A DNA stretch of 64,000 nt. It comes from Hormiphora californensis (Eukaryota; Animalia; Ctenophora). The stretch spans positions 3,596,001 to 3,660,000 of the forward strand of contig CM035361.1 of the NCBI GenBank assembly GCA_020137815.1, written 5' to 3'. Position 1 is the first letter of the stretch. Each line of letters starts with the position of its first letter. Position numbers and translations under genes: made by a program. A model generated the notes under the pieces. That model did not search any database and had not been told where the DNA came from. It saw nothing but the letters and a program-made list of their open reading frames with translations. Positions 1 through 64,000 of the stretch are shown piece after piece.

Positions 1-1211
1 TAAAGATAGGAGCATGAAAATTTGGGGATTTGAAGAGGACATTAAGGTGAATAACCACAAAAAATTTTTTTGCAATCCGAGCTGATTTCCGGTCCTGAGA
101 TGGATTTCTTTTTTTCCACTTTAACGCCCTATTTGGCAAAGTTCCGAAAACATGTGAAAGCTGTAAATTGGTGAAAAGTTGCGTCTAACGATTATCTAAG
201 TGGCCATAAATTTTGGGCGTATCCTTATTTGAGATAAGCTGTACAGAGTTTTTTTGTGAAAGCCGTCATTTCAGAAATAAATAAATTCCCTGTATCTCAA
301 AAACGGCTGATCGTAGAGACCTGAGACTATGCTTAAACGATTCAGAAGGTCCGATTTTGGGGGGGTCTTCTGAGAGACATTTTGTTCCTACTTCAACCGT
401 TTTTGCTGTAACTGCGAAAAACAAATTCTATGAAAAGGGCAAAAGCTAAACTCCAATATCCTGTAATTAGGGAATTTTGGCTAGGAAAGGACCGAAACGA
501 TGGAAAAATGTGTAACAAGCTAATTCCTTCACTATTTGGTCCATATGGGTCCCTATAATCACCAAAAACAAAATCACAAAAAATCCACGATGGCGAAGAT
601 GAATTTTTGTTTTTCGCAATTACAGCAAAAACGGTTGAAGTAGGAACAAAATGTCTCTCAGAAGACCCCCCCAAAATCGGACCTTCTGAATCGTTTAAGC
701 ATAGTCTCAGGTCTCTACGATCAGCCGTTTTTGAGATACAGGGAATTTATTTATTTCTGAAATGACGGCTTTCACAAAAAAAAACTCTGTACAGCTTATC
801 TCAAATAAGGATACGCCCAAAATTTAAGGCCACTTAGATAATCGTTAGACGCAACTTTTCACCAATTTACAGCTTTCACATGTTTTCGGAACTTTGCCAA
901 ATAGGGCGTTAAAGTGGAAAAAAAGAAATCCATCTCAGGACCGGAAATCAGCTCGGATTGCAAAAAAATTTTTTGTGGTTATTCACCTTCATGTCCTCTT
1001 CAAATCCCCAAATTTTCATGCTCCTATCTTTAAAAAAATTTTTTTGAGATGCCAAAAACGAATTTACAGGCCATTTTTTAAACAGCTGTAGCAAAAATAT
1101 GAATTCGACTTGAGAGCTCAAATTGCATATTTGAGGTCTCCTTGGCATGGCCTACAACCCTACGGTGAGAGATTGCCCTGCACTCGACAAAAAATTTCGG
1201 TCGGTGTACCC
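1..1211. mobile_element. Foldback non-autonomous DNA transposon (Kolobok-like), left end outside the window; lies in an intron of the K2P gene
   Basis: 1-428 is the near-perfect reverse complement of 601-1032. The arm continues to ...GGTGTACCC at 1211, followed by TTAA. A related arm starts TTAA|GGGTACGCCG at 27483. A TTAA target with RR..YY termini fits Kolobok. Confidence 0.8.
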
Positions 1212-1410
1212 TTAATTGACTAATAATTGATGTTGTTAGCTATAAATAATTAAGAAGTATATCATGATATGTACAATCGATCATCTAAATTTAAATCAAT
1301 TGTATGTAATTTAATTGTATGTAATTGTATGTAATTTAACTGTAATTTAGTTGTTAATTAATTTGTTATTTAATTATAATCTAACTGAAATTAAATTGTT
1401 TCTTAATTAC

Positions 1411-3814
1411 CAAGTGTTGTTATGATTGTGTTACAGTACTGGAAGCTTCCCCAAAATACCCAATCGTTTCCAACTCGATCATTGTTCTTTCGACACATCT
1501 TAAAATTGGTGGGGGTGGGGGCTGGGGTGGGGTGGTGGGAGTGGGGTGGCTGGGTTTGGGGTGATGTGGTGGATAGAGGCGATGTGGTGGGTAGGGGTGG
1601 GGTGGTGGGGGGTGGGTGGTGGGGTTGGGTGGTGGGTGTGGGCCGTGGGTGGTGGGGGTGGGGTGGGGTGGTGGGAGTGGGGTGGTGGGGAGGGGCAGGG
1701 TGGTTGGGAGGAGGGCTTCCGGGGTTGGGGTTCTTTCGAAGCATCTGAAAATGGGTAGGGGTCTGCTATTTATCCTGTAGCAGAAATATTTTAAATCTTC
1801 TTACATTGCCTTGAAGCTTAAGAAGGTCTGTTAGAAGAGGGTATGGTTCATCGAGATGGGTTTCAAAATGACGCAAGTTTTTGTACGCTTCTGCATTACT
1901 CTCTTGATTCCCCTGTTTAGTTATAGAAAGAACATGTTGTCAAAAAGAGTTATCATACAAATGTTATCCAATATGTTTATTCAATATCATAATTTGGGGA
2001 AACTATTCGTCTGGTAAACTGATCAACTCTGGTAAATCACCTCTACATACTGTAGAACTCCTATCAAATAGAGGTGATTGCATTTAAATATAGTTGGACC
2101 CCAATTTTCCGGGATACTCGGGGGAAAGGGTTTTGCTCGGTAAATCGGCGTGTTACTTTGAATGAAAATAAAAAACTTGCCTTGTTCTCGTAGTACATAA
2201 AGACGAAGGTGCCGCCGATAACAAACCCGATATTTAACAGTAGAATTGCAACAGAGTAAAGCAAACCCGGTACCTCTGGTATATCCTGAAGAATTAATTA
2301 ATTAGTTAATTAATTAATAAGTATCTCATTAGGGGGTGGAGCAATGACCGTGGAAAATTCGACAAAACCTATTATAGGTGGAGCAATGACCGTGGAAAAT
2401 TTGACAAAACCTAAGCGAGGGCTATTGGGGTTTCATTTAGCCGTGGTGGCACTAGGTCACGCGGCGTCATACACATTTTCATTTGGAATTTTCACTTGGA
2501 ATTTCCATTTGAAAACCATCCACGCGCATGCACGTGCAAGCTTCAAACACAAGTTAGAAGCACGGGACCTTCACCAACTTATTTGTTTTGATCCAAGGAT
2601 CACTTTAGTGAAAGTCCCATGGTTCTAACTTGTGTTTGAAGCTTGCACGTGCATGCGCGTGGATGGTTTTCAAATGAAAATTCCAAATGAAAATTCCAAA
2701 TAAAAATGTGTATGACGGACTGTCACAGATTATACTGGCAGCTGACAGTGCTTTCATTATTTCTAACCTGGGTAGTAGCGTGTTCTTTCGGGGGTTCAAC
2801 TGTGTTCGACCCCGCTGTCACAACCTCAGATGCATCAGAATCACCTGTGAGAATCAGAATCACCTGTGAGAATTAGAATCACCTGTGAGAATTAGAATCA
2901 CCTGTGAGAATCAGAATCACCTGTGTGAGAATTAGAATGACCTATGGGAATTAGAATCACCTGTGAGAATTAGAATCATCTGTGAGAATTAGAATCACCT
3001 GTGAGAATTAGAATCACCTGTGAGAATTAGAATCACCTGTGAGAATTAGAATCACCTGTGAGAATTAGAATCACCTGTGAGAATTAGAATCACCTGTGAG
3101 AATTAGAATCACCTGTGAGAATCAGAATCACCTGTGAGAATTAGAATCACCTGTGAGAATCAGAATCACCTGTGAGAATTAGAATCACCTGTGTGAGAAT
3201 TAGAATCACCTGTGAGAATTAGAATCACCTGTGAGAATTAGAATCACCTGTGAGAATTAGAATCACCTGTGTGAGAATTAGAATCACCTGTGAGAATTAG
3301 ATATCTACAATCGGGCCACCTGATTTACCACAATTGTAATTTATACAGGAAGGATAGATTTCTCCCGGTATAGGAAATTTATGGTATTCGACCCCGATTA
3401 ACTGGGCAAAACTCACTGTCTTCGAAGAAATTATATCCCGAGGCATGTATTGATTGCCTTGAACCCCCCGCTCCTCCAGGCCCTAATCTATTTGACAACC
3501 TTTTTATCGGATCCCGTTGCAACAACGCACCCTGAGAAATATAGTGTGTCAGTGAAACACCAAACAAGTAAATCAAAAAATGAATCAAGTATTAGAATTT
3601 AGAAACTGTGTAATATAACTGCCTAAATTTGCCCAAAACTACCCAAAACTGCCCCAAACTGCCCAAAACTACCCAAAACTGTCCCAAAGTTACTGATTAC
3701 ATCTGATTTGCTGAACGTCTTCATTTGTAGTAACTCCGTAGTCTCTCCATCTTCTGCAATTGGAAAACTGGTGCCTCCCTCCTCCGAATTATCCACAGCC
3801 ACATTAGAGTCCAT
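1411..3814 (-). CDS. Two-pore-domain (K2P/KCNK-type) potassium channel, 5' exons only; continues beyond the left edge
   Basis: Phase-consistent exons 3814-3701, 3531-3417, 2844-2768, 2285-2181 (GC donor), 1912-1805, 1498-1411. They encode TM1 (LLYSVAILLLNIGFVIGGTFVFMYYE), a cap with Cys, and pore helix NDWVFWGSFQYCNTIITTLG, split at the selectivity filter. Confidence 0.85.
2464..2717. repeat. MITE-like inverted repeat (~110-bp arms)
   Basis: 2464-2575 pairs with 2608-2717; intronic. Confidence 0.75.
2835..3300. repeat. 19-bp minisatellite (GAGAATTAGAATCACCTGT)n, ~24 copies
   Basis: Directly visible. On the minus strand the unit contains the K2P exon-3 acceptor TTCTCACAG|GT. Confidence 0.95.
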
Positions 3815-4045
3815 TGAACTACTAGTTATTAATTAAATCACTATAACTGGGTTACTTATCCTGTCACTAACTATTATGTTATTGATTAATGTTTAGTTTA
3901 CTGTGTTTATGATCTCCTTCATTATCTTAATAATGGCTGAGCAATTTTCACGGCCGATTTTTCAAACACGAATATTTTTGAGCTGACAAATGCAGACAAC
4001 ACAACACAGCTGACTACTGAGGGACAGGAAGTGAGAGAGAGAGAA

Positions 4046-4076
<31 letters not shown>

Positions 4077-4391
4077 AAGTGAGAGAGAGAGAAAGATATT
4101 GCGAGTGAGAGAGACTATTGAGGGCTCGAATCTGCCCAACACACCGAAAATTATTGTTTTCCCGACCCTGTTTGTTGCTGTTGATTCCCATTTTACTTGC
4201 ATCACCTCAAAAAAACTGTTTTAGATTTCGCTTCCATTAAACATGCAGCTTACTTTGCATTACGTTACTATACTGTATTTGTGTAGGGATTTATCTGGAG
4301 GGAGAACTCGACGCGACGGAGGAGGGAGTAAAATATCAAAAACTAGTGTTTTATTTAATTGCTAGTTTGCAGTAGTATTACACTAGGTATA

Positions 4392-6830
4392 ATGACGTAT
4401 CTCCCGGTGCGAGTCGGGATAACAGCAAGCCTAACCACTGCTTCAATTGCATGTGTTTATGTCACAGCGCTCTACCTTCAGGTACTTTGTTATAATAATC
4501 CTCAACAGTTATCACCTATAATGTCCTATAAATGAACCGAGTGTCACAGTGAAATAATTAAGTGTGTGTATTAGGGTTATATTTCTTTAAAAACATAACC
4601 AGTTTCAATAAAATTAATCAATATCAATAATTGGTGACATAGACACCTGGCGCGACCCACCGCACGTCGCGGCAGGTGTCTATGTCACCAATATTAATCA
4701 ATGCAACTCGCAGGAGGAGTAGAGCACTATCCGGGACAAGGACCATCAGTAAAACTAATCAATATTAATCAAAAAACTCGCAGGAGTGGATATTTGATTC
4801 CGAGGAAGCTAAAACTCCCTGTAACGTCGCCAAGATCCTCTCCATTGTTCTATCCCAAGCCCCTGATCCGCTCAGAGTCGTTTGGATGGTTTCTACTGTT
4901 GTATTTGCACTCAAACATGTCTTCTTTGCTTCACTTTACGACAGGTAACCAGGAACCGACCGAATCAGGAAATTCTGGTCCCTGATTGGCTGATAACCAG
5001 TCACGTGACCTAAATAACGAGTTCTGATTGGTTGTTTACTTGTGTCGATCGGTTCCTGCAGATAACCAGTTATAGTCATAGAAACATAGCCGGAATGAGC
5101 CCTGAGGCTTTAAGTTTCTCACTTCTCAGCCTGCATTTTAAGTCACTGACTTAAAATGCAGGCTGATCTCAAATTCTTTTCCCAAAACCAGTGAATGATA
5201 TATCATATTTTTATCATGATAAACCTAACTTTGTATTTGATTAAAAGGCTAAAGTACTATTATTATAAGTATTATTATAAATGTTATAATGTCTGTCAAA
5301 CAGTTATTTAACATGTGACATGTTCCAGGATCTATAGTGGTCTGCTAAGTGACGTCACGGTGGTATTGAGAATCATTGTTGGTGTTGCTAAGGCAACGGA
5401 ATGCTCCCTGTTTATGGTGGTTTCTTGGTTCGTAACATATCATCCAACTAGTCAATATACAGGTACCTTTATTGTGAAAAATTTAAAACGGAAAATTCTA
5501 CCACCACCACCCATCCCTACCACCACCACCACTCATCCCTACCACCACCACCCAGCCCCTACCACCACCACCCATCCCTACCACCACCACCCATCCCTAC
5601 CACCACCACCCATCCCTACCACCACCACCCATCCCTACCACCACCACCAATCCCTACCACCACCACCTATCCCTACCACCACCACACATCCCTATACCAC
5701 CACCCATCCCTACCACCACCCATCCCTACCACCACCACACATCCCTACCACCACCCCATCCCTACCACCACACATCCCTACCACCACCCATCCCTACCAC
5801 CACCCCATCCCTACCACCACCACCCATCCCTACCACCACCACCCATCCCTACCACCACCCATCCCTACCACCACCACCTATCCCTACCACCACCACACAT
5901 CCCTATACCACCACCCATCCCTACCACCACCACCCATCCCTACCACCACCACCTATCCCTACCACCACCACACATCCCTATACCACCACCCATCCCTACC
6001 ACCACCACCCACTCCTCCTGCACCCCTCCTGCACCTCTCCCACCCCTCCTACCTCTCCTACCAACCCCTCCCACCTCTACTACCGCGCCCCATGTGTATA
6101 CTAACATGAATCATTGTTCAGACCAGTTATTCATGGTATTTATAATCGTCATCCTAATTTCCATGGTAACTGTCTTACTTCTCGACTTTGCAACAATTTA
6201 CACACGCATCAAGCAACGAGGTAGGTAGTAAAGTCTAGGTGTATTTCTATGCTGATTGCTGCTGATAAAATATGAAAATGCAGGAATTGCTGCACTGCAA
6301 CTGGTGTGTTCTAAACCCAATTGTTCCTGCGACAGGTTATTATGGCACGGGATCACTAAACTGTAAACTGGTGTCTCTCCTCGCCTTCCTGGGTCTCTGG
6401 TTTATGCATCACGTGGCGTGTAAAGACTGTTGTTCATCAGATACCTGCCCCCAAAAGGAGCACTGCAGGTATAACTGTACTGCAGCTAGGTAGACCAGCT
6501 ATAGATCTAAATTAATTGTTTGACTTAAATTGACTATCCATTTAAATCGTGTTCCGGCCTCTCTCTTTCACATCGACTGACTATAATAATTTCCCCGTTT
6601 TTCAAGTCTGTATCAGCCTACATATACAAATAACATTATTCCCCTGCAGAGATGCGGCCCTTGCCACAAGTCTAATGACAATTCCGATATTTCTGGTTTT
6701 CCACGGCACCGACTGCCTGGACTTTATAAAACTCCGCTGTATTGTCAGATTGCCAGGGTGGGGCGGCTCTAAAGGATATCAGCAGATAAATGATGGACGA
6801 CGAGGTAGTGACGATGCAGGGACTTTGTAA
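4392..6830 (+). CDS. PGAP2-like / Frag1-DRAM-Sfk1 family multi-pass membrane protein (~265 aa, 6 coding exons)
   Basis: Exons 4392-4481, 4784-4944, 5329-5462, 6122-6220, 6336-6468, 6650-6830 join in frame (798 nt). TPCNV, RVVW and FHGTDCLDF parallel the PGAP2 motifs THCGV, RYVW and FHMTAWWDF, and there are several hydrophobic helices. Confidence 0.75.
4631..4691. mobile_element. Tiny TTGG...CCAA MITE with 9-bp TSD
   Basis: TIR TTGGTGACATAGACACC; flanks TATCAATAA/TATTAATCA. A relative at 24502-24596 has a perfect ATGTAATGT TSD. Confidence 0.75.
4950..5058 (+). mobile_element. ~109-bp hAT-like MITE (other copies 23421-23529, 34639-34747, 45034-45142, 45352-45460; partial at ~8693, ~9166, ~21441)
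   Basis: TIR CAGGAACCGACCGA; 8-bp TSDs, perfect at 34639 (GGAGAAAC) and 45352 (CTTAGTAT). Confidence 0.85.
5497..6010. repeat. Low-complexity (CACCACCACCCATCCCTAC)-type minisatellite in an intron
   Basis: Directly visible; lies between exons 3 and 4 of the PGAP2-like gene. Confidence 0.9.
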
Positions 6831-9670
6831 CCATGGTAACCATGATGCAGGGACTTTGTAACCATGGTAACCATGATGCAGAGAGACAAGATAGAGGGAC
6901 TTTTTAACCATGATAACCAAAATGCACGGTAACCACAATGTAAGGACTTTGTAACCGTTTTTGTTAAAATAAGGGTAAATTTTTTTATTTTTAAACCATA
7001 ATCACAGTGTTCTTTTGTCGATTTATTAATTTCAAATCGTGAATTCAAATATTGATCATGTCCCGTGCATGAGAGTCGCTGCATTTATGGAGTACTCCTG
7101 GCCCTGGGTACTCAATAGTTATATTTAGTAGCACTACCTACTAGGTAGTGCTATTAAATAGCTCATTGAGTAGTACCTAGTAGAAAGATTCATCTGTGCC
7201 TTCTGTGCGGTGAAAGTACGATTTCACGTAATGCGGAAATAGATCTTTCGGGCGATCTATTCGGGCATTTCTTTTGGGCCCCCGTAATCCGCTGCCTTGA
7301 GTTCTTTCTTCTGACGCATATCCAGAGCTTGGCATAATGTCGACCTCATGTAGCATCATCCCACACAGATAAACCTCCACGATAACTGCATTAATTATCT
7401 TTCAATTGGATAGCTCATAAAGCCACCTAAACTAATCTTTAATAACATCATAGTGCTAGATAGCACTCATTATAGTTAATAACATACAGGTCCATATAAT
7501 ACTATATAATCCATAGTCTATATGATGCATTATTGTATTAGTAGAAACTTGCTTACAATATGTTTTGATGCTCTTTTGCACACATATATTACATGAAGAG
7601 CTTGTATGGTGTGTTAGAACTAAACGAGAGATCATTTAGTTGCATGTTAATTCCCAATGAAAATCAAAACGCCGTGAAGCTCTGTACGGTACATTACAAG
7701 TACATTACAATTAAATACATTGCAAGCATGTACTTAATTGTACTTAATTGTATCTTGAGAACATGGCGGTTTTTCAGGTATGACTGTATCTAGCTGTGAA
7801 AGCATGATCAAGATCATTTTTGTATCTTGAGCTCAAGCAACAACTTCATTCCTCTGTCACATTGGTATAAAACTATAATTGTACAGCTGCTATTAGTCTC
7901 AACACTGGATAGTAATGTATTATATAGGTATTACATTGTGGTAGCAGTTATTATAGTAGTATGTAGTATTAAAGTAGTGTACACAAATTATTTATTATTG
8001 TACTTTTCACGACCGGGACGTTTACAATCATCCGTTGTAAACTGCACAGCTGGTCCGTTGGTTTGCTGCCTATTATAGTGTGTCGGCGTGGCTTTGTTGT
8101 TTGATCTAGAACCGCGCTTACTCACTTTACAGATATATAATACAGTCGGACTCCACGCCTATTTACCGGAACCACGATCTTTACCGAAACCACGATTTAC
8201 AACGGGCAAAATCCTCTTACCTGAGCATCCCGGTAAATCGGGGTCCGACTGTATATTATGTTCATTGTTACAGGAAGAATTTTCCAGGCAATTCATAATT
8301 CATATGGTCGTATAGTAGGTCTACTAGCCTCATGTGTAACCCAACTATTTTTTACACTCTCTCCCTCTCTCCCTCTCTGTCTCTCCATTTCTATCTCCCT
8401 CTCTCCCCCTGTCTCTCCCTTTCTATCTCCCTCTCCCTCTCTCTCTTTCTTTCTCTCTCTCTCTCTCTCTCTTTGCCTCTCTCTCTCTCACTCTATCTCT
8501 CTATATTTCTCTCTATCTCCCTCTTACACGCTTCAATAATTTGTGTTTATCTACTGTTCTGATCGGGTTTTTCACTTCACATTTCGCTCTACTTGGGATT
8601 GATCCCGACTCACATTCATACAATTGTCACGAGTAAAGGACTTATCTCCTAGACCATGACAACGATCCATATTCAGGAGCACGGCCTTTTATCAGGAACC
8701 AACCGAATCAGGAAATACTGGTCCCTGATTGGCTGATAACCAGTCACGTGACATAAATAACGGTTCCTGCCTTTTATCCTCTACAAGTCTTAATTTGAAA
8801 CCCATTTGGATGAGTCTACAAGTCCTAATTTGAAACCCATTTAATTGGATGAGTACACACTTAGCACTGGCTCATGATCTTGTAGTGATCTTACACGCAC
8901 GCCTTTAAATTGTTCATTACCCATCTCATACTCTCATATTATCACTTATATTAAACTTCATATTGAGCTTTTTATATTCACTTTTATAGTAGCTCTTTAT
9001 TCACTTAGTAATGAGATCTGAGCAATAATTAGTAACAAGGAAATACATATAAATGCTTGGTTTGACCGGGAATTGAAACAGGGACCTATATTATAATAGT
9101 CAGCCCTTTTAGAACTGGACCTATTTCATCATTCATGACATTTCAGTGCTTGGTACAGGTATAGTACCGACCGAATCAGGAAATACTGGTCCCTGATTGG
9201 CTTATAACCAGTCACGTGACCTAAATAACGAGTTCTGATTGGTTGTATCAGTCGGTTCCTGGCTTGGTACCTCCTAAACTTCACTTCCATCAACCCGGAC
9301 GTTGCGCCTAAATCTCATGGTTTCAGGTTTCAGGGATAAATCGTCAGTACTTAAACCTAAGGTTCAGTCAAGACTGCGCCTCCCCCCATTGTGTCGGAGC
9401 TAGTATATAATTCTGGTATAATCTTTATACTGTCTGTTAACTTCCTGCTCAGCGAATTATCATGAGGCGATGGGGGGGGGGGGACATTTGTACAATTCCT
9501 GCTTTGCGGGTGTGTGAGGACTGAATAGGAGGGAGAGAAAGTGTGTGCATGTGCCGTGTGTGAGGGAGAGAGAGAGAATAGAGAGTATAGGAGAGAGAGA
9601 CGAGAGAGGAGAGCTAGAGAGAGAGCAGAGAGTATTAGAAGAGAGAGCGCTCCTCTCTTCTCTCTCTCTC

Positions 9671-9716
<46 letters not shown>

Positions 9717-9718
9717 CT

Positions 9719-9818
<100 letters not shown>

Positions 9819-10735
9819 AGCTCGCGCTCTTCTCTCTCTCTTCTCTTTTCTCTCTCTTCTCTCTTTTTTCTCGCGCTTCTCTGCTCTCGCCTCTCTCTCC
9901 TTCTCGTCTTTGCCTAGTGCCTGCGCTCATGGGGTCCGCTTTCTTTTGGAGTGATTCAGGTTGGGCCCTCAATCCCAAGTTATCTTTGCTCGTATAATTC
10001 ATTCCCTAACGCTTCCTAGTGTAATTGTCTATTGTTACTTGCTAAACAATATATTGTTTGAATCATGCTAAAATCTTTCTAGTTCAATATATTGTTTGCT
10101 AAACTATTGAATTCTAGATGGGCTGCACTGCAATAAACTTTTACCTTTCGTAAAACTGAAGCTGATTTCGTTGAAATGAGTGACATATTTGTAAGATCCG
10201 TGTCGCCGTTTAGATGCTACCTATATGGTATCTTTTCTATAGAAAAAAAAGCATGTGGTACACCACATGTTTGTATAGTTTGAATCCTACCTTTGTCTGA
10301 GAATTAAAATTCATTCTTAATCAATTAACGTCACTGTACTCCATTCTAAATGTAGTACTATCGCGACTATAGGGCGTTTTGTTTCTACTTTGTCCAAATT
10401 TTACTGCAATGATTGTACCAACTCAGCTGTGAATAATTGATTAATTAGATTGAGGTTCAATTCCCGGTATTTTTCGATTTTATTCCCTATTTAATTCTTG
10501 CTCAGATCTCTTTATTCAATCAATTGTTTGGTTGTCCAGCTTGATATGAGTCTCATGATGATATAATTCTGTTGTAATGATATGGACAATTGAGACTCGT
10601 TGGATTTCAGGATCAATATTGATCCTGAAATCCAACGAGTCTCAATTGTCCATATCATTACAACAGAATTATCTCTTTATTCAGATTAATTATATTGTTG
10701 TAAAAATTATGCTAATTAGATTATTATAGTTGCTA

Positions 10736-13700
10736 ATGTTAATTGTGTTGTTATCTCTCTGGTTGGCCGGTGTATCCTCCGATAGTTATCAACCCCTCGA
10801 GGGAGTCCTTGACCTCAACTCCCTCAACGGGGATGGAATTAAAATACCAATAGGTAATGTGTTTTATCAGATTTACCAAAACGTGGCTGAAAACTGAGTT
10901 TCAGTTTTGACTGTCATGCCCCCCCTTATCTCTATATATGTGGAAAACCTTACATATGCACCTTAAATATGCACTGTTATATTCTTTACTCGTTAGGTGA
11001 CACGACTGCTGGTGTTAGTATTTCCTTCACTCTCCACTCAACAAGAGCAACAGGAGACTCCTATGTGAAGGTTTTCAGCCTCCTAAACACAGATGTATCC
11101 TTCAAACGGTCTTCAGCCTGCACGCTACAGCTGAACAAAGACAAAACTCAGTTCTCATGTTAGTATTATAATACATTATTTTGTTTTTAGTGTATCATAT
11201 AATACTTGGGCTGATTATAGTAAGTTAAACTTAATTTATAATAAAATGCAACAGTATCAAAAAATTTAGTTTTATTATAATTGCAGATGATCTGGAAAAT
11301 TGCCAGTCGAACTCCCTGAGATCTGGATTAAAGCTTCAAATAGAATTACATCCGTCCTCTCCACAACTTTATCAAAACCTCCAACTCGTAGCCCCATCTA
11401 CTACCCACGACTTGACAAATCCTGTTGTTACCGAGGAGAGAGTGATGGTTATACATAACAGCAGTAGTAGTGGGTTGTATCTCTCAGCGGTCAATGCTGA
11501 CCATCTGGAGACACCGACCACACAAAATGAACTGAGAAGACGATATAAGAGGTAAAAGTACAAAGTAGTAAATTAATTTAATAACTTAATTAAGTAAATT
11601 TATTTTAGAATAATTTGTCATGTTTTCTGCAGGTATGAGCATGGTAACCTGTTACCCGGAAAACTTTTGAATTTTACAAGTTTTCCTTATCAGTCTGACA
11701 CTTTGGGGATTTTGGAATCTAAATTAGGTAAGAAGGTTTCAATAAGAATACTTTTTTAATCGACGACTTTAGTTAATGAAACTGTAACTTATTTTTTAGC
11801 GTGGCAGGTACCTGGGAAATCACAAAAAATAAGCGAAGATCTTGTGCTACAACTTCCCAAATCGAGTAACTCCAAATCTTTATACTTCGCTGCAACGTAT
11901 GGCGGGGAGACGTATAGTGCTAACAGTGTTTGGTTATCTGATTCCAATTTATACGGTAAATACATACAACAGTTCCTGTAATCGAGTAAAGACCGTTCAC
12001 AGTCCTATATTCTGTATGTTCTGTAACTTAAAAGTTCTGTAACTAAAAATTCATTTAACTCATAGATGTTTTTCAGTTTTCCTGTCGTTCTGTATCGCAG
12101 AAAATTCGTCTTACTCCAGCATATCATCATTGGGATCATTCGATTTAACTCAAGAAGAAGCAGTGGAGGAATGTCGACAAGACCAAGGTAAGTTTATTAA
12201 CACCAATAACTTTGCGACCCAATTGTTTTAAAACTAATATCTTTGCAGCCCAATGTGTTTCAAAACTAATAACTTTGCAGCCCAATGTGTTTCAAAACTA
12301 ATAAATTTGCAGCCCAGTGTGTTTCAAAACTAACAAATTTGCACCCAAGATTGTTGTGGAATTCAGAAATATACGAATGGTAGTTTTGTTCTCACTTCTA
12401 CGTGTAGATTGACTGACGCAACCAGCACAACGACTATAACCAAGGGCCCTTGTAACAATGAAGGTAATATACAAACTTTAAACCTCACTTTTTAATAACC
12501 TGATCATTGAATTTCTCAATAATTTGAACTATTAAAGAAATAATAATTTTAACTATAATGGATTTAGTTTAGAATTGCGGTTTTTAAAATATATAAAGTT
12601 TACCGACTTGGCCTGCTGTACGTATAACAATATATTTATTACCAGGCACCAACGTGTATGATCTTCAAAAAGTGCCAGTGACATCATCAATCGTGGAGCT
12701 AACGGATCTGGAGGCGGGGGAATCCTCAGAACACAATATCTATGCGTATCTGTATCCTGGACTTATCTTAAAAAATCAACTTTTCACCAAAGAGTAAGCA
12801 AAATCCCTTTAAAACATTTCCTCAAATTGCTTCTCGATAAACAATGACCCTCCAACCAACCAACCAAACAATGACCCTGATCGCAACACTATGTACCTCG
12901 AACAATACTATGTACATTATAGGCTATAGCTCTATTCAGTGCAGTTATCCCCAAGTAAGCAATGCAATAATGATGATAACATTACATTGTACGAATGACA
13001 TGCAATTCTTTCAGTACAACCCGGTGTGCGATATCTAACACCGGGAACCCAACAGAAAACGTGGACATTTTGCTTTCGGTCACCCCTCCTTCCGATGCAG
13101 TAACTCTAGAAATAACTTATAGCAGCAACATTGTGACCAAAGAGGTTAGATATCAAGTAGTTTTGAAATAGTTTTGAAATACTTTAGCATGAAGCTGGTA
13201 ATGTAGCGATTTATTAATTATTTTAACCTCTAGGTGCTAACGGTTCAGTCTGGTGTTCCGTTTGTCCATCTCCTCAGCTCTGTGGACTGTGAAACTTGTT
13301 TCAGTAGCTGATCTGGACGATGAGAACTGCAAATACTTGGTCGCTAGTAGAGGTAATAACAATTGGGTAGTAGGACCGTCCGGGTAAACTCAGGGAGCGT
13401 TTGCACGTCATTTCGGAGTCAAATCGGGTTCAAATCGGGTTCATTTCGGGTTAATTTCGGGGTCACTTTTATTTGCTAGAAGAGGTTATACACATTAAGT
13501 CGTTCTATATCGAGCTCTACACTCACCGTTTTTCTCCAGACAGCTGTGAAGCGACTAGGAAACTGAATAACTATGGTTCTTGGATCGTTCCAAGGAAAGC
13601 GTACGATACAAGCATCAATGAAACGTGCTCTGGAAATGGCAGCGTTTCCTTTGACTGGTAACTAATATATATATAATATTTTATCTCATCTCTGTTCTAA

Positions 13701-16700
13701 TGTAGATAATATCGTTTCAGCACGCACTATTATTGTAATTGTATCATGTTAATCTCTATTATAAGCTGATATCAGCACGATCTATACTCACACACCCATT
13801 TTTGCAGGGAGTGCAGCTCCAATAAAACTGATTTCTCTGTAAAGGGTGAAGTGTGTCCCTTCTACCAGTGCTATAACAAAGAGCAAAGAAAGCACGACAG
13901 CGCGTACACAAACAGCAGCAAAATATATACCATCCTAAAAAAGTGAGTTAACAACAGGAGTTGCAAATATGAGTAGGGATATGACATCATATTAGCGAGG
14001 AAGGGTGGGCTGATGGAATTGGGTGGGGTGGGTGTAAGGGTGGGGCGGAAGGAGCGAGTGGGGCGGATGGAAAGGGGGACGGAGATGGGGCGGGTGTAAG
14101 GGAGGGAATATGGAAGGATGGGGCGGCCAAAACGAAGGGGATGGAAGGTTGGGGTGGGTGGAAGGGTGGACAGATGGGGCGGGTGGGGTGGGCGGAAGGG
14201 AGGGGCGGGCGGAAGGGATGGGATGGAAGGGAGGGCGGGTATAAAAGTAAAAGTTCAAGACGCTCTGCGTGATTGTGGATGATGGATTGCAGTACCACTT
14301 AGCAGATGTTAAAAATCCAAATATTAGAAAGTTAAATAATTAGAGGAGGTTTTTTATTTAAAACTATATATTTCAGAGATGAGGAAGATGCTGGAAGTTG
14401 CTGTGGCGGAAGGTGGGAACTTGTCTGTCGAGACGAGAATTTTCAAGTTAATTACTCCAATTGCACTGAACTTCTTCCATGCACTTCCCCGACAAGCTTA
14501 GAGGTAATATCACTCACTTTAGTCACTTTAGGTTGTTCGAAGCTGTAGAAGATCAGATCCTCTGCTGCAACAGGGTCATCGCCTCGTGCGAACACCCTTC
14601 AGGTTTATCTCTCAGCCAGTCCAGCACTGAGTTGTTGTTCCTCCTACTGTAACCTTGAACAGGAGGTTCATCCGGGATTTCCTTGAAGTGCTTCGTAAGG
14701 GCCCGTTTGAAACTCTCGAACTTGTCAATGCGGCTGAGCTCTGCTGGGATACTGTTCCACAGCTTCGGTCCTATGACCGCAAAGGACTCGTCATAGAGTG
14801 TTTGGTTTGCACTCGATCCTGTCTTGGTCATTGGTGGTACGACTGCCTTGATCCCTGTCCGACCTTTGTCTTTAAACTGTATCTGGAGATCATTGCTGAC
14901 TTGTCTGTTGTGCAGCTTCCACATATGAATCACAATGTAACGCTCTCGTCTTCTTTGGAGAGACATCATGTTGAGCTTTGACAACCTGCTCCAATAGTCT
15001 AGCCCCTTCGTACCATCGATCCTCTTTGTGAAGCTTCTCTGGACCGCTTCTAGGGTTTGAATGTCCCCGATTTTTGAGGGGTGCCAGAGTGGGCATGCAT
15101 ACTCCAGAAGGCTTCGCACCAGGCTTTTGTAGAGGGTAAGCATCGGCTGGGTTTCTCTTGTCTCGAAGACGCTAAACACCCATGCTGCCTTTTTCCTCCC
15201 GCTTTCTGCAACTTTTCCAATGTGCTTCTTCCACTTCAGATCAGCTGTTATCACCACTCCTAGATCCCTCAGGTCCTCCTTTGCTTCGAGCACCCCTGCT
15301 GCCGTCTCATACGAAAACATCGCGTTTGAGAGAGGTAACTCCTGTATACCTTCTACGGCTGCTTTCTCCTCTTTGCTTCGCTTTATTCCACTATGTCTCA
15401 TCAGCTCGAATTTATCCTGGTGGAGGTTCATGTTGTTCTTCTCCGACCATGCTATCACTGCATTCAGGTCTCTTTGCAGTACTGTCACGTCTTCTTCTCC
15501 TCTGATACTCTTCAATAGGCGGGTATCATCAGCAAAACACCTTATTGAACTGCCTTTCACGACGGATGCTATGTCTGTGATGTATATTATGAAGAGAATG
15601 GGTCCTAGTACTGACCCCTGGATAACCCCGCTTCTCACTAGTGCCACTAGCGACTTGACACCATTTACCGCTACTCTCTGCCTCCTTCCACTCAGAAATA
15701 TGGCTTTTAGAATTAAATTTTATATTGATTCGGCCGTAAATATTTAGCCCTTCCCCTGATATATCGAAAACTTATTTAACCTGTCAAATATTTAATATTT
15801 ATCTTTATAGCTTGATATAGGAGAAAGGGTTGGTTCCTCAACTACAAGTTCTGCTATAGTTACCAGTTCGAGTCAACTTTACGCGAATAAAAAGGTTAGT
15901 TAATTAAATTAGTGATTCACTAATAGTTAATACATCGACCTAATTTGTACTAATTGTTCACTAGTTAAATTTACATAACTATATTTAATTGATGGATTTG
16001 AAATTAAATAAAAATTGTTTTCCAGGAGACGCTGAATTGTCCTACTAGCAGTGGGAATGTAACGGTGAAGTGTGACGGATGCACGGGACAGAAAATTGTT
16101 TTGAGTAATTCATGCGAACCCCAGGTACACACATAATGTAACAGTGGCATAAGTTTTGTCCTGAAGACTCAGTTTCGGTAGTATTGATTCATAACAAAAC
16201 AGTTATTATATGTAGTTTTGATTCATAACTATAGTTTCATAAGAAATTTCTATCTAGGTTTGCGTGGCAGAGGGTTCCACTAAAACCATTGAATCAGCAG
16301 CGTGGTATGGGGAGGACAAATTCAGTGACACCAAACTGATCATTAGCCTGACAGGTAGTACACAACTAAACTTTTACAGTTTTTAGTACAGTCGGACCCT
16401 CGGGGCAAAGGGTGTCCGCTAAATCGGGGTCAAATACTGTTAATTTTCTTTATCGGGAGAAGATTATCCTTCCGTTCGCGTTAAATCGGGGTCCGACAAT
16501 TTCCTGCCAAATGCACTGAAAATTTTCCGGAGGGATCATGAGCCCTAAAATTAGTAGCATTTGGGTGAACAGTTATTCAATCATGCAGGTGTGTTCAATT
16601 ACTCGCATGGCCAATCTGTGGCATGCCCCTATGGGGGGTCAATAAAAGTAACTTGCGTGGATGGGAACTTAGATTTGGATTATGGAAACTGTACCAAGGC

Positions 16701-19700
16701 GCCCAAGTGTCCTTCGATTGCTTCCTACACTCTTCCACCGCTAAAAGTAAGAATTAAATTACATGGTGTTAATATTTGATAAATAATAATGTTACATGTT
16801 ACGTATTGTAAATATAGATTAGTTAACAGTTACATTTGTTAATTAACGCATTTTACAATAACCCATTAATTTATTAAATCATACTATTATTAAAGCAAAT
16901 AGGGAAATGATGGGTGATGGTTTTTTTACCAAATATGGCACAAAATTCCTGGAAATGGCCTTTTGCGCGTGTTGTTCCTAGAGCTAGAGGGACCCTGGCA
17001 ACCTGCCAGCTTGAGCCTTAAACTGCACGTGCATCCTTGATTCATCTCTCTGCCGGTTGTGTGACTGATCGTTTGCTCGATTTGATCTGTTCACCCCCTG
17101 TTCACCACGTTTCGTGAACATGACTACTCAACTTCAACACAATCGCCAGCGAGTTTGGAGGAGCCATATGTCCCAAACTGGCGCTGATGCCTATAGACTA
17201 CGTGATAGAATCCTACAAAAGAGGTGATTATTATTCAAAAAATGTTGTCAACACACGTAATAACAAAGTATCAATGGCACTAATAAGAAATGGCAGTAAT
17301 ACGTGAAAGTATTTTGAAAATGTGCTCCTTCATAAAATACTTCAGGACACGTGGTTTTTCTGTCGAAAGAATCGCTGTGGTTAATTTACCTGATAAATTT
17401 ACTGATTTAAAAAATTTCAAATGATACTACACTATTTGCTTAGTTTACTGTATGACCATTGACCATCCCCGACATTCGCCCGTAGGGCGAGCGGGCTTAC
17501 TAGTATTACTAATATATGTGTTAATTACCATTAATTAAATATTACTAATATATGTGTGTAACCTTAGGGCGAGGTCTCGTTCAGTACAGTGTTTGCAGGG
17601 GAAACAGCTGCCGTGAAATGTCCTGTTAACCCCGGGAAGAGAATTACCAGGAAATGTAATAAATATGTGAGTAAAACCATCATCATCATCAATGTTTTCT
17701 AGTTCCAAATAGTCATTACCAATGGTAGGCGGACTCTAGTGCTAACGGACTCTATATCTAAACCCAAGGAGGACTCTATATCTAACCCTAACCTTTACAC
17801 TAACCCCTAAACTCGAACTCAAATAACAGCCCTAACACTTCTAAATGAGTATAGAGGCACAGCGAACTCTCGTTTCCGGCCTGACGGCCGAAATCTCGAC
17901 TTCGCTTTTCGTGATTTTAGCACTAGAGTCCGCTTACCATTACTACGGTATTACCGCAATGTACTGTTATGATATAGGACCGCTGGATTTGTAAGGTTAG
18001 CTAAGGGTAAAATATAAAGGAATTATGCAGTAGGTAATTACCAATTATTTACCATTAATTGCACATTAATTATTTATTTCTCTTCCAGGGTGAGTGGGAT
18101 GAGGAAGATGCGAGTTTGTGTGAGCAAGGTCCCTGCCCATCAGTCATCTTCATCAAAAACAATGTGACTTTTGAAAGCGGTGACACACAGCCAGGTACAC
18201 ACAACTTTCTCAATCGCTAATACAGTCGGACCCCGATTTAGGGACACCCTCGGGGGAAAGGCTCTTGTCCACTAAATCGGGGTGTCCACTAAATCGGGTT
18301 CAAATAATGTTAATTTTCGTATATCGGGGGGAAAAAATCTTGTCCCTAAATCGGGGTGCCACTAAATCGGGGGCCCCTAAATCGGGGTCCGACTGTATAT
18401 AGCTCTCTCTGAATTAACGTTTCTCTATTATTTCAAACTTTAATTGATTCCCATATCAGGTAAGGGGGTATTATACAAATAAAGTTTGTCCAATTCTCTT
18501 TTCAGGAGAGAAATCTAGTCCAGAATGTTCTGCGGGAGATTATGAGTTGATTGGAATGTGTGATCCTGCCTCTAACCAGGGAGGATGTGGAACTCAGCAG
18601 TGTAACAAGGAAACTGGAGTTTATGGGGAGGCTGATTTTAGCAGTTGTCAGTTTAATTGCACTTATCAAGGCATTCAAATCCTTCATTTGTCACACAGTG
18701 AGTGATAACTGTACAGATGTAATTAATTTAATATTAATTAACTTGTTGAATCAACTTACTCCCAAAGTACATTAATCTCTCGGGAAGTTATTTAATGCTA
18801 GAATTGTTAGTTAAAACCCGCCAAAACCCCCCAAATACTGTTAAACTTTTAAACATACCACCGTTCTGAAATACCAACTTCTACTTACCGCTAGTTTCTG
18901 TAAAGGGATGTATGAGAAGCAACGGTGTAATTGGACAGCAGTGGATCAGCTGTAAAAACAGTGTCACAGTTTCCAGTGGATGTGTTACAATGGAGTGTCC
19001 GGTAAGTGTTACCATGTAGTTACCATGCAGTTACCATTTAGTTACCATGGTTACCATGTAGTTACCATGGTTACAACAAAACCCACTTACTCCATCACCC
19101 ATGGTTACGCAAATGCTGCCTGAAATGAACTTTGCTTATTTCTAACGCGTTTTAATTTCAGTATAAAGGGGGATCAAAGTGCTTGGCGGACGTGTCTGAG
19201 CTGGGCAGCCTTAGTACTGAAGATCTGCTAAATGATGGAGATAGCTTTATAAATGGAGTTAATCTGGAGGATACGGAAGCAAAAACTAAAACTGGAGCAC
19301 TTGTCAGCGTCATTTTGTCCAAAAGTTCAACTACAACGGATGACAGTACTGCATCTGAAACCAGGTTATCAATTGTCGAAATAGTAACTAACTAAACAGT
19401 AAACTTTGAACAAGTCTATCCGCTAACTAATTCATAAACTATGATTATTCAAAAATATCAATTTTAATTATTATTTAATATTTAAAATACTGCAGTCAGA
19501 GTTCAAAGAAGAAGATTTCTAAGTTGGTTGACAAAGTTTCAATGAGACTGGCGGACAGTGAGGGATCTATAGAATCTGATGGAGTGGTGATGATTGGAAC
19601 TAAAAATACAACTTCATCCTTTCTAACAAACTCAGGTATTGCATTTTTATTTTATTAGTTTAATCAATACACCAACAATGCAATTCCTTCACGTGCTGCT

Positions 19701-22700
19701 ATAAAGTGTTGTTATTCGTGCTATACATGAATTATAAGACCCATGATTATTGAATCACATACTATTAATTTGTGATGTATACAGGTATTAGCGGGACTGG
19801 TTTTAATGGGAGTATTGGACTATCTGTATATTCAAGTGTGGACCTGTTTCAGGTAACATACAATTAATTGAACCTTAAATTAAAATTACATATTACTAGA
19901 ACACGTATACGTTTGGGGGGAAGTAATTTTGATATCTCCTTCTGGTGATTAACACATACACACACGCCCTCTGTACAACAGTTTAATGGGGAATCTCACA
20001 CATACACGGGCAGAACTCGGAGAGATTAATTAGTATTCTGAATAATGTTAAATTATTACTAGAACACGTATACGTTTTATAAAGTTTTTTAAAAGCACCT
20101 AAACTAACTCACTAATAATAATAATAATAATAATATAAGTTTTTGTATACCGCCCAGGCAAAACAGGGCCAGCAAACTGAATTTTGACTGACACTGCTCA
20201 GCGTCAGAGCGGTATCCCTAAATTATAACACCTTCCTTACTTATGACACACACTATTAAAATCTGGATTTAAACACACCATAGATAGACTTTTATTGATG
20301 AAAATACGGGCCTCATAAAAAACGAACCAACTTAGATAGGCATAAAAATGCTCTCACACTGAATAAGCTAAATTACAAAGTCAGCAGCTCTCATGCTACT
20401 CAAAGACAGCAGCTCTCAAAGCTATTAAAAAGTCAGCAGCTATTACTGCAAGCCCGGTAAATGTAATGAGGAATAACACTGTCTAAATAAACGTCTGCCT
20501 AAGGGGAACACTAAACCCAGACCAGAACAGAACCAGTGACAATTTATACCCACGTCATTGTCAATGATTCACGTTGATTAATTTCAGGCTAAGAACACAT
20601 CTGGTGAAATCCTGGGGAGTGGTAGTGTGAAAAGTGTGACAACGGAGTTTGATAGCAGTGACATTGTCATCAATATAACGTTTCCAAACATTGAAAATCT
20701 TCGAGGGAAATCACCCAAAACCGCAAATCTCAGGTATCAGTCAGGTATCAGGTATCAGCAAATCTGACGTATCAGCCAATCTCAGGTATCAGTAAGGTAT
20801 CAGCCAGTCTCAGGTATCAGCCTTTTGGTAATCTGCGGAATCAGTTATGATCTAGACCTGAAACCTAAGCCTTGACTGAAAACTGAGGCCACCCAGTACT
20901 TCTAATTTCTATATCTTAGCAGTATTTTTTAAACAAACTTCAAATAACACCTTGTCTGCTTCCTAGTGGATACAACTGCAAGTTTTATGATCCAGACACT
21001 GGAGACTGGTTAGATGAAGGATGCACTCTGATCTCTACTGACACATCGCTGGTTTGCCAGTGCACCCATCTTACAAGCTTTGCTGTGTTGGTTAGTATTT
21101 CTTGTAATTGTATTGATGGCTTTGTTGTGTTGGTACGTTGTGCGTAGATATTCGAATATCTCAAGGGGTTCCAATTTGTATTCATCATGTAGATTTTCTA
21201 CATAGCTACAAAGAAAGTTGGGCGTATTTTGTTTAACATATTATTACCTGATTGACGATTGTTACAAGATACACCATATATTGACAAATATTTGTTTCAG
21301 GTAAGTCTAACGGCAGTGGTTGACGACGAGTCTCAATCAATAGCCAGTGAGGTACTACTAATCGTCAGTTCCGTCTGCTTGCTTCTGTCCCTGGTCGCCA
21401 TTCTACCATTCAGGTACATATTTAGTATTTACATCAAGAACCGACCGAATCAGGAAATACTGGTCCCTGATTAGCTGTTAACCAGTCACGTGACCTTTTC
21501 CTAATTTTTTTTGGTGTGTTCTACCCCTTGCACGTTTCACCAACATCATGTCGAGTGTTCTATCAATTTTAAACTTCCGGACTATTTAAACTTTTGATTA
21601 TCACGGTCGCTTGTAGTGGGAAAACGGTAATGGAAAACGGAGATACAGTAAGACGACGCGCAACCGTGGCCAATCAGGGCGCTAGTACGTGCTGAACACA
21701 TGCACTTTTTGCCGCGCGTTATGGCAACGTGCGGTCCCATTACTGTATTTCCATTACGGTACTACGACTACAAGCAGCACTGAAACGCTTATAACGTATC
21801 TCACAACAGGCGCCTGAGATCTCGGGAGATAGTACGGATCCATGTTAACTTCATTATTTCCAATCTTATTGCTACGGGTTCATTTTTAGCGCTGGATAAC
21901 GCCACCGGAACTGGGTGTTTGGTGGCAACTTTCATCACACACACTGCCTGGTTGGTAAGTGGAAATATTTTACTGTATATTTTTAGTTAAACATGCAACG
22001 TTGTTTTAGCAACATATCTGAATCTTTGAATCTTCACTCATATTATATCAATTACTATTTGGTTTATTAAACATTTAGCCTCTATATTATAATACCCCTC
22101 CAGCTCTAATTTCCCCTACTTTCACCCTCCAGCTCTAATTTCCCCCATTTTCAGTCTGTTTTCGGGTGGATGATAGTGGAAGGAAGTACAATGTACAAAC
22201 AAACTGTGCTCGCTATCAAAAACTATGGAAAGAAAACTAAAAACTACGTTCTCAAATGTGCCATTGCTGTATATGGTAATATATTTTAAGAAATAACTCA
22301 AGTCTTATTTGAATGGCGCGTTCATGATAATAAGGTTTGATGACACAATGTATGCGGGGGAACAGTCTCAGCTGTTACGGCTATTTGCCACTGAGACCTG
22401 AGATCTCAGGGCTAAACAGATCTCAGGGATGTATACAACCTTGACCTGAACCTGAGGTTTAGTCAGTTTCCCCCTGTGTCTATAACGTAACCCTTCGTTT
22501 CAGGTTGTTCTCTCCTCCTCCCTACCCTTGGCTTAATCCTTCATTACTCCACCCCTGGATTTCTCTACACCAGCCCAAGCGATGATACCTGCTTCCTAGA
22601 TACCCCGGTGGCACTATCAACTCTGTTCTTAACCCCTCTTTATCTCACATTGAGTGGGGTTATCTATATCTTTATTAGGTACAGTATAATATCCCTTTAA

Positions 22701-23923
22701 TATCTCTCGATCTGTTCCCGCCGATCTCTCGATCTGTTCCCGCTGCTCAAATTGCTATTTAACATTTTTCAATACTAACTTTGGTTACAAAGTCACCCCT
22801 ATTAACATTTTTCAATATGTTTAACCAGGTCCTAAACTTTCCTTAAACCTCAGGGTCAGTAGTGTGGTACTAAAAACTGGGAAGTCTGGCGGCAAAGACC
22901 TTCAAATCCGACAGCGGCAATTCCGAGCTCTTGCATCAATAGCAACGGTCACAGGATTAGCGTGGGTGTTTGCTCCCTTTGTGCTGATTGGGAATACTGG
23001 AAATAAAACTGTAGCTTCCGTATTTCAGTGGATCTTCCTAATAATTCTTGGTCTTCAGGTATAACTTTTTATCCACTATTGGGGCTATCTTCCACTGAGA
23101 CCTGAGATCTCAGATTTCAGGGACGCGTCCCCAAAGTTTGCAAACTTGATTTTATGGGTATAATTGAGTCAGACAGTTTCACTGGGGAAAAACAGTCGTT
23201 CCTGAACCTCAGGTTTAGGCCACGGCTATTATAATTGTCCAGTGAGATATGACAATAGTGTAAAAACAACAATGTATTGCAGGGTGTAGTTGTGTTTATT
23301 GTCCAAGTGGTCCTCAATGATGAAGTCAGGAAATCCTGGACAACTGTTTATAGTGGATCGCAACTTGAACGATCACTTCGCTCATTTACCAACTCTATTC
23401 GTGTAAGTATTACTAGGTTGCAGGAACCGACCGAATCAGGAAATACTGGTCCCTGATTGGCTGATAACCAGTCACGTGACCTAAATAACGAGTTCTGATT
23501 GGTTGTTTACTTGTTTTGGTCGGTTCCTGCTAGGTCGTTACTATATCGAGTATTAAATACACTGCAGATAACTTTAATGCTCAATAATCAATAATCTGTT
23601 TCATGATGTCTCATGAGCCACTATAAACCCTTTATAAATTCCGACAGTTCAAGACGTCAGGGGCAGGGATTCTGTTTATTTATTGATTTAGTTCGATACG
23701 TCACTAAACCCTATATTGATTCCTACAGTTCAAGACGTCAGGGTACACCGGTGGAAATAAAAAGGATGAAGTTGGTTTCGTTGATAGATCCTCGGTTCAC
23801 AATGTTGACAATAACGAAATTGCCGAGTACCAGGATTCTGGTGAGGTTGCCACGACAACCAAAATTGATGACGTAAACAATGACGTCACGATTAGTGAAG
23901 AAAGAGATGTTGTTAGCATTTGA
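10736..23923 (+). CDS. Adhesion GPCR (class B2), ~33 coding exons; one apparent +1 frameshift near 13261
   Basis: Signal peptide MLIVLLSLWLAGVSS at 10736. HRM-like CP...ITRKCNKYGEWDEEDASLC (17568-18125). GPS exon 20967-21090 reads CKFYDPDTGDWLDEGC...CQCTHLTSFAVL. 7TM exons 21301-21413, 21810-21954, 22155-22275 (WMIVEG), 22504-22678, 22854-23058, 23283-23402 (LQG...NDEVRKSW). Last exon 23729-23923. Confidence 0.93.
14509..15700 (-). mobile_element. 5'-truncated CR1/L2-group LINE (RT C-terminal part), antisense in a GPCR intron
   Basis: ORF 14553-15647 has SGVIQGSVLGPILF, FADD, DLGV, LYKSLVRSLLEY and SLQRRR; the 3' end has a short tandem-repeat tail. Confidence 0.93.
16879..17503 (+). mobile_element. 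Non-autonomous Helitron
   Basis: A|TCATACTA start; subterminal hairpin TTCGCCCGTAGGGCGAGCGGGC; CTAG|T end. Same termini as 58178-58776. Confidence 0.85.
17723..17938. mobile_element. MITE with GGTAGGCGGACTCTAGTGCTA TIR (second copy ~35811-36025)
   Basis: Two near-identical dispersed copies with terminal inverted repeats. Confidence 0.8.
18223..18395. mobile_element. Tc1/mariner-type MITE, TA target (other copies ~8143-8251, ~16389-16497, ~24130-24285, 42608-42753, 45614-45715)
   Basis: TA|CAGTCGGACCCCGATTTA ... TAAATCGGGGTCCGACTG|TA, with internal TAAATCGGGG repeats. Confidence 0.85.
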
Positions 23924-25192
23924 AATGTATATAGAACTTCAACAACGAGATACCAAATTATTTGACTATTATAAGTTATGGTATGAAAGCTGATTTATTG
24001 TTTGTACAATTCTAATAAGAACATGTTTTTTGTTAATATTTAGCTAACTATTATTAGCTGTTTTTGATTTGAAGGTTATATTCTGGCAACAATTATATGA
24101 CGAGTTTTAGTTTGAGAAAAACGTAGTTCAATCGGACCCCGATTTAGTGAAATCCTCGGGGGAAAGGGTTTTGTCCACTAAATCGGGGTGTCCACTAAAT
24201 AGGGGTCAAATACTGTTAATTTCCTATATCGTGGGAAGATTATCCTGCCACTAAATTGGGGTGGCACTAAATCGCGGTCCGACTGTATCTACAATCTACT
24301 GGTGCAGCAGTTTACAAATCAGAATGTCTGCAGTATCTTGCATTTTCAACGACATTTTAATTCGGTTCCCTATTTTTGGGAATTAGCTCGCACTATTTTT
24401 CAGTCTGGCCCTATTGAGGCCTGACTGTACCTAATTGTTCATTTTTTTAAATCCGCTCGTACAAAGCTCACGTGTTTATTTAAGTTTAACTGATGTAATG
24501 TTTGGTGACATTGACACCTAGTGCGTGCGAGATCGAGGTCGCGCAGCGACCGAGATCGAGCTCAATCTTGGTCGAGCACGGTGTCTATGTCACCAAATGT
24601 AATGTTAGCTAATAAAAACACCAGTTAGTATAATTAGCTAACTACCGACCTCATGAGCTAACTACCTCATGTGGTTTGGTCTTGGGAGAAAGAGATAAAG
24701 CAGTTAAAAATAGAAGCAGAAACATGTTTAACAATTTCTCCCTGTTTTCTTTAAGTACCAGTACTTAAGTAATTAGATATCGTCTCTCACAGTGGTTCTC
24801 CGTCATATTGGCCGACCACATACAGCTCGAGTTGCCTAAAAATTTTAGCGGTCGTACTTGTAGACCTCGTCGTAGTTTAGCTGCTTATAAACACAAATTC
24901 AATTTAGGCCGGAAAGCTCAAATCATCTTTTGTCTAATACAGGTCATAGAGATCCTAAGCCCGTTTTGTTTGGAGCTCCTGACAGCAATTGTGGTTAAAG
25001 ACATTGGTCAAGACAAGACAAAGCGCGGGTATATGATCTTTAGTTGCTATATTGTCTTTTGAGGCATGGTCATTGCTCAGTATTGGGCATCTATTGTACC
25101 CATTCGTTGCTTTGAGAACCTCATAAAATCCTCCGTATCATTTGTAAAACCTTCTATATAGTGCAGTTTGTGTGTACAGCGTGCGTGTTAAC

Positions 25193-28100
25193 ATGATACG
25201 TCTCCTTCTCTTCACAGCTGCATTTTGGAGGACAGTTGTTCTGACAGGTTGGTTTTTAGTTAGTCGATAGAATGTTGTTTATAAATTTTATATTTTTTAG
25301 TGGTCAATAATATTTAGTTAGGGGATTTTAGTAATAAAAGGGCCAAGTTTTCAGCAAAATTTTTAACAAGCTAATTTTTTCACCAATAGGTCCGGATAGG
25401 TGTCTAGTATGACCAAAAAAAAGTACACGATAATCGGAAGTGCGCACGCGCGCTGAGCGCACAAGAGGTAAACACATGTAATTACATGTATTTCTAGCCT
25501 GGCACGAAAACCCAAAAACCATCTTAGGAGACGAGTAGAGAAAAAATCAAGGGCACTAGATTGTGTAGCGTCCTCGCATTAGTGGGGGTAGGTGCTGGAA
25601 TTAAGTCTCTATCTCATCTGGTTAATTAGATAATTGGATAATTAGATATGCGCATAACCGTATTTTGGCTATATGGCTATAGCCACTTAGGAATGGTTTA
25701 GAGACTTTTCACTGGTGCCATTTTGTAGGCAATAGCCAAGTTATGGGGGGTCGACGTCGGACGTTTAAGCTCTATCTCCAACCGTTTGGCCGCTATTTGG
25801 CTTAAAAGATGCTCAAAATGAGCAAAAAACGGTAAAAAGCCCGATTTTGAGCATCTTTAAAGCCAAATAGCGGCCAAACGGTTGGAGATAGAGCTTAAAC
25901 GTCCGACGTCGACCCCCCATAACTTGGCTATTGCCTACAAAATGGCACCAGTGAAAAGTCTCTAAACCATTCCTAAGTGGCTATAGCCATATAGCCAAAA
26001 TACGGTTATGCGCATATCTAATTATCCAATTATCTAATTAACCAGATGAGATAGAGACTTAATTCCAGCACCTACCCCCACTAATGCGAGGACGCTACAC
26101 AATCTAGTGCCCTTGATTTTTTCTCTACTCGTCTCCTAAGATGGTTTTTGGGTTTTCGTGCCAGGCTAGAAATACATGTAATTACATGTGTTTACTTTTT
26201 GTGCGCTCAGCGCGCGTGCGCACTTCCGATTATCGTGTACTTTTTTTTGGTCATACTAGACACCTATCCGAACCTATTGGTGAAGAAATTAGCTTGTTAA
26301 AAATTTTGCTGAAAAAATATACTAAAATCCCCTTATTAATTGGTCCATAAAACATAACGTTTTGTAGAGGTTTGACGGTTTTTTGTTTTTCAGACTGGAT
26401 AGCTGTAGAGCGGGATGTGAAGATACCCTGGGACCTGGAGGCAACATCTCTCCAGATAAAGACAGACTCGACACTGGGCAGTGGTGAGATGATCTATGTG
26501 GAGATGTACGATAATGGTGGCAGCTATATAGGTCGTGATGTGCTTGTGAAGTTCTCCTCCCCAATGCAGTATTATATAGCCTTCTGCACCGGCACCTACA
26601 TAGACCTACCAGTGCAACCCCCGGTGGAGGTGGACAAGATCTGGACAATCACCAAAACAGAGTCCGCCCTCATCATCACGTGTAATAATGTGGAGGTGCT
26701 GAACTACCTGTTCGCAGATAGTTCAGATAGCAGCTGTGTTCCAAAGTGGGGTGGTGATGTTGTGGAGCAGATTTTGTTTCACAGTAGTCTTGACACAGCA
26801 TCTGACTTCTACAAAGCAGGTAAATGTCTAAATTTAATTCATAACACTTATAATTAAATTCAAAATTGTATGCATACTGCAGTGTTAACTGTGACAGACG
26901 ACATGTCGTCTGTCACAGTTAACTCAGTAACTGGTTAACAATGAAGTCACCTACTTTTTGGCACCAAACAGCTGACTGTTAATTTATGATACGTTAATTT
27001 CATACCAGGCTGGACAGCTGTAGAGCGAGGTGTGAAGATACCCTGGGACCTGGAGGCAACATCTCTCCAGATAAAGACAGACTCTGCACTTGGTAGTGAT
27101 GAGAAGATCAGGGTGGTTATGTACAACAAGGACAGCAGCTCTATCAGTGAAGTGTATGTGTGGTTCACCTACCCCTCAATGCGGTATTTTATAACCTCCT
27201 GCAGCACCGGCTGGGCAGACCTGTCAGTACAACCTCCAGTTGAGGTGGATAAGGTCTGGACGATCACCAAAACAGATACCGCCCTCATCATCACATGTAA
27301 TGGTATGGAGATGCTGAACCTCCTGTTTGAAGATGGTCCAGATAGCAACTGCGTTCCAAAGTTGGGTGATGATGTTGTGGAGCAGATTTTGTTTCATAGT
27401 AGTGACGCAGCATCTGACTTCTACAGAGCAGGTAAATGTCTAACATAACTTTTATAATTCTATGCATACTGTCACAGTTTAAGGGTACGCCGACTGAAAT
27501 TGTTTTCGAGTGCAGGGCAATCTTTCACCGTAGGGTTGTAGGCCATACCAAGGGGACCTCAAATATGCAATTTTAGCCCCAAAGTTGAATTCATGTTTTT
27601 GCTACAGCCGTTTAAAAAATGTCCCGAAAAGAGGTTTTTGACATCTCAAAAATACATTTTTAGAGATAGGAGCATGAAAATTTGGGGATTTGAAGAGGAC
27701 ATAGAGGTGATTAACCGAAAGAAAAATTTTTGAATCCGAGCAGATTTCTGGTCGTGAGATGGATTTTTTTAATATTACTTTAACGCCCTATTTGGAAAAT
27801 ATGTGAAGGGTGTAAATTGGTGAAAAGTTGCGTCCAACGATTATCTCAGTAGCCATAAATTTTGGGCGTGTCCTTATTTGAGATAAGTAATAAGTTGTAT
27901 ACAGAGGTTTTTTTTGTAAAAGCCGTGTTTTTGAAATTAGAGAAATTCTCTGTATCTCAAAAACAGCTGATGATAGAGACCTAAGAACACTCTTAAACGA
28001 TTTGGAAGGTCCGATTTTTTGGGGGGGGGTCTTTTGAGAGACATTTTCTCCTACTTCAACCGTTTTTGCCGTAATTGTAAAACACAGAAACCCAACTTCG

Positions 28101-31100
28101 CCATCGCAGGATCGACGGGCCGGAGGATGGGACGGGATGGATGGGCGGGTGGTGGGGCGGATGGAGGAGTGGGTGGAGGAGTGGGTGGATGGGTGGGTGG
28201 ATGGGGAGGACTGGGTGGAGGAGTGGGTGGATGGGCGGGTGGATGGGTGCGACCCAAGGCATGGTTAATTTTTAATTCGTGGTGAACTACAACTCTTGTA
28301 GCTTTCCATTACCAATATATTTTCTGTAATGAACTCACACTGTAATTACTATTTCCATTCAGATCAATTTGAGTGTCCTGCTTTCACTGTTGAGGGATCA
28401 ACACAAACAAACTGGCCTGCCTCGACGACAGGGACAACTGTCACCATTGAATGTGTTGCCAACCACATCCTAACGGGAAGTGAAACATTGACTTGTCAGG
28501 ATAATGGATCGTGGTCAAGTGATTTACCACAGTGTGTTGGTAAGTTCATTGAGCACTTTACACTCCATCTTATTCTATAATTGTCGGGTTTGGGAACCGG
28601 AATCGACCGCAACTTTCGTAAAATGCGATATGGTTTTCACACTTCATTAAACTGAACCCTAAGCCGAACTGAACCGAACAAAATGTTTTATAAAGTCGGT
28701 AAAATTTGAGTAATGTTTGTTGTTTTTCAGAGTGGACAGCTAATCCGCGGAATAATGCAAAAATACCCTGGGACTTGGAGAGTACACCTCTCCAGATAAA
28801 GACCGACTCAACAATGGGCAGTAATGAGATAATATATCTCACATTGTCGGGAAGTAACAATTATCATATTAGTGAGATAGTTGTAAAATTCTTCTCCCCG
28901 GCTATTGAGTATCAGATTTACTTCTGTACAGGCTCGCAGTCAACTGACCTGCCAGTACAACCACCGATTGAGGTGGACAAAATCTGGACTTTCACCAAAA
29001 CAGAGACCGCCTGGATTATCACATGTAATGGTGTTGAGGTGCTGAACTACCAGTTCATAGATAGTCCAGATAGCAGCTGTGTTCCAAAGTGGGGTGGTGA
29101 TGTCGTGGAGGGGATCAATTTTCATCACACTGTTGACACAGCATCTGACTTCTACAGAGCAGGTAAGGCTGACGACCATATTAGACTGGAAAGAGCAGAT
29201 AATTAAACTTTTAGTATGGGGAAAACGGTTCCCTAGTAAAGGTCGCGCGGGCAATTATGGTGAAAATTGGCCAATCTACAAACATTAATTCGCGAATCCT
29301 CAACAATATTGGCCAATCTTCGCTGGATGCGCAAATAGATTGGCCAATCTTCGCTGGCCATGGCTGAATTTCACAGCTGTTTCGCGCGCACACAACCCAA
29401 GATAACTGGTTTCGCGCCCCACGTCTATGCCACTCGATGCTCGCCAAATACCCCGGTAAGGGATCAGCCGATGATGCTATTTGAATAATGTTACTTTGCT
29501 GGCAACATGCTTCCAATGAGATTCAATAACATGCAGCAATGTGAATTGAGATGATCCAATTATGAAATGTTACTTTTCGGTAATCTGGTACAGTCTTATC
29601 GGTGCAGTGATACTATACTGATGTTAGGGATCAGAATGATTTGAAAAGTAGACACCAAGAGGATTGCAGAACACCCGGAATTTTGATTTTAGCATAACGG
29701 GAACCATTTCCTCCCCATGGCGCCCTTTTTAGGGACCAAAACGAGGTCAGGGCCAGAGGGTACTCGCGAAATACGGTCTCTGCGCCCCCAGCGACTCTCT
29801 CGACAGACACAAATTGGGTCGAGGAGAGTTAAAACTTCCTCAGAAATATTCAGGTGTTTTTGAATGACCGATATGAAAATTCAATTAAATGATATATATA
29901 CCAACTAAAATTTAAAATTACAAGAGCGGATTTGGCTCAGTTGATAGCAGCTTGTCTGTCACCCTCAGGGCGTCGGGTTCGAGACCAGAGCATCGACCCT
30001 TTTTCCATATTTTTTAAAAACATTTAGGAAATTGGCACAGTATAGTGAATAGATTGGTTCAATCGAAAAATAAGAATGAACTGCCCCATTTAATCCGAGG
30101 AAATCGTGTATAAAATTTGACAAAACATAAAATTTATAGGGGCAATGTAATTCCTTCACTAAATGGTACTAATAGGTCCACCCTACCACCAAACGAAAGT
30201 TTACCAACCAACTCCATGGGGGGAGGTCCGATAATTGGCCTTAATTGGCACCTGTATTTTCAGTATGGGTCCAAAAATATAAATTCTCTTAGAATAGGAG
30301 TAGAGAAGAAAATAAGGGCACTAAACTGTGTAGCGTCCTCGCATTAGTGGGGGTAGACGCCCGTGAAAAGTCTCTATCTCATTTGGTTAATTAGATAATT
30401 GGATAATTAGATCTGCGCATAGCCGTTTTTGGCCATACGGCTATAGCCACTTAGGAATGGTTTAGAGACGTTTCACTGGTGCCATTTTGTAGCCAATGGC
30501 CAAGTTATGGGGGGTCGACGTCGGACTGTTAAGCTCTATCTCCAACCGTATAGCCGTTATTTGGCTTTAAAGGTGCTCAAAATGAGCAAAAAACGGTAAA
30601 AGCCCGATTTTGAGCACCTTTTAAAGCCAAATAACGGCTAAACGGTTGGAGAAATTTAGGAGTTAACCCGGGGCCCCCCATTGGAAAAAAAGGAAAAAGG
30701 GAAAAAAATTTAAACCCTTCCTAAGGGCTATAGCCCCGTATGGCCAAAAACTATTCAATTAAAATTTAATTTTAAAAAAAAAAAGGGGACTTTTTCCCCG
30801 GGGTTCCCCCTAAAATTGCGAATCACATTTTTGCCCTATTTTTTTCCTCCCCTATTTTTAAGAGAAAAAAAACGAAAAACAGGGGGCCAATTAAGGGCCC
30901 AAACCCTCCCCCCCGGATTTGGTTTTGGAATTTTTTTGGGGGGAGGGTGGACTTTGTAAAAGTGGAGAATTACCTTCCCCCTTTTTATGGCCTTTTCCTG
31001 GATTTTTTCAAAATTGCCCTTTTTAAGATTTCTAAACCCCCCCGTAATGGGGGGGAAAGGGAAGGGGGTAAAGGGGGGAAGGGGAAATCCGGGGAAAAAA

Positions 31101-34100
31101 AAAAAAATAACCTCTGAGGGTTTTTTAGGTTTCCCTTTTTGGGGGGAGGGAAACTACCTGGGGCGGGGGAGGGGCGAAAGGGGGAAGCAAAAGGGGGGGA
31201 AAAAAGAAGAGGAGGGGGGAAAAGGGGGGGGTGCGAAAACGCCCCCGCCCCAGGGGAAAAGGAAGAAACCCCCCAAGGAGCAAAAACGGGAAGGAGGGCC
31301 CGGGGATCTATAGGGGGAAAGGGGCCCCCTTCTTTTTTTTCCTTTTTCTTAAATTTTTCCTTCTCCCTTTGGGGCGCCCCCTCTCTCTGCTTTCTTTTTT
31401 ATTTTTTTTTCCCTTAATATTCAAGGGAAAACTCCCCCCGCGTTTGAAAACATTGTTTTTAAAAGTTAAAGGGGGAACTCGTATTGAATGTACCCCCAAA
31501 CCCCTGTTTCTAAATTTTTTTGGCTGAGGCTCCTTCCTCCCCCTTCCGCTTTTCCTTATTCCCCCCTTTCCCCAATTCAGGGCCCCCCCTCATTTCCCCC
31601 TCATTCCCTCTTCTCTCCCAAACTCATTCCCCCTCTCATTCCCATCTCTCATTCCCCCTCTCATTCCCACTATATCCCAATCTCTCACTCCCCCGCTCAT
31701 TATCCCCCTCTCATTCCCCCCTCTTTCCCAAACTCATTCCCATATCTCATTCTCCATCTCCCAATCTCTCATTCCCGGTTCCCCATTTCATTATGCCCCT
31801 CTCGTTATCCCCCTCTCAGGTGTGGTACTGGCTATTAATTATCGCACATTGAGAATCAAGTGTCCTGATTGGCCAGTGCATCTCTATCTCAATTCACACA
31901 TTACGTTCCACGTTTTTTTTTTTTTTTGGATCGTCCCCGTGCTAACATTTGTCACTCCCTGTTACACACCATGTATCCTGGCCATATGTGCCACGGTTTG
32001 ACAGATGTTATTTTCACAGCCACCTGTTTGACCCCGGTAGTGAGGGCCGGAATACTGCCTTTAGGTACCCAATCACTGGTACTCTGCCTAATCATGCTGG
32101 CCATTACCTGTCTGGCGGTGCCGACCCGCTTTGAGTGTCAAAACCCAGGCCTGGCTCCGCCCTACAGGCAGTTACAGTATAAAATCAACCAGGCTTGTGG
32201 GCATAGCGTTTGACGGTACAACCTTAATGCACTTTGGTCTTTGCAGCACAGATGTGTATAGTTTGGGGAATGAAGCGGGCAAGGGCAATGTTCGTGATGC
32301 TTCGTTATCGGTCATGAGTGTCAAGGAGTGAGCGCCGTATGCTGTTCATGATTGTATTTTGTGTTCATGCATCGTGGTATTAGGCTCAGGGGATAGGGAA
32401 AGAAAAAAACACAGAGAAAGAGAGAGAAAGAGAGGGAGCTGGCTCCTATAAACGTACTTTACGTACTGTTGATAGCGAGAGAGAGAGAGAGAGATATATA
32501 GAGAGAGAGAGAGATAGAGAGATATATAGAGAGAGAGATAAATAGAAGAAGGGTTAACAGAGCCGACCAATGAAAACTGGAGACCTACTGCAGCGGACAA
32601 CCTTACCATCCCCCACCCAACCCAACAGAACACCCCAACCCCAAGGAGTAGCCTAATTACTAATTAGGCAGAAGTAGCCCCCAAAGCCCTCCATTCTCCA
32701 ACCGATCTACTGAGGCCAGGGAAGGAATCATTGGTCGACTCTATACGCAAGGAAAGCAAGACTTGGTTAGCAAGCAGATGTAATGTATGAAGGTGCGTGC
32801 TGGATAACTAAGTATGTACTTATGAGGTGATTGCATGGTATGATAACTTTTTATGGATGGACTATACTACAGGATATCGTCTCCCATAATATGGCTCACC
32901 CGAGAAAGATAATAACTCCAATTAACCCCATCCCACACACCAGATATCGCCCCCCCCCCCCCCGTTGTGATCGTGAGATAGGCGTGAGATGAGAGAGACA
33001 GACAGTGAGAGAGACAGAGAGACATCAGACAGTCGAGGGAACCCCGCTCCAGGAAGGTGACGAAATAGAAGCCGGGTCCAGAGTGAAGAACCCAATTAGA
33101 CCTCCAGTGCCAACAGCGATGATTATCTCCACATTCCAGGAAGACCTCCATTAAGAAATTACGGGATGACATCCAAAACCCCCTTGGAGAATGGAGAAAA
33201 AGGTGATGAAAAGGGATCGGCAGGAGAGATAAAGATGAGAGAGACCGGCGATAGAGAAGGAGACCAACGAACTAGAAGATATGAAATAGAAGACAACCAC
33301 GAGATCCAGAGTGACGAAACTGCTACTGGTCCCAACTAGAGAGAGAACCCCTGATCCGAAGAAGAACCGTAACTGGAAAAGACCTATCTAATCCAAGACA
33401 AGACGAAAACTCCGGGAGCCGAGAGAAAAAAAAGGCAGCGGAGAAGAAGCTGTCGCCACTGGCCCCAAGAAGGCAACTAGAAACAGAAATAGTGCCCACT
33501 GTGCGTGAACTGCACAGGAGATGAGCATTGGGAACGAGGAAGCACCTGGAAAATGGGTGGTTGATTGTGATAAATACAATAGATATATATTGTGATCCTG
33601 CAACATGTTTGGGTTAGGTGGAGAGTGAGAGATCTTTACCTCTTTCTCGCACGGGAGAGATGCCCTGTGAATGAAACCCGTATTCGGATCGGTGTTAGTG
33701 AGTAAGGTGGGACTAACCCAGATCCCCCTCCCCCACACCAAGAGCCCCCTTGCCCAGCCCCTGTCCCTTAGCCAAGCCTCTCTAACTGCCAACCTACTGG
33801 CCCACACGAGGCCCCAGTCCCCACGGAAACACAACTGCGGGAACCCCACACGGCACACTTAGCCTACACTAGCCCAATACAACCGGAGGGTACGCAGACC
33901 TGACTAGGAACGGGAAACAAGAAAGGGAGGGACTAAGGAGAGGCCAGAGGAGCAGAACCAAAGAGTACAGCTAGGACCAAGTGCCTAAATACAAGAACTG
34001 AACAACTATAAAAAACTCCAAAAAAATACGTGCGGGAGCACGAACACAGAGACAGGCAACACAACCTAATGCCAAATACTCCCCTACCCCGGCACGTGAA

Positions 34101-35222
34101 ACACGGTCAACAATGATACCCGAACTGACAGGACAGAAGACACCCTAGAACTGTGAACAGGCAACTATGAACTATGAAATTGACAACAACAATTACTGAA
34201 ACATACATAACAAGACAATGAATAAATGAATATTGAATAACAGAATGAACGATCTTATCTGATAGACGATTGTAGGTAAGCGTTGTAGTTGACTGGTCCT
34301 TTGTTGTTATTGCTGGTAGTAGTTGAAGCTAGCTGGACTTGGTTCACCGTGGTAGACAAAGTGGTGAAATTCGAGAAGGCCGGGAGAGGGGGAGAGATCA
34401 CCCGCACAATACAAGAGAGAGCAAAACACGAAGTGCACGTTCCACGTTATTGTATGTCACGCTGATACCTTCACGTGATGGAAAAGAGAGGTCGATGTTG
34501 TAGAAAAGATCAAGTTTAGCAGTACTGATGACACAGCATCTGACTTCTACAGAGCAGGTATAAAGGGCAGTGCTGTTTGTAGTGGGAATATTAATACGGC
34601 GTCTGAATAATATGATATTTGACGTATAGTGGAGAAACCAGGAACCGACCGAAACAAGTAAACAACCAATCAGAGCTCGTTATTTAGTTCACATGACTGG
34701 TTATCAGCCAATCAGGGACCAGTATTACCTGATTCGGTCGGTTCCTGGGAGAAACCGTGTCCAAACACCGTGCATAGACGCACCGTTTGTGTAACACGCG
34801 GGTAATAAAGCACACTTTTTCAGCTAGATCAGGATGAACATGTGTTTATTGCCAGCGTGCTACGTAAAGTGTGCGTCTGCGCACGGTGTTTCGACACCGT
34901 GTCTCCACTACCAACGACACTGTATCAGCAGTTTGGTTCAAATAAAATGAACGAAAATCCAAGCTTTCCATGACATATCATGTACCTGCATTTTTCAATG
35001 AACTCACAACATTTAGTATTTACTATTTCCATTCAGAGCCAATTGTCGAGTGTCTTGCCTTTACTGTTGAGAGATCAACACAGGGAAACTGGACTGCCTC
35101 GCCAACAGGGACATCTGCCACCATCGAATGTGCTGCCAACCATATCCTTGTGGGGAATGCAACACTGACTTGCGACGATGATGGAACATGGTCAAGTGAT
35201 GTACCACAGTGTGATAAAATTG
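25193..35222 (+). CDS. Secreted modular protein A: signal peptide, IPWDLE domain x2, sushi, IPWDLE domain, disrupted IPWDLE domain, sushi
   Basis: Exons 25193-25247 (MIRLLLFTAAFWRTVVLT), 26394-26819, 27009-27431, 28363-28539 (sushi C..C..C..W..C), 28731-29162, remnant ~34479-34557 (...DTASDFYRA), 35037-35222 (sushi). All junctions are phase 1. The 3' end is unresolved and the region could hold two genes. Confidence 0.8.
25321..26332. mobile_element. ~1-kb palindromic MITE, PIF/Harbinger-like, in intron 1 of gene A
   Basis: TIR GGGGATTTTAGTA, TTA on both flanks, arms ~480 bp nearly perfect. Related sequence at ~30300-30760. Confidence 0.85.
27483..28085 (+). mobile_element. Single arm of the Kolobok-like foldback family at 1-1211
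   Basis: TTAA|GGGTACGCC start; high similarity to 1-420 and to the reverse complement of 610-1211. Confidence 0.8.
31915..34436 (-). mobile_element. ~2.5-kb non-coding poly(A) retroposon insertion
   Basis: 12-bp direct repeat ACGTTCCACGTT at 31903-31914 and 34437-34448; poly-T at the left end; no recognisable ORF. Confidence 0.7.
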
Positions 35223-36550
35223 GTAAGTTCATTTAGTAATTTCTAATACCGTGATCTTCCTGCTTATTAATTAAGCAAACAACATTAAAACTTCATGAAG
35301 CCAATTGTTATCTTACCATATAAACCTAAAAAGGTAACAACTTAGATATCTCCACTACAAGAATAAGCTCGTGTAAAAAACTTTTTCTTTCATCAAGAAC
35401 TGTTGAACTAAAACTTCCTTGTTTTACTTGGAAACCCCAAATATATTGATTTTCTGATCGGTGTCGGTAAGAACTATTATTAGTCGATTATTAATCTTAA
35501 TATATAGTTTAATATAATTAATATTAACTCGGATATGTCTTTGTTTATTAAGGGACGCTAGTGAAAATGCCCAACAGATAATGATCTTCTGGAGCGTTTA
35601 ACAATTTTCGTTAATTATTTATAGTTTCATGCTTTTTACAGCGATCTCAGTTATTAATAAGTTATAATTTTTGCAACCCTGGCCTAGTAGGGAAACCATT
35701 CGTTCATTCAGGTCACGGCTATTTACGCCTGAGACCTGAGATGTCAGGGATGTTCTTGATCTTGGCTATTCCCTAAAAATTTCCCTGAAATCTCAGGGAA
35801 TAGATTGGGCGGTAGGCGGACTCTAGTGCTAACGGACTCTATATCTAAACCCAAGGAGGACTCTATATCTAACCCTAACCTTTACACTAACCCCTAACCT
35901 CGAACCCAAATAACAGCCCTAACACTTCTAAACGAGTATAGAGGCACAGCAAACTCTCGCTTCCGGCCTAAGGGCCGAAATCTCGAGTTCGCTTTTCGTG
36001 ATTTTAGCACTAGAGTCCGCTTACCCCGACGTCCGCGGTGGCAACTTCGCTGCGAAGGGAATAACCGTCACTGAGATCTGAGGTCATATGCATAGTGGTT
36101 ACCGATTCGATGAAATACAGTAAGAATACGCGCAAGCAACATATCGCTAGAACGCTTTCGTATGACAATTGCTGCCGCCTTTTACAAGTCTTTTACGTGT
36201 ATTTTTGCTGACTTTGTAATGATCAGTGAGCCAATGCGCGAATATATCAAATAATGATGCATGCATGCGTTCTACGCCAAAGCTGCAGTATAGATGTTCT
36301 ATCCGTTAATGGACACTTATTATAGAAAACAGATCCAGTATAATGACAACAACATATTTCCAAGTACCAAACTTGTGTTTTCCTTGTTTTTATATATCTT
36401 GGTAGGAGTATGACTTTTATAGACATCCGTTTCTTGCACTATAATCCAAACCCGGACTTAATTTTTAGTCTCTCTTTAATGATTTCAATGAATATATTTA
36501 ACTATTGAATACAAGAAAAAACTTTTTATGCTGCTGGAATGATAACTTAC

Positions 36551-36730
36551 CAATTTCATTACACTGTGGTGCATCACTCGACCAAGATCCATCCTCCTGA
36601 CATGTCAGCGTTCCACTTCCCACTAGGATATGGTTGGCAGCACATTCGATGGTCGCAGTTGTCCCTGCTGGTGAGGCAGTCCAGTTTACTTGCGTTGATC
36701 CGTCAATAGAAAAGGCTGGACACTCTGGTG
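36551..36730 (-). CDS. Sushi/CCP exon of the same modular family (parent gene unresolved across the gap)
   Basis: ttccattcag|..PECPAFSIDGSTQVNWTASPAGTTATIECAANHILVGSGTLTCQEDGSWSSDAPQCNEI|gtaagt; phase 1-1. Confidence 0.85.
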
Positions 36731-37783
36731 CTGAATGGAAATAGTTAAAGTTTATAAGGCTATATCCTGCAGCAGTAGGTCTATTTAGGGTCTATGTACA
36801 TGTCGGTCCTTTATCGGGAGAAAACTAACTTATCTACTGTTCCCCCTACTGTTTCCCTATGGCACTTTGCACTAAATGAGCAAAGTACCATAGGGGCCAG
36901 GGGGAACAGTCGTGCCTAAATCTCAGGTTCAGGCACAACCCTAGTAAAGGTCGCGCGGGCAATTATGGTGAAAATTGGCCAATCTACAAACATTAATGCG
37001 CGAATCCTCAACAATATTGGCCAATCTTTGCTGGATGCGCAAATATATTGGCCAATCTTCGCTGTTATTCAGAACGCGCAATTGTAAAGCCGCGCTAAAA
37101 AATGTTAAAGCCGCGCAAAATTATTTAAAATGCAAGCCTGAAAGTCGCGTTGGATGCACGGCAACGGTTACCACAATGCAAGGAAACTTCTGTGAAACAT
37201 CTCACCTTCCCTTTCTAACCCTATCGCCAATTGCTACCCCCTTTCCCGTGCTGTAAACCTTTTGTAAAACATCTTACCTTCCCTTTCTAGCCCTCTCGCC
37301 AATTTCTACCCCCTTTCCCGTGCTGTAAACCTTTTGTAAAACATCTTACCTTTCCTTTCTAGCCCTATTCTACATCCTTCCTGCAGCTTTCTCTCACCTG
37401 TTAATCGTGGTTTCATCCCCCTTCATGGACACTCTTTCTTCTCAATCTGGGTTCTGCTGGATTTCCTTCTACGACCCTCCTGCGGCTTCCTCTCACCTGT
37501 GGTGTTTTCACCTATCTTCCCTGTGATCTTCTCTCCCCTCCTACCGCTTTCTCTCATCTGGTCATCATGTTTTCACCTCTCCTTCCCTGGGTGTCCTCCA
37601 CGAAACTAAATTCAGTTTAGTGTTGAAATTATTTAGAACAAGTTAGGAGCGACTATTATTTCGCTAAACTTTAGAAAACCGTCCACGAACAACATGTTTC
37701 GGAGCTTGGTCCGATCCACGTGATCTGAGGGTGTTATACATGTGATAGAATGCGACACACAATGGGCATGCACTCTCTCTTTT

Positions 37784-37883
37784 NNNNNNNNNNNNNNNNN
37801 NNNNNNNNNNNNNNNNNNNNNNNNNNNNNNNNNNNNNNNNNNNNNNNNNNNNNNNNNNNNNNNNNNNNNNNNNNNNNNNNNNN
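37784..37883. other. Assembly gap (100 N)
   Basis: Run of N. Contiguity and orientation across it are unproven. Confidence 1.
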
Positions 37884-38079
37884 TATTGTCTAACTTGGTA
37901 CAAGCGGCATACCAGATCAACACCAACACCGCGTGTGAAGTTTCTCTTTCAGAATATCAGACCTTTCTTCTCCATCCGGGACAAGTGCATTCTAATCCGG
38001 TCATACAAAATAACTCGCAGACTGCAGTGCCGCTAACATCTGTAGCGGTGAACATGATAAACTCAGGTTTATTACCACA

Positions 38080-39167
38080 CAGACAACAGTGAAAGCCACG
38101 CAACTCACATTCGATTATAAAACATAACATGACTACCGACAAACATGCATAGTGGATCAGCTGACAGTTCAGCTGATGCCACAATATTAATGAGGAGTTT
38201 TATTATTAGTATTCACCATTAAAAATCGGGAGCATCGACTGTCTGAAACACATCTTTGATGAAACGACGGAGACACCTGTCTCCGTTGGAGCCGGGATGA
38301 CGAGGTAGCTTTCCCCGCCAGCTCCTCTACCCGCACGCCCAGCCATCTGGAGTAACGACTCGGCAGTTTTCGGATGCTTCTGCAGTAGCACATAACGGAC
38401 TCCTGGATTATTAATAATTCTACTTAGGGAACATTAATTTGCAATTCTTCGTAACATCTAATTCATCAATTTCTTCCTATAATATTATCTACATAAGACA
38501 CATGATATAAATTATAACTGTACACATACATTATATATAATGTGTCAGACACATGATATAACATACCGACACAATCCACTCCCATGGATAGTAATGGCGT
38601 AGTGATGACAACCCTCAGCTTTCCGTTAGGAGATAGCAGGTCCTCTACAACCCTCTCCTTCTCCTTCTTTGTACTGATCGCTGTCAGGAGAGTTATCGAA
38701 CAGTCCACGATTCCTCCAGCTATGTCCTGTGCGATTATTCTTGGGTTAGGTACTCTCATTTCATTAGAGCGATAAAATTTTGAAAACTGAAAAGGGTCGT
38801 TGCTCAGTTCTCACTCATATCGTAATTCATAGTGTGTACGTGCCATGTGAGCCACAGAGAGCAATTGGAAATTGCGCTTTGGCATTAAATACGTAAGTAA
38901 GATAGGTAAGGTGATGACCTACTGGCCTACTCAGTACTCAGCATGTAACAATTACCTCATATACACGTAACACTCTCATTGCATCGTTCGTATCCCCACA
39001 GAAGATCATTGCCCGTGCTTTGACTGTGGCTTCTTTGAAGATGGCCTCGTGGTGATGCCTTAGCAGTCTATCCACAAAAACCACACTCATCTGCAACTTA
39101 ACAGGGTTCCTGCCAAAAAGAAAGTAGACGTTGGAAAAGGAGAGAGAGAGAGAGAAGAGAGAGGAAG

Positions 39168-39219
<52 letters not shown>

Positions 39220-39761
39220 TAGAGAAGAGAGAGAGTCATATAGATCTGATCGCGAGATCTAGAGCTACTATAGAGCGAGAGAGATCGCGATCAGTCTAGC
39301 GAGATAGAGAGAGATTGAGAGAGATGAGAGCTCGATAGAGATCTCGCCCACGGAGGCTCTCCTCTCAGGCACGAGAGAGAGACAGCGACAGCGACATAGC
39401 AGGGAGGGGTGGATAGGTAAGTAAGATGTAAAATCTGTAACTCACATGAAAAATTAAAATCTGTACTCGAAAAACACGTTTGAAACGAACACGATTGACA
39501 GCGTTTGAAAGTGAGGAAAGGAAAATTGCTTCACAATAAATGCCAGTCTATTCAACATTCTGATCAACGTACTGATTTGACTGTCAGTGAGAATAAAAAT
39601 GTGTGTGTGTGTGTGAGAGAGAGAAAGTGAGAGAGTGAGAGCGACAGAGACACCAACTGAGGATCATTGAGTATCAGATCCCACATTTCACCCAGTAGTC
39701 CACTGTGCGTGATGAGATCCCCCAGAGAAATTGAGATGGGAGAGAGAGAGGGGAGAGAGAG

Positions 39762-39821
<60 letters not shown>

Positions 39822-42073
39822 GAGATGGTTATAAATATGTACATATATATATTATATACCGATTACTGAGAGATACCCGTTGGGGTGATTCGCTACACCA
39901 CTATTATATACTATTTAGTTTTAGCGGCAAAAACATACATGCTTTTTATAGCGGGGTATATCAGACAAATTTTCGCCCGCTAATATTATAATGCATTAAA
40001 TATATTATGACCATAACCCATTGACATGCTTGGAAAATTATTACAAGAAGTGAGAGCGGAAAGTGCAGTGGTATGTGCAGTCATTCGGCATACAATATAA
40101 TATATAGCAGCGTGCTTCATGTAACTCACCAATTCCAATGTCATATTAAACGTATTCTGGGTAATGTTATTAAGATACACGTGATATAGATGCCTCTCCC
40201 CCAGCTGGACAGGAACAATAGGGGGATTGATTTTCAATTGTATCGACAAATTATTAAACTAACTGTGATGAATTATATATAATCAATACTAAAGGGAGGG
40301 GGAGGCAAGTCCAAAAAATCCAGATTAATTCAATGCCGCGGGTGTGTGCCTCCCTACATTTCAGTGATCATGGACCTTTTTGGGGACCAATAGCCACCAT
40401 TTGCTCGAGTGGAGGTGAAATAGTTACCTGGTAACACAGTAACAATCGGTGATGCCTAGGTACTTAAAAAGGCGGGTCTGGTTATCGCTTGTTAACGTGG
40501 CTGTGAGGCACAGAACTTGAGGGCGAACCTGTGAAAGATGATTTGATTAAGAAATGGCTCGGGTGAGAAGGCAGAGCGGGTAAGGAAACTCTAAAAGGCA
40601 TTATATGATGTAGAATTGAGATGTACACAAGAGCATGTTGTAGCACCAAAAGATGTGTATAGGTATAGTATGTAGATTGTAGCGAAAATAGTACCAATTT
40701 TGCAAGGATTTCGTCAAGGTTCGTGAAATCCTTACGGAAGCTGGCCCACTCCAAAAGTGAGTGACATTCATCAAAGACCACAAGTACCCTCTTTCTCTTT
40801 AAACTGACTAGTATCTGTTAAATAAATAGAGAGGTTGATTTGTAACATCTAATCAGCAAAAAGTGAATTAACTAGACTTAGTGTCAACACTTTTCTATAA
40901 CATACCGACTTGTTCTTCAACAGTGCTTCTGGTGAAGTTACGAGGCATTGCACCCCAGACCCAGTTAAATTTAGGCTTTCCGACAGCCCCAGCTCCTGGC
41001 ATGTTATCCCCATCTACAAAAAAAATTAATGTTGCCTGTTTTCGGTAAGTTTACTTTTACTGACTATTGTATAATACTCCATATCAAAGCTATGTTTATT
41101 GTTTACCCTGTTTCCGAAACATGGTAACAGCACGGTTTGAAAATATACCTCATTCAGTTTCTTTATATGGCCCCTGTTGATTGCCAGGAGTGGTGTGACT
41201 AAAATCGTCACCATCTCTGGCACCCCCACCGCAAAGGCCAAATAAATTAACGTTTTTCCACTTCCTGGAGCGATATAACGTTTCAGTGCATGCCACGGGC
41301 TTACAAATGTCATTGTGTGTTCAGAAATATACTTCATTGTGTAGTGTACGTCTTATCAGAAGATAATTACCTGTTGGGGCCACACAGCAAACAGATCTCC
41401 CACAACACAGTTGCTTCAGACACTCACGCTGGGTTTCCTTCAGAATGTATCCTTTTTTCAGGCATTCTTGAATACAAACTGAAAGAGAAAAACAATTACT
41501 TTTGAACCAAATATTAATTGTCTGGGCTTTTTTAAATATACCATTGAATGTCTGTATTTGAGGAGGTGTTGGCTGAGGTGTGGGAGCGGGTCGAGGAGGT
41601 GTGGGAGCGGGTCGAGGAGGTGTGGGAGCGGGCCGAGGAGGTGTGGGAGCGGGCCGAGGAGGTGTTGGAGCGGGTCGAGGAGGTGTGGGAGCGGGCCGAG
41701 GAGGTGTTGGAGCGGGCCGAGGAGGTGTGGGAGCGGGCCGAGGAGGTGTGGGAGCGGGCCGAGGAGGTGTGGGAGCGGGCCGAGGAGGTGTGGCGGTACC
41801 AGGCTGATCAGGTGTGGGAGCGGGCCGAGGAGGTGTGGCGGTACCAGGCTGATCAGGTGTGGGAGCGGGCCGAGGAGGTGTGGCGGTACCAGGCTGATCA
41901 GGTGTGGGAGCGGGCCGAGGAGGTGTGGCGGTACCAGGCTGATGAGGTGTGGGAGCGGGCCGAGGAGGTGTGATGGGAACCACTGGTCGTGATTTACGGC
42001 GGATGGTCGGTAAGGGACATAGTGCACTCATGCATTTCTCTTTTGACCGTCGGACAGGACGTGTGGATGCCAT
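38080..42073 (-). CDS. Divergent RecQ-type SF2 helicase, multi-exon, Pro-rich N-terminus; possibly transposon-borne or decaying
   Basis: Spliced motifs: Q motif (LKETQREC), APTG|SGKT (41371/41264), VTPLLAI, VTSPEAL, VVFDECH...WASFRKDF, CLTAT, AMIFC, VITTPLLSMGVD, QMAGRAGRG, and Zn-module CFRQSMLPIF...CCLC. The frame could not be joined cleanly between ~40430 and ~39110, and the 3' end is approximate. Confidence 0.85.
41560..41972. repeat. Coding minisatellite (21-bp TPPRPAP and 45-bp units) in helicase exon 1
   Basis: Unit lengths are multiples of 3 and lie within ORF 41321-42073. Confidence 0.9.
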
Positions 42074-45000
42074 AAACTGTACGGAGTGAATAAGAAATGA
42101 ATACTATTCACTAAATAGTAAATGTTATAAAAAAACATCAATGTACATAGCAGTGTACCATGTACACAGTCGGTGAACATGGAATATGCATGATCTGACC
42201 GGTCATGACCAGGAATGGAGTTCGTATTACTCTTGCCAGCTGTGCAGTGTCCAATTCGTGCAAATCAGCTGAATGGATCAGATCTGCAAGGAGAAGTCGC
42301 TTATTCGTCATTCGTGGTGGTTAAAAGTTGATTTGGATTTAATTTTATGCTTTCAGTAGTCATATTTTTCAAGTGGGGTGTATAATTCATTAGTTTAGAG
42401 GAACCCGAATTTGTGGGGTGTACCATGGGGTATGTGTTGGGACACGGAGAAGTTTAGATCAACGGGATCATTTATTCAGAGGAACACATACAGAATGGCT
42501 GCATAATTCACCACTCCTGGCACACCCCACAAGTTCCTGACGATTTATAATATCATTGCAACAAAAGTCAATATCACTCGATAAAAAAATTAAAATACAA
42601 GCACATACAGTTGGACCGGGATCCTCGGGGGAAGGGTTTTGCCCGGTAAATCGGGGTGCCCGGTATATCGGGGTCAAATACCGTTATTTTCCCATATCGG
42701 GGGAAGTTTATCCTCCCGGTAAATCAGGGTTCTGGTAAATCGGGGTCCGACTGTATATGAATTCGTACATATTATAGAACTACAATTTTATTTTTTATTA
42801 TTGACGGTTTACACAGCAGATAAAAGAAATACAACCTGGTCCATGAGTCATGGACCATGACCCTATACACTATAAATAACAACAGTTCGGAGTTAAGCTT
42901 AGCTATTCTACTACTCGAGTTTTGCTACATAACTCAGGTCTAACAACTTGCATAGAAAACACATTCAAAACGTTAACTCTGTCTTGGGTGGTCCCTCAAA
43001 TATATAATAATTATACAGATTTGAGGCACTAAATCATTAGTGTGATTGCAGGGTACATAGGTCACGGATTTCATCACTTCAGAAGGTTACACGGGTCACG
43101 GAGTTCATCACTTCAGCAGGGCACACAGGTCACGGGGTTCACCTAGTCTGGACGGGAGAGTGGCTTCTTAGTAAATACAATTAAATTGTTGCCTTCGTTG
43201 ACATGTTCCGAGTCTATCAACTCACACAGCGGGCCGAAGGCTACGCAGTTTGTCCATTTGTCGGGTCAAGCTGAAAGACTGGGAACATGTCAAGGTGTGA
43301 GCTTGTGAGATGCTCAAGCTTTTGATTGTTTGATATATCGCCAAACGAAAGCATAAAATTTGTGAATGCGTATTCCATGATATGTCAACGAGTTGCCATG
43401 CTACGCAGTCTGTCCTTTACTTGCGAGGAAGTCAATCAACGAGCCACTGTTATACCACGCACGAGCTACTATAACACACACAACTCGATTTGTGCATAAC
43501 CTGCGACTTGCCTTGATATTTTTGTTGTGGGTTTAAAAGTTTGTCTAGAGTGGCCTCACGAGTCACGCTCAACGATCACAGAACGAAGATTAACAGTTTT
43601 GCTTTCAGATTTCAGATTTTCAAAAAGAAAATTTTGAATATCGGCTTCCGAAAAAGTCCATTCGGCCCCCTTACTCGCGTATGCTCACACCGGGCCTTCG
43701 GCCTAGTGTGAGAGCTGACAGACAAGGAACATGTCAAGCAACGAGCCAATGTTGTACCACGAACGAGCTACTATAACACACACAACTCGATTTGTGCATA
43801 ACCTAAAATTTACCTTGATATTGTTGTTGTGGATTTAAAAGTTTGTCTAGAGTCGCCCCACGCCCAACGATCACAGAACGAAGATTAACTGTTTTACTTT
43901 CAGATTTCAGATTTTCAAAAAGAAAATTTTGAAAATCGGCTCCCGAAAAAGTTTTTTTTTCAAAATTTGGTGAAAACGGACAAAAACGGTCGCGCGCAGC
44001 TGCGCGGCGCTAGAAACAGAGCGTGGGAAACAGCGCGACTGAGGTATTGCGCGTTCCAAATCGTCCCTAGACGCATGGCTGTCCGAGGCGCTTAAGTGCC
44101 GATAGACAGACTGCGTAGCATGGCAAAATATAGCTACCCTACCAGAAGTTAGACTAACGTGGACATCGTCAAACGAATGTTTAACGATCGATATCGATCG
44201 TTTTAGTCGGTCGCTGGGCCAATCTGGGCGACCGATCGACCAGACAAAATCGATCGACGGACGATCGACGGACGATCGGTTTCAGTGCGCGCGTCGCTAT
44301 TGGAAACATATGAGTTGCGCCATAGAACTAATATCTAGAGCTCCGCGCGTTACTGCTATGTCCCCAATAACAACAAAGTCATGAGTTGGACGCTGGCGGC
44401 ATGTGCGTCTGATTAAGTCCCTAGCTGTACGTCCAGATCACTACTTATTTTGATTCAAATCAATCGAAACTAGATGTGCTTTGCACTTATTCAAGATAAC
44501 ACTATCACTTTTTTTTTCAGGTGAGTAAGAGCTGCTGAAGCTATATATAGTACGTTCATTGTCCAAGATTCAATTCCTAGCTGTCAATCAGTTAATTAAT
44601 CTATAGGATTGAAATATTGTTCATACATAATATGCAGTATCCTAGCATAATTTTACATAACAATTGTTCGATCTCGATTCGATCTCTAGGTAATAACTAA
44701 GGATCGAAATCTCGATTTTGAAGAAATCGAGAAGAATCGCCGGTTCCTAATAACTTCACACTTCACTCATTGTTTTGACAACTTCACACTGTATTTCATA
44801 TTGGTCTGGAAGCTTCCACCCAATAGATACTTATAATACATCTCCCTCCTCCAATCCTCTCACACTCCCTTGATTCATATTCGTCTTTTAAAATGCAGAT
44901 TATAATTACTTCTTCAAGATCAGCTGCAATGTCCAATAAGATTACTCTCCAGTAGATATATAATGAGAACCTTCGTACTGCAATACCCTGTAATGAAAAT

Positions 45001-46390
45001 AAAAGTTCAGTAATAAAGATATTGAGTAGTGACCAGGAACCGACCGAAACAAGTAAACAACCAATCAGAACTCGTTATTTAGGTCACGTGACTGGTTATC
45101 AGCCAATCAGGGACCAGTATTTCCTGATTCGGTCGGTTCATGCAAAATATAGTGTGGCGGTGGGTAGCTCACCGTTTCTGTTTTGACATGTTTCACCTTC
45201 TTCCATCACCAAGTCCACTCTCTAGGATTCTCTTAGGATTCGATATCTGAAAAGTAGAAAACAGAGTTAGTGTTTGTGTGGGCTTACACCAATCAGATTG
45301 TAGCGAGAAGCGTAGCTTATTGTTTTACTATTTCCAGCAATATCTTAGTATCAGGAACCGACCGAATCAGGAAATACTGGTCCCTGATTGGCTAATAACC
45401 CATCACGTGACCTAAATAACGAACTATGATTGGTTGTTTACTTGTTTCGGTCGGTTCCTGCTTAGTATGTATTATGGCATTACAGCCGTGCTTAGAGATG
45501 ATGTTGGATTTAGTCATACAGTGATACGATATGTATTAATATTATTGGGAAAAAGAAGGGCCATATATAGCTGGGTGACCCGCAACATGTAAACACAGTT
45601 TCATTGGTTATTACAGTCGGACCCCGATTTAGGGACACCCTGATCGGGGAAAGGCTCTTGTCCACTAAATCGGGGTGTCCACTAAATCGGGGGCCCCTAA
45701 ATCGGGGTCCGACTGTAGTAACCAATAAACCCGGGTTTGTATGTAGCGGGTTATTTGCAGCTAGGGTGATTCACTAAAATAAACTGCCTGCGACCTAGTA
45801 CAAAGCAGGTGCAGTGGTATAAAACCTGACCATTATATAGGGAGGGGGTTTATTGATTATATAGGCCAACATAAATTTGTAACTTATATCTGAGTTATTA
45901 AGACTATCAAATTATATTTGCTCATCTTAAAAAAATGTAACACCTCAAGAAAATAACAACCCCTAATTTTAGGGTTTCTTATTAGACGAAATTCATTTTA
46001 ATAAATTTTCGGAGTTGATTATTCTTGAATTATTTAAAATTTAAAATTTACAATTATACTTTTTTAATTATTTTTATATTTCAGAAAAAAGTTTTTCATT
46101 TAAAATTTTTGGATTTGCTTATTCTTGAATAATTTTAAAAAAAGATTTAGTTTCTAATTTAATATGGGAAAGGCTGGGTGCATGGTCGATATTATATTCA
46201 ATTATATTTTAGCTGTTTTAACCCATACTATACTCTGAATTACCTACCGCGCCTCTCTATTGCAACGATCCGAGCTAATTAAAAACAGAAGAATCCTCAT
46301 CCAGTCTCGTGCTTGTTGTTGCAATCCCATCATTTCAAACGACGTGTTGATGGGGAAAACTGTATGATTGTGAAGTGCAATTTCACTTAC

Positions 46391-48402
46391 CAATTTTATC
46401 ACACTGTGGTACATCACTTGACCAAGATACATCATCGTTGCAAGTCAGAGTTGCACTTCCCACAAGTCTATGGTAGGCAGCACATTCGATGGTGGCAGTT
46501 GTCCCTGTTGGTGATGCAGTCCAGTTCCCTTGTGTTGATCCCTCAACAGTAAAGGCAGGACACTGAGGTTCTGAATGGAGATTTAGTAATAGGGGGAGAC
46601 ACACTGAAGTTGAGCGCGCTCGTTCAAATCTCAACCTCGCGACACACACAGAAGTTCGAAGTTTCGCGAAACCCCATTTTCGACTGAGAAAGGGGGGGGG
46701 GCCGTCACCTTTTTTTTGCCCATAAAAAATCGTGGGACTTTGGGCAAACGTGGGCAAACGTGGGCAAACATGGGCAAAATGAAATTTTCAGTGTTATACT
46801 TATATGTCGTTTTTTCAGCTCTATAACTTGATTTAACTTATTCAAAGTGAAAGTGAACAGCCCTGATTTTGATATAACTCGGTCAGAATGGTATTTGGTG
46901 TCATATTAGAAGTCAATAAAATTTTAGTGCTCAAATCCTAAGTTTAGGATTTTTAGGTTTTTAGGTTTTTTGGCTTTCATGGGTTTCAGAAACGTCCTAG
47001 AATAAAATAAACCCATAAAAGCCTAAAACCTTTAAAAAATTTTAAAAAATCATAAATTTACGATTTGACCACTAAACAATTTTTAGACTTCTAATGTGAC
47101 ACCAAAGACCATTTTGCCCATTTTTGCCCATATGGGCAAAACCAAATTCGCTGGGATTATGGGCAATGGGCAAAAAAAGGGTGTCGGGCCCCCGCCCCCC
47201 TGAGAAACCATTTGTAAGATGCTAACTTAATTACCGGTACATCTCTCGAGGTCTCCTTTATCCATACCGAGTCGATTTCACCGTTTTTAAAAATTTTGGT
47301 GAATTGGGACAACTGTGACCGAATTAGCCAAAAATTTTAAAAACGGTGAAATTGACTCGGTATGAATAAAGGACACATCGAAAGATGTACCAGTAAATGA
47401 GTTAGCCTCTTACAAATGGTTTCTCAGCCGAAAATGGGTTTTCGCAAAACTTCGAACTTCGAACTTCAGTGTGTGTCGCGAGGTTAAGATTTGACTTCAG
47501 TGTGTCTGATTTCTCAGAGCACGCGATGTTTGCGATTTCAGGGAATAGCCGTCACTGAACTCTGAAATCTCAGATTTCAGTTGTAAACAGCCGTAAAAAA
47601 GGCACGACTGTTTTCCCCCAATGTGGACTAATGAATTATATGGGACTTTATAATTGTGGTGTTCAGAGAAAAATAACGAAAAATTACGACTTCAAAGTTA
47701 ATCTTTGGGGGGAGACATGACAGTCGTGCCAGTCGGCTATTTTCCACTGAAACCTGAGATCTCAGCTGGTGGCCTTTACCTGCTCTGTAGAAGTCAGGTG
47801 CTATATGACTATATTTAAACACGATCTCATCCACATCAGCGCCCCATCTTGGAACACAGTTGCTATTTGAACTATCTGCGAACAGGTACTTCAGCACCTC
47901 AACACCATTACATGTGATTATGAGGGCAGACTCTGTTTTGGTGATCGTCCAGATCTTATCAACCTCAACCGGGGGTTGTACTGGCAGGTTTGTCCAGCTG
48001 GTGATGCAGTGGCCTACCACATACCGTATTGGGGAGGAGAAAATGACACCCACATTACCGATATAGCTGCTGTCCTTGTCGTTCGTGGACACATAGATCA
48101 CCTCATCACTGCCCAGAGTAGAATCCGTCTTTATCTGGAGAGGTGTTGCCTCCAGGTCCCATGGTATATTCACATTCCACTCAGTAACAGCTGTCCAGTC
48201 TGAAAACAATATGTACTAACCACTAAGAAAATTTATCGCATATTTAATTAACCACAAAGCATCAATCGATTTGTGTAAGAGAGGAAGTGAGATTAGCAGT
48301 CAGAGAAGATATTAAAAATCTTGTTCCGATAAAATTATGTGACCAACCTGTGAGAACAACTGTTCCACACAATGCAGCTGTAAGGAGAAGGACACGTATC
48401 AT
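46391..48402 (-). CDS. Secreted modular protein B (paralogue of A): signal peptide, IPWDLE domain, sushi; 3' end unresolved
   Basis: Exons 48402-48348 (MIRVLLLTAALCGTVVLT), 48199-47780, 46570-46391; phase-1 junctions. Confidence 0.85.
46597..47507. mobile_element. Palindromic MITE carrying a nested G-tract-TIR element (46692-47199)
   Basis: Outer arms GACACACTGAAGT/ACTTCAGTGTGTC; the inner element is flanked by a CTGAGAAA duplication. Confidence 0.7.
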
Positions 48403-48926
48403 GTTAACACACATATCACTAAATAAATGATGGTGTTTACTTTTTAAAACTATTAAGTGCTTAGAAATACATATATGTATTATACAACTATGCGATGTCG
48501 ATAAGTTGCATTTACAGTTCTGTGAGTGTCGGTATACCGCCTGTAATAACTTTCTTTTTTCACCAAATTATATCTATGAGGTGAAAATAGGTTAAAACTA
48601 CCAATATTATAAATTTGCAATAAGACAGCAATAATTAGGGCGCGATCACACCAGGATCTTCGAAACAATTGCTTCGAAGATCCAAGCTGAAACACACAAA
48701 AAAGTTTGGTTGATTCTTCAAATTAGCAGGCGTTCAGTTGTGCGCGGCGCATTGGTACGTGCTACATGGGTGCTGACAGGACTTTACATGTTGACAAGGG
48801 TTGGGTGCAGGGGCTTCCCTCCTAGTCGGTGTGCCATCATAATTTAGATCCGGTCGCCCATTACCCCGGGGTTCGGTAGAAACAAGGTAGTGGAGATGAG
48901 GTAGAGAAGTGACGACACACGGATTT

Positions 48927-48969
48927 TAGGAAAGTACTTTCGTAGATAAAGTCTACATCATCAGTCCTA
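48927..48969 (-). ncRNA. Minimal type-I hammerhead ribozyme (inverted pLTR copy)
   Basis: Exact reverse complement of 52240-52282. Confidence 0.85.
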
Positions 48970-49860
48970 TAAAAATATGTAATGTTAGAGCACACACTCT
49001 CAGGAGATAAAAATATAAATATAAATCGAGGAAAAAATCGAACGGAGCTATCCAAAACAACAAAGGAGAACCACTAACTAACTAAAAAACTAAGCACGCT
49101 CGCGAAATCAGGGATTCTGAATGAGATGTCAATGTATGCAGAGGGCGCCGCGCACAGCTAAACACAGAAACACGGCGCCAAGGGCCACACAGGTGCGACA
49201 CCGCGCGTTACAACTCGCACACACTGTCACCTCAAACCAGACATCCCTGTGTCTAAACAATAAGAAACACTATCTCACGACTAAAATTCTGTTGAGTCCG
49301 AATAATTTTGTCCGATAATTGTCTATTAATTTACTTTCAGCCCTATCCAATCCCACTGCCGATACCTGCTTAACTAAGCCTAATTTAAAAATATTAAGGT
49401 CCATAGCGTCTCTGTGTTTCTCCCAACAATGTTGTGCCAATGCACTGCCCTGATGTTCGAGTTCCGAGAATTTAGCACGGTGACCGTTGATTCTCTTATG
49501 AAAAGGTTGCATTGTCTGCCCCACATAGGTATCCTCTTTCCGGTTGCCCTGCGCCCTAGTACAGATTGAGCATTGTGCAACATATATTACATTTTTGCTC
49601 TTGCAGTTTAGGTGGGGGTTCAATTTTAGGCGTTTTCCATTCACCGAGAGACACGGAGATGGTGACATTAGAGGGCAAGTTTTGCAGCCTCTTCCCCCAC
49701 ATTTCTGGTTGAATTCCCCCTCCTCCTCCTGAGTTTCCACCTCCATGTTGGACTCACTGAGTTTTCTATTTCTCACTACTGTATTGCCGATTGATTTTAG
49801 CTTTCGTAGTGCTAGGTACATGCAACGAGAAACGGGCCTCTTTACCGCCTGGAGAAGTGG

Positions 49861-51939
49861 GTGTCTCCTTTCCTTACAGAACTTAGCCAGGAGTATGTGG
49901 GAGAGGAATACATACTAGACACGGATGACCTCCTTGTCCAGCTCCAGGGCATTGGGATCCAAACTGGTACACGGAGTTTGTTCACCTTGGATGTGGAGGC
50001 CCTGTATCCCAGCATCCGTAAAGAGTTGGCACTACAAGCATTGGACCATGCTCTCATGACCCACAGGCGAGGTAGTGTCATAGGTCTAGCAGTGAGGCGT
50101 TTTGTAGAAGTTATACTGGAGGAGTCATTCATTACATTCGGTGACACAGTATATACTTCAGTAGAGGGTATTCCTACGGGTAACTGTATCAGTCGACAAC
50201 TGGCAGACATTTTCCTCCATTGGTTATTGTTTGTCGAGTGCCAGAACCTGATACCCCCGGAGGCCTACATTTGGAGGAGGTTCATCGACGACGTGTTTGG
50301 GATTTGGAGGGGAACCGAGAGGCAGCTGACCACCTTTATAGCCAGGTTGAATAGGGCCACTAAAAGTTATGGGATAAATTTTGGGGACCAACAGTTTGGG
50401 GACTCGGTTAACTTCCTAGATGTAACAGTATCTCTAGAAGAAGGGAACTTGGAACACAAGTTGTATAGGAAACCGACAGACGCAAGGATGTACCTACGGA
50501 CGGAATCGTTCCACCCAAGACACGTGTTTAAATCCGTCATCTTCAGTCAAATGCTCAGGGTAATTAAGAGGAACTCTAGAGAGAGTACGCGAGTGCAGGA
50601 TCTAGAAGAACTCAGGGTGGACTTACTCAAGAGCGGACATCTGGAAAGGGACCTTGATAACCTACAGCCGAAGCCCCTGGAGAGACTACAGTTGGAACAG
50701 GAGTTACCCCCAACACAACAGAACCCCACTACCCAACTGATATTCGCCACCAACTACTTTGAAGGGGTGGATGATCTCCGAACCTTCTTGAGGAACTTGG
50801 AGGAAGACATTCGGGCGGTAGCGGGTGACGTGAAGGTGGTTCTAGCACTACGAAAGCTAAAATCAATCGGCAATACAGTAGTGAGAAATAGAAAACTCAG
50901 TGAGTCCAACATGGAGGTGGAAACTCAGGAGGAGGAGGGGGAATTCAACCAGAAATGTGGGGGAAGAGGCTGCAAAACTTGCCCTCTAATGTCACCATCT
51001 CCGTGTCTCTCGGTGAATGGAAAACGCCTAAAATTGAACCCCCACCTAAACTGCAAGAGCAAAAATGTAATATATGTTGCACAATGCTCAATCTGTACTA
51101 GGGCGCAGGGTTGGCCACATTGATGCCTGAGTGAGATCGAGGTCGCGCAGCGACCGAGATCGATCTCACATCTAGGCCTCCGGCGCGTTATTGATTTTAG
51201 AGCAAACTTTTTCAAAAACCTGGCTGCAAGGAACTACTGAACCGATTTGCATCTCGTTTGTTGCTCCTGGCAGATAATTGTCTCTAGTTTTACGGAAAAT
51301 ACCCGCGAGTATCAGCATTTGAGGAATAGTGGGTCAAAATTGACACTAAACATGAGCAATTCTTTAAAGACCTGGCTGCAAGCTCCTACTCGGTCCTGGG
51401 ACAATCTGCGGGTACTGGGGGAATCGTCATGGCCTTGTGAGTATGGGAAAATACCCGCCGATTCATCACGATGCGAAATGAGGCCATAATTGACCTTTGA
51501 GTAGTGCTAGGTCAGCTAAAAAGGTCTCCAAAAACGGTCTATCACGCGCGATTTGTTGAAAACGTGCTTTATTTCGCGCGCACGTGAGTTCTTGCTCTCA
51601 ACGGACCGGGATCCTATTATTCGCGGAGCGAGAATAGGATGCGATGGATCCAAGGCGCAGGGCAACCGGAAAGAGGATACCTATGTGGGGCAGACAATGC
51701 AACCTTTTCATAAGAGAATCAACGGTCACCGTGCTAAATTCTCGGAACTCGAACATCAGGGCAGTGCATTGGCACAACATTGTTGGGAGAAACACAGAGA
51801 CGCTATGGACCTTAATATTTTTAAATTAGGCTTAGTTAAGCAGGTATCGGCAGTGGGATTGGATAGGGCTGAAAGTAAATTAATAGACAATTATCGGACA
51901 AAATTATTCGGACTCAACAGAATTTTAGTCGTGAGATAG
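49861..51939 (+). pseudogene. PLE RT-GIY-YIG ORF, N-truncated and interrupted by a 543-bp insertion
   Basis: ORFs 49861-51123 and 51553-51939 join at RAQG|NRKED, as in the uninterrupted inverted copy 49270-49821. Confidence 0.92.
51111..51653. mobile_element. 543-bp TTGG...CCAA DNA element with 9-bp TSD, inserted in the GIY-YIG coding region
   Basis: GGCGCAGGG duplicated at 51102-51110 and 51654-51662. Shares GAGATCGAGGTCGCGCAGCGACCGAGATCGA with the MITE at 24502. Confidence 0.9.
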
Positions 51940-52239
51940 TGTTTCTTATTGTTTAGACACAGGGATGTCTGGTTTGAGGTGACAGTGTGTGCGAGTTGTA
52001 ACGCGCGGTGTCGCACCTGTGTGGCCCTTGGCGCCGTGTTTCTGTGTTTAGCTGTGCGCGGCGCCCTCTGCATACATTGACATCTCATTCAGAATCCCTG
52101 ATTTCGCGAGCGTGCTTAGTTTTTTAGTTAGTTAGTGGTTCTCCTTTGTTGTTTTGGATAGCTCCGTTCGATTTTTTCCTCGATTTATATTTATATTTTT
52201 ATCTCCTGAGAGTGTGTGCTCTAACATTACATATTTTTA

Positions 52240-52282
52240 TAGGACTGATGATGTAGACTTTATCTACGAAAGTACTTTCCTA
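52240..52282 (+). ncRNA. Minimal type-I hammerhead ribozyme in the PLE pseudo-LTR
   Basis: TAGGA-CTGATGA-T-GTAGA(CTTTA)TCTAC-GAAA-GTAC-TT-TCCTA: conserved core, stems I and II, palindromic stem III. Confidence 0.87.
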
Positions 52283-52349
52283 AAATCCGTGTGTCGTCAC
52301 TTCTCTACCTCATCTCCACTACCTTGACTTTACATGTTGCAACATGTAA

Positions 52350-52634
52350 GGGTCACCACACACCAAAGTTAAAATTAAAATTAAAATTTTGATTTTAAAC
52401 CCGCACACACCAGCGGCCGTTAAAATTTCTCTCCCCCATTACTAAAATTAACAATCTCGCGCGCGATTTTTAGTTTTTACGGCGTGTTAAAATTTTATCA
52501 TCCAACGCGACCGTCAAAATCGTGCGTAAGATTGTTACTTTTAGAATGGGGAGAGAAATTTTAACGGCCGCTGGTGTGTGCAGGTTTAAAATCAAAATTT
52601 TAATTTTAATTTTAACTTTGGTTTGTAGTGACCC
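52350..52634. mobile_element. Harbinger-like MITE (related partial copy from ~61556)
   Basis: TAA|GGGTCAC...GTGACCC|TAA with ~90-bp inverted arms. Confidence 0.8.
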
Positions 52635-53055
52635 TAACATCTTGCCAGCGCCCACGTCGCACGTGCCAATGCACCGCGCACATCAGGCGTTCACAACTGA
52701 ACGCCTGCTAATTTGAAGAACCAACCAAAATTTTCAGTGTGATTCAGTCTGGATCTTCGAAGCAATTGTTTCGAAGATTCTGGTGTGATTGCGTCCTCAG
52801 TTATGTGTAATAAATAGCCTTAATTTGAGTTTCTCTACGATTTTCATGGCAGGGTAAATTAATTGACAAGGATCTACAATCTAATCTCTATCTTGACAAT
52901 ATATCAGGACATCATGGGTGGCAGAAATATAAGTTCAGAGTTCGGGACAGCTTGTCGTTTGGGTTATAAGACGTATACGTCTATAAAGAGGGAGAATAAA
53001 CTTAAATCTACACGCGCCATGCTTTGCGTGATCTGATCGATTAAAGGGAGGATAG

Positions 53056-53217
<162 letters not shown>

Positions 53218-55086
53218 CTCTGCCCTAGTGATCTGCCCTGATGCTCTGCCGTGTATGTGATGGAGAATAAACTTTAAATCTACGCGCTATGCTCTGCGTG
53301 ATCTGACCGATTAAAGGGAGGGAGAGAGAGAGGTGTCTCTGTCTTGATGCTCTGCTGTCAAACAATACGATAAAAGTGAGAGACATGTATTAGACTTATA
53401 TATAGTAAGAGGAGGCTGCTTTAACTCTTCAATACGGGTTAACACTTTGAGCTGGGGAGTGTACAACTCTTAGTTTTATCATCCGCCAACAACAAAAATA
53501 ACAAAGATCTGGACAAAACTAAAAAACAAACGAATAGTGGAGAAGACAGATCTATAATAGGGAAGAAAACAAAGAAATGGATGAGGAGAAAGGATCAGTG
53601 TCAAAGATCCTTCTTCCTCACTATTGATTCCGGGAATACTAAGCTGAGTGGACCTATATGGAGCGTTCTGTCAGAGCATTGGCCTGACCCTATAATAGTA
53701 TGGACTTTCTGTCAGAGCATTGGCCTGACCCTAATAATAGTATGATTGATCCCGGGAATAATAAGCTGAGTGGGTATATGGATCTATAATGGAGCATTGG
53801 CCTGACCCTATAATTCTCATTTTTCTGCACACGGAGCGCGCAAGAACTCTGGTCAGAGCATTGGCCTGACAGTGGACATTAGCTATGCAGTAGATCTAAG
53901 AACGCTAGAAGAAATAAAATTATTCCCTGTCATAATAAATGCACTATTATTTGGAGCTGCTCCAAAGAAATTGAGAAAGGTAAAAAAAGAAGGGGAACAC
54001 ATTGTAAAAAAGCCCTTGAGTTTCTAAATTTTTTTCGTTTGAGGGTAAAAATACTCGTAGCCGACAAGATTCTACATTCTAACGTCTCTACCTTGATTGT
54101 ATTGTGGGGCCAATGAATTGTCCCACTGTAAATCCCGAGTCATCTAAATACCACGTGACTTGTTGATCATAATAAACCATATGATCTTCCCAATTATACT
54201 GCAGCAGTTCCAGTCTCTGACCCGGTATGGCACCAGCTCCCCAAGTCTCTTTGGGCCGAAGCAGCTTGGCAAAATACCAGTCAAAGCACCCAGGACTGGG
54301 AACGGGAGTCTCATGCATTAGACACCTCCCTGCAGTATTGCAGTCTGTGACCTGGTATGACGTTAGCTCCCCAATTCTCTTTGGGCTGAAGCAGCTGGCC
54401 ACACACCAGTCACATTGTAGTTAAGAAAGAAGAAGTTCCAGTCTCTCAATCTAAACCAATTGGAAAGTGTTAATCAAATCCGCTGCCGAGGAGGAGTTCC
54501 AGTTCACAGAGAGGAAATCCAGTACGTGCCGGTATAACAACTCGACATGATAATTAGCGGCAAATCTATCACCTCCGTGGATCAGGGGACAGAACAATGA
54601 ACTTCACCTGTTGACGCTGATCGCAACTTCTACCACAAGGATGAAGGAGGACTGGATCCTATTGGCCCGCCCTAGTCACGTGATGTCCAGAGGATCCGCA
54701 GTTAAAAGGACGAGACGAGCACCCTGGGACACGATGTTGTTTGTCAGACACTTTCTGAGGCCAAAGCACAGTTTAAACTACCTTACAGTTTAACTTCTAG
54801 TTTCGTGTTAGGAACCACTTGTGTTTTGTCTTTGTACTCGTACCGAAAGTTGTAAATCACCGTTTCCCCATTTCCCTCACTCACAACAAGGTCATGGGTA
54901 GCGAGACCGGTAACACCTCCGCTACAAATGGTGCTGTGACCAGGATACAAACCTGGGGCCTTCCAACCCACTACACATGGTGCGGAAGAAGCTCAACTAG
55001 ACCAAGAGTTCGACGATCTCCTGAAACAAGAGAATCTCGAGACACTGCCAGCTGAAAACAAACTGGCTGTCAAAGCTCTCCTCAAA

Positions 55087-56115
55087 ATGCAGAGAGCATT
55101 GGCTGTGAAAGATGTTAGGTCGGAAAAAGAAGTACGACTAATCACAGCGGGGCTCAAGAAACCAGCCACGTTTACACCCTCTACGATGACGATACGGCAA
55201 TTCATCTTCGTATACGAGGCATATGCAGATGCCATGGGCATGACCGAAACCACTGCCATCAAAGGATTCATTTCCTTCCTCGACCCAAAATCTGTCGAGC
55301 GACTGACACACGCTGTAGGAAGTCTAGACAAATCTTCCTGGGACGCCTATAAACTAAGTGTCTGTGAACTATTGGAAGATAGCTCTAAATACAACACGCT
55401 ATCTGCGAGGTTCAATTTACGGTTTGTTAAACAAAAGACCGGTGAAACAGTCCATGAATTTGGAGAAAGGTTGAGAGACCTTGGAAACATTGGGTTCCCT
55501 GGGATAGATGCAAACACAGTATCTAACCGAGAAGCAGCATTGAAAGACACTTTAGCGGCAGGCATCACAAACGATGACATCGGAGTTCAGCTGATTAGCA
55601 CCATGGCCGTCAAAACCTTTGATGAGCTGCTCAAACAAGCAATCACTCTAGACATATCTCACCAAGCCCGGAAAACCATACGGGTACGTGAGGATAATGT
55701 TGATGTCTCAGTCCTACGCACTGATTGGACTCGAGAAGGAGAAAACAGCACCTCGAGACACCCCGGCCAGACACACGGCACGTATAGACAAGATGGGTAT
55801 CGAAACACCCAAAATAACATGGAGTGTTGGTTTTGTGGCAATCTTGGCCATTTCAAGAGAGACTGTAGAGCACTTCAGAGATACCTTGAAGGCAGCCGCA
55901 GTAGTTCCAACTCCCACACACAGGGAGAGAATAAAAGGTTCGCACAACCTACTCCGAGACCTTTGGGTTTTAACCCATACCCTGATAACCCTTTGTTGTG
56001 TGTTAGATGTTGTACCCCAGTGGGAGGACGAGAAAACAATTTCCCGCGTAACCACACTGTTGCACAGTCTCAACATAACACACATGTTGCAGACGAATTC
56101 AACTCTTTTAACTAG
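55087..56115 (+). CDS. gag: Retrotransposon Gag with CCHC zinc knuckle
   Basis: QKTGETVHEFGERL major-homology-like region; CWFCGNLGHFKRDC. The true start may lie slightly upstream. Confidence 0.9.
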   Translation: MQRALAVKDVRSEKEVRLITAGLKKPATFTPSTMTIRQFIFVYEAYADAMGMTETTAIKGFISFLDPKSVERLTHAVGSLDKSSWDAYKLSVCELLEDSSKYNTLSARFNLRFVKQKTGETVHEFGERLRDLGNIGFPGIDANTVSNREAALKDTLAAGITNDDIGVQLISTMAVKTFDELLKQAITLDISHQARKTIRVREDNVDVSVLRTDWTREGENSTSRHPGQTHGTYRQDGYRNTQNNMECWFCGNLGHFKRDCRALQRYLEGSRSSSNSHTQGENKRFAQPTPRPLGFNPYPDNPLLCVRCCTPVGGRENNFPRNHTVAQSQHNTHVADEFNSFN

Positions 56116-57002
56116 AGAAGCGCTCTGCAAATACAGGGAGAGGTGCAAAATAAACGTTGTTATTGAGAGATTAAAGAAACTTGAACACTCTGTGCACCTA
56201 GTTCAATATACACCTAGGCAGTACCTAGTAGGTACAGATATACGGATGGCGGGTTCCGTTTTTAAATACCAGCCGGAACAGTCTTATCTAGATGGCACAC
56301 ACTTTTGAAGCACTTAGGAAGACCCCTAAGTCTTTCCAACCCCCCCCCCCACCGCTAACCACCCAAATAGCTAGCTCTGAGGTGACGGTATGTTCACCTT
56401 CAAAGAAGAGGATCCTATCCTGGAAGCCCTGAAGCGGAAGCAGAACTGGAATAGGATGATTACACAACCAGTTGCAGTATGACACCTGGTGACGAACTGT
56501 TCATGATTGCGGCAGACGAAATAGAGAAAAACTAGGAGACATAGAGGAACAAGAAGACGTGCAAGACAGCCGGAGCTGGTATGATGATAGAGGAAAAGAT
56601 AGACGTACGAGAGGGATGAAGGAGACAGCACGAAGCTGAACTACCTGGGTGGAGGCGATTTCCCACCGGAGTGGATAACCACTGGACTCAGCAGGAGTCG
56701 CTTATGGTCATGGCCTGGTTGGACAACAGCATGTTAGCCTTGTGGATAGTGGAACGAATTGTAATGGAATCGTTGTTGGTCCAACAGGCACAGGAGGGAT
56801 GGTGCAGGGATTGAACCGCATGTTTGCTCGGGGAGGATCACTGGGACTCATCACTCCTTAGGTGATGCCCCTTGAGTAATTTGATGAGTATGTGTGTTTA
56901 GTGCCTTCCACCATTACCCCCAAGTTTACCTCTCTCATCGTCTACTGACGAAAGATACCCATGCTCAAGTTTACTTGACTAAAGTGGCACTCACACTACT
57001 GA

Positions 57003-57292
57003 TTGCACTCCCACTGGAGACAAGTGGTCGAGTGGGTGTTTGCACTCCCACTGGAGACAAGTGGTCGAGTGGTTGTTTACACTCCCACTGGAAACAAGTG
57101 GTCGAGTGGTTGTTTGCACTCCCACTGTAAACAAGTGGTCGAGTGGTTGTTTACACTCCCACTGTAAACAAGTGGTCGAGTCGTTGATTGCACTCCCACG
57201 GTAAACAAGTGGTCGAGTGGTTGTTTGCACTCCCATGGTATGTGGTCGAGTGGTTGTTTGCACTCCCACGGTAAACAAGTGGTCGAGTGGTT
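57003..57292. repeat. ~37-bp minisatellite (~8 copies) inside the LTR element
   Basis: TTGTTTGCACTCCCACTGTAAACAAGTGGTCGAGTGG units, with no unique spacers. Confidence 0.9.
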
Positions 57293-58177
57293 GAGATTGA
57301 ACTTGAAAGTACTCTGACAGAATACACTTCATCGAATGTTACGAGCTCCCAAAGAATACAAATGGTCGAGCCACGATCTAATCAGTGAGAACCACACTGA
57401 AAAGGGAAATACCAGCCCTGTGATTAATTTCAGGCCAACAAAACTTGCTTTGTTTGACCTTCCTCCCGCGTTTGAACAAAAGAAAACGTTGTGAGAGGCG
57501 ATAGAACATGATGGCTGAAGAATCACTTGGCTAAACAGTCCAATCTAGTACATGTTCCTTGTTTTCTCTCCGGTCGATAAAAACCACCGACCCAGGTCCT
57601 AGCCGTCATTTAACATGGATGGTTTGACATTTATTTAAAATTCTCGAGACGAGATCAATGATATGAGAAACTGCTTCGCTGACACTAGCAATGACACTGC
57701 TCTATTTTGCTCGGAGGAGGGGTGGATGAGGGAATAAACAACCCACACCCCGGTGATTAAAAAGATACTGCTCTGATAAAGCATGAACAAACCTTATTGA
57801 TTTACAAACGCTACCATACACAGAGGGGCGGATGTGGGGCCAATGAATTGTCCCACTGTAAATCCCGAGTCATCTAAATACCACGTGACTTGTTGATCAT
57901 AATAAACCATATGATCTTCCCAATTATACTGCAGCAGTTCCAGTCTCTGACCCGGTATGGCACCAGCTCCCCAAGTCTCTTTGGGCCGAAGCAGCTTGGC
58001 AAAATACCAGTCAAAGCACCCAGGACTGGGAACGGGAGTCTCATGCATTAGACACCTCCCTGCAGTATTGCAGTCTGTGACCTGGTATGACGTTAGCTCC
58101 CCAATTCTCTTTGGGCTGAAGCAGCTGGCCACACACCAGTCACATTGTAGAAGAAAGAAGAAGTTCCAGTCTCTCAA

Positions 58178-58776
58178 TCATACTACTTACTATTCAAATT
58201 GTCAGTGCTACATCACCTAGCAACTACACCTGCACGTGCAATTATTAGAGCAACTTAGAAACCTCACTCCCAGTTGCAGTTTTGGGTACTAAGGGAAATT
58301 CAATTCTGCACGTGCATTCTTTTACTTTTGTCCTGATGTCTAACTCTTCAACCCCAAGCGCTATTCGGCAACGGTCATCTGGGTCCGGAAGATCTGCTGC
58401 TGTCAGAGAGCAGGCCAGAGAATATGACAGATTACGCCAACATGTTCAAGCGAGCCAATCAACGACTACTGATAGCTTTACCCAACGTCGCCCAAGGGTG
58501 ATTACTCCAATCGAATATAGAAATCTCTGAATTGGCTACATAGCGGCCAAGTTTTCACGTGATGAGTTTCTGTAACAGCACTGAACCTCCCGGCTCCCTG
58601 ACATTGATTTTTTAAATTCGCACCTTGACATTGTCAGGAAGCCAAGAGCGTACAACAACATGGGTAGGGAGAAAGTGAGAGATAGGCTAGGAACGGATGG
58701 TGCAGGTGATGTCAGCGTTCCCTAATCCAGCTACCATTTCCCCGAAATTCGCCCGTAGGGCGAACGGGCCTACTAG
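58178..58776 (+). mobile_element. Non-autonomous Helitron inserted in the 3' LTR
   Basis: Absent from the 5' LTR (CTCAA^TCTAAACC). 5' TC, 3' hairpin plus CTAG, A^T target, no TSD. Confidence 0.92.
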
Positions 58777-59549
58777 TCTAAACCAATTGGAAAGTGTTAA
58801 TCAAATCCGCTGCCGAGGAGGAGTTCCAGTTCACAGAGAGGAAATCCAGTACGTGCCGGTATAACAACTCGACATGATAAGCGGCAAATCTATCACCTCC
58901 GTGGATCAGGGGACAGAACAATGAACTTCACCTGTTGACGCTGATCGCAACTTCTACCACAAGGATGAAGGAGGACTGGATCCTATTGGCCCGCCCTAGT
59001 CACGTGATGTCCAGAGGATCCGCAGTTAAAAGGACGAGACGAGCACCCTGGGACACGATGTTGTTTGTCAGACACTTTCTGAGGCCAAAGCACAGTTTAA
59101 ACTACCTTACAGTTTAACTTCTAGTTTCGTGTTAGGAACCACTTGTGTTTTGTCTTTGTACTCGTACCGAAAGTTGTAAATCACCGTTTCCCCATTTCCC
59201 TCACTCACAACAAGGTCATGGGTAGCGAGACCGGTAACACCTCCGCTACAGTATCAGGTGGTGGAAATATAAGTTCGGGATGCAGCTTGTATGTGATGGA
59301 GAATAAACTTTAAATCTACGCGCTATGCTCTGCGTGATCTGACCGATTAAAGGGAAGGAGAGAGAGAGGTGTCTCTGTCTTGATGCTCTGCTGTCAAACA
59401 ATACGATAAAAGTAAGAGACATGTGTTAGACTATAGAGTAAGAGAAGGCTGCTTTAACTCTTCAATACGGGTTAACACTTTGAGCTGGGGAGTGTACAAC
59501 TCTTAGTTTTATCATCCGCCAACAACAAAAATAACAAAGATAAAATAAC

Positions 59550-60168
<619 letters not shown>

Positions 60169-61033
60169 AAGGAGAAGAAAACGATTTATTGTGTTCCCCT
60201 ACAATGTAGGGAGCGCAATAAATAGTTTTCTCCTACATGAGCCTTCATGATCTGGACAAAACTAAATAACAAACGAATAGTGGAGAAGACAGATCTATAG
60301 GGAAGAAAACAAAGAAATGGATGAGGAGAAAGGATCAGTGTCAAAGATCCTTCTTCCTCACTATTGATTCCGGGAATACTAAGCTGAGTGGGTATATGGA
60401 TCCATGGAGCATTGGCCTGACCCTATTATTATTTTTCTGCACACGGAGCGCGCAAGAACTCTGGTCAGAGCATTGGCCTGACAGTTGACATTGGCTATGC
60501 AGTAGATCTAAGAACGCTAGAAGAAATAAAATTATTCCCTGTCATAATAAATGCACTATTATTTGGAGCTGCTCCAAAGAAATTGAGAAAGGTAAAAAAA
60601 AGAAGGGGAACACATTGTAAAAAAGCCCTTGAGTTTCTAAATTTTTTTCGTTTGAGGGTAAAAATACTCGTAGCCGACAAGATTCTACATTCTAACGTCT
60701 CTACCTTGATTGTATCAGGTGGTGGAAATATAAGTTCGGGATGCAGCTTGTATGTGATGGAGAATAAACTTTAAATCTACGCGCTATGCTCTGCGTGATC
60801 TGACCGATTAAAGGGAGGGAGAGAGAGAGGTGTCTCTGTCTTGATGCTCTGCTGTCAAACAATACGATAAAAGTAAGAGACATGCGTTAAACTATAGAGT
60901 AAGAGAAGGCTGCTTCAACACGGGTTAACACTTTAAGCTATAGGGAGTGTAAAACTCTTAGTTTTATCATCCGCCAACAACAGAGATAAAACAACGAAGT
61001 ACTACAATCAACAGTATATTAACCCAGTTCTTG

Positions 61034-61316
61034 TTACCTAACGGACCAAGATCCTCTCAAAGGCAAAACGTTACCTACCCGACCAAGATCCTCTCAAAGG
61101 CAAAACGTTACCTACCCGACCAAGACCCTTTCAAAGGCAAAACGTTACCTAACGGACCAAGATCCTCTCAAAGGCAAAACGTTACCTAACGGACCAAGAT
61201 CCTCTCAAAGGCAAAACGTTACCTACCCGACCAAGACCCTCTCAAAGGCAAAACGTTACCTACCCAACCAAGACCCTCTCAAAGGCAAAACGTTACCTAA
61301 CGGACCAAGATCCTCT
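61034..61316. repeat. 37-bp minisatellite, ~7.5 copies
   Basis: GTTACCTAACGGACCAAGATCCTCTCAAAGGCAAAAC units. Confidence 0.92.
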
Positions 61317-62117
61317 AAAATGTTCCAGAAATTTAAACCATGAGTCTCTTTCTCTCAGGGGAGAGAAAGGGACTCTGCAGCGCCATAGTTACCACATACC
61401 CGGGTTGGTATGGGGGTTTGCTGAGCGTATCCCATGGTTCAGTGACAAACAAACAAACAAAGAAGTATATTAAACCAGCCTTGAGAAAGATATTTAATTT
61501 TAATTTCAATAAAACTAATGACTATTAGTCACTGGCTGAATATGATCTTTTATAAGGGTCAGCACACACCAACGTTAAAATTAAAATTAATATTTTGATT
61601 ATTACGCCGCAAAAATTTTAACACCCGTTAAACTGGCGCACGAGATCGTTACTTTTAGAATGGGGGAGGGAAATTCTAACGGCCGTTGGTGTGTGCGGCG
61701 CCAAAAAAGGCAAAAGAATCCCGGACCCTGGTTGATATTAGGGGAAAAGGGTTGAGATTGGATTAATTTTATGCGATTTGCCAGACTCCATTAATATTAA
61801 ACGATTAAACGAACTTTATAATCAAAGACACCTATTATAACATCTGCATGTGTAGCTTGTGGAAACACCCATATAACGTCCTCCTGTACATCACATAAGA
61901 ATACTTTTAATTAAATGCGGGAAGATCAAAACATGTTCAACTTTGCTTTTTCTTTCCCGTCGTGTTTTAACGAAACAGGGTCTACCTACTGCTAGGCTGG
62001 GATGCAGTAGCACAGTTCAGTTTTTCAATTGGGGTTATTTCGAGTCTTTTTAGCGAGCAGAAGACCTTTATACGACTTCAGGGGACTTCGCGTGGGGGGG
62101 GGGGGGCAGGGGCAATA

Positions 62118-62340
62118 CCCTAGTAAAAAAGCAGCCTGGCGTTGCTTTTTGAGCGAAAAGCTTGGCATCTGAGCCAGCCTTCTCAGCTCCGTCGATAGCC
62201 ACCCCAAAGGCGAAGTGCGCTCACTTCGCCTAGCTTTTCATGGGGTGCAGGTTATCGACGGAGACTAGCCTGGCTCAGACGCCAAGCTTTTCGCTCAAAA
62301 AGCCACGCTTTCGCGACGCGCAGCCAGGCTATTTTTCTAT
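62118..62340. repeat. Imperfect palindromic MITE-like element
   Basis: GCTTTTTGAGCGAAAAGCTTGGC pairs with GCCAAGCTTTTCGCTCAAAAAGC. Confidence 0.65.
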
Positions 62341-63786
62341 CTCTTACTATGTTTTGACAGAGGGGAGGGGGGTCTTTAAATCAATATACAGTAGTTATAA
62401 CTGCAGTTCCCCAATGGTGTATTATTTTAATAGATATATAGTTGTAGAAATTCGGTCCGACAACTATTAGAGGGGGGAATGATCCTCGGGCCTGTCCTAG
62501 GTAATTAAGGGCAGCCGTCTTTAGTGCGCGACGTGGTGGGCGGGTCATTAGTTGAGGTGCATCATGGTGGGTGGGAATTAATAAATCCCAATTACTATAT
62601 AGTATATTTAGTAGTACTCTATCTTCTATAACAGTATTACTTGCTATAGGCTTCAATGGGACAACAGTGTCAATAATTCGGTATGGAGAGGGGCTAAGGC
62701 GTTTCTCTCTCTCTTCTTTTCTCCTCTATAATCCTTCCATTCAAGGAGAAGAGAGAGAGAGAGGAGAGATGAGAGAAGAGAGAGAAGTAGAGATTGGAGA
62801 GAGCAGAGAGATAGAGACGAGCGGAAGAGAGGGAGAGAGACAGGAGGCATATTGATACGGAGACCGACGAGAGAGGACAGAGGACGGAGAAGACGCGTGC
62901 TTAAGGAGAGAGAGGCGAGAGGAGCAATTAGAGATAGAGAAGTAGGAAAGAGAGTATCTCGATCGCCGTCGATGGCTCGAGTATAGATCAGATATCAGCC
63001 TCATCTCTCGTCTCTCTCTCCCCGTGATACTGAGCTCTTTCGCTCTCTCTCTATTCTTGCCTCTCCCTCAAATAGAAAGATGACACTACTGTCACAGTGT
63101 CACAGTGGGTCAAACTAGGCCCCGGCCAGAGAAATCACACGTTTGTTAATTTCTTTTGTGTAGGTTTTCCTAGGCGATTCTTGTAACGTGCAGCAATTTC
63201 TTGTATTTGGTACGAGGGCAATATATCGAGAACCGAGTTAAACTCGCACCGGAGCCAACCATTCGAGCTGAACATATCATTGTTAGTGAGGGCTATTTGC
63301 CCCAAATGGTACTATATTTCATGATGACAATGAACTAATTGAAACTCGATGATCTTCCCGCATCGATTTGTTTTGTTCAACCCGTGCGCGAATGGCAGTC
63401 TACCTTGGCCTTGGCAAGGATCGATATGATATCCCTTGAATTGTTTTGCTCAAACCGGGGATCGATCAGACCTTGATCTGAATCCGATATATAGCCGCAT
63501 GAAATAATACTGCTATATAGTTATTATGACCGTACTGTCACACAATTCTGGGCTTTATTCAATGAACGAATCGGAATTAGATGTGGTCGTAAGAAAGGAA
63601 ACAATTCACTATCATGATAGTTCCAGACCAGCCCTGTTTCAAGAAAATAAAACAATACACACCTAGGTTACATTGTCTTGTTCAGACTCGTCGCTGCGAG
63701 AGAGTCTCGTACCTGTATGGCGCCATGGCAGAGTGGCGACAATATGGTTATCAGGGTAGGGGAAAAAGGAGAGAGGAGAGAGTGAG

Positions 63787-63873
<87 letters not shown>

Positions 63874-63921
63874 AGAGGGAGGAGAGAGAGAGAGAGAGAG
63901 AGAGTAGGAGAGAGAGAGGAG

Positions 63922-63952
<31 letters not shown>

Positions 63953-64000
63953 CGAGAGTATGAGGAGCCTCGCTATATCTCTCCTCTCTCTCTCTTCTCT

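Follow-up and report, generated by a model that had tools for sequence, protein, structure and literature searches.

Galectins bind galactosides through conserved His, Asn, Arg, Trp, Glu and Arg residues on the S-face, and they typically lack a signal peptide. Secreted, modular multigene families with a selected hypervariable binding surface are represented by the snail FREPs, the bivalve C1q-domain proteins, the amphioxus VCBPs and the oyster bindin F-lectins. Ctenophores may be the sister lineage to all other animals, and a survey of their immune genes was based on 20 known Pfam domains, with the word 'galectin' absent from its main text (PMC11797021). In the vertebrate LGALSL and LGALSL2 proteins, a galectin fold is combined with a conserved F-face, a poorly conserved S-face and the loss of the β-galactoside residues (PMC13696195).

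The locus reported here lies in a window of 64,000 nucleotides, the whole stretch of Hormiphora californensis DNA that was analysed. With a probability that we place a little short of even, it holds two members of a large ctenophore family of symmetric exons, encoding a likely secreted domain of predicted galectin fold with a selected face that would bind foreign ligands. The features are as follows.

25193..25247, forward strand: first exon of gene A, signal-peptide-like (55 nt, phase 1)
26394..26819, forward strand: D1 domain exon, galectin fold predicted (426 nt, phase 1-1)
27009..27431, forward strand: D2 domain exon, tandem copy (423 nt, phase 1-1)
28363..28539, forward strand: S1 sushi/CCP exon (177 nt, phase 1-1)
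28731..29162, forward strand: D3 domain exon (432 nt, phase 1-1)
29231..29356, forward strand: 126-bp repeat, copy 1, in the intron 3' of D3
about 30650..31600, no strand: garbled stretch, rich in homopolymers, that carries on a foldback element
34494..34557, forward strand: 3' remnant of a domain exon, 22 codons plus donor
35037..35222, forward strand: S2 sushi exon (186 nt, phase 1-1)
36551..36730, reverse strand: S3 sushi exon (180 nt, phase 1-1)
36939..37064, forward strand: 126-bp repeat, copy 2, 98% identical to copy 1 and in the same orientation
37784..37883, no strand: 100-N scaffold gap between genes A and B
46391..46570, reverse strand: S4 sushi exon of gene B (180 nt, phase 1-1)
47780..48199, reverse strand: D4 domain exon of gene B (420 nt, phase 1-1)
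48348..48402, reverse strand: first exon of gene B, signal-peptide-like (55 nt, phase 1)

In exon content the locus agrees with the preliminary description (four domain exons of about 140 codons plus a remnant, four sushi exons, and a signal-type exon at the start of each gene), as it does in phase, since all eight complete AG/GT-bounded module exons in the window are phase 1-1 with lengths that are multiples of three. The signal-peptide exon that the two genes were said to share is 55 nt long in each, with 87.5% identity between the copies. All four sushi exons score above the cut-off of Pfam Sushi (PF00084), at 35–39 bits versus 20.7; S2 and S4 are 87% identical in DNA, and the sushi tree came out unresolved. 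D1 and D2 have downstream intron sequence in common, and D3 falls into a cluster with P0138 and P0123's third domain (support 99). After splicing the genes run to 566 (A) and 218 (B) codons, neither with a stop. The proposal of two convergent paralogues is uncertain in its details, because the intervening block may be inverted in the assembly; the 100-N gap and the garbled stretch, which is likely an assembly junction, lie between the genes, so S2, S3 and the remnant are perhaps assigned to the wrong gene. S3 finds its best match, including the read-through, in the last sushi of P0123 and may in fact be the exon that ends gene A, within a block that is inverted. The 5' part of the remnant was searched for in the window and not found. 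The pair of 126-bp repeats could be the terminal repeats of a DNA transposon.

The β-sandwich of galectin/ConA type that had been guessed from the sequence was supported by structure prediction. The AF2 model of D1 is one compact globular domain with a mean pLDDT of 94.8, for which VIA-align returned only galectin-type structures at ranks 1–18, the best being the galectin-4 C-CRD (Z 10.4, r.m.s.d. 3.3, 126 residues, collinear end to end); Foldseek was concordant (E of 3e-5, TM 0.5–0.6). A Mnemiopsis member with 47% identity was likewise modelled with a galectin as best match (Z 10.1), and the two models together give Z of 10.0–10.4 and r.m.s.d. of 3.2–3.5 over 126–129 collinear residues. Both predicted structures contain the 11-strand sandwich of a six-stranded S-sheet and a five-stranded F-sheet that is typical of galectins, with the strands defined as in PMC5877766. 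A first Atlas search returned bacterial and phage ConA-like look-alikes only, and a viral fold library returned generic ConA/galectin domains. The domain is predicted from these models to have a galectin fold, and a Z of about 10 between model and structure speaks for a shared fold and not for ancestry.

The family resembles galectins in this predicted sandwich, in size, in strand order and in the occurrence of single-domain and tandem-domain forms. In contrast to galectins, its domains are each encoded by a single exon, contain three Cys residues, are fused to sushi modules and show only 4–13% sequence identity to galectins, and the pattern of conservation is inverted, with a variable S-face and a fixed F-face. 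The H-x-N-x-R motif is absent at the S4 columns of all 158 close and all 80 distant domains (0/238), occurs anywhere in the domain in 1/263, and W-x-x-E-x-R was found in the S6 region of none of 263, whereas an aromatic residue occupies the S6-like position in 113/158. Since the domains lack the canonical galectin residues, there is no assurance that they bind sugar, and the ligand may be a protein. Both genes open with a signal-type hydrophobic exon, unlike typical galectins. Pfam gave no family for any of the four window domains at E ≤ 1 and, among the families listed, assigned none to the domain in searches with 123 and 78 family members; deep profiles of the domain against PDB sequences gave no galectin at E ≤ 10 and no domain match. 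Membership in the galectins was rejected on the missing motif, the lack of Pfam and PDB sequence matches and the signal-type exon, and the domain remains without a named family, as had been stated. The best named eukaryotic look-alike in a language-model comparison was Methyltransf_FA (PF12248), found in CPAMD8 and many invertebrate proteins and similar in size; with a score of 0.91, 136/256 features versus a same-family typical value of 170, and 9/30 matches, it is a lead only, and PF12248 is not among the first 25 Pfam families listed for the 123 and 78 members.

The domain matched 1,343 clusters, of which 150 were examined. The nearest named relatives among the matches listed are Pleurobrachia bachei models together with Mnemiopsis and Bolinopsis proteins, and judged by these named relatives the family belongs to ctenophores; a search with a divergent member gave five proteins, none with a species name. 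The copy number is high: of 60 named P. bachei models, 59 carry the domain, at least 77 times in all. P. bachei domains and lobate domains form separate clusters in the tree, a topology of species-specific expansion and turnover. Direct homologues with 52–73% identity to D1 include 14 P. bachei entries of the UniProt M4H series, 'Putative secretory peptide' -1, 15, 20, 26, 39, 40, 41, 43, 47, 50, 51, 52, 54 and 55, deposited as peptide-precursor candidates without a domain or fold in the records examined. Our literature search found no description of the domain family; the Foldseek supplements of a preprint on the mesoglea and the PMC11797021 tables lay outside its scope and may mention members. 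In metagenome contigs, a degenerate DNA pattern yielded 12 loci, all 12 of them related, and a protein-pattern scan yielded 254 pattern matches and zero relatives. An expression check with one added run was uninformative, its coverage consisting of repeats and one 38-base piece only.

The window domains D2–D4 are 67–69% identical to D1. The domain core and Cys positions are invariant, and the near-invariant framework that had been described stands for the three Cys residues, present in each window domain, but less so for its motifs, CVPKW being exact in only 2/4 and DFYRA in 3/4. Variation is concentrated elsewhere: the entropy among 158 close domains reaches 3.09 bits at the 18 S-exposed positions, against 0.90 at the 13 F-exposed ones and 0.70 at the 26 in the core (p = 1.6e-6), the S-exposed class having been defined after the entropy table, which included the window domains (4/158), had been viewed; a comparison of whole strands of the same domains, free of any choice between inward and outward residues, gave p = 2.4e-6. 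In 11 sister pairs, 43% of the S-exposed positions differ versus 13% of the F-exposed positions. All 158 S-face strings are distinct, with a composition of 12% Tyr, 11% Lys, 9% Gly and 6% Trp. By galectin strand order, applied without model coordinates, the variable positions are placed on the concave S-sheet (b1, b10, b3–b6), the predicted sugar-binding face. The single strongly variable segment of the preliminary description is real, but positions 60–67 and 127–131 of D1 vary too; its claim of one exposed variable face agrees with the conserved exposed positions of the F-sheet.

The domain evolves under positive selection on the predicted sugar-binding face, as had been proposed. In codon-model tests run with our own code on four sequences from the window and six from an independent set, M2a was preferred over M1a for the window domains (2ΔL of 13.7–15.9 over three topologies, p of about 0.001) and for the metagenome exons (p = 1e-9), and M8 over M8a for the window (p = 3e-4, with 0/56 null simulations reaching the observed value). 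The second set consists of six exons from five loci forming one close set, was not used for site definition and left out loci that were more distant, partial or, like L003, interrupted by a stop. ω is about 3 at S-exposed sites in both sets (2.9 in the second) and 0.13–0.32 at F-exposed sites, although the values above 1 may be inflated, since S-exposed sites more often hold codons with several changes. With sites picked from distant homologues only, ω in the window was 2.2 (p = 0.001); with whole S-strands including inward residues ω was only 1.3 and not above 1 (p of 0.23 and 0.16). The top selected sites fall in the S-exposed class in only 5/7 (window) and 5/14 (second set), most others lying in adjacent loops. 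The sushi control gave no signal of positive selection (p = 0.69). Gene conversion alone was rejected, as variable block and framework have similar synonymous divergence (fourfold sites: 12/28 versus 62/204 in the window, 34/122 versus 129/492 in the second set), and the recombination test was not significant (p of 0.11 and 0.85).

The modules that accompany the domain, namely sushi, TSP1, Ig, PAN and Cys-rich modules, are all extracellular, and the N-terminus of gene A recurs in 15 models that were examined. Together with the signal-type exon, called by eye and from homologous models rather than by a predictor, this makes the proteins likely to be secreted. A hydrophobic stretch occurs in 10 of 304 proteins screened, and P0172, P0175 and P0271, with hydrophobic tails of GPI type at the C-terminus, are likely GPI-anchored. 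A Bolinopsis locus has eight isoforms, all of 957–963 amino acids, which therefore show no whole-module skipping there.

The family thus described is best read as a lineage-specific and diversifying lectin-like repertoire of putative binders whose role is probably defence. Of the findings that would have told against the preliminary interpretation, three did not turn up: a characterised family as a match, few copies, and evenly spread variation at low dN/dS. The selected face would bind foreign ligands, either glycans or proteins of microbial or parasite surfaces, with each paralogue having its own specificity, tandem domains supplying avidity and sushi modules serving as spacers, whereas the conserved F-face would pack against the module next to it or against an unchanging partner. 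In mucus or body fluid the proteins would function as opsonins or agglutinins, some of them held by a GPI anchor, and the repertoire would turn over in the germ line by exon duplication, shuffling and loss. A multigene family with positive selection on a predicted binding surface has one of the marks by which an immune repertoire is recognized; positive selection is equally compatible with prey capture or gamete recognition.

Prey capture is the main rival, unlikely in our judgement, and holds that colloblasts or other tentacle cells release the proteins to grip the surfaces of varied prey, with an arms race diversifying them. Multivalent secreted binders would suit a glue, the named members all come from tentacle-bearing genera, with no colloblast-less genus among the named proteomes compared, and colloblast candidate genes are enriched in genes specific to ctenophores, in signal peptides and in annotations as sushi or lectin (PMC6278862). 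However, a glue should require broad rather than paralogue-specific binding, and some members carry GPI-type tails. These tails, and a constant scaffold carrying many specificities, are what a self-side code would use, with labels for cell identity, neuronal wiring, gametes or allorecognition that bind to endogenous partners, and ω above 1 is frequent in reproductive proteins. We nevertheless consider such a code distinctly unlikely: a membrane helix with a cytoplasmic tail was not evident in the 304 proteins, one likely chimeric model apart, and species-specific turnover would be unusual in a developmental code. Of the immune, adhesive and self roles, allorecognition is the weakest, since individuals of ctenophores, Pleurobrachia among them, readily fuse with one another (PMC11565835).

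Matrix lectins that cross-link host sulfated polysaccharides, with the variable face reflecting relaxed constraint instead of selection, appear improbable. Lys and Arg together account for 18% of the residues on the S-face, and the mesoglea of M. leidyi contains sulfated polygalactose and that of P. pileus polymannans, a species-dependent composition, but relaxed constraint does not yield ω significantly above 1 inside single lineages, and the main text of that preprint has zero matches to 'galect' (10.64898/2026.02.02.702917). The deposited name of the 14 P. bachei homologues suggests neuropeptide prohormones, a reading that is barely credible and was rejected on the compact single globular domain of the model, the invariant core and Cys residues and the dearth of dibasic sites, which are absent from 7/14 named entries, with Gly-dibasic in only 1/14.

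For the selected binder of foreign ligands, the described systems serve as measures. LGALSL and LGALSL2 are single genes that vary across species, whereas the ctenophore family comprises dozens of paralogues per genome under positive selection, in what are likely secreted multi-module proteins. From the FREPs, C1q-domain proteins, VCBPs and bindin F-lectins it differs in scaffold and lineage. A bolder version, which we hold to be doubtful, is an antibody-like repertoire of the ctenophores' own, encoded in the germ line and built on a scaffold of galectin fold. It would comprise dozens to hundreds of binders, secreted or anchored at the surface, exon-shuffled and perhaps alternatively spliced, in which the effector face stays constant and the binding face is hypervariable. 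It would constitute the main pathogen-recognition system of ctenophores, overlooked in Pfam-based immune surveys and in part misnamed as precursors of neuropeptides.

In conclusion, a large family has been invisible to ctenophore immune surveys because these rest on known Pfam domains, of which it matches none. Statistically it bears the signature of a binding surface in an arms race, and it provides candidates for microbe recognition or prey grip in comb jellies; its small stable sandwich, which would tolerate near-random residues on one face, may be a natural binding scaffold. For the debate on neural origins, 14 of the 'putative secretory peptides' of P. bachei are members of this folded family, and if the M4H series corresponds to the 72 putative prohormones of the literature, as we infer, about one fifth of that set would not be neuropeptide precursors. 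Should the antibody-like repertoire prove true, the earliest-branching animal lineage would have in it its main system for recognizing pathogens.

Every exon named in the preliminary description was recovered with AG/GT boundaries, and its claim that the complete modules are in phase 1-1 holds for 8/8. The window, which is repeat-rich with a G+C content of 42% and one 100-N gap (37784-37883), also contains two signal-type exons of 55 nt each and a 22-codon remnant (the 3' end of a domain exon). The window domains are 67-69% identical to D1.

Domain (D) and sushi (S) exons of the window
26394-26819, + strand: D1, domain exon, AG/GT ends
27009-27431, + strand: D2, domain exon, AG/GT ends
28731-29162, + strand: D3, domain exon, AG/GT ends
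48199-47780, - strand: D4, domain exon, AG/GT ends
S1 and S2, + strand: sushi exons
S3 and S4, - strand: sushi exons

The four sushi exons score above the Pfam cut-off, and a Pfam search of D1-D4 returned no match. An AlphaFold2 model of the domain (123 sequences; mean pLDDT 94.8) is an all-beta sandwich carrying a single short helix, and the Foldseek list for it consists almost entirely of galectins (best E 3e-5, TM 0.5-0.6). Using VIA-align against 48,161 chains, ranks 1-18 were galectin-type domains, the best match having Z 10.4 and an rmsd of 3.3 over 126 residues (model 1-141 versus chain 187-323), and a Mnemiopsis member modelled from a different alignment gave the same fold result (Z 10.1); the two predicted models thus agree with the galectin/ConA-like sandwich that had been guessed at. 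Galectins have eleven strands, with b1, b10 and b3-b6 forming the sugar-binding S-face and b11, b2 and b7-b9 forming the F-face (as outlined in PMC5877766). By collinear order with galectins, the S-sheet of D1 would comprise strands 10-11, 32-38, 44-52, 58-61, 69-70 and 125-128, and the F-sheet strands 19-23, 81-87, 91-96, 99-105 and 138-140. The sugar-binding motif of galectins consists of H-x-N-x-R, W and E-x-R; at the S4 columns it was present in 0/158 close and 0/80 distant domains, and the domain is therefore galectin-like by predicted fold but outside the galectins by membership. PF12248, the top named eukaryotic look-alike by language-model features (0.91, with a feature count below the same-family level), is a lead only.

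Variability was measured in 158 non-redundant close domains, drawn from 263 near-complete ones, with 80 distant domains as a second set. The mean entropy is 3.09 bits at 18 S-exposed positions, 0.90 at 13 F-exposed positions and 0.70 at 26 core positions; taken over entire strands, without choosing between inward and outward residues, the values are 2.18 versus 0.69 (p 2.4e-6), and the comparison in the distant domains gives 3.27 versus 2.12. One variable segment with alternating positions had been proposed: the alternation on the S-sheet strands stands (3.6, 1.0, 3.7, 1.3 and 4.0 bits at D1 32-36), but the restriction to a single segment does not, as entropy also alternates at 126-129 (0.3, 3.5, 0.4 and 3.6 bits). 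The variable positions 127-131 lie 70 residues away from that segment yet on the adjacent strand of the same predicted sheet, and so test the face model independently. The S-face strings are distinct in all 158 domains, with Tyr as the commonest residue. The vertebrate proteins LGALSL and LGALSL2 likewise have a conserved F-face, a proposed binder of protein partners, and a variable S-face (as summarized in PMC13696195).

The suggestion of diversifying selection on one exposed face was supported by codon site models (purpose-written GY94 code) in two small samples, namely the four window domain exons (139 codons) and six exons from five metagenome loci, none of which was used in defining the site classes. 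In the window exons, M2a was favoured over M1a on each of three topologies (2dL 13.7-15.9; p 0.0004-0.001) and assigned an omega of about 6.5 to 8-9% of sites; M8 was favoured over M8a (p 3e-4), and 0/56 M1a simulations gave a value as high as the one observed. The second set gave p 1.4e-9, with an omega of 2.9 at S-exposed sites and 0.5 elsewhere, and the sushi control (four exons, 54 codons) gave an omega of 0.48 (p 0.69). Site classes taken from distant homologues alone yielded an omega of 2.2 in the window (p 0.001), and F-exposed sites had omegas of 0.13 and 0.32. Against this, entire S-strands had an omega of 1.3, no different from 1, and only 5/7 and 5/14 of the top selected sites belong to the S-exposed class, most of the others being in adjoining loops. 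Multiply changed codons are also commoner at S-exposed sites, which can raise omega. At fourfold sites the variable block has diverged about as much as the framework, and testing for recombination gave no significant result, so gene conversion alone is insufficient to explain the pattern.

The D1 query retrieved 184 proteins of similar length (120 of them listed), a profile search added 52 longer proteins, and an exhaustive profile search gave 1,343 clusters (50% identity, E<=0.001), of which 150 were listed. Among the matches listed, all species-named records are from ctenophores (60 Pleurobrachia bachei models, 11 Mnemiopsis leidyi models and five Bolinopsis microptera loci), and many further matches are marine metagenome proteins without a species name. 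The P. bachei models contain 77 domains of at least 100 positions in 59/60 proteins, with 1-5 per protein, and across homologues the domain is partnered by sushi, TSP1, Ig, PAN and Cys-rich modules. A FastTree tree places the window domains among those of P. bachei and the lobate domains separately (support 93). Identity to the window domains stays at or below 77% throughout the retrieved proteins, which puts the source of the window in Pleurobrachia or a near relative. A hydrophobic stretch past residue 40 occurs in 10/304 proteins, six times at the C-terminus, and several are GPI-signal-like. The family pattern is real and beyond chance.

Gene A (+ strand) reads signal-D1-D2-S1-D3 and gene B (- strand) signal-D4-S4; we are unsure of the arrangement downstream of these modules. 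D3 clusters with the third domain of the homologous protein P0123 (support 99), the layout of which is D-D-S-D-S, and S3 best matches the last sushi of P0123 (83%; 103 bits versus 100 for the next best), the two also having the read-through beyond the donor in common; despite this likeness, S3 lies on the strand opposite to gene A. S2 is nearest in DNA to S4 (87%). Two copies of a 126-bp repeat, at 29231 and 36939 (span 29231-37064), share one orientation and have no inverted partner. Flipping the 31.6-37.8 kb block, which extends from a garbled, homopolymer-rich stretch at 30.65-31.6 kb (a likely assembly junction) to the gap, would turn these copies into inverted ends flanked by TT, place S3 after D3 as in P0123 and bring S2 and the remnant into the direction of gene B. 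For these reasons, an inversion or a mis-oriented contig has somewhat better than even chances; the sushi tree gave no decision on the flipped block.

The symmetric phases allow the skipping and shuffling of modules, and the proposed shuffling is supported by the varied homologue layouts and by the one-exon module kept in 13 metagenome hits. In the related metagenome loci from a degenerate DNA pattern scan (L001-L012), a phase-1 AG directly precedes the first Trp codon in 13/13 domain hits and a phase-1 GT donor occurs in 10/13, so that distant relatives, too, keep the module as one exon. The family exon of L003 is interrupted close to the 3' end by an in-frame stop, which would be consistent with pseudogene turnover.

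Other elements of the window
4948-5058, 8694-8768, 21435-21496, 23421-23531, 34636-34747, 45032-45145 and 45352-45463: dispersed ~110-bp repeat
14556-15719, - strand: LINE-type reverse transcriptase fragment (Pfam RVT_1)
54940-56112, + strand: Gag-like open frame with a zinc knuckle

A translation of the ~110-bp repeat occurs within several P. bachei models (P0157, P0212 and P0229), which therefore contain repeat sequence. A foldback (palindromic) element occupies 25390-26300, within intron 1 of gene A, and a second copy (30287-30652) continues into the garbled stretch. At 48883-52326, a perfect 673-bp inverted duplication encloses a 435-codon open frame (49816-51120) without a Pfam match; judged by eye, this frame resembles a Penelope-type RT that carries a GIY-YIG tail. 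A Cys-rich open stretch of 85 codons (18448-18702, + strand), also without a Pfam match, may be an exon belonging to a different extracellular protein.

The likeliest reading, which we hold tentatively, is a germ-line repertoire of secreted, partly GPI-anchored binders; secretion, ligand and tissue are what we infer for the family proteins. A role in colloblast glue is rather unlikely, even though colloblast candidates are enriched in sushi, lectin, signal-peptide and ctenophore-specific genes (as summarized in PMC6278862). A self-side recognition code is still less probable, being weakened by the ease with which ctenophores fuse (as described in PMC11565835), and a matrix lectin of the mesoglea (in the sense of the preprint 10.64898/2026.02.02.702917) is doubtful. 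A prohormone is very improbable, although 14 P. bachei entries were deposited as `Putative secretory peptide'. This UniProt series is presumably the set of 72 putative prohormones/secretory peptides quoted in 10.1101/2021.03.31.437758 and tabulated in PMC4685580, described in PMC4406211 as having no homology to known neuropeptides. Our literature search found no description of the family, although single members may already be labelled in supplements, chiefly in the mesoglea preprint's Foldseek tables; the ctenophore immune-repertoire paper is based on 20 Pfam domains, and `galectin' is absent from its main text (PMC11797021).

In a repertoire of secreted binders, each binder would contact its foreign ligand through the concave face and use the constant face for packing or for an effector partner, tandem domains would confer avidity and sushi modules would provide spacing. 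Invertebrates are already known to have diversified repertoires of the lectin type; the new elements here are the scaffold, the lineage and a conservation pattern that is inverted across a large paralogue family.
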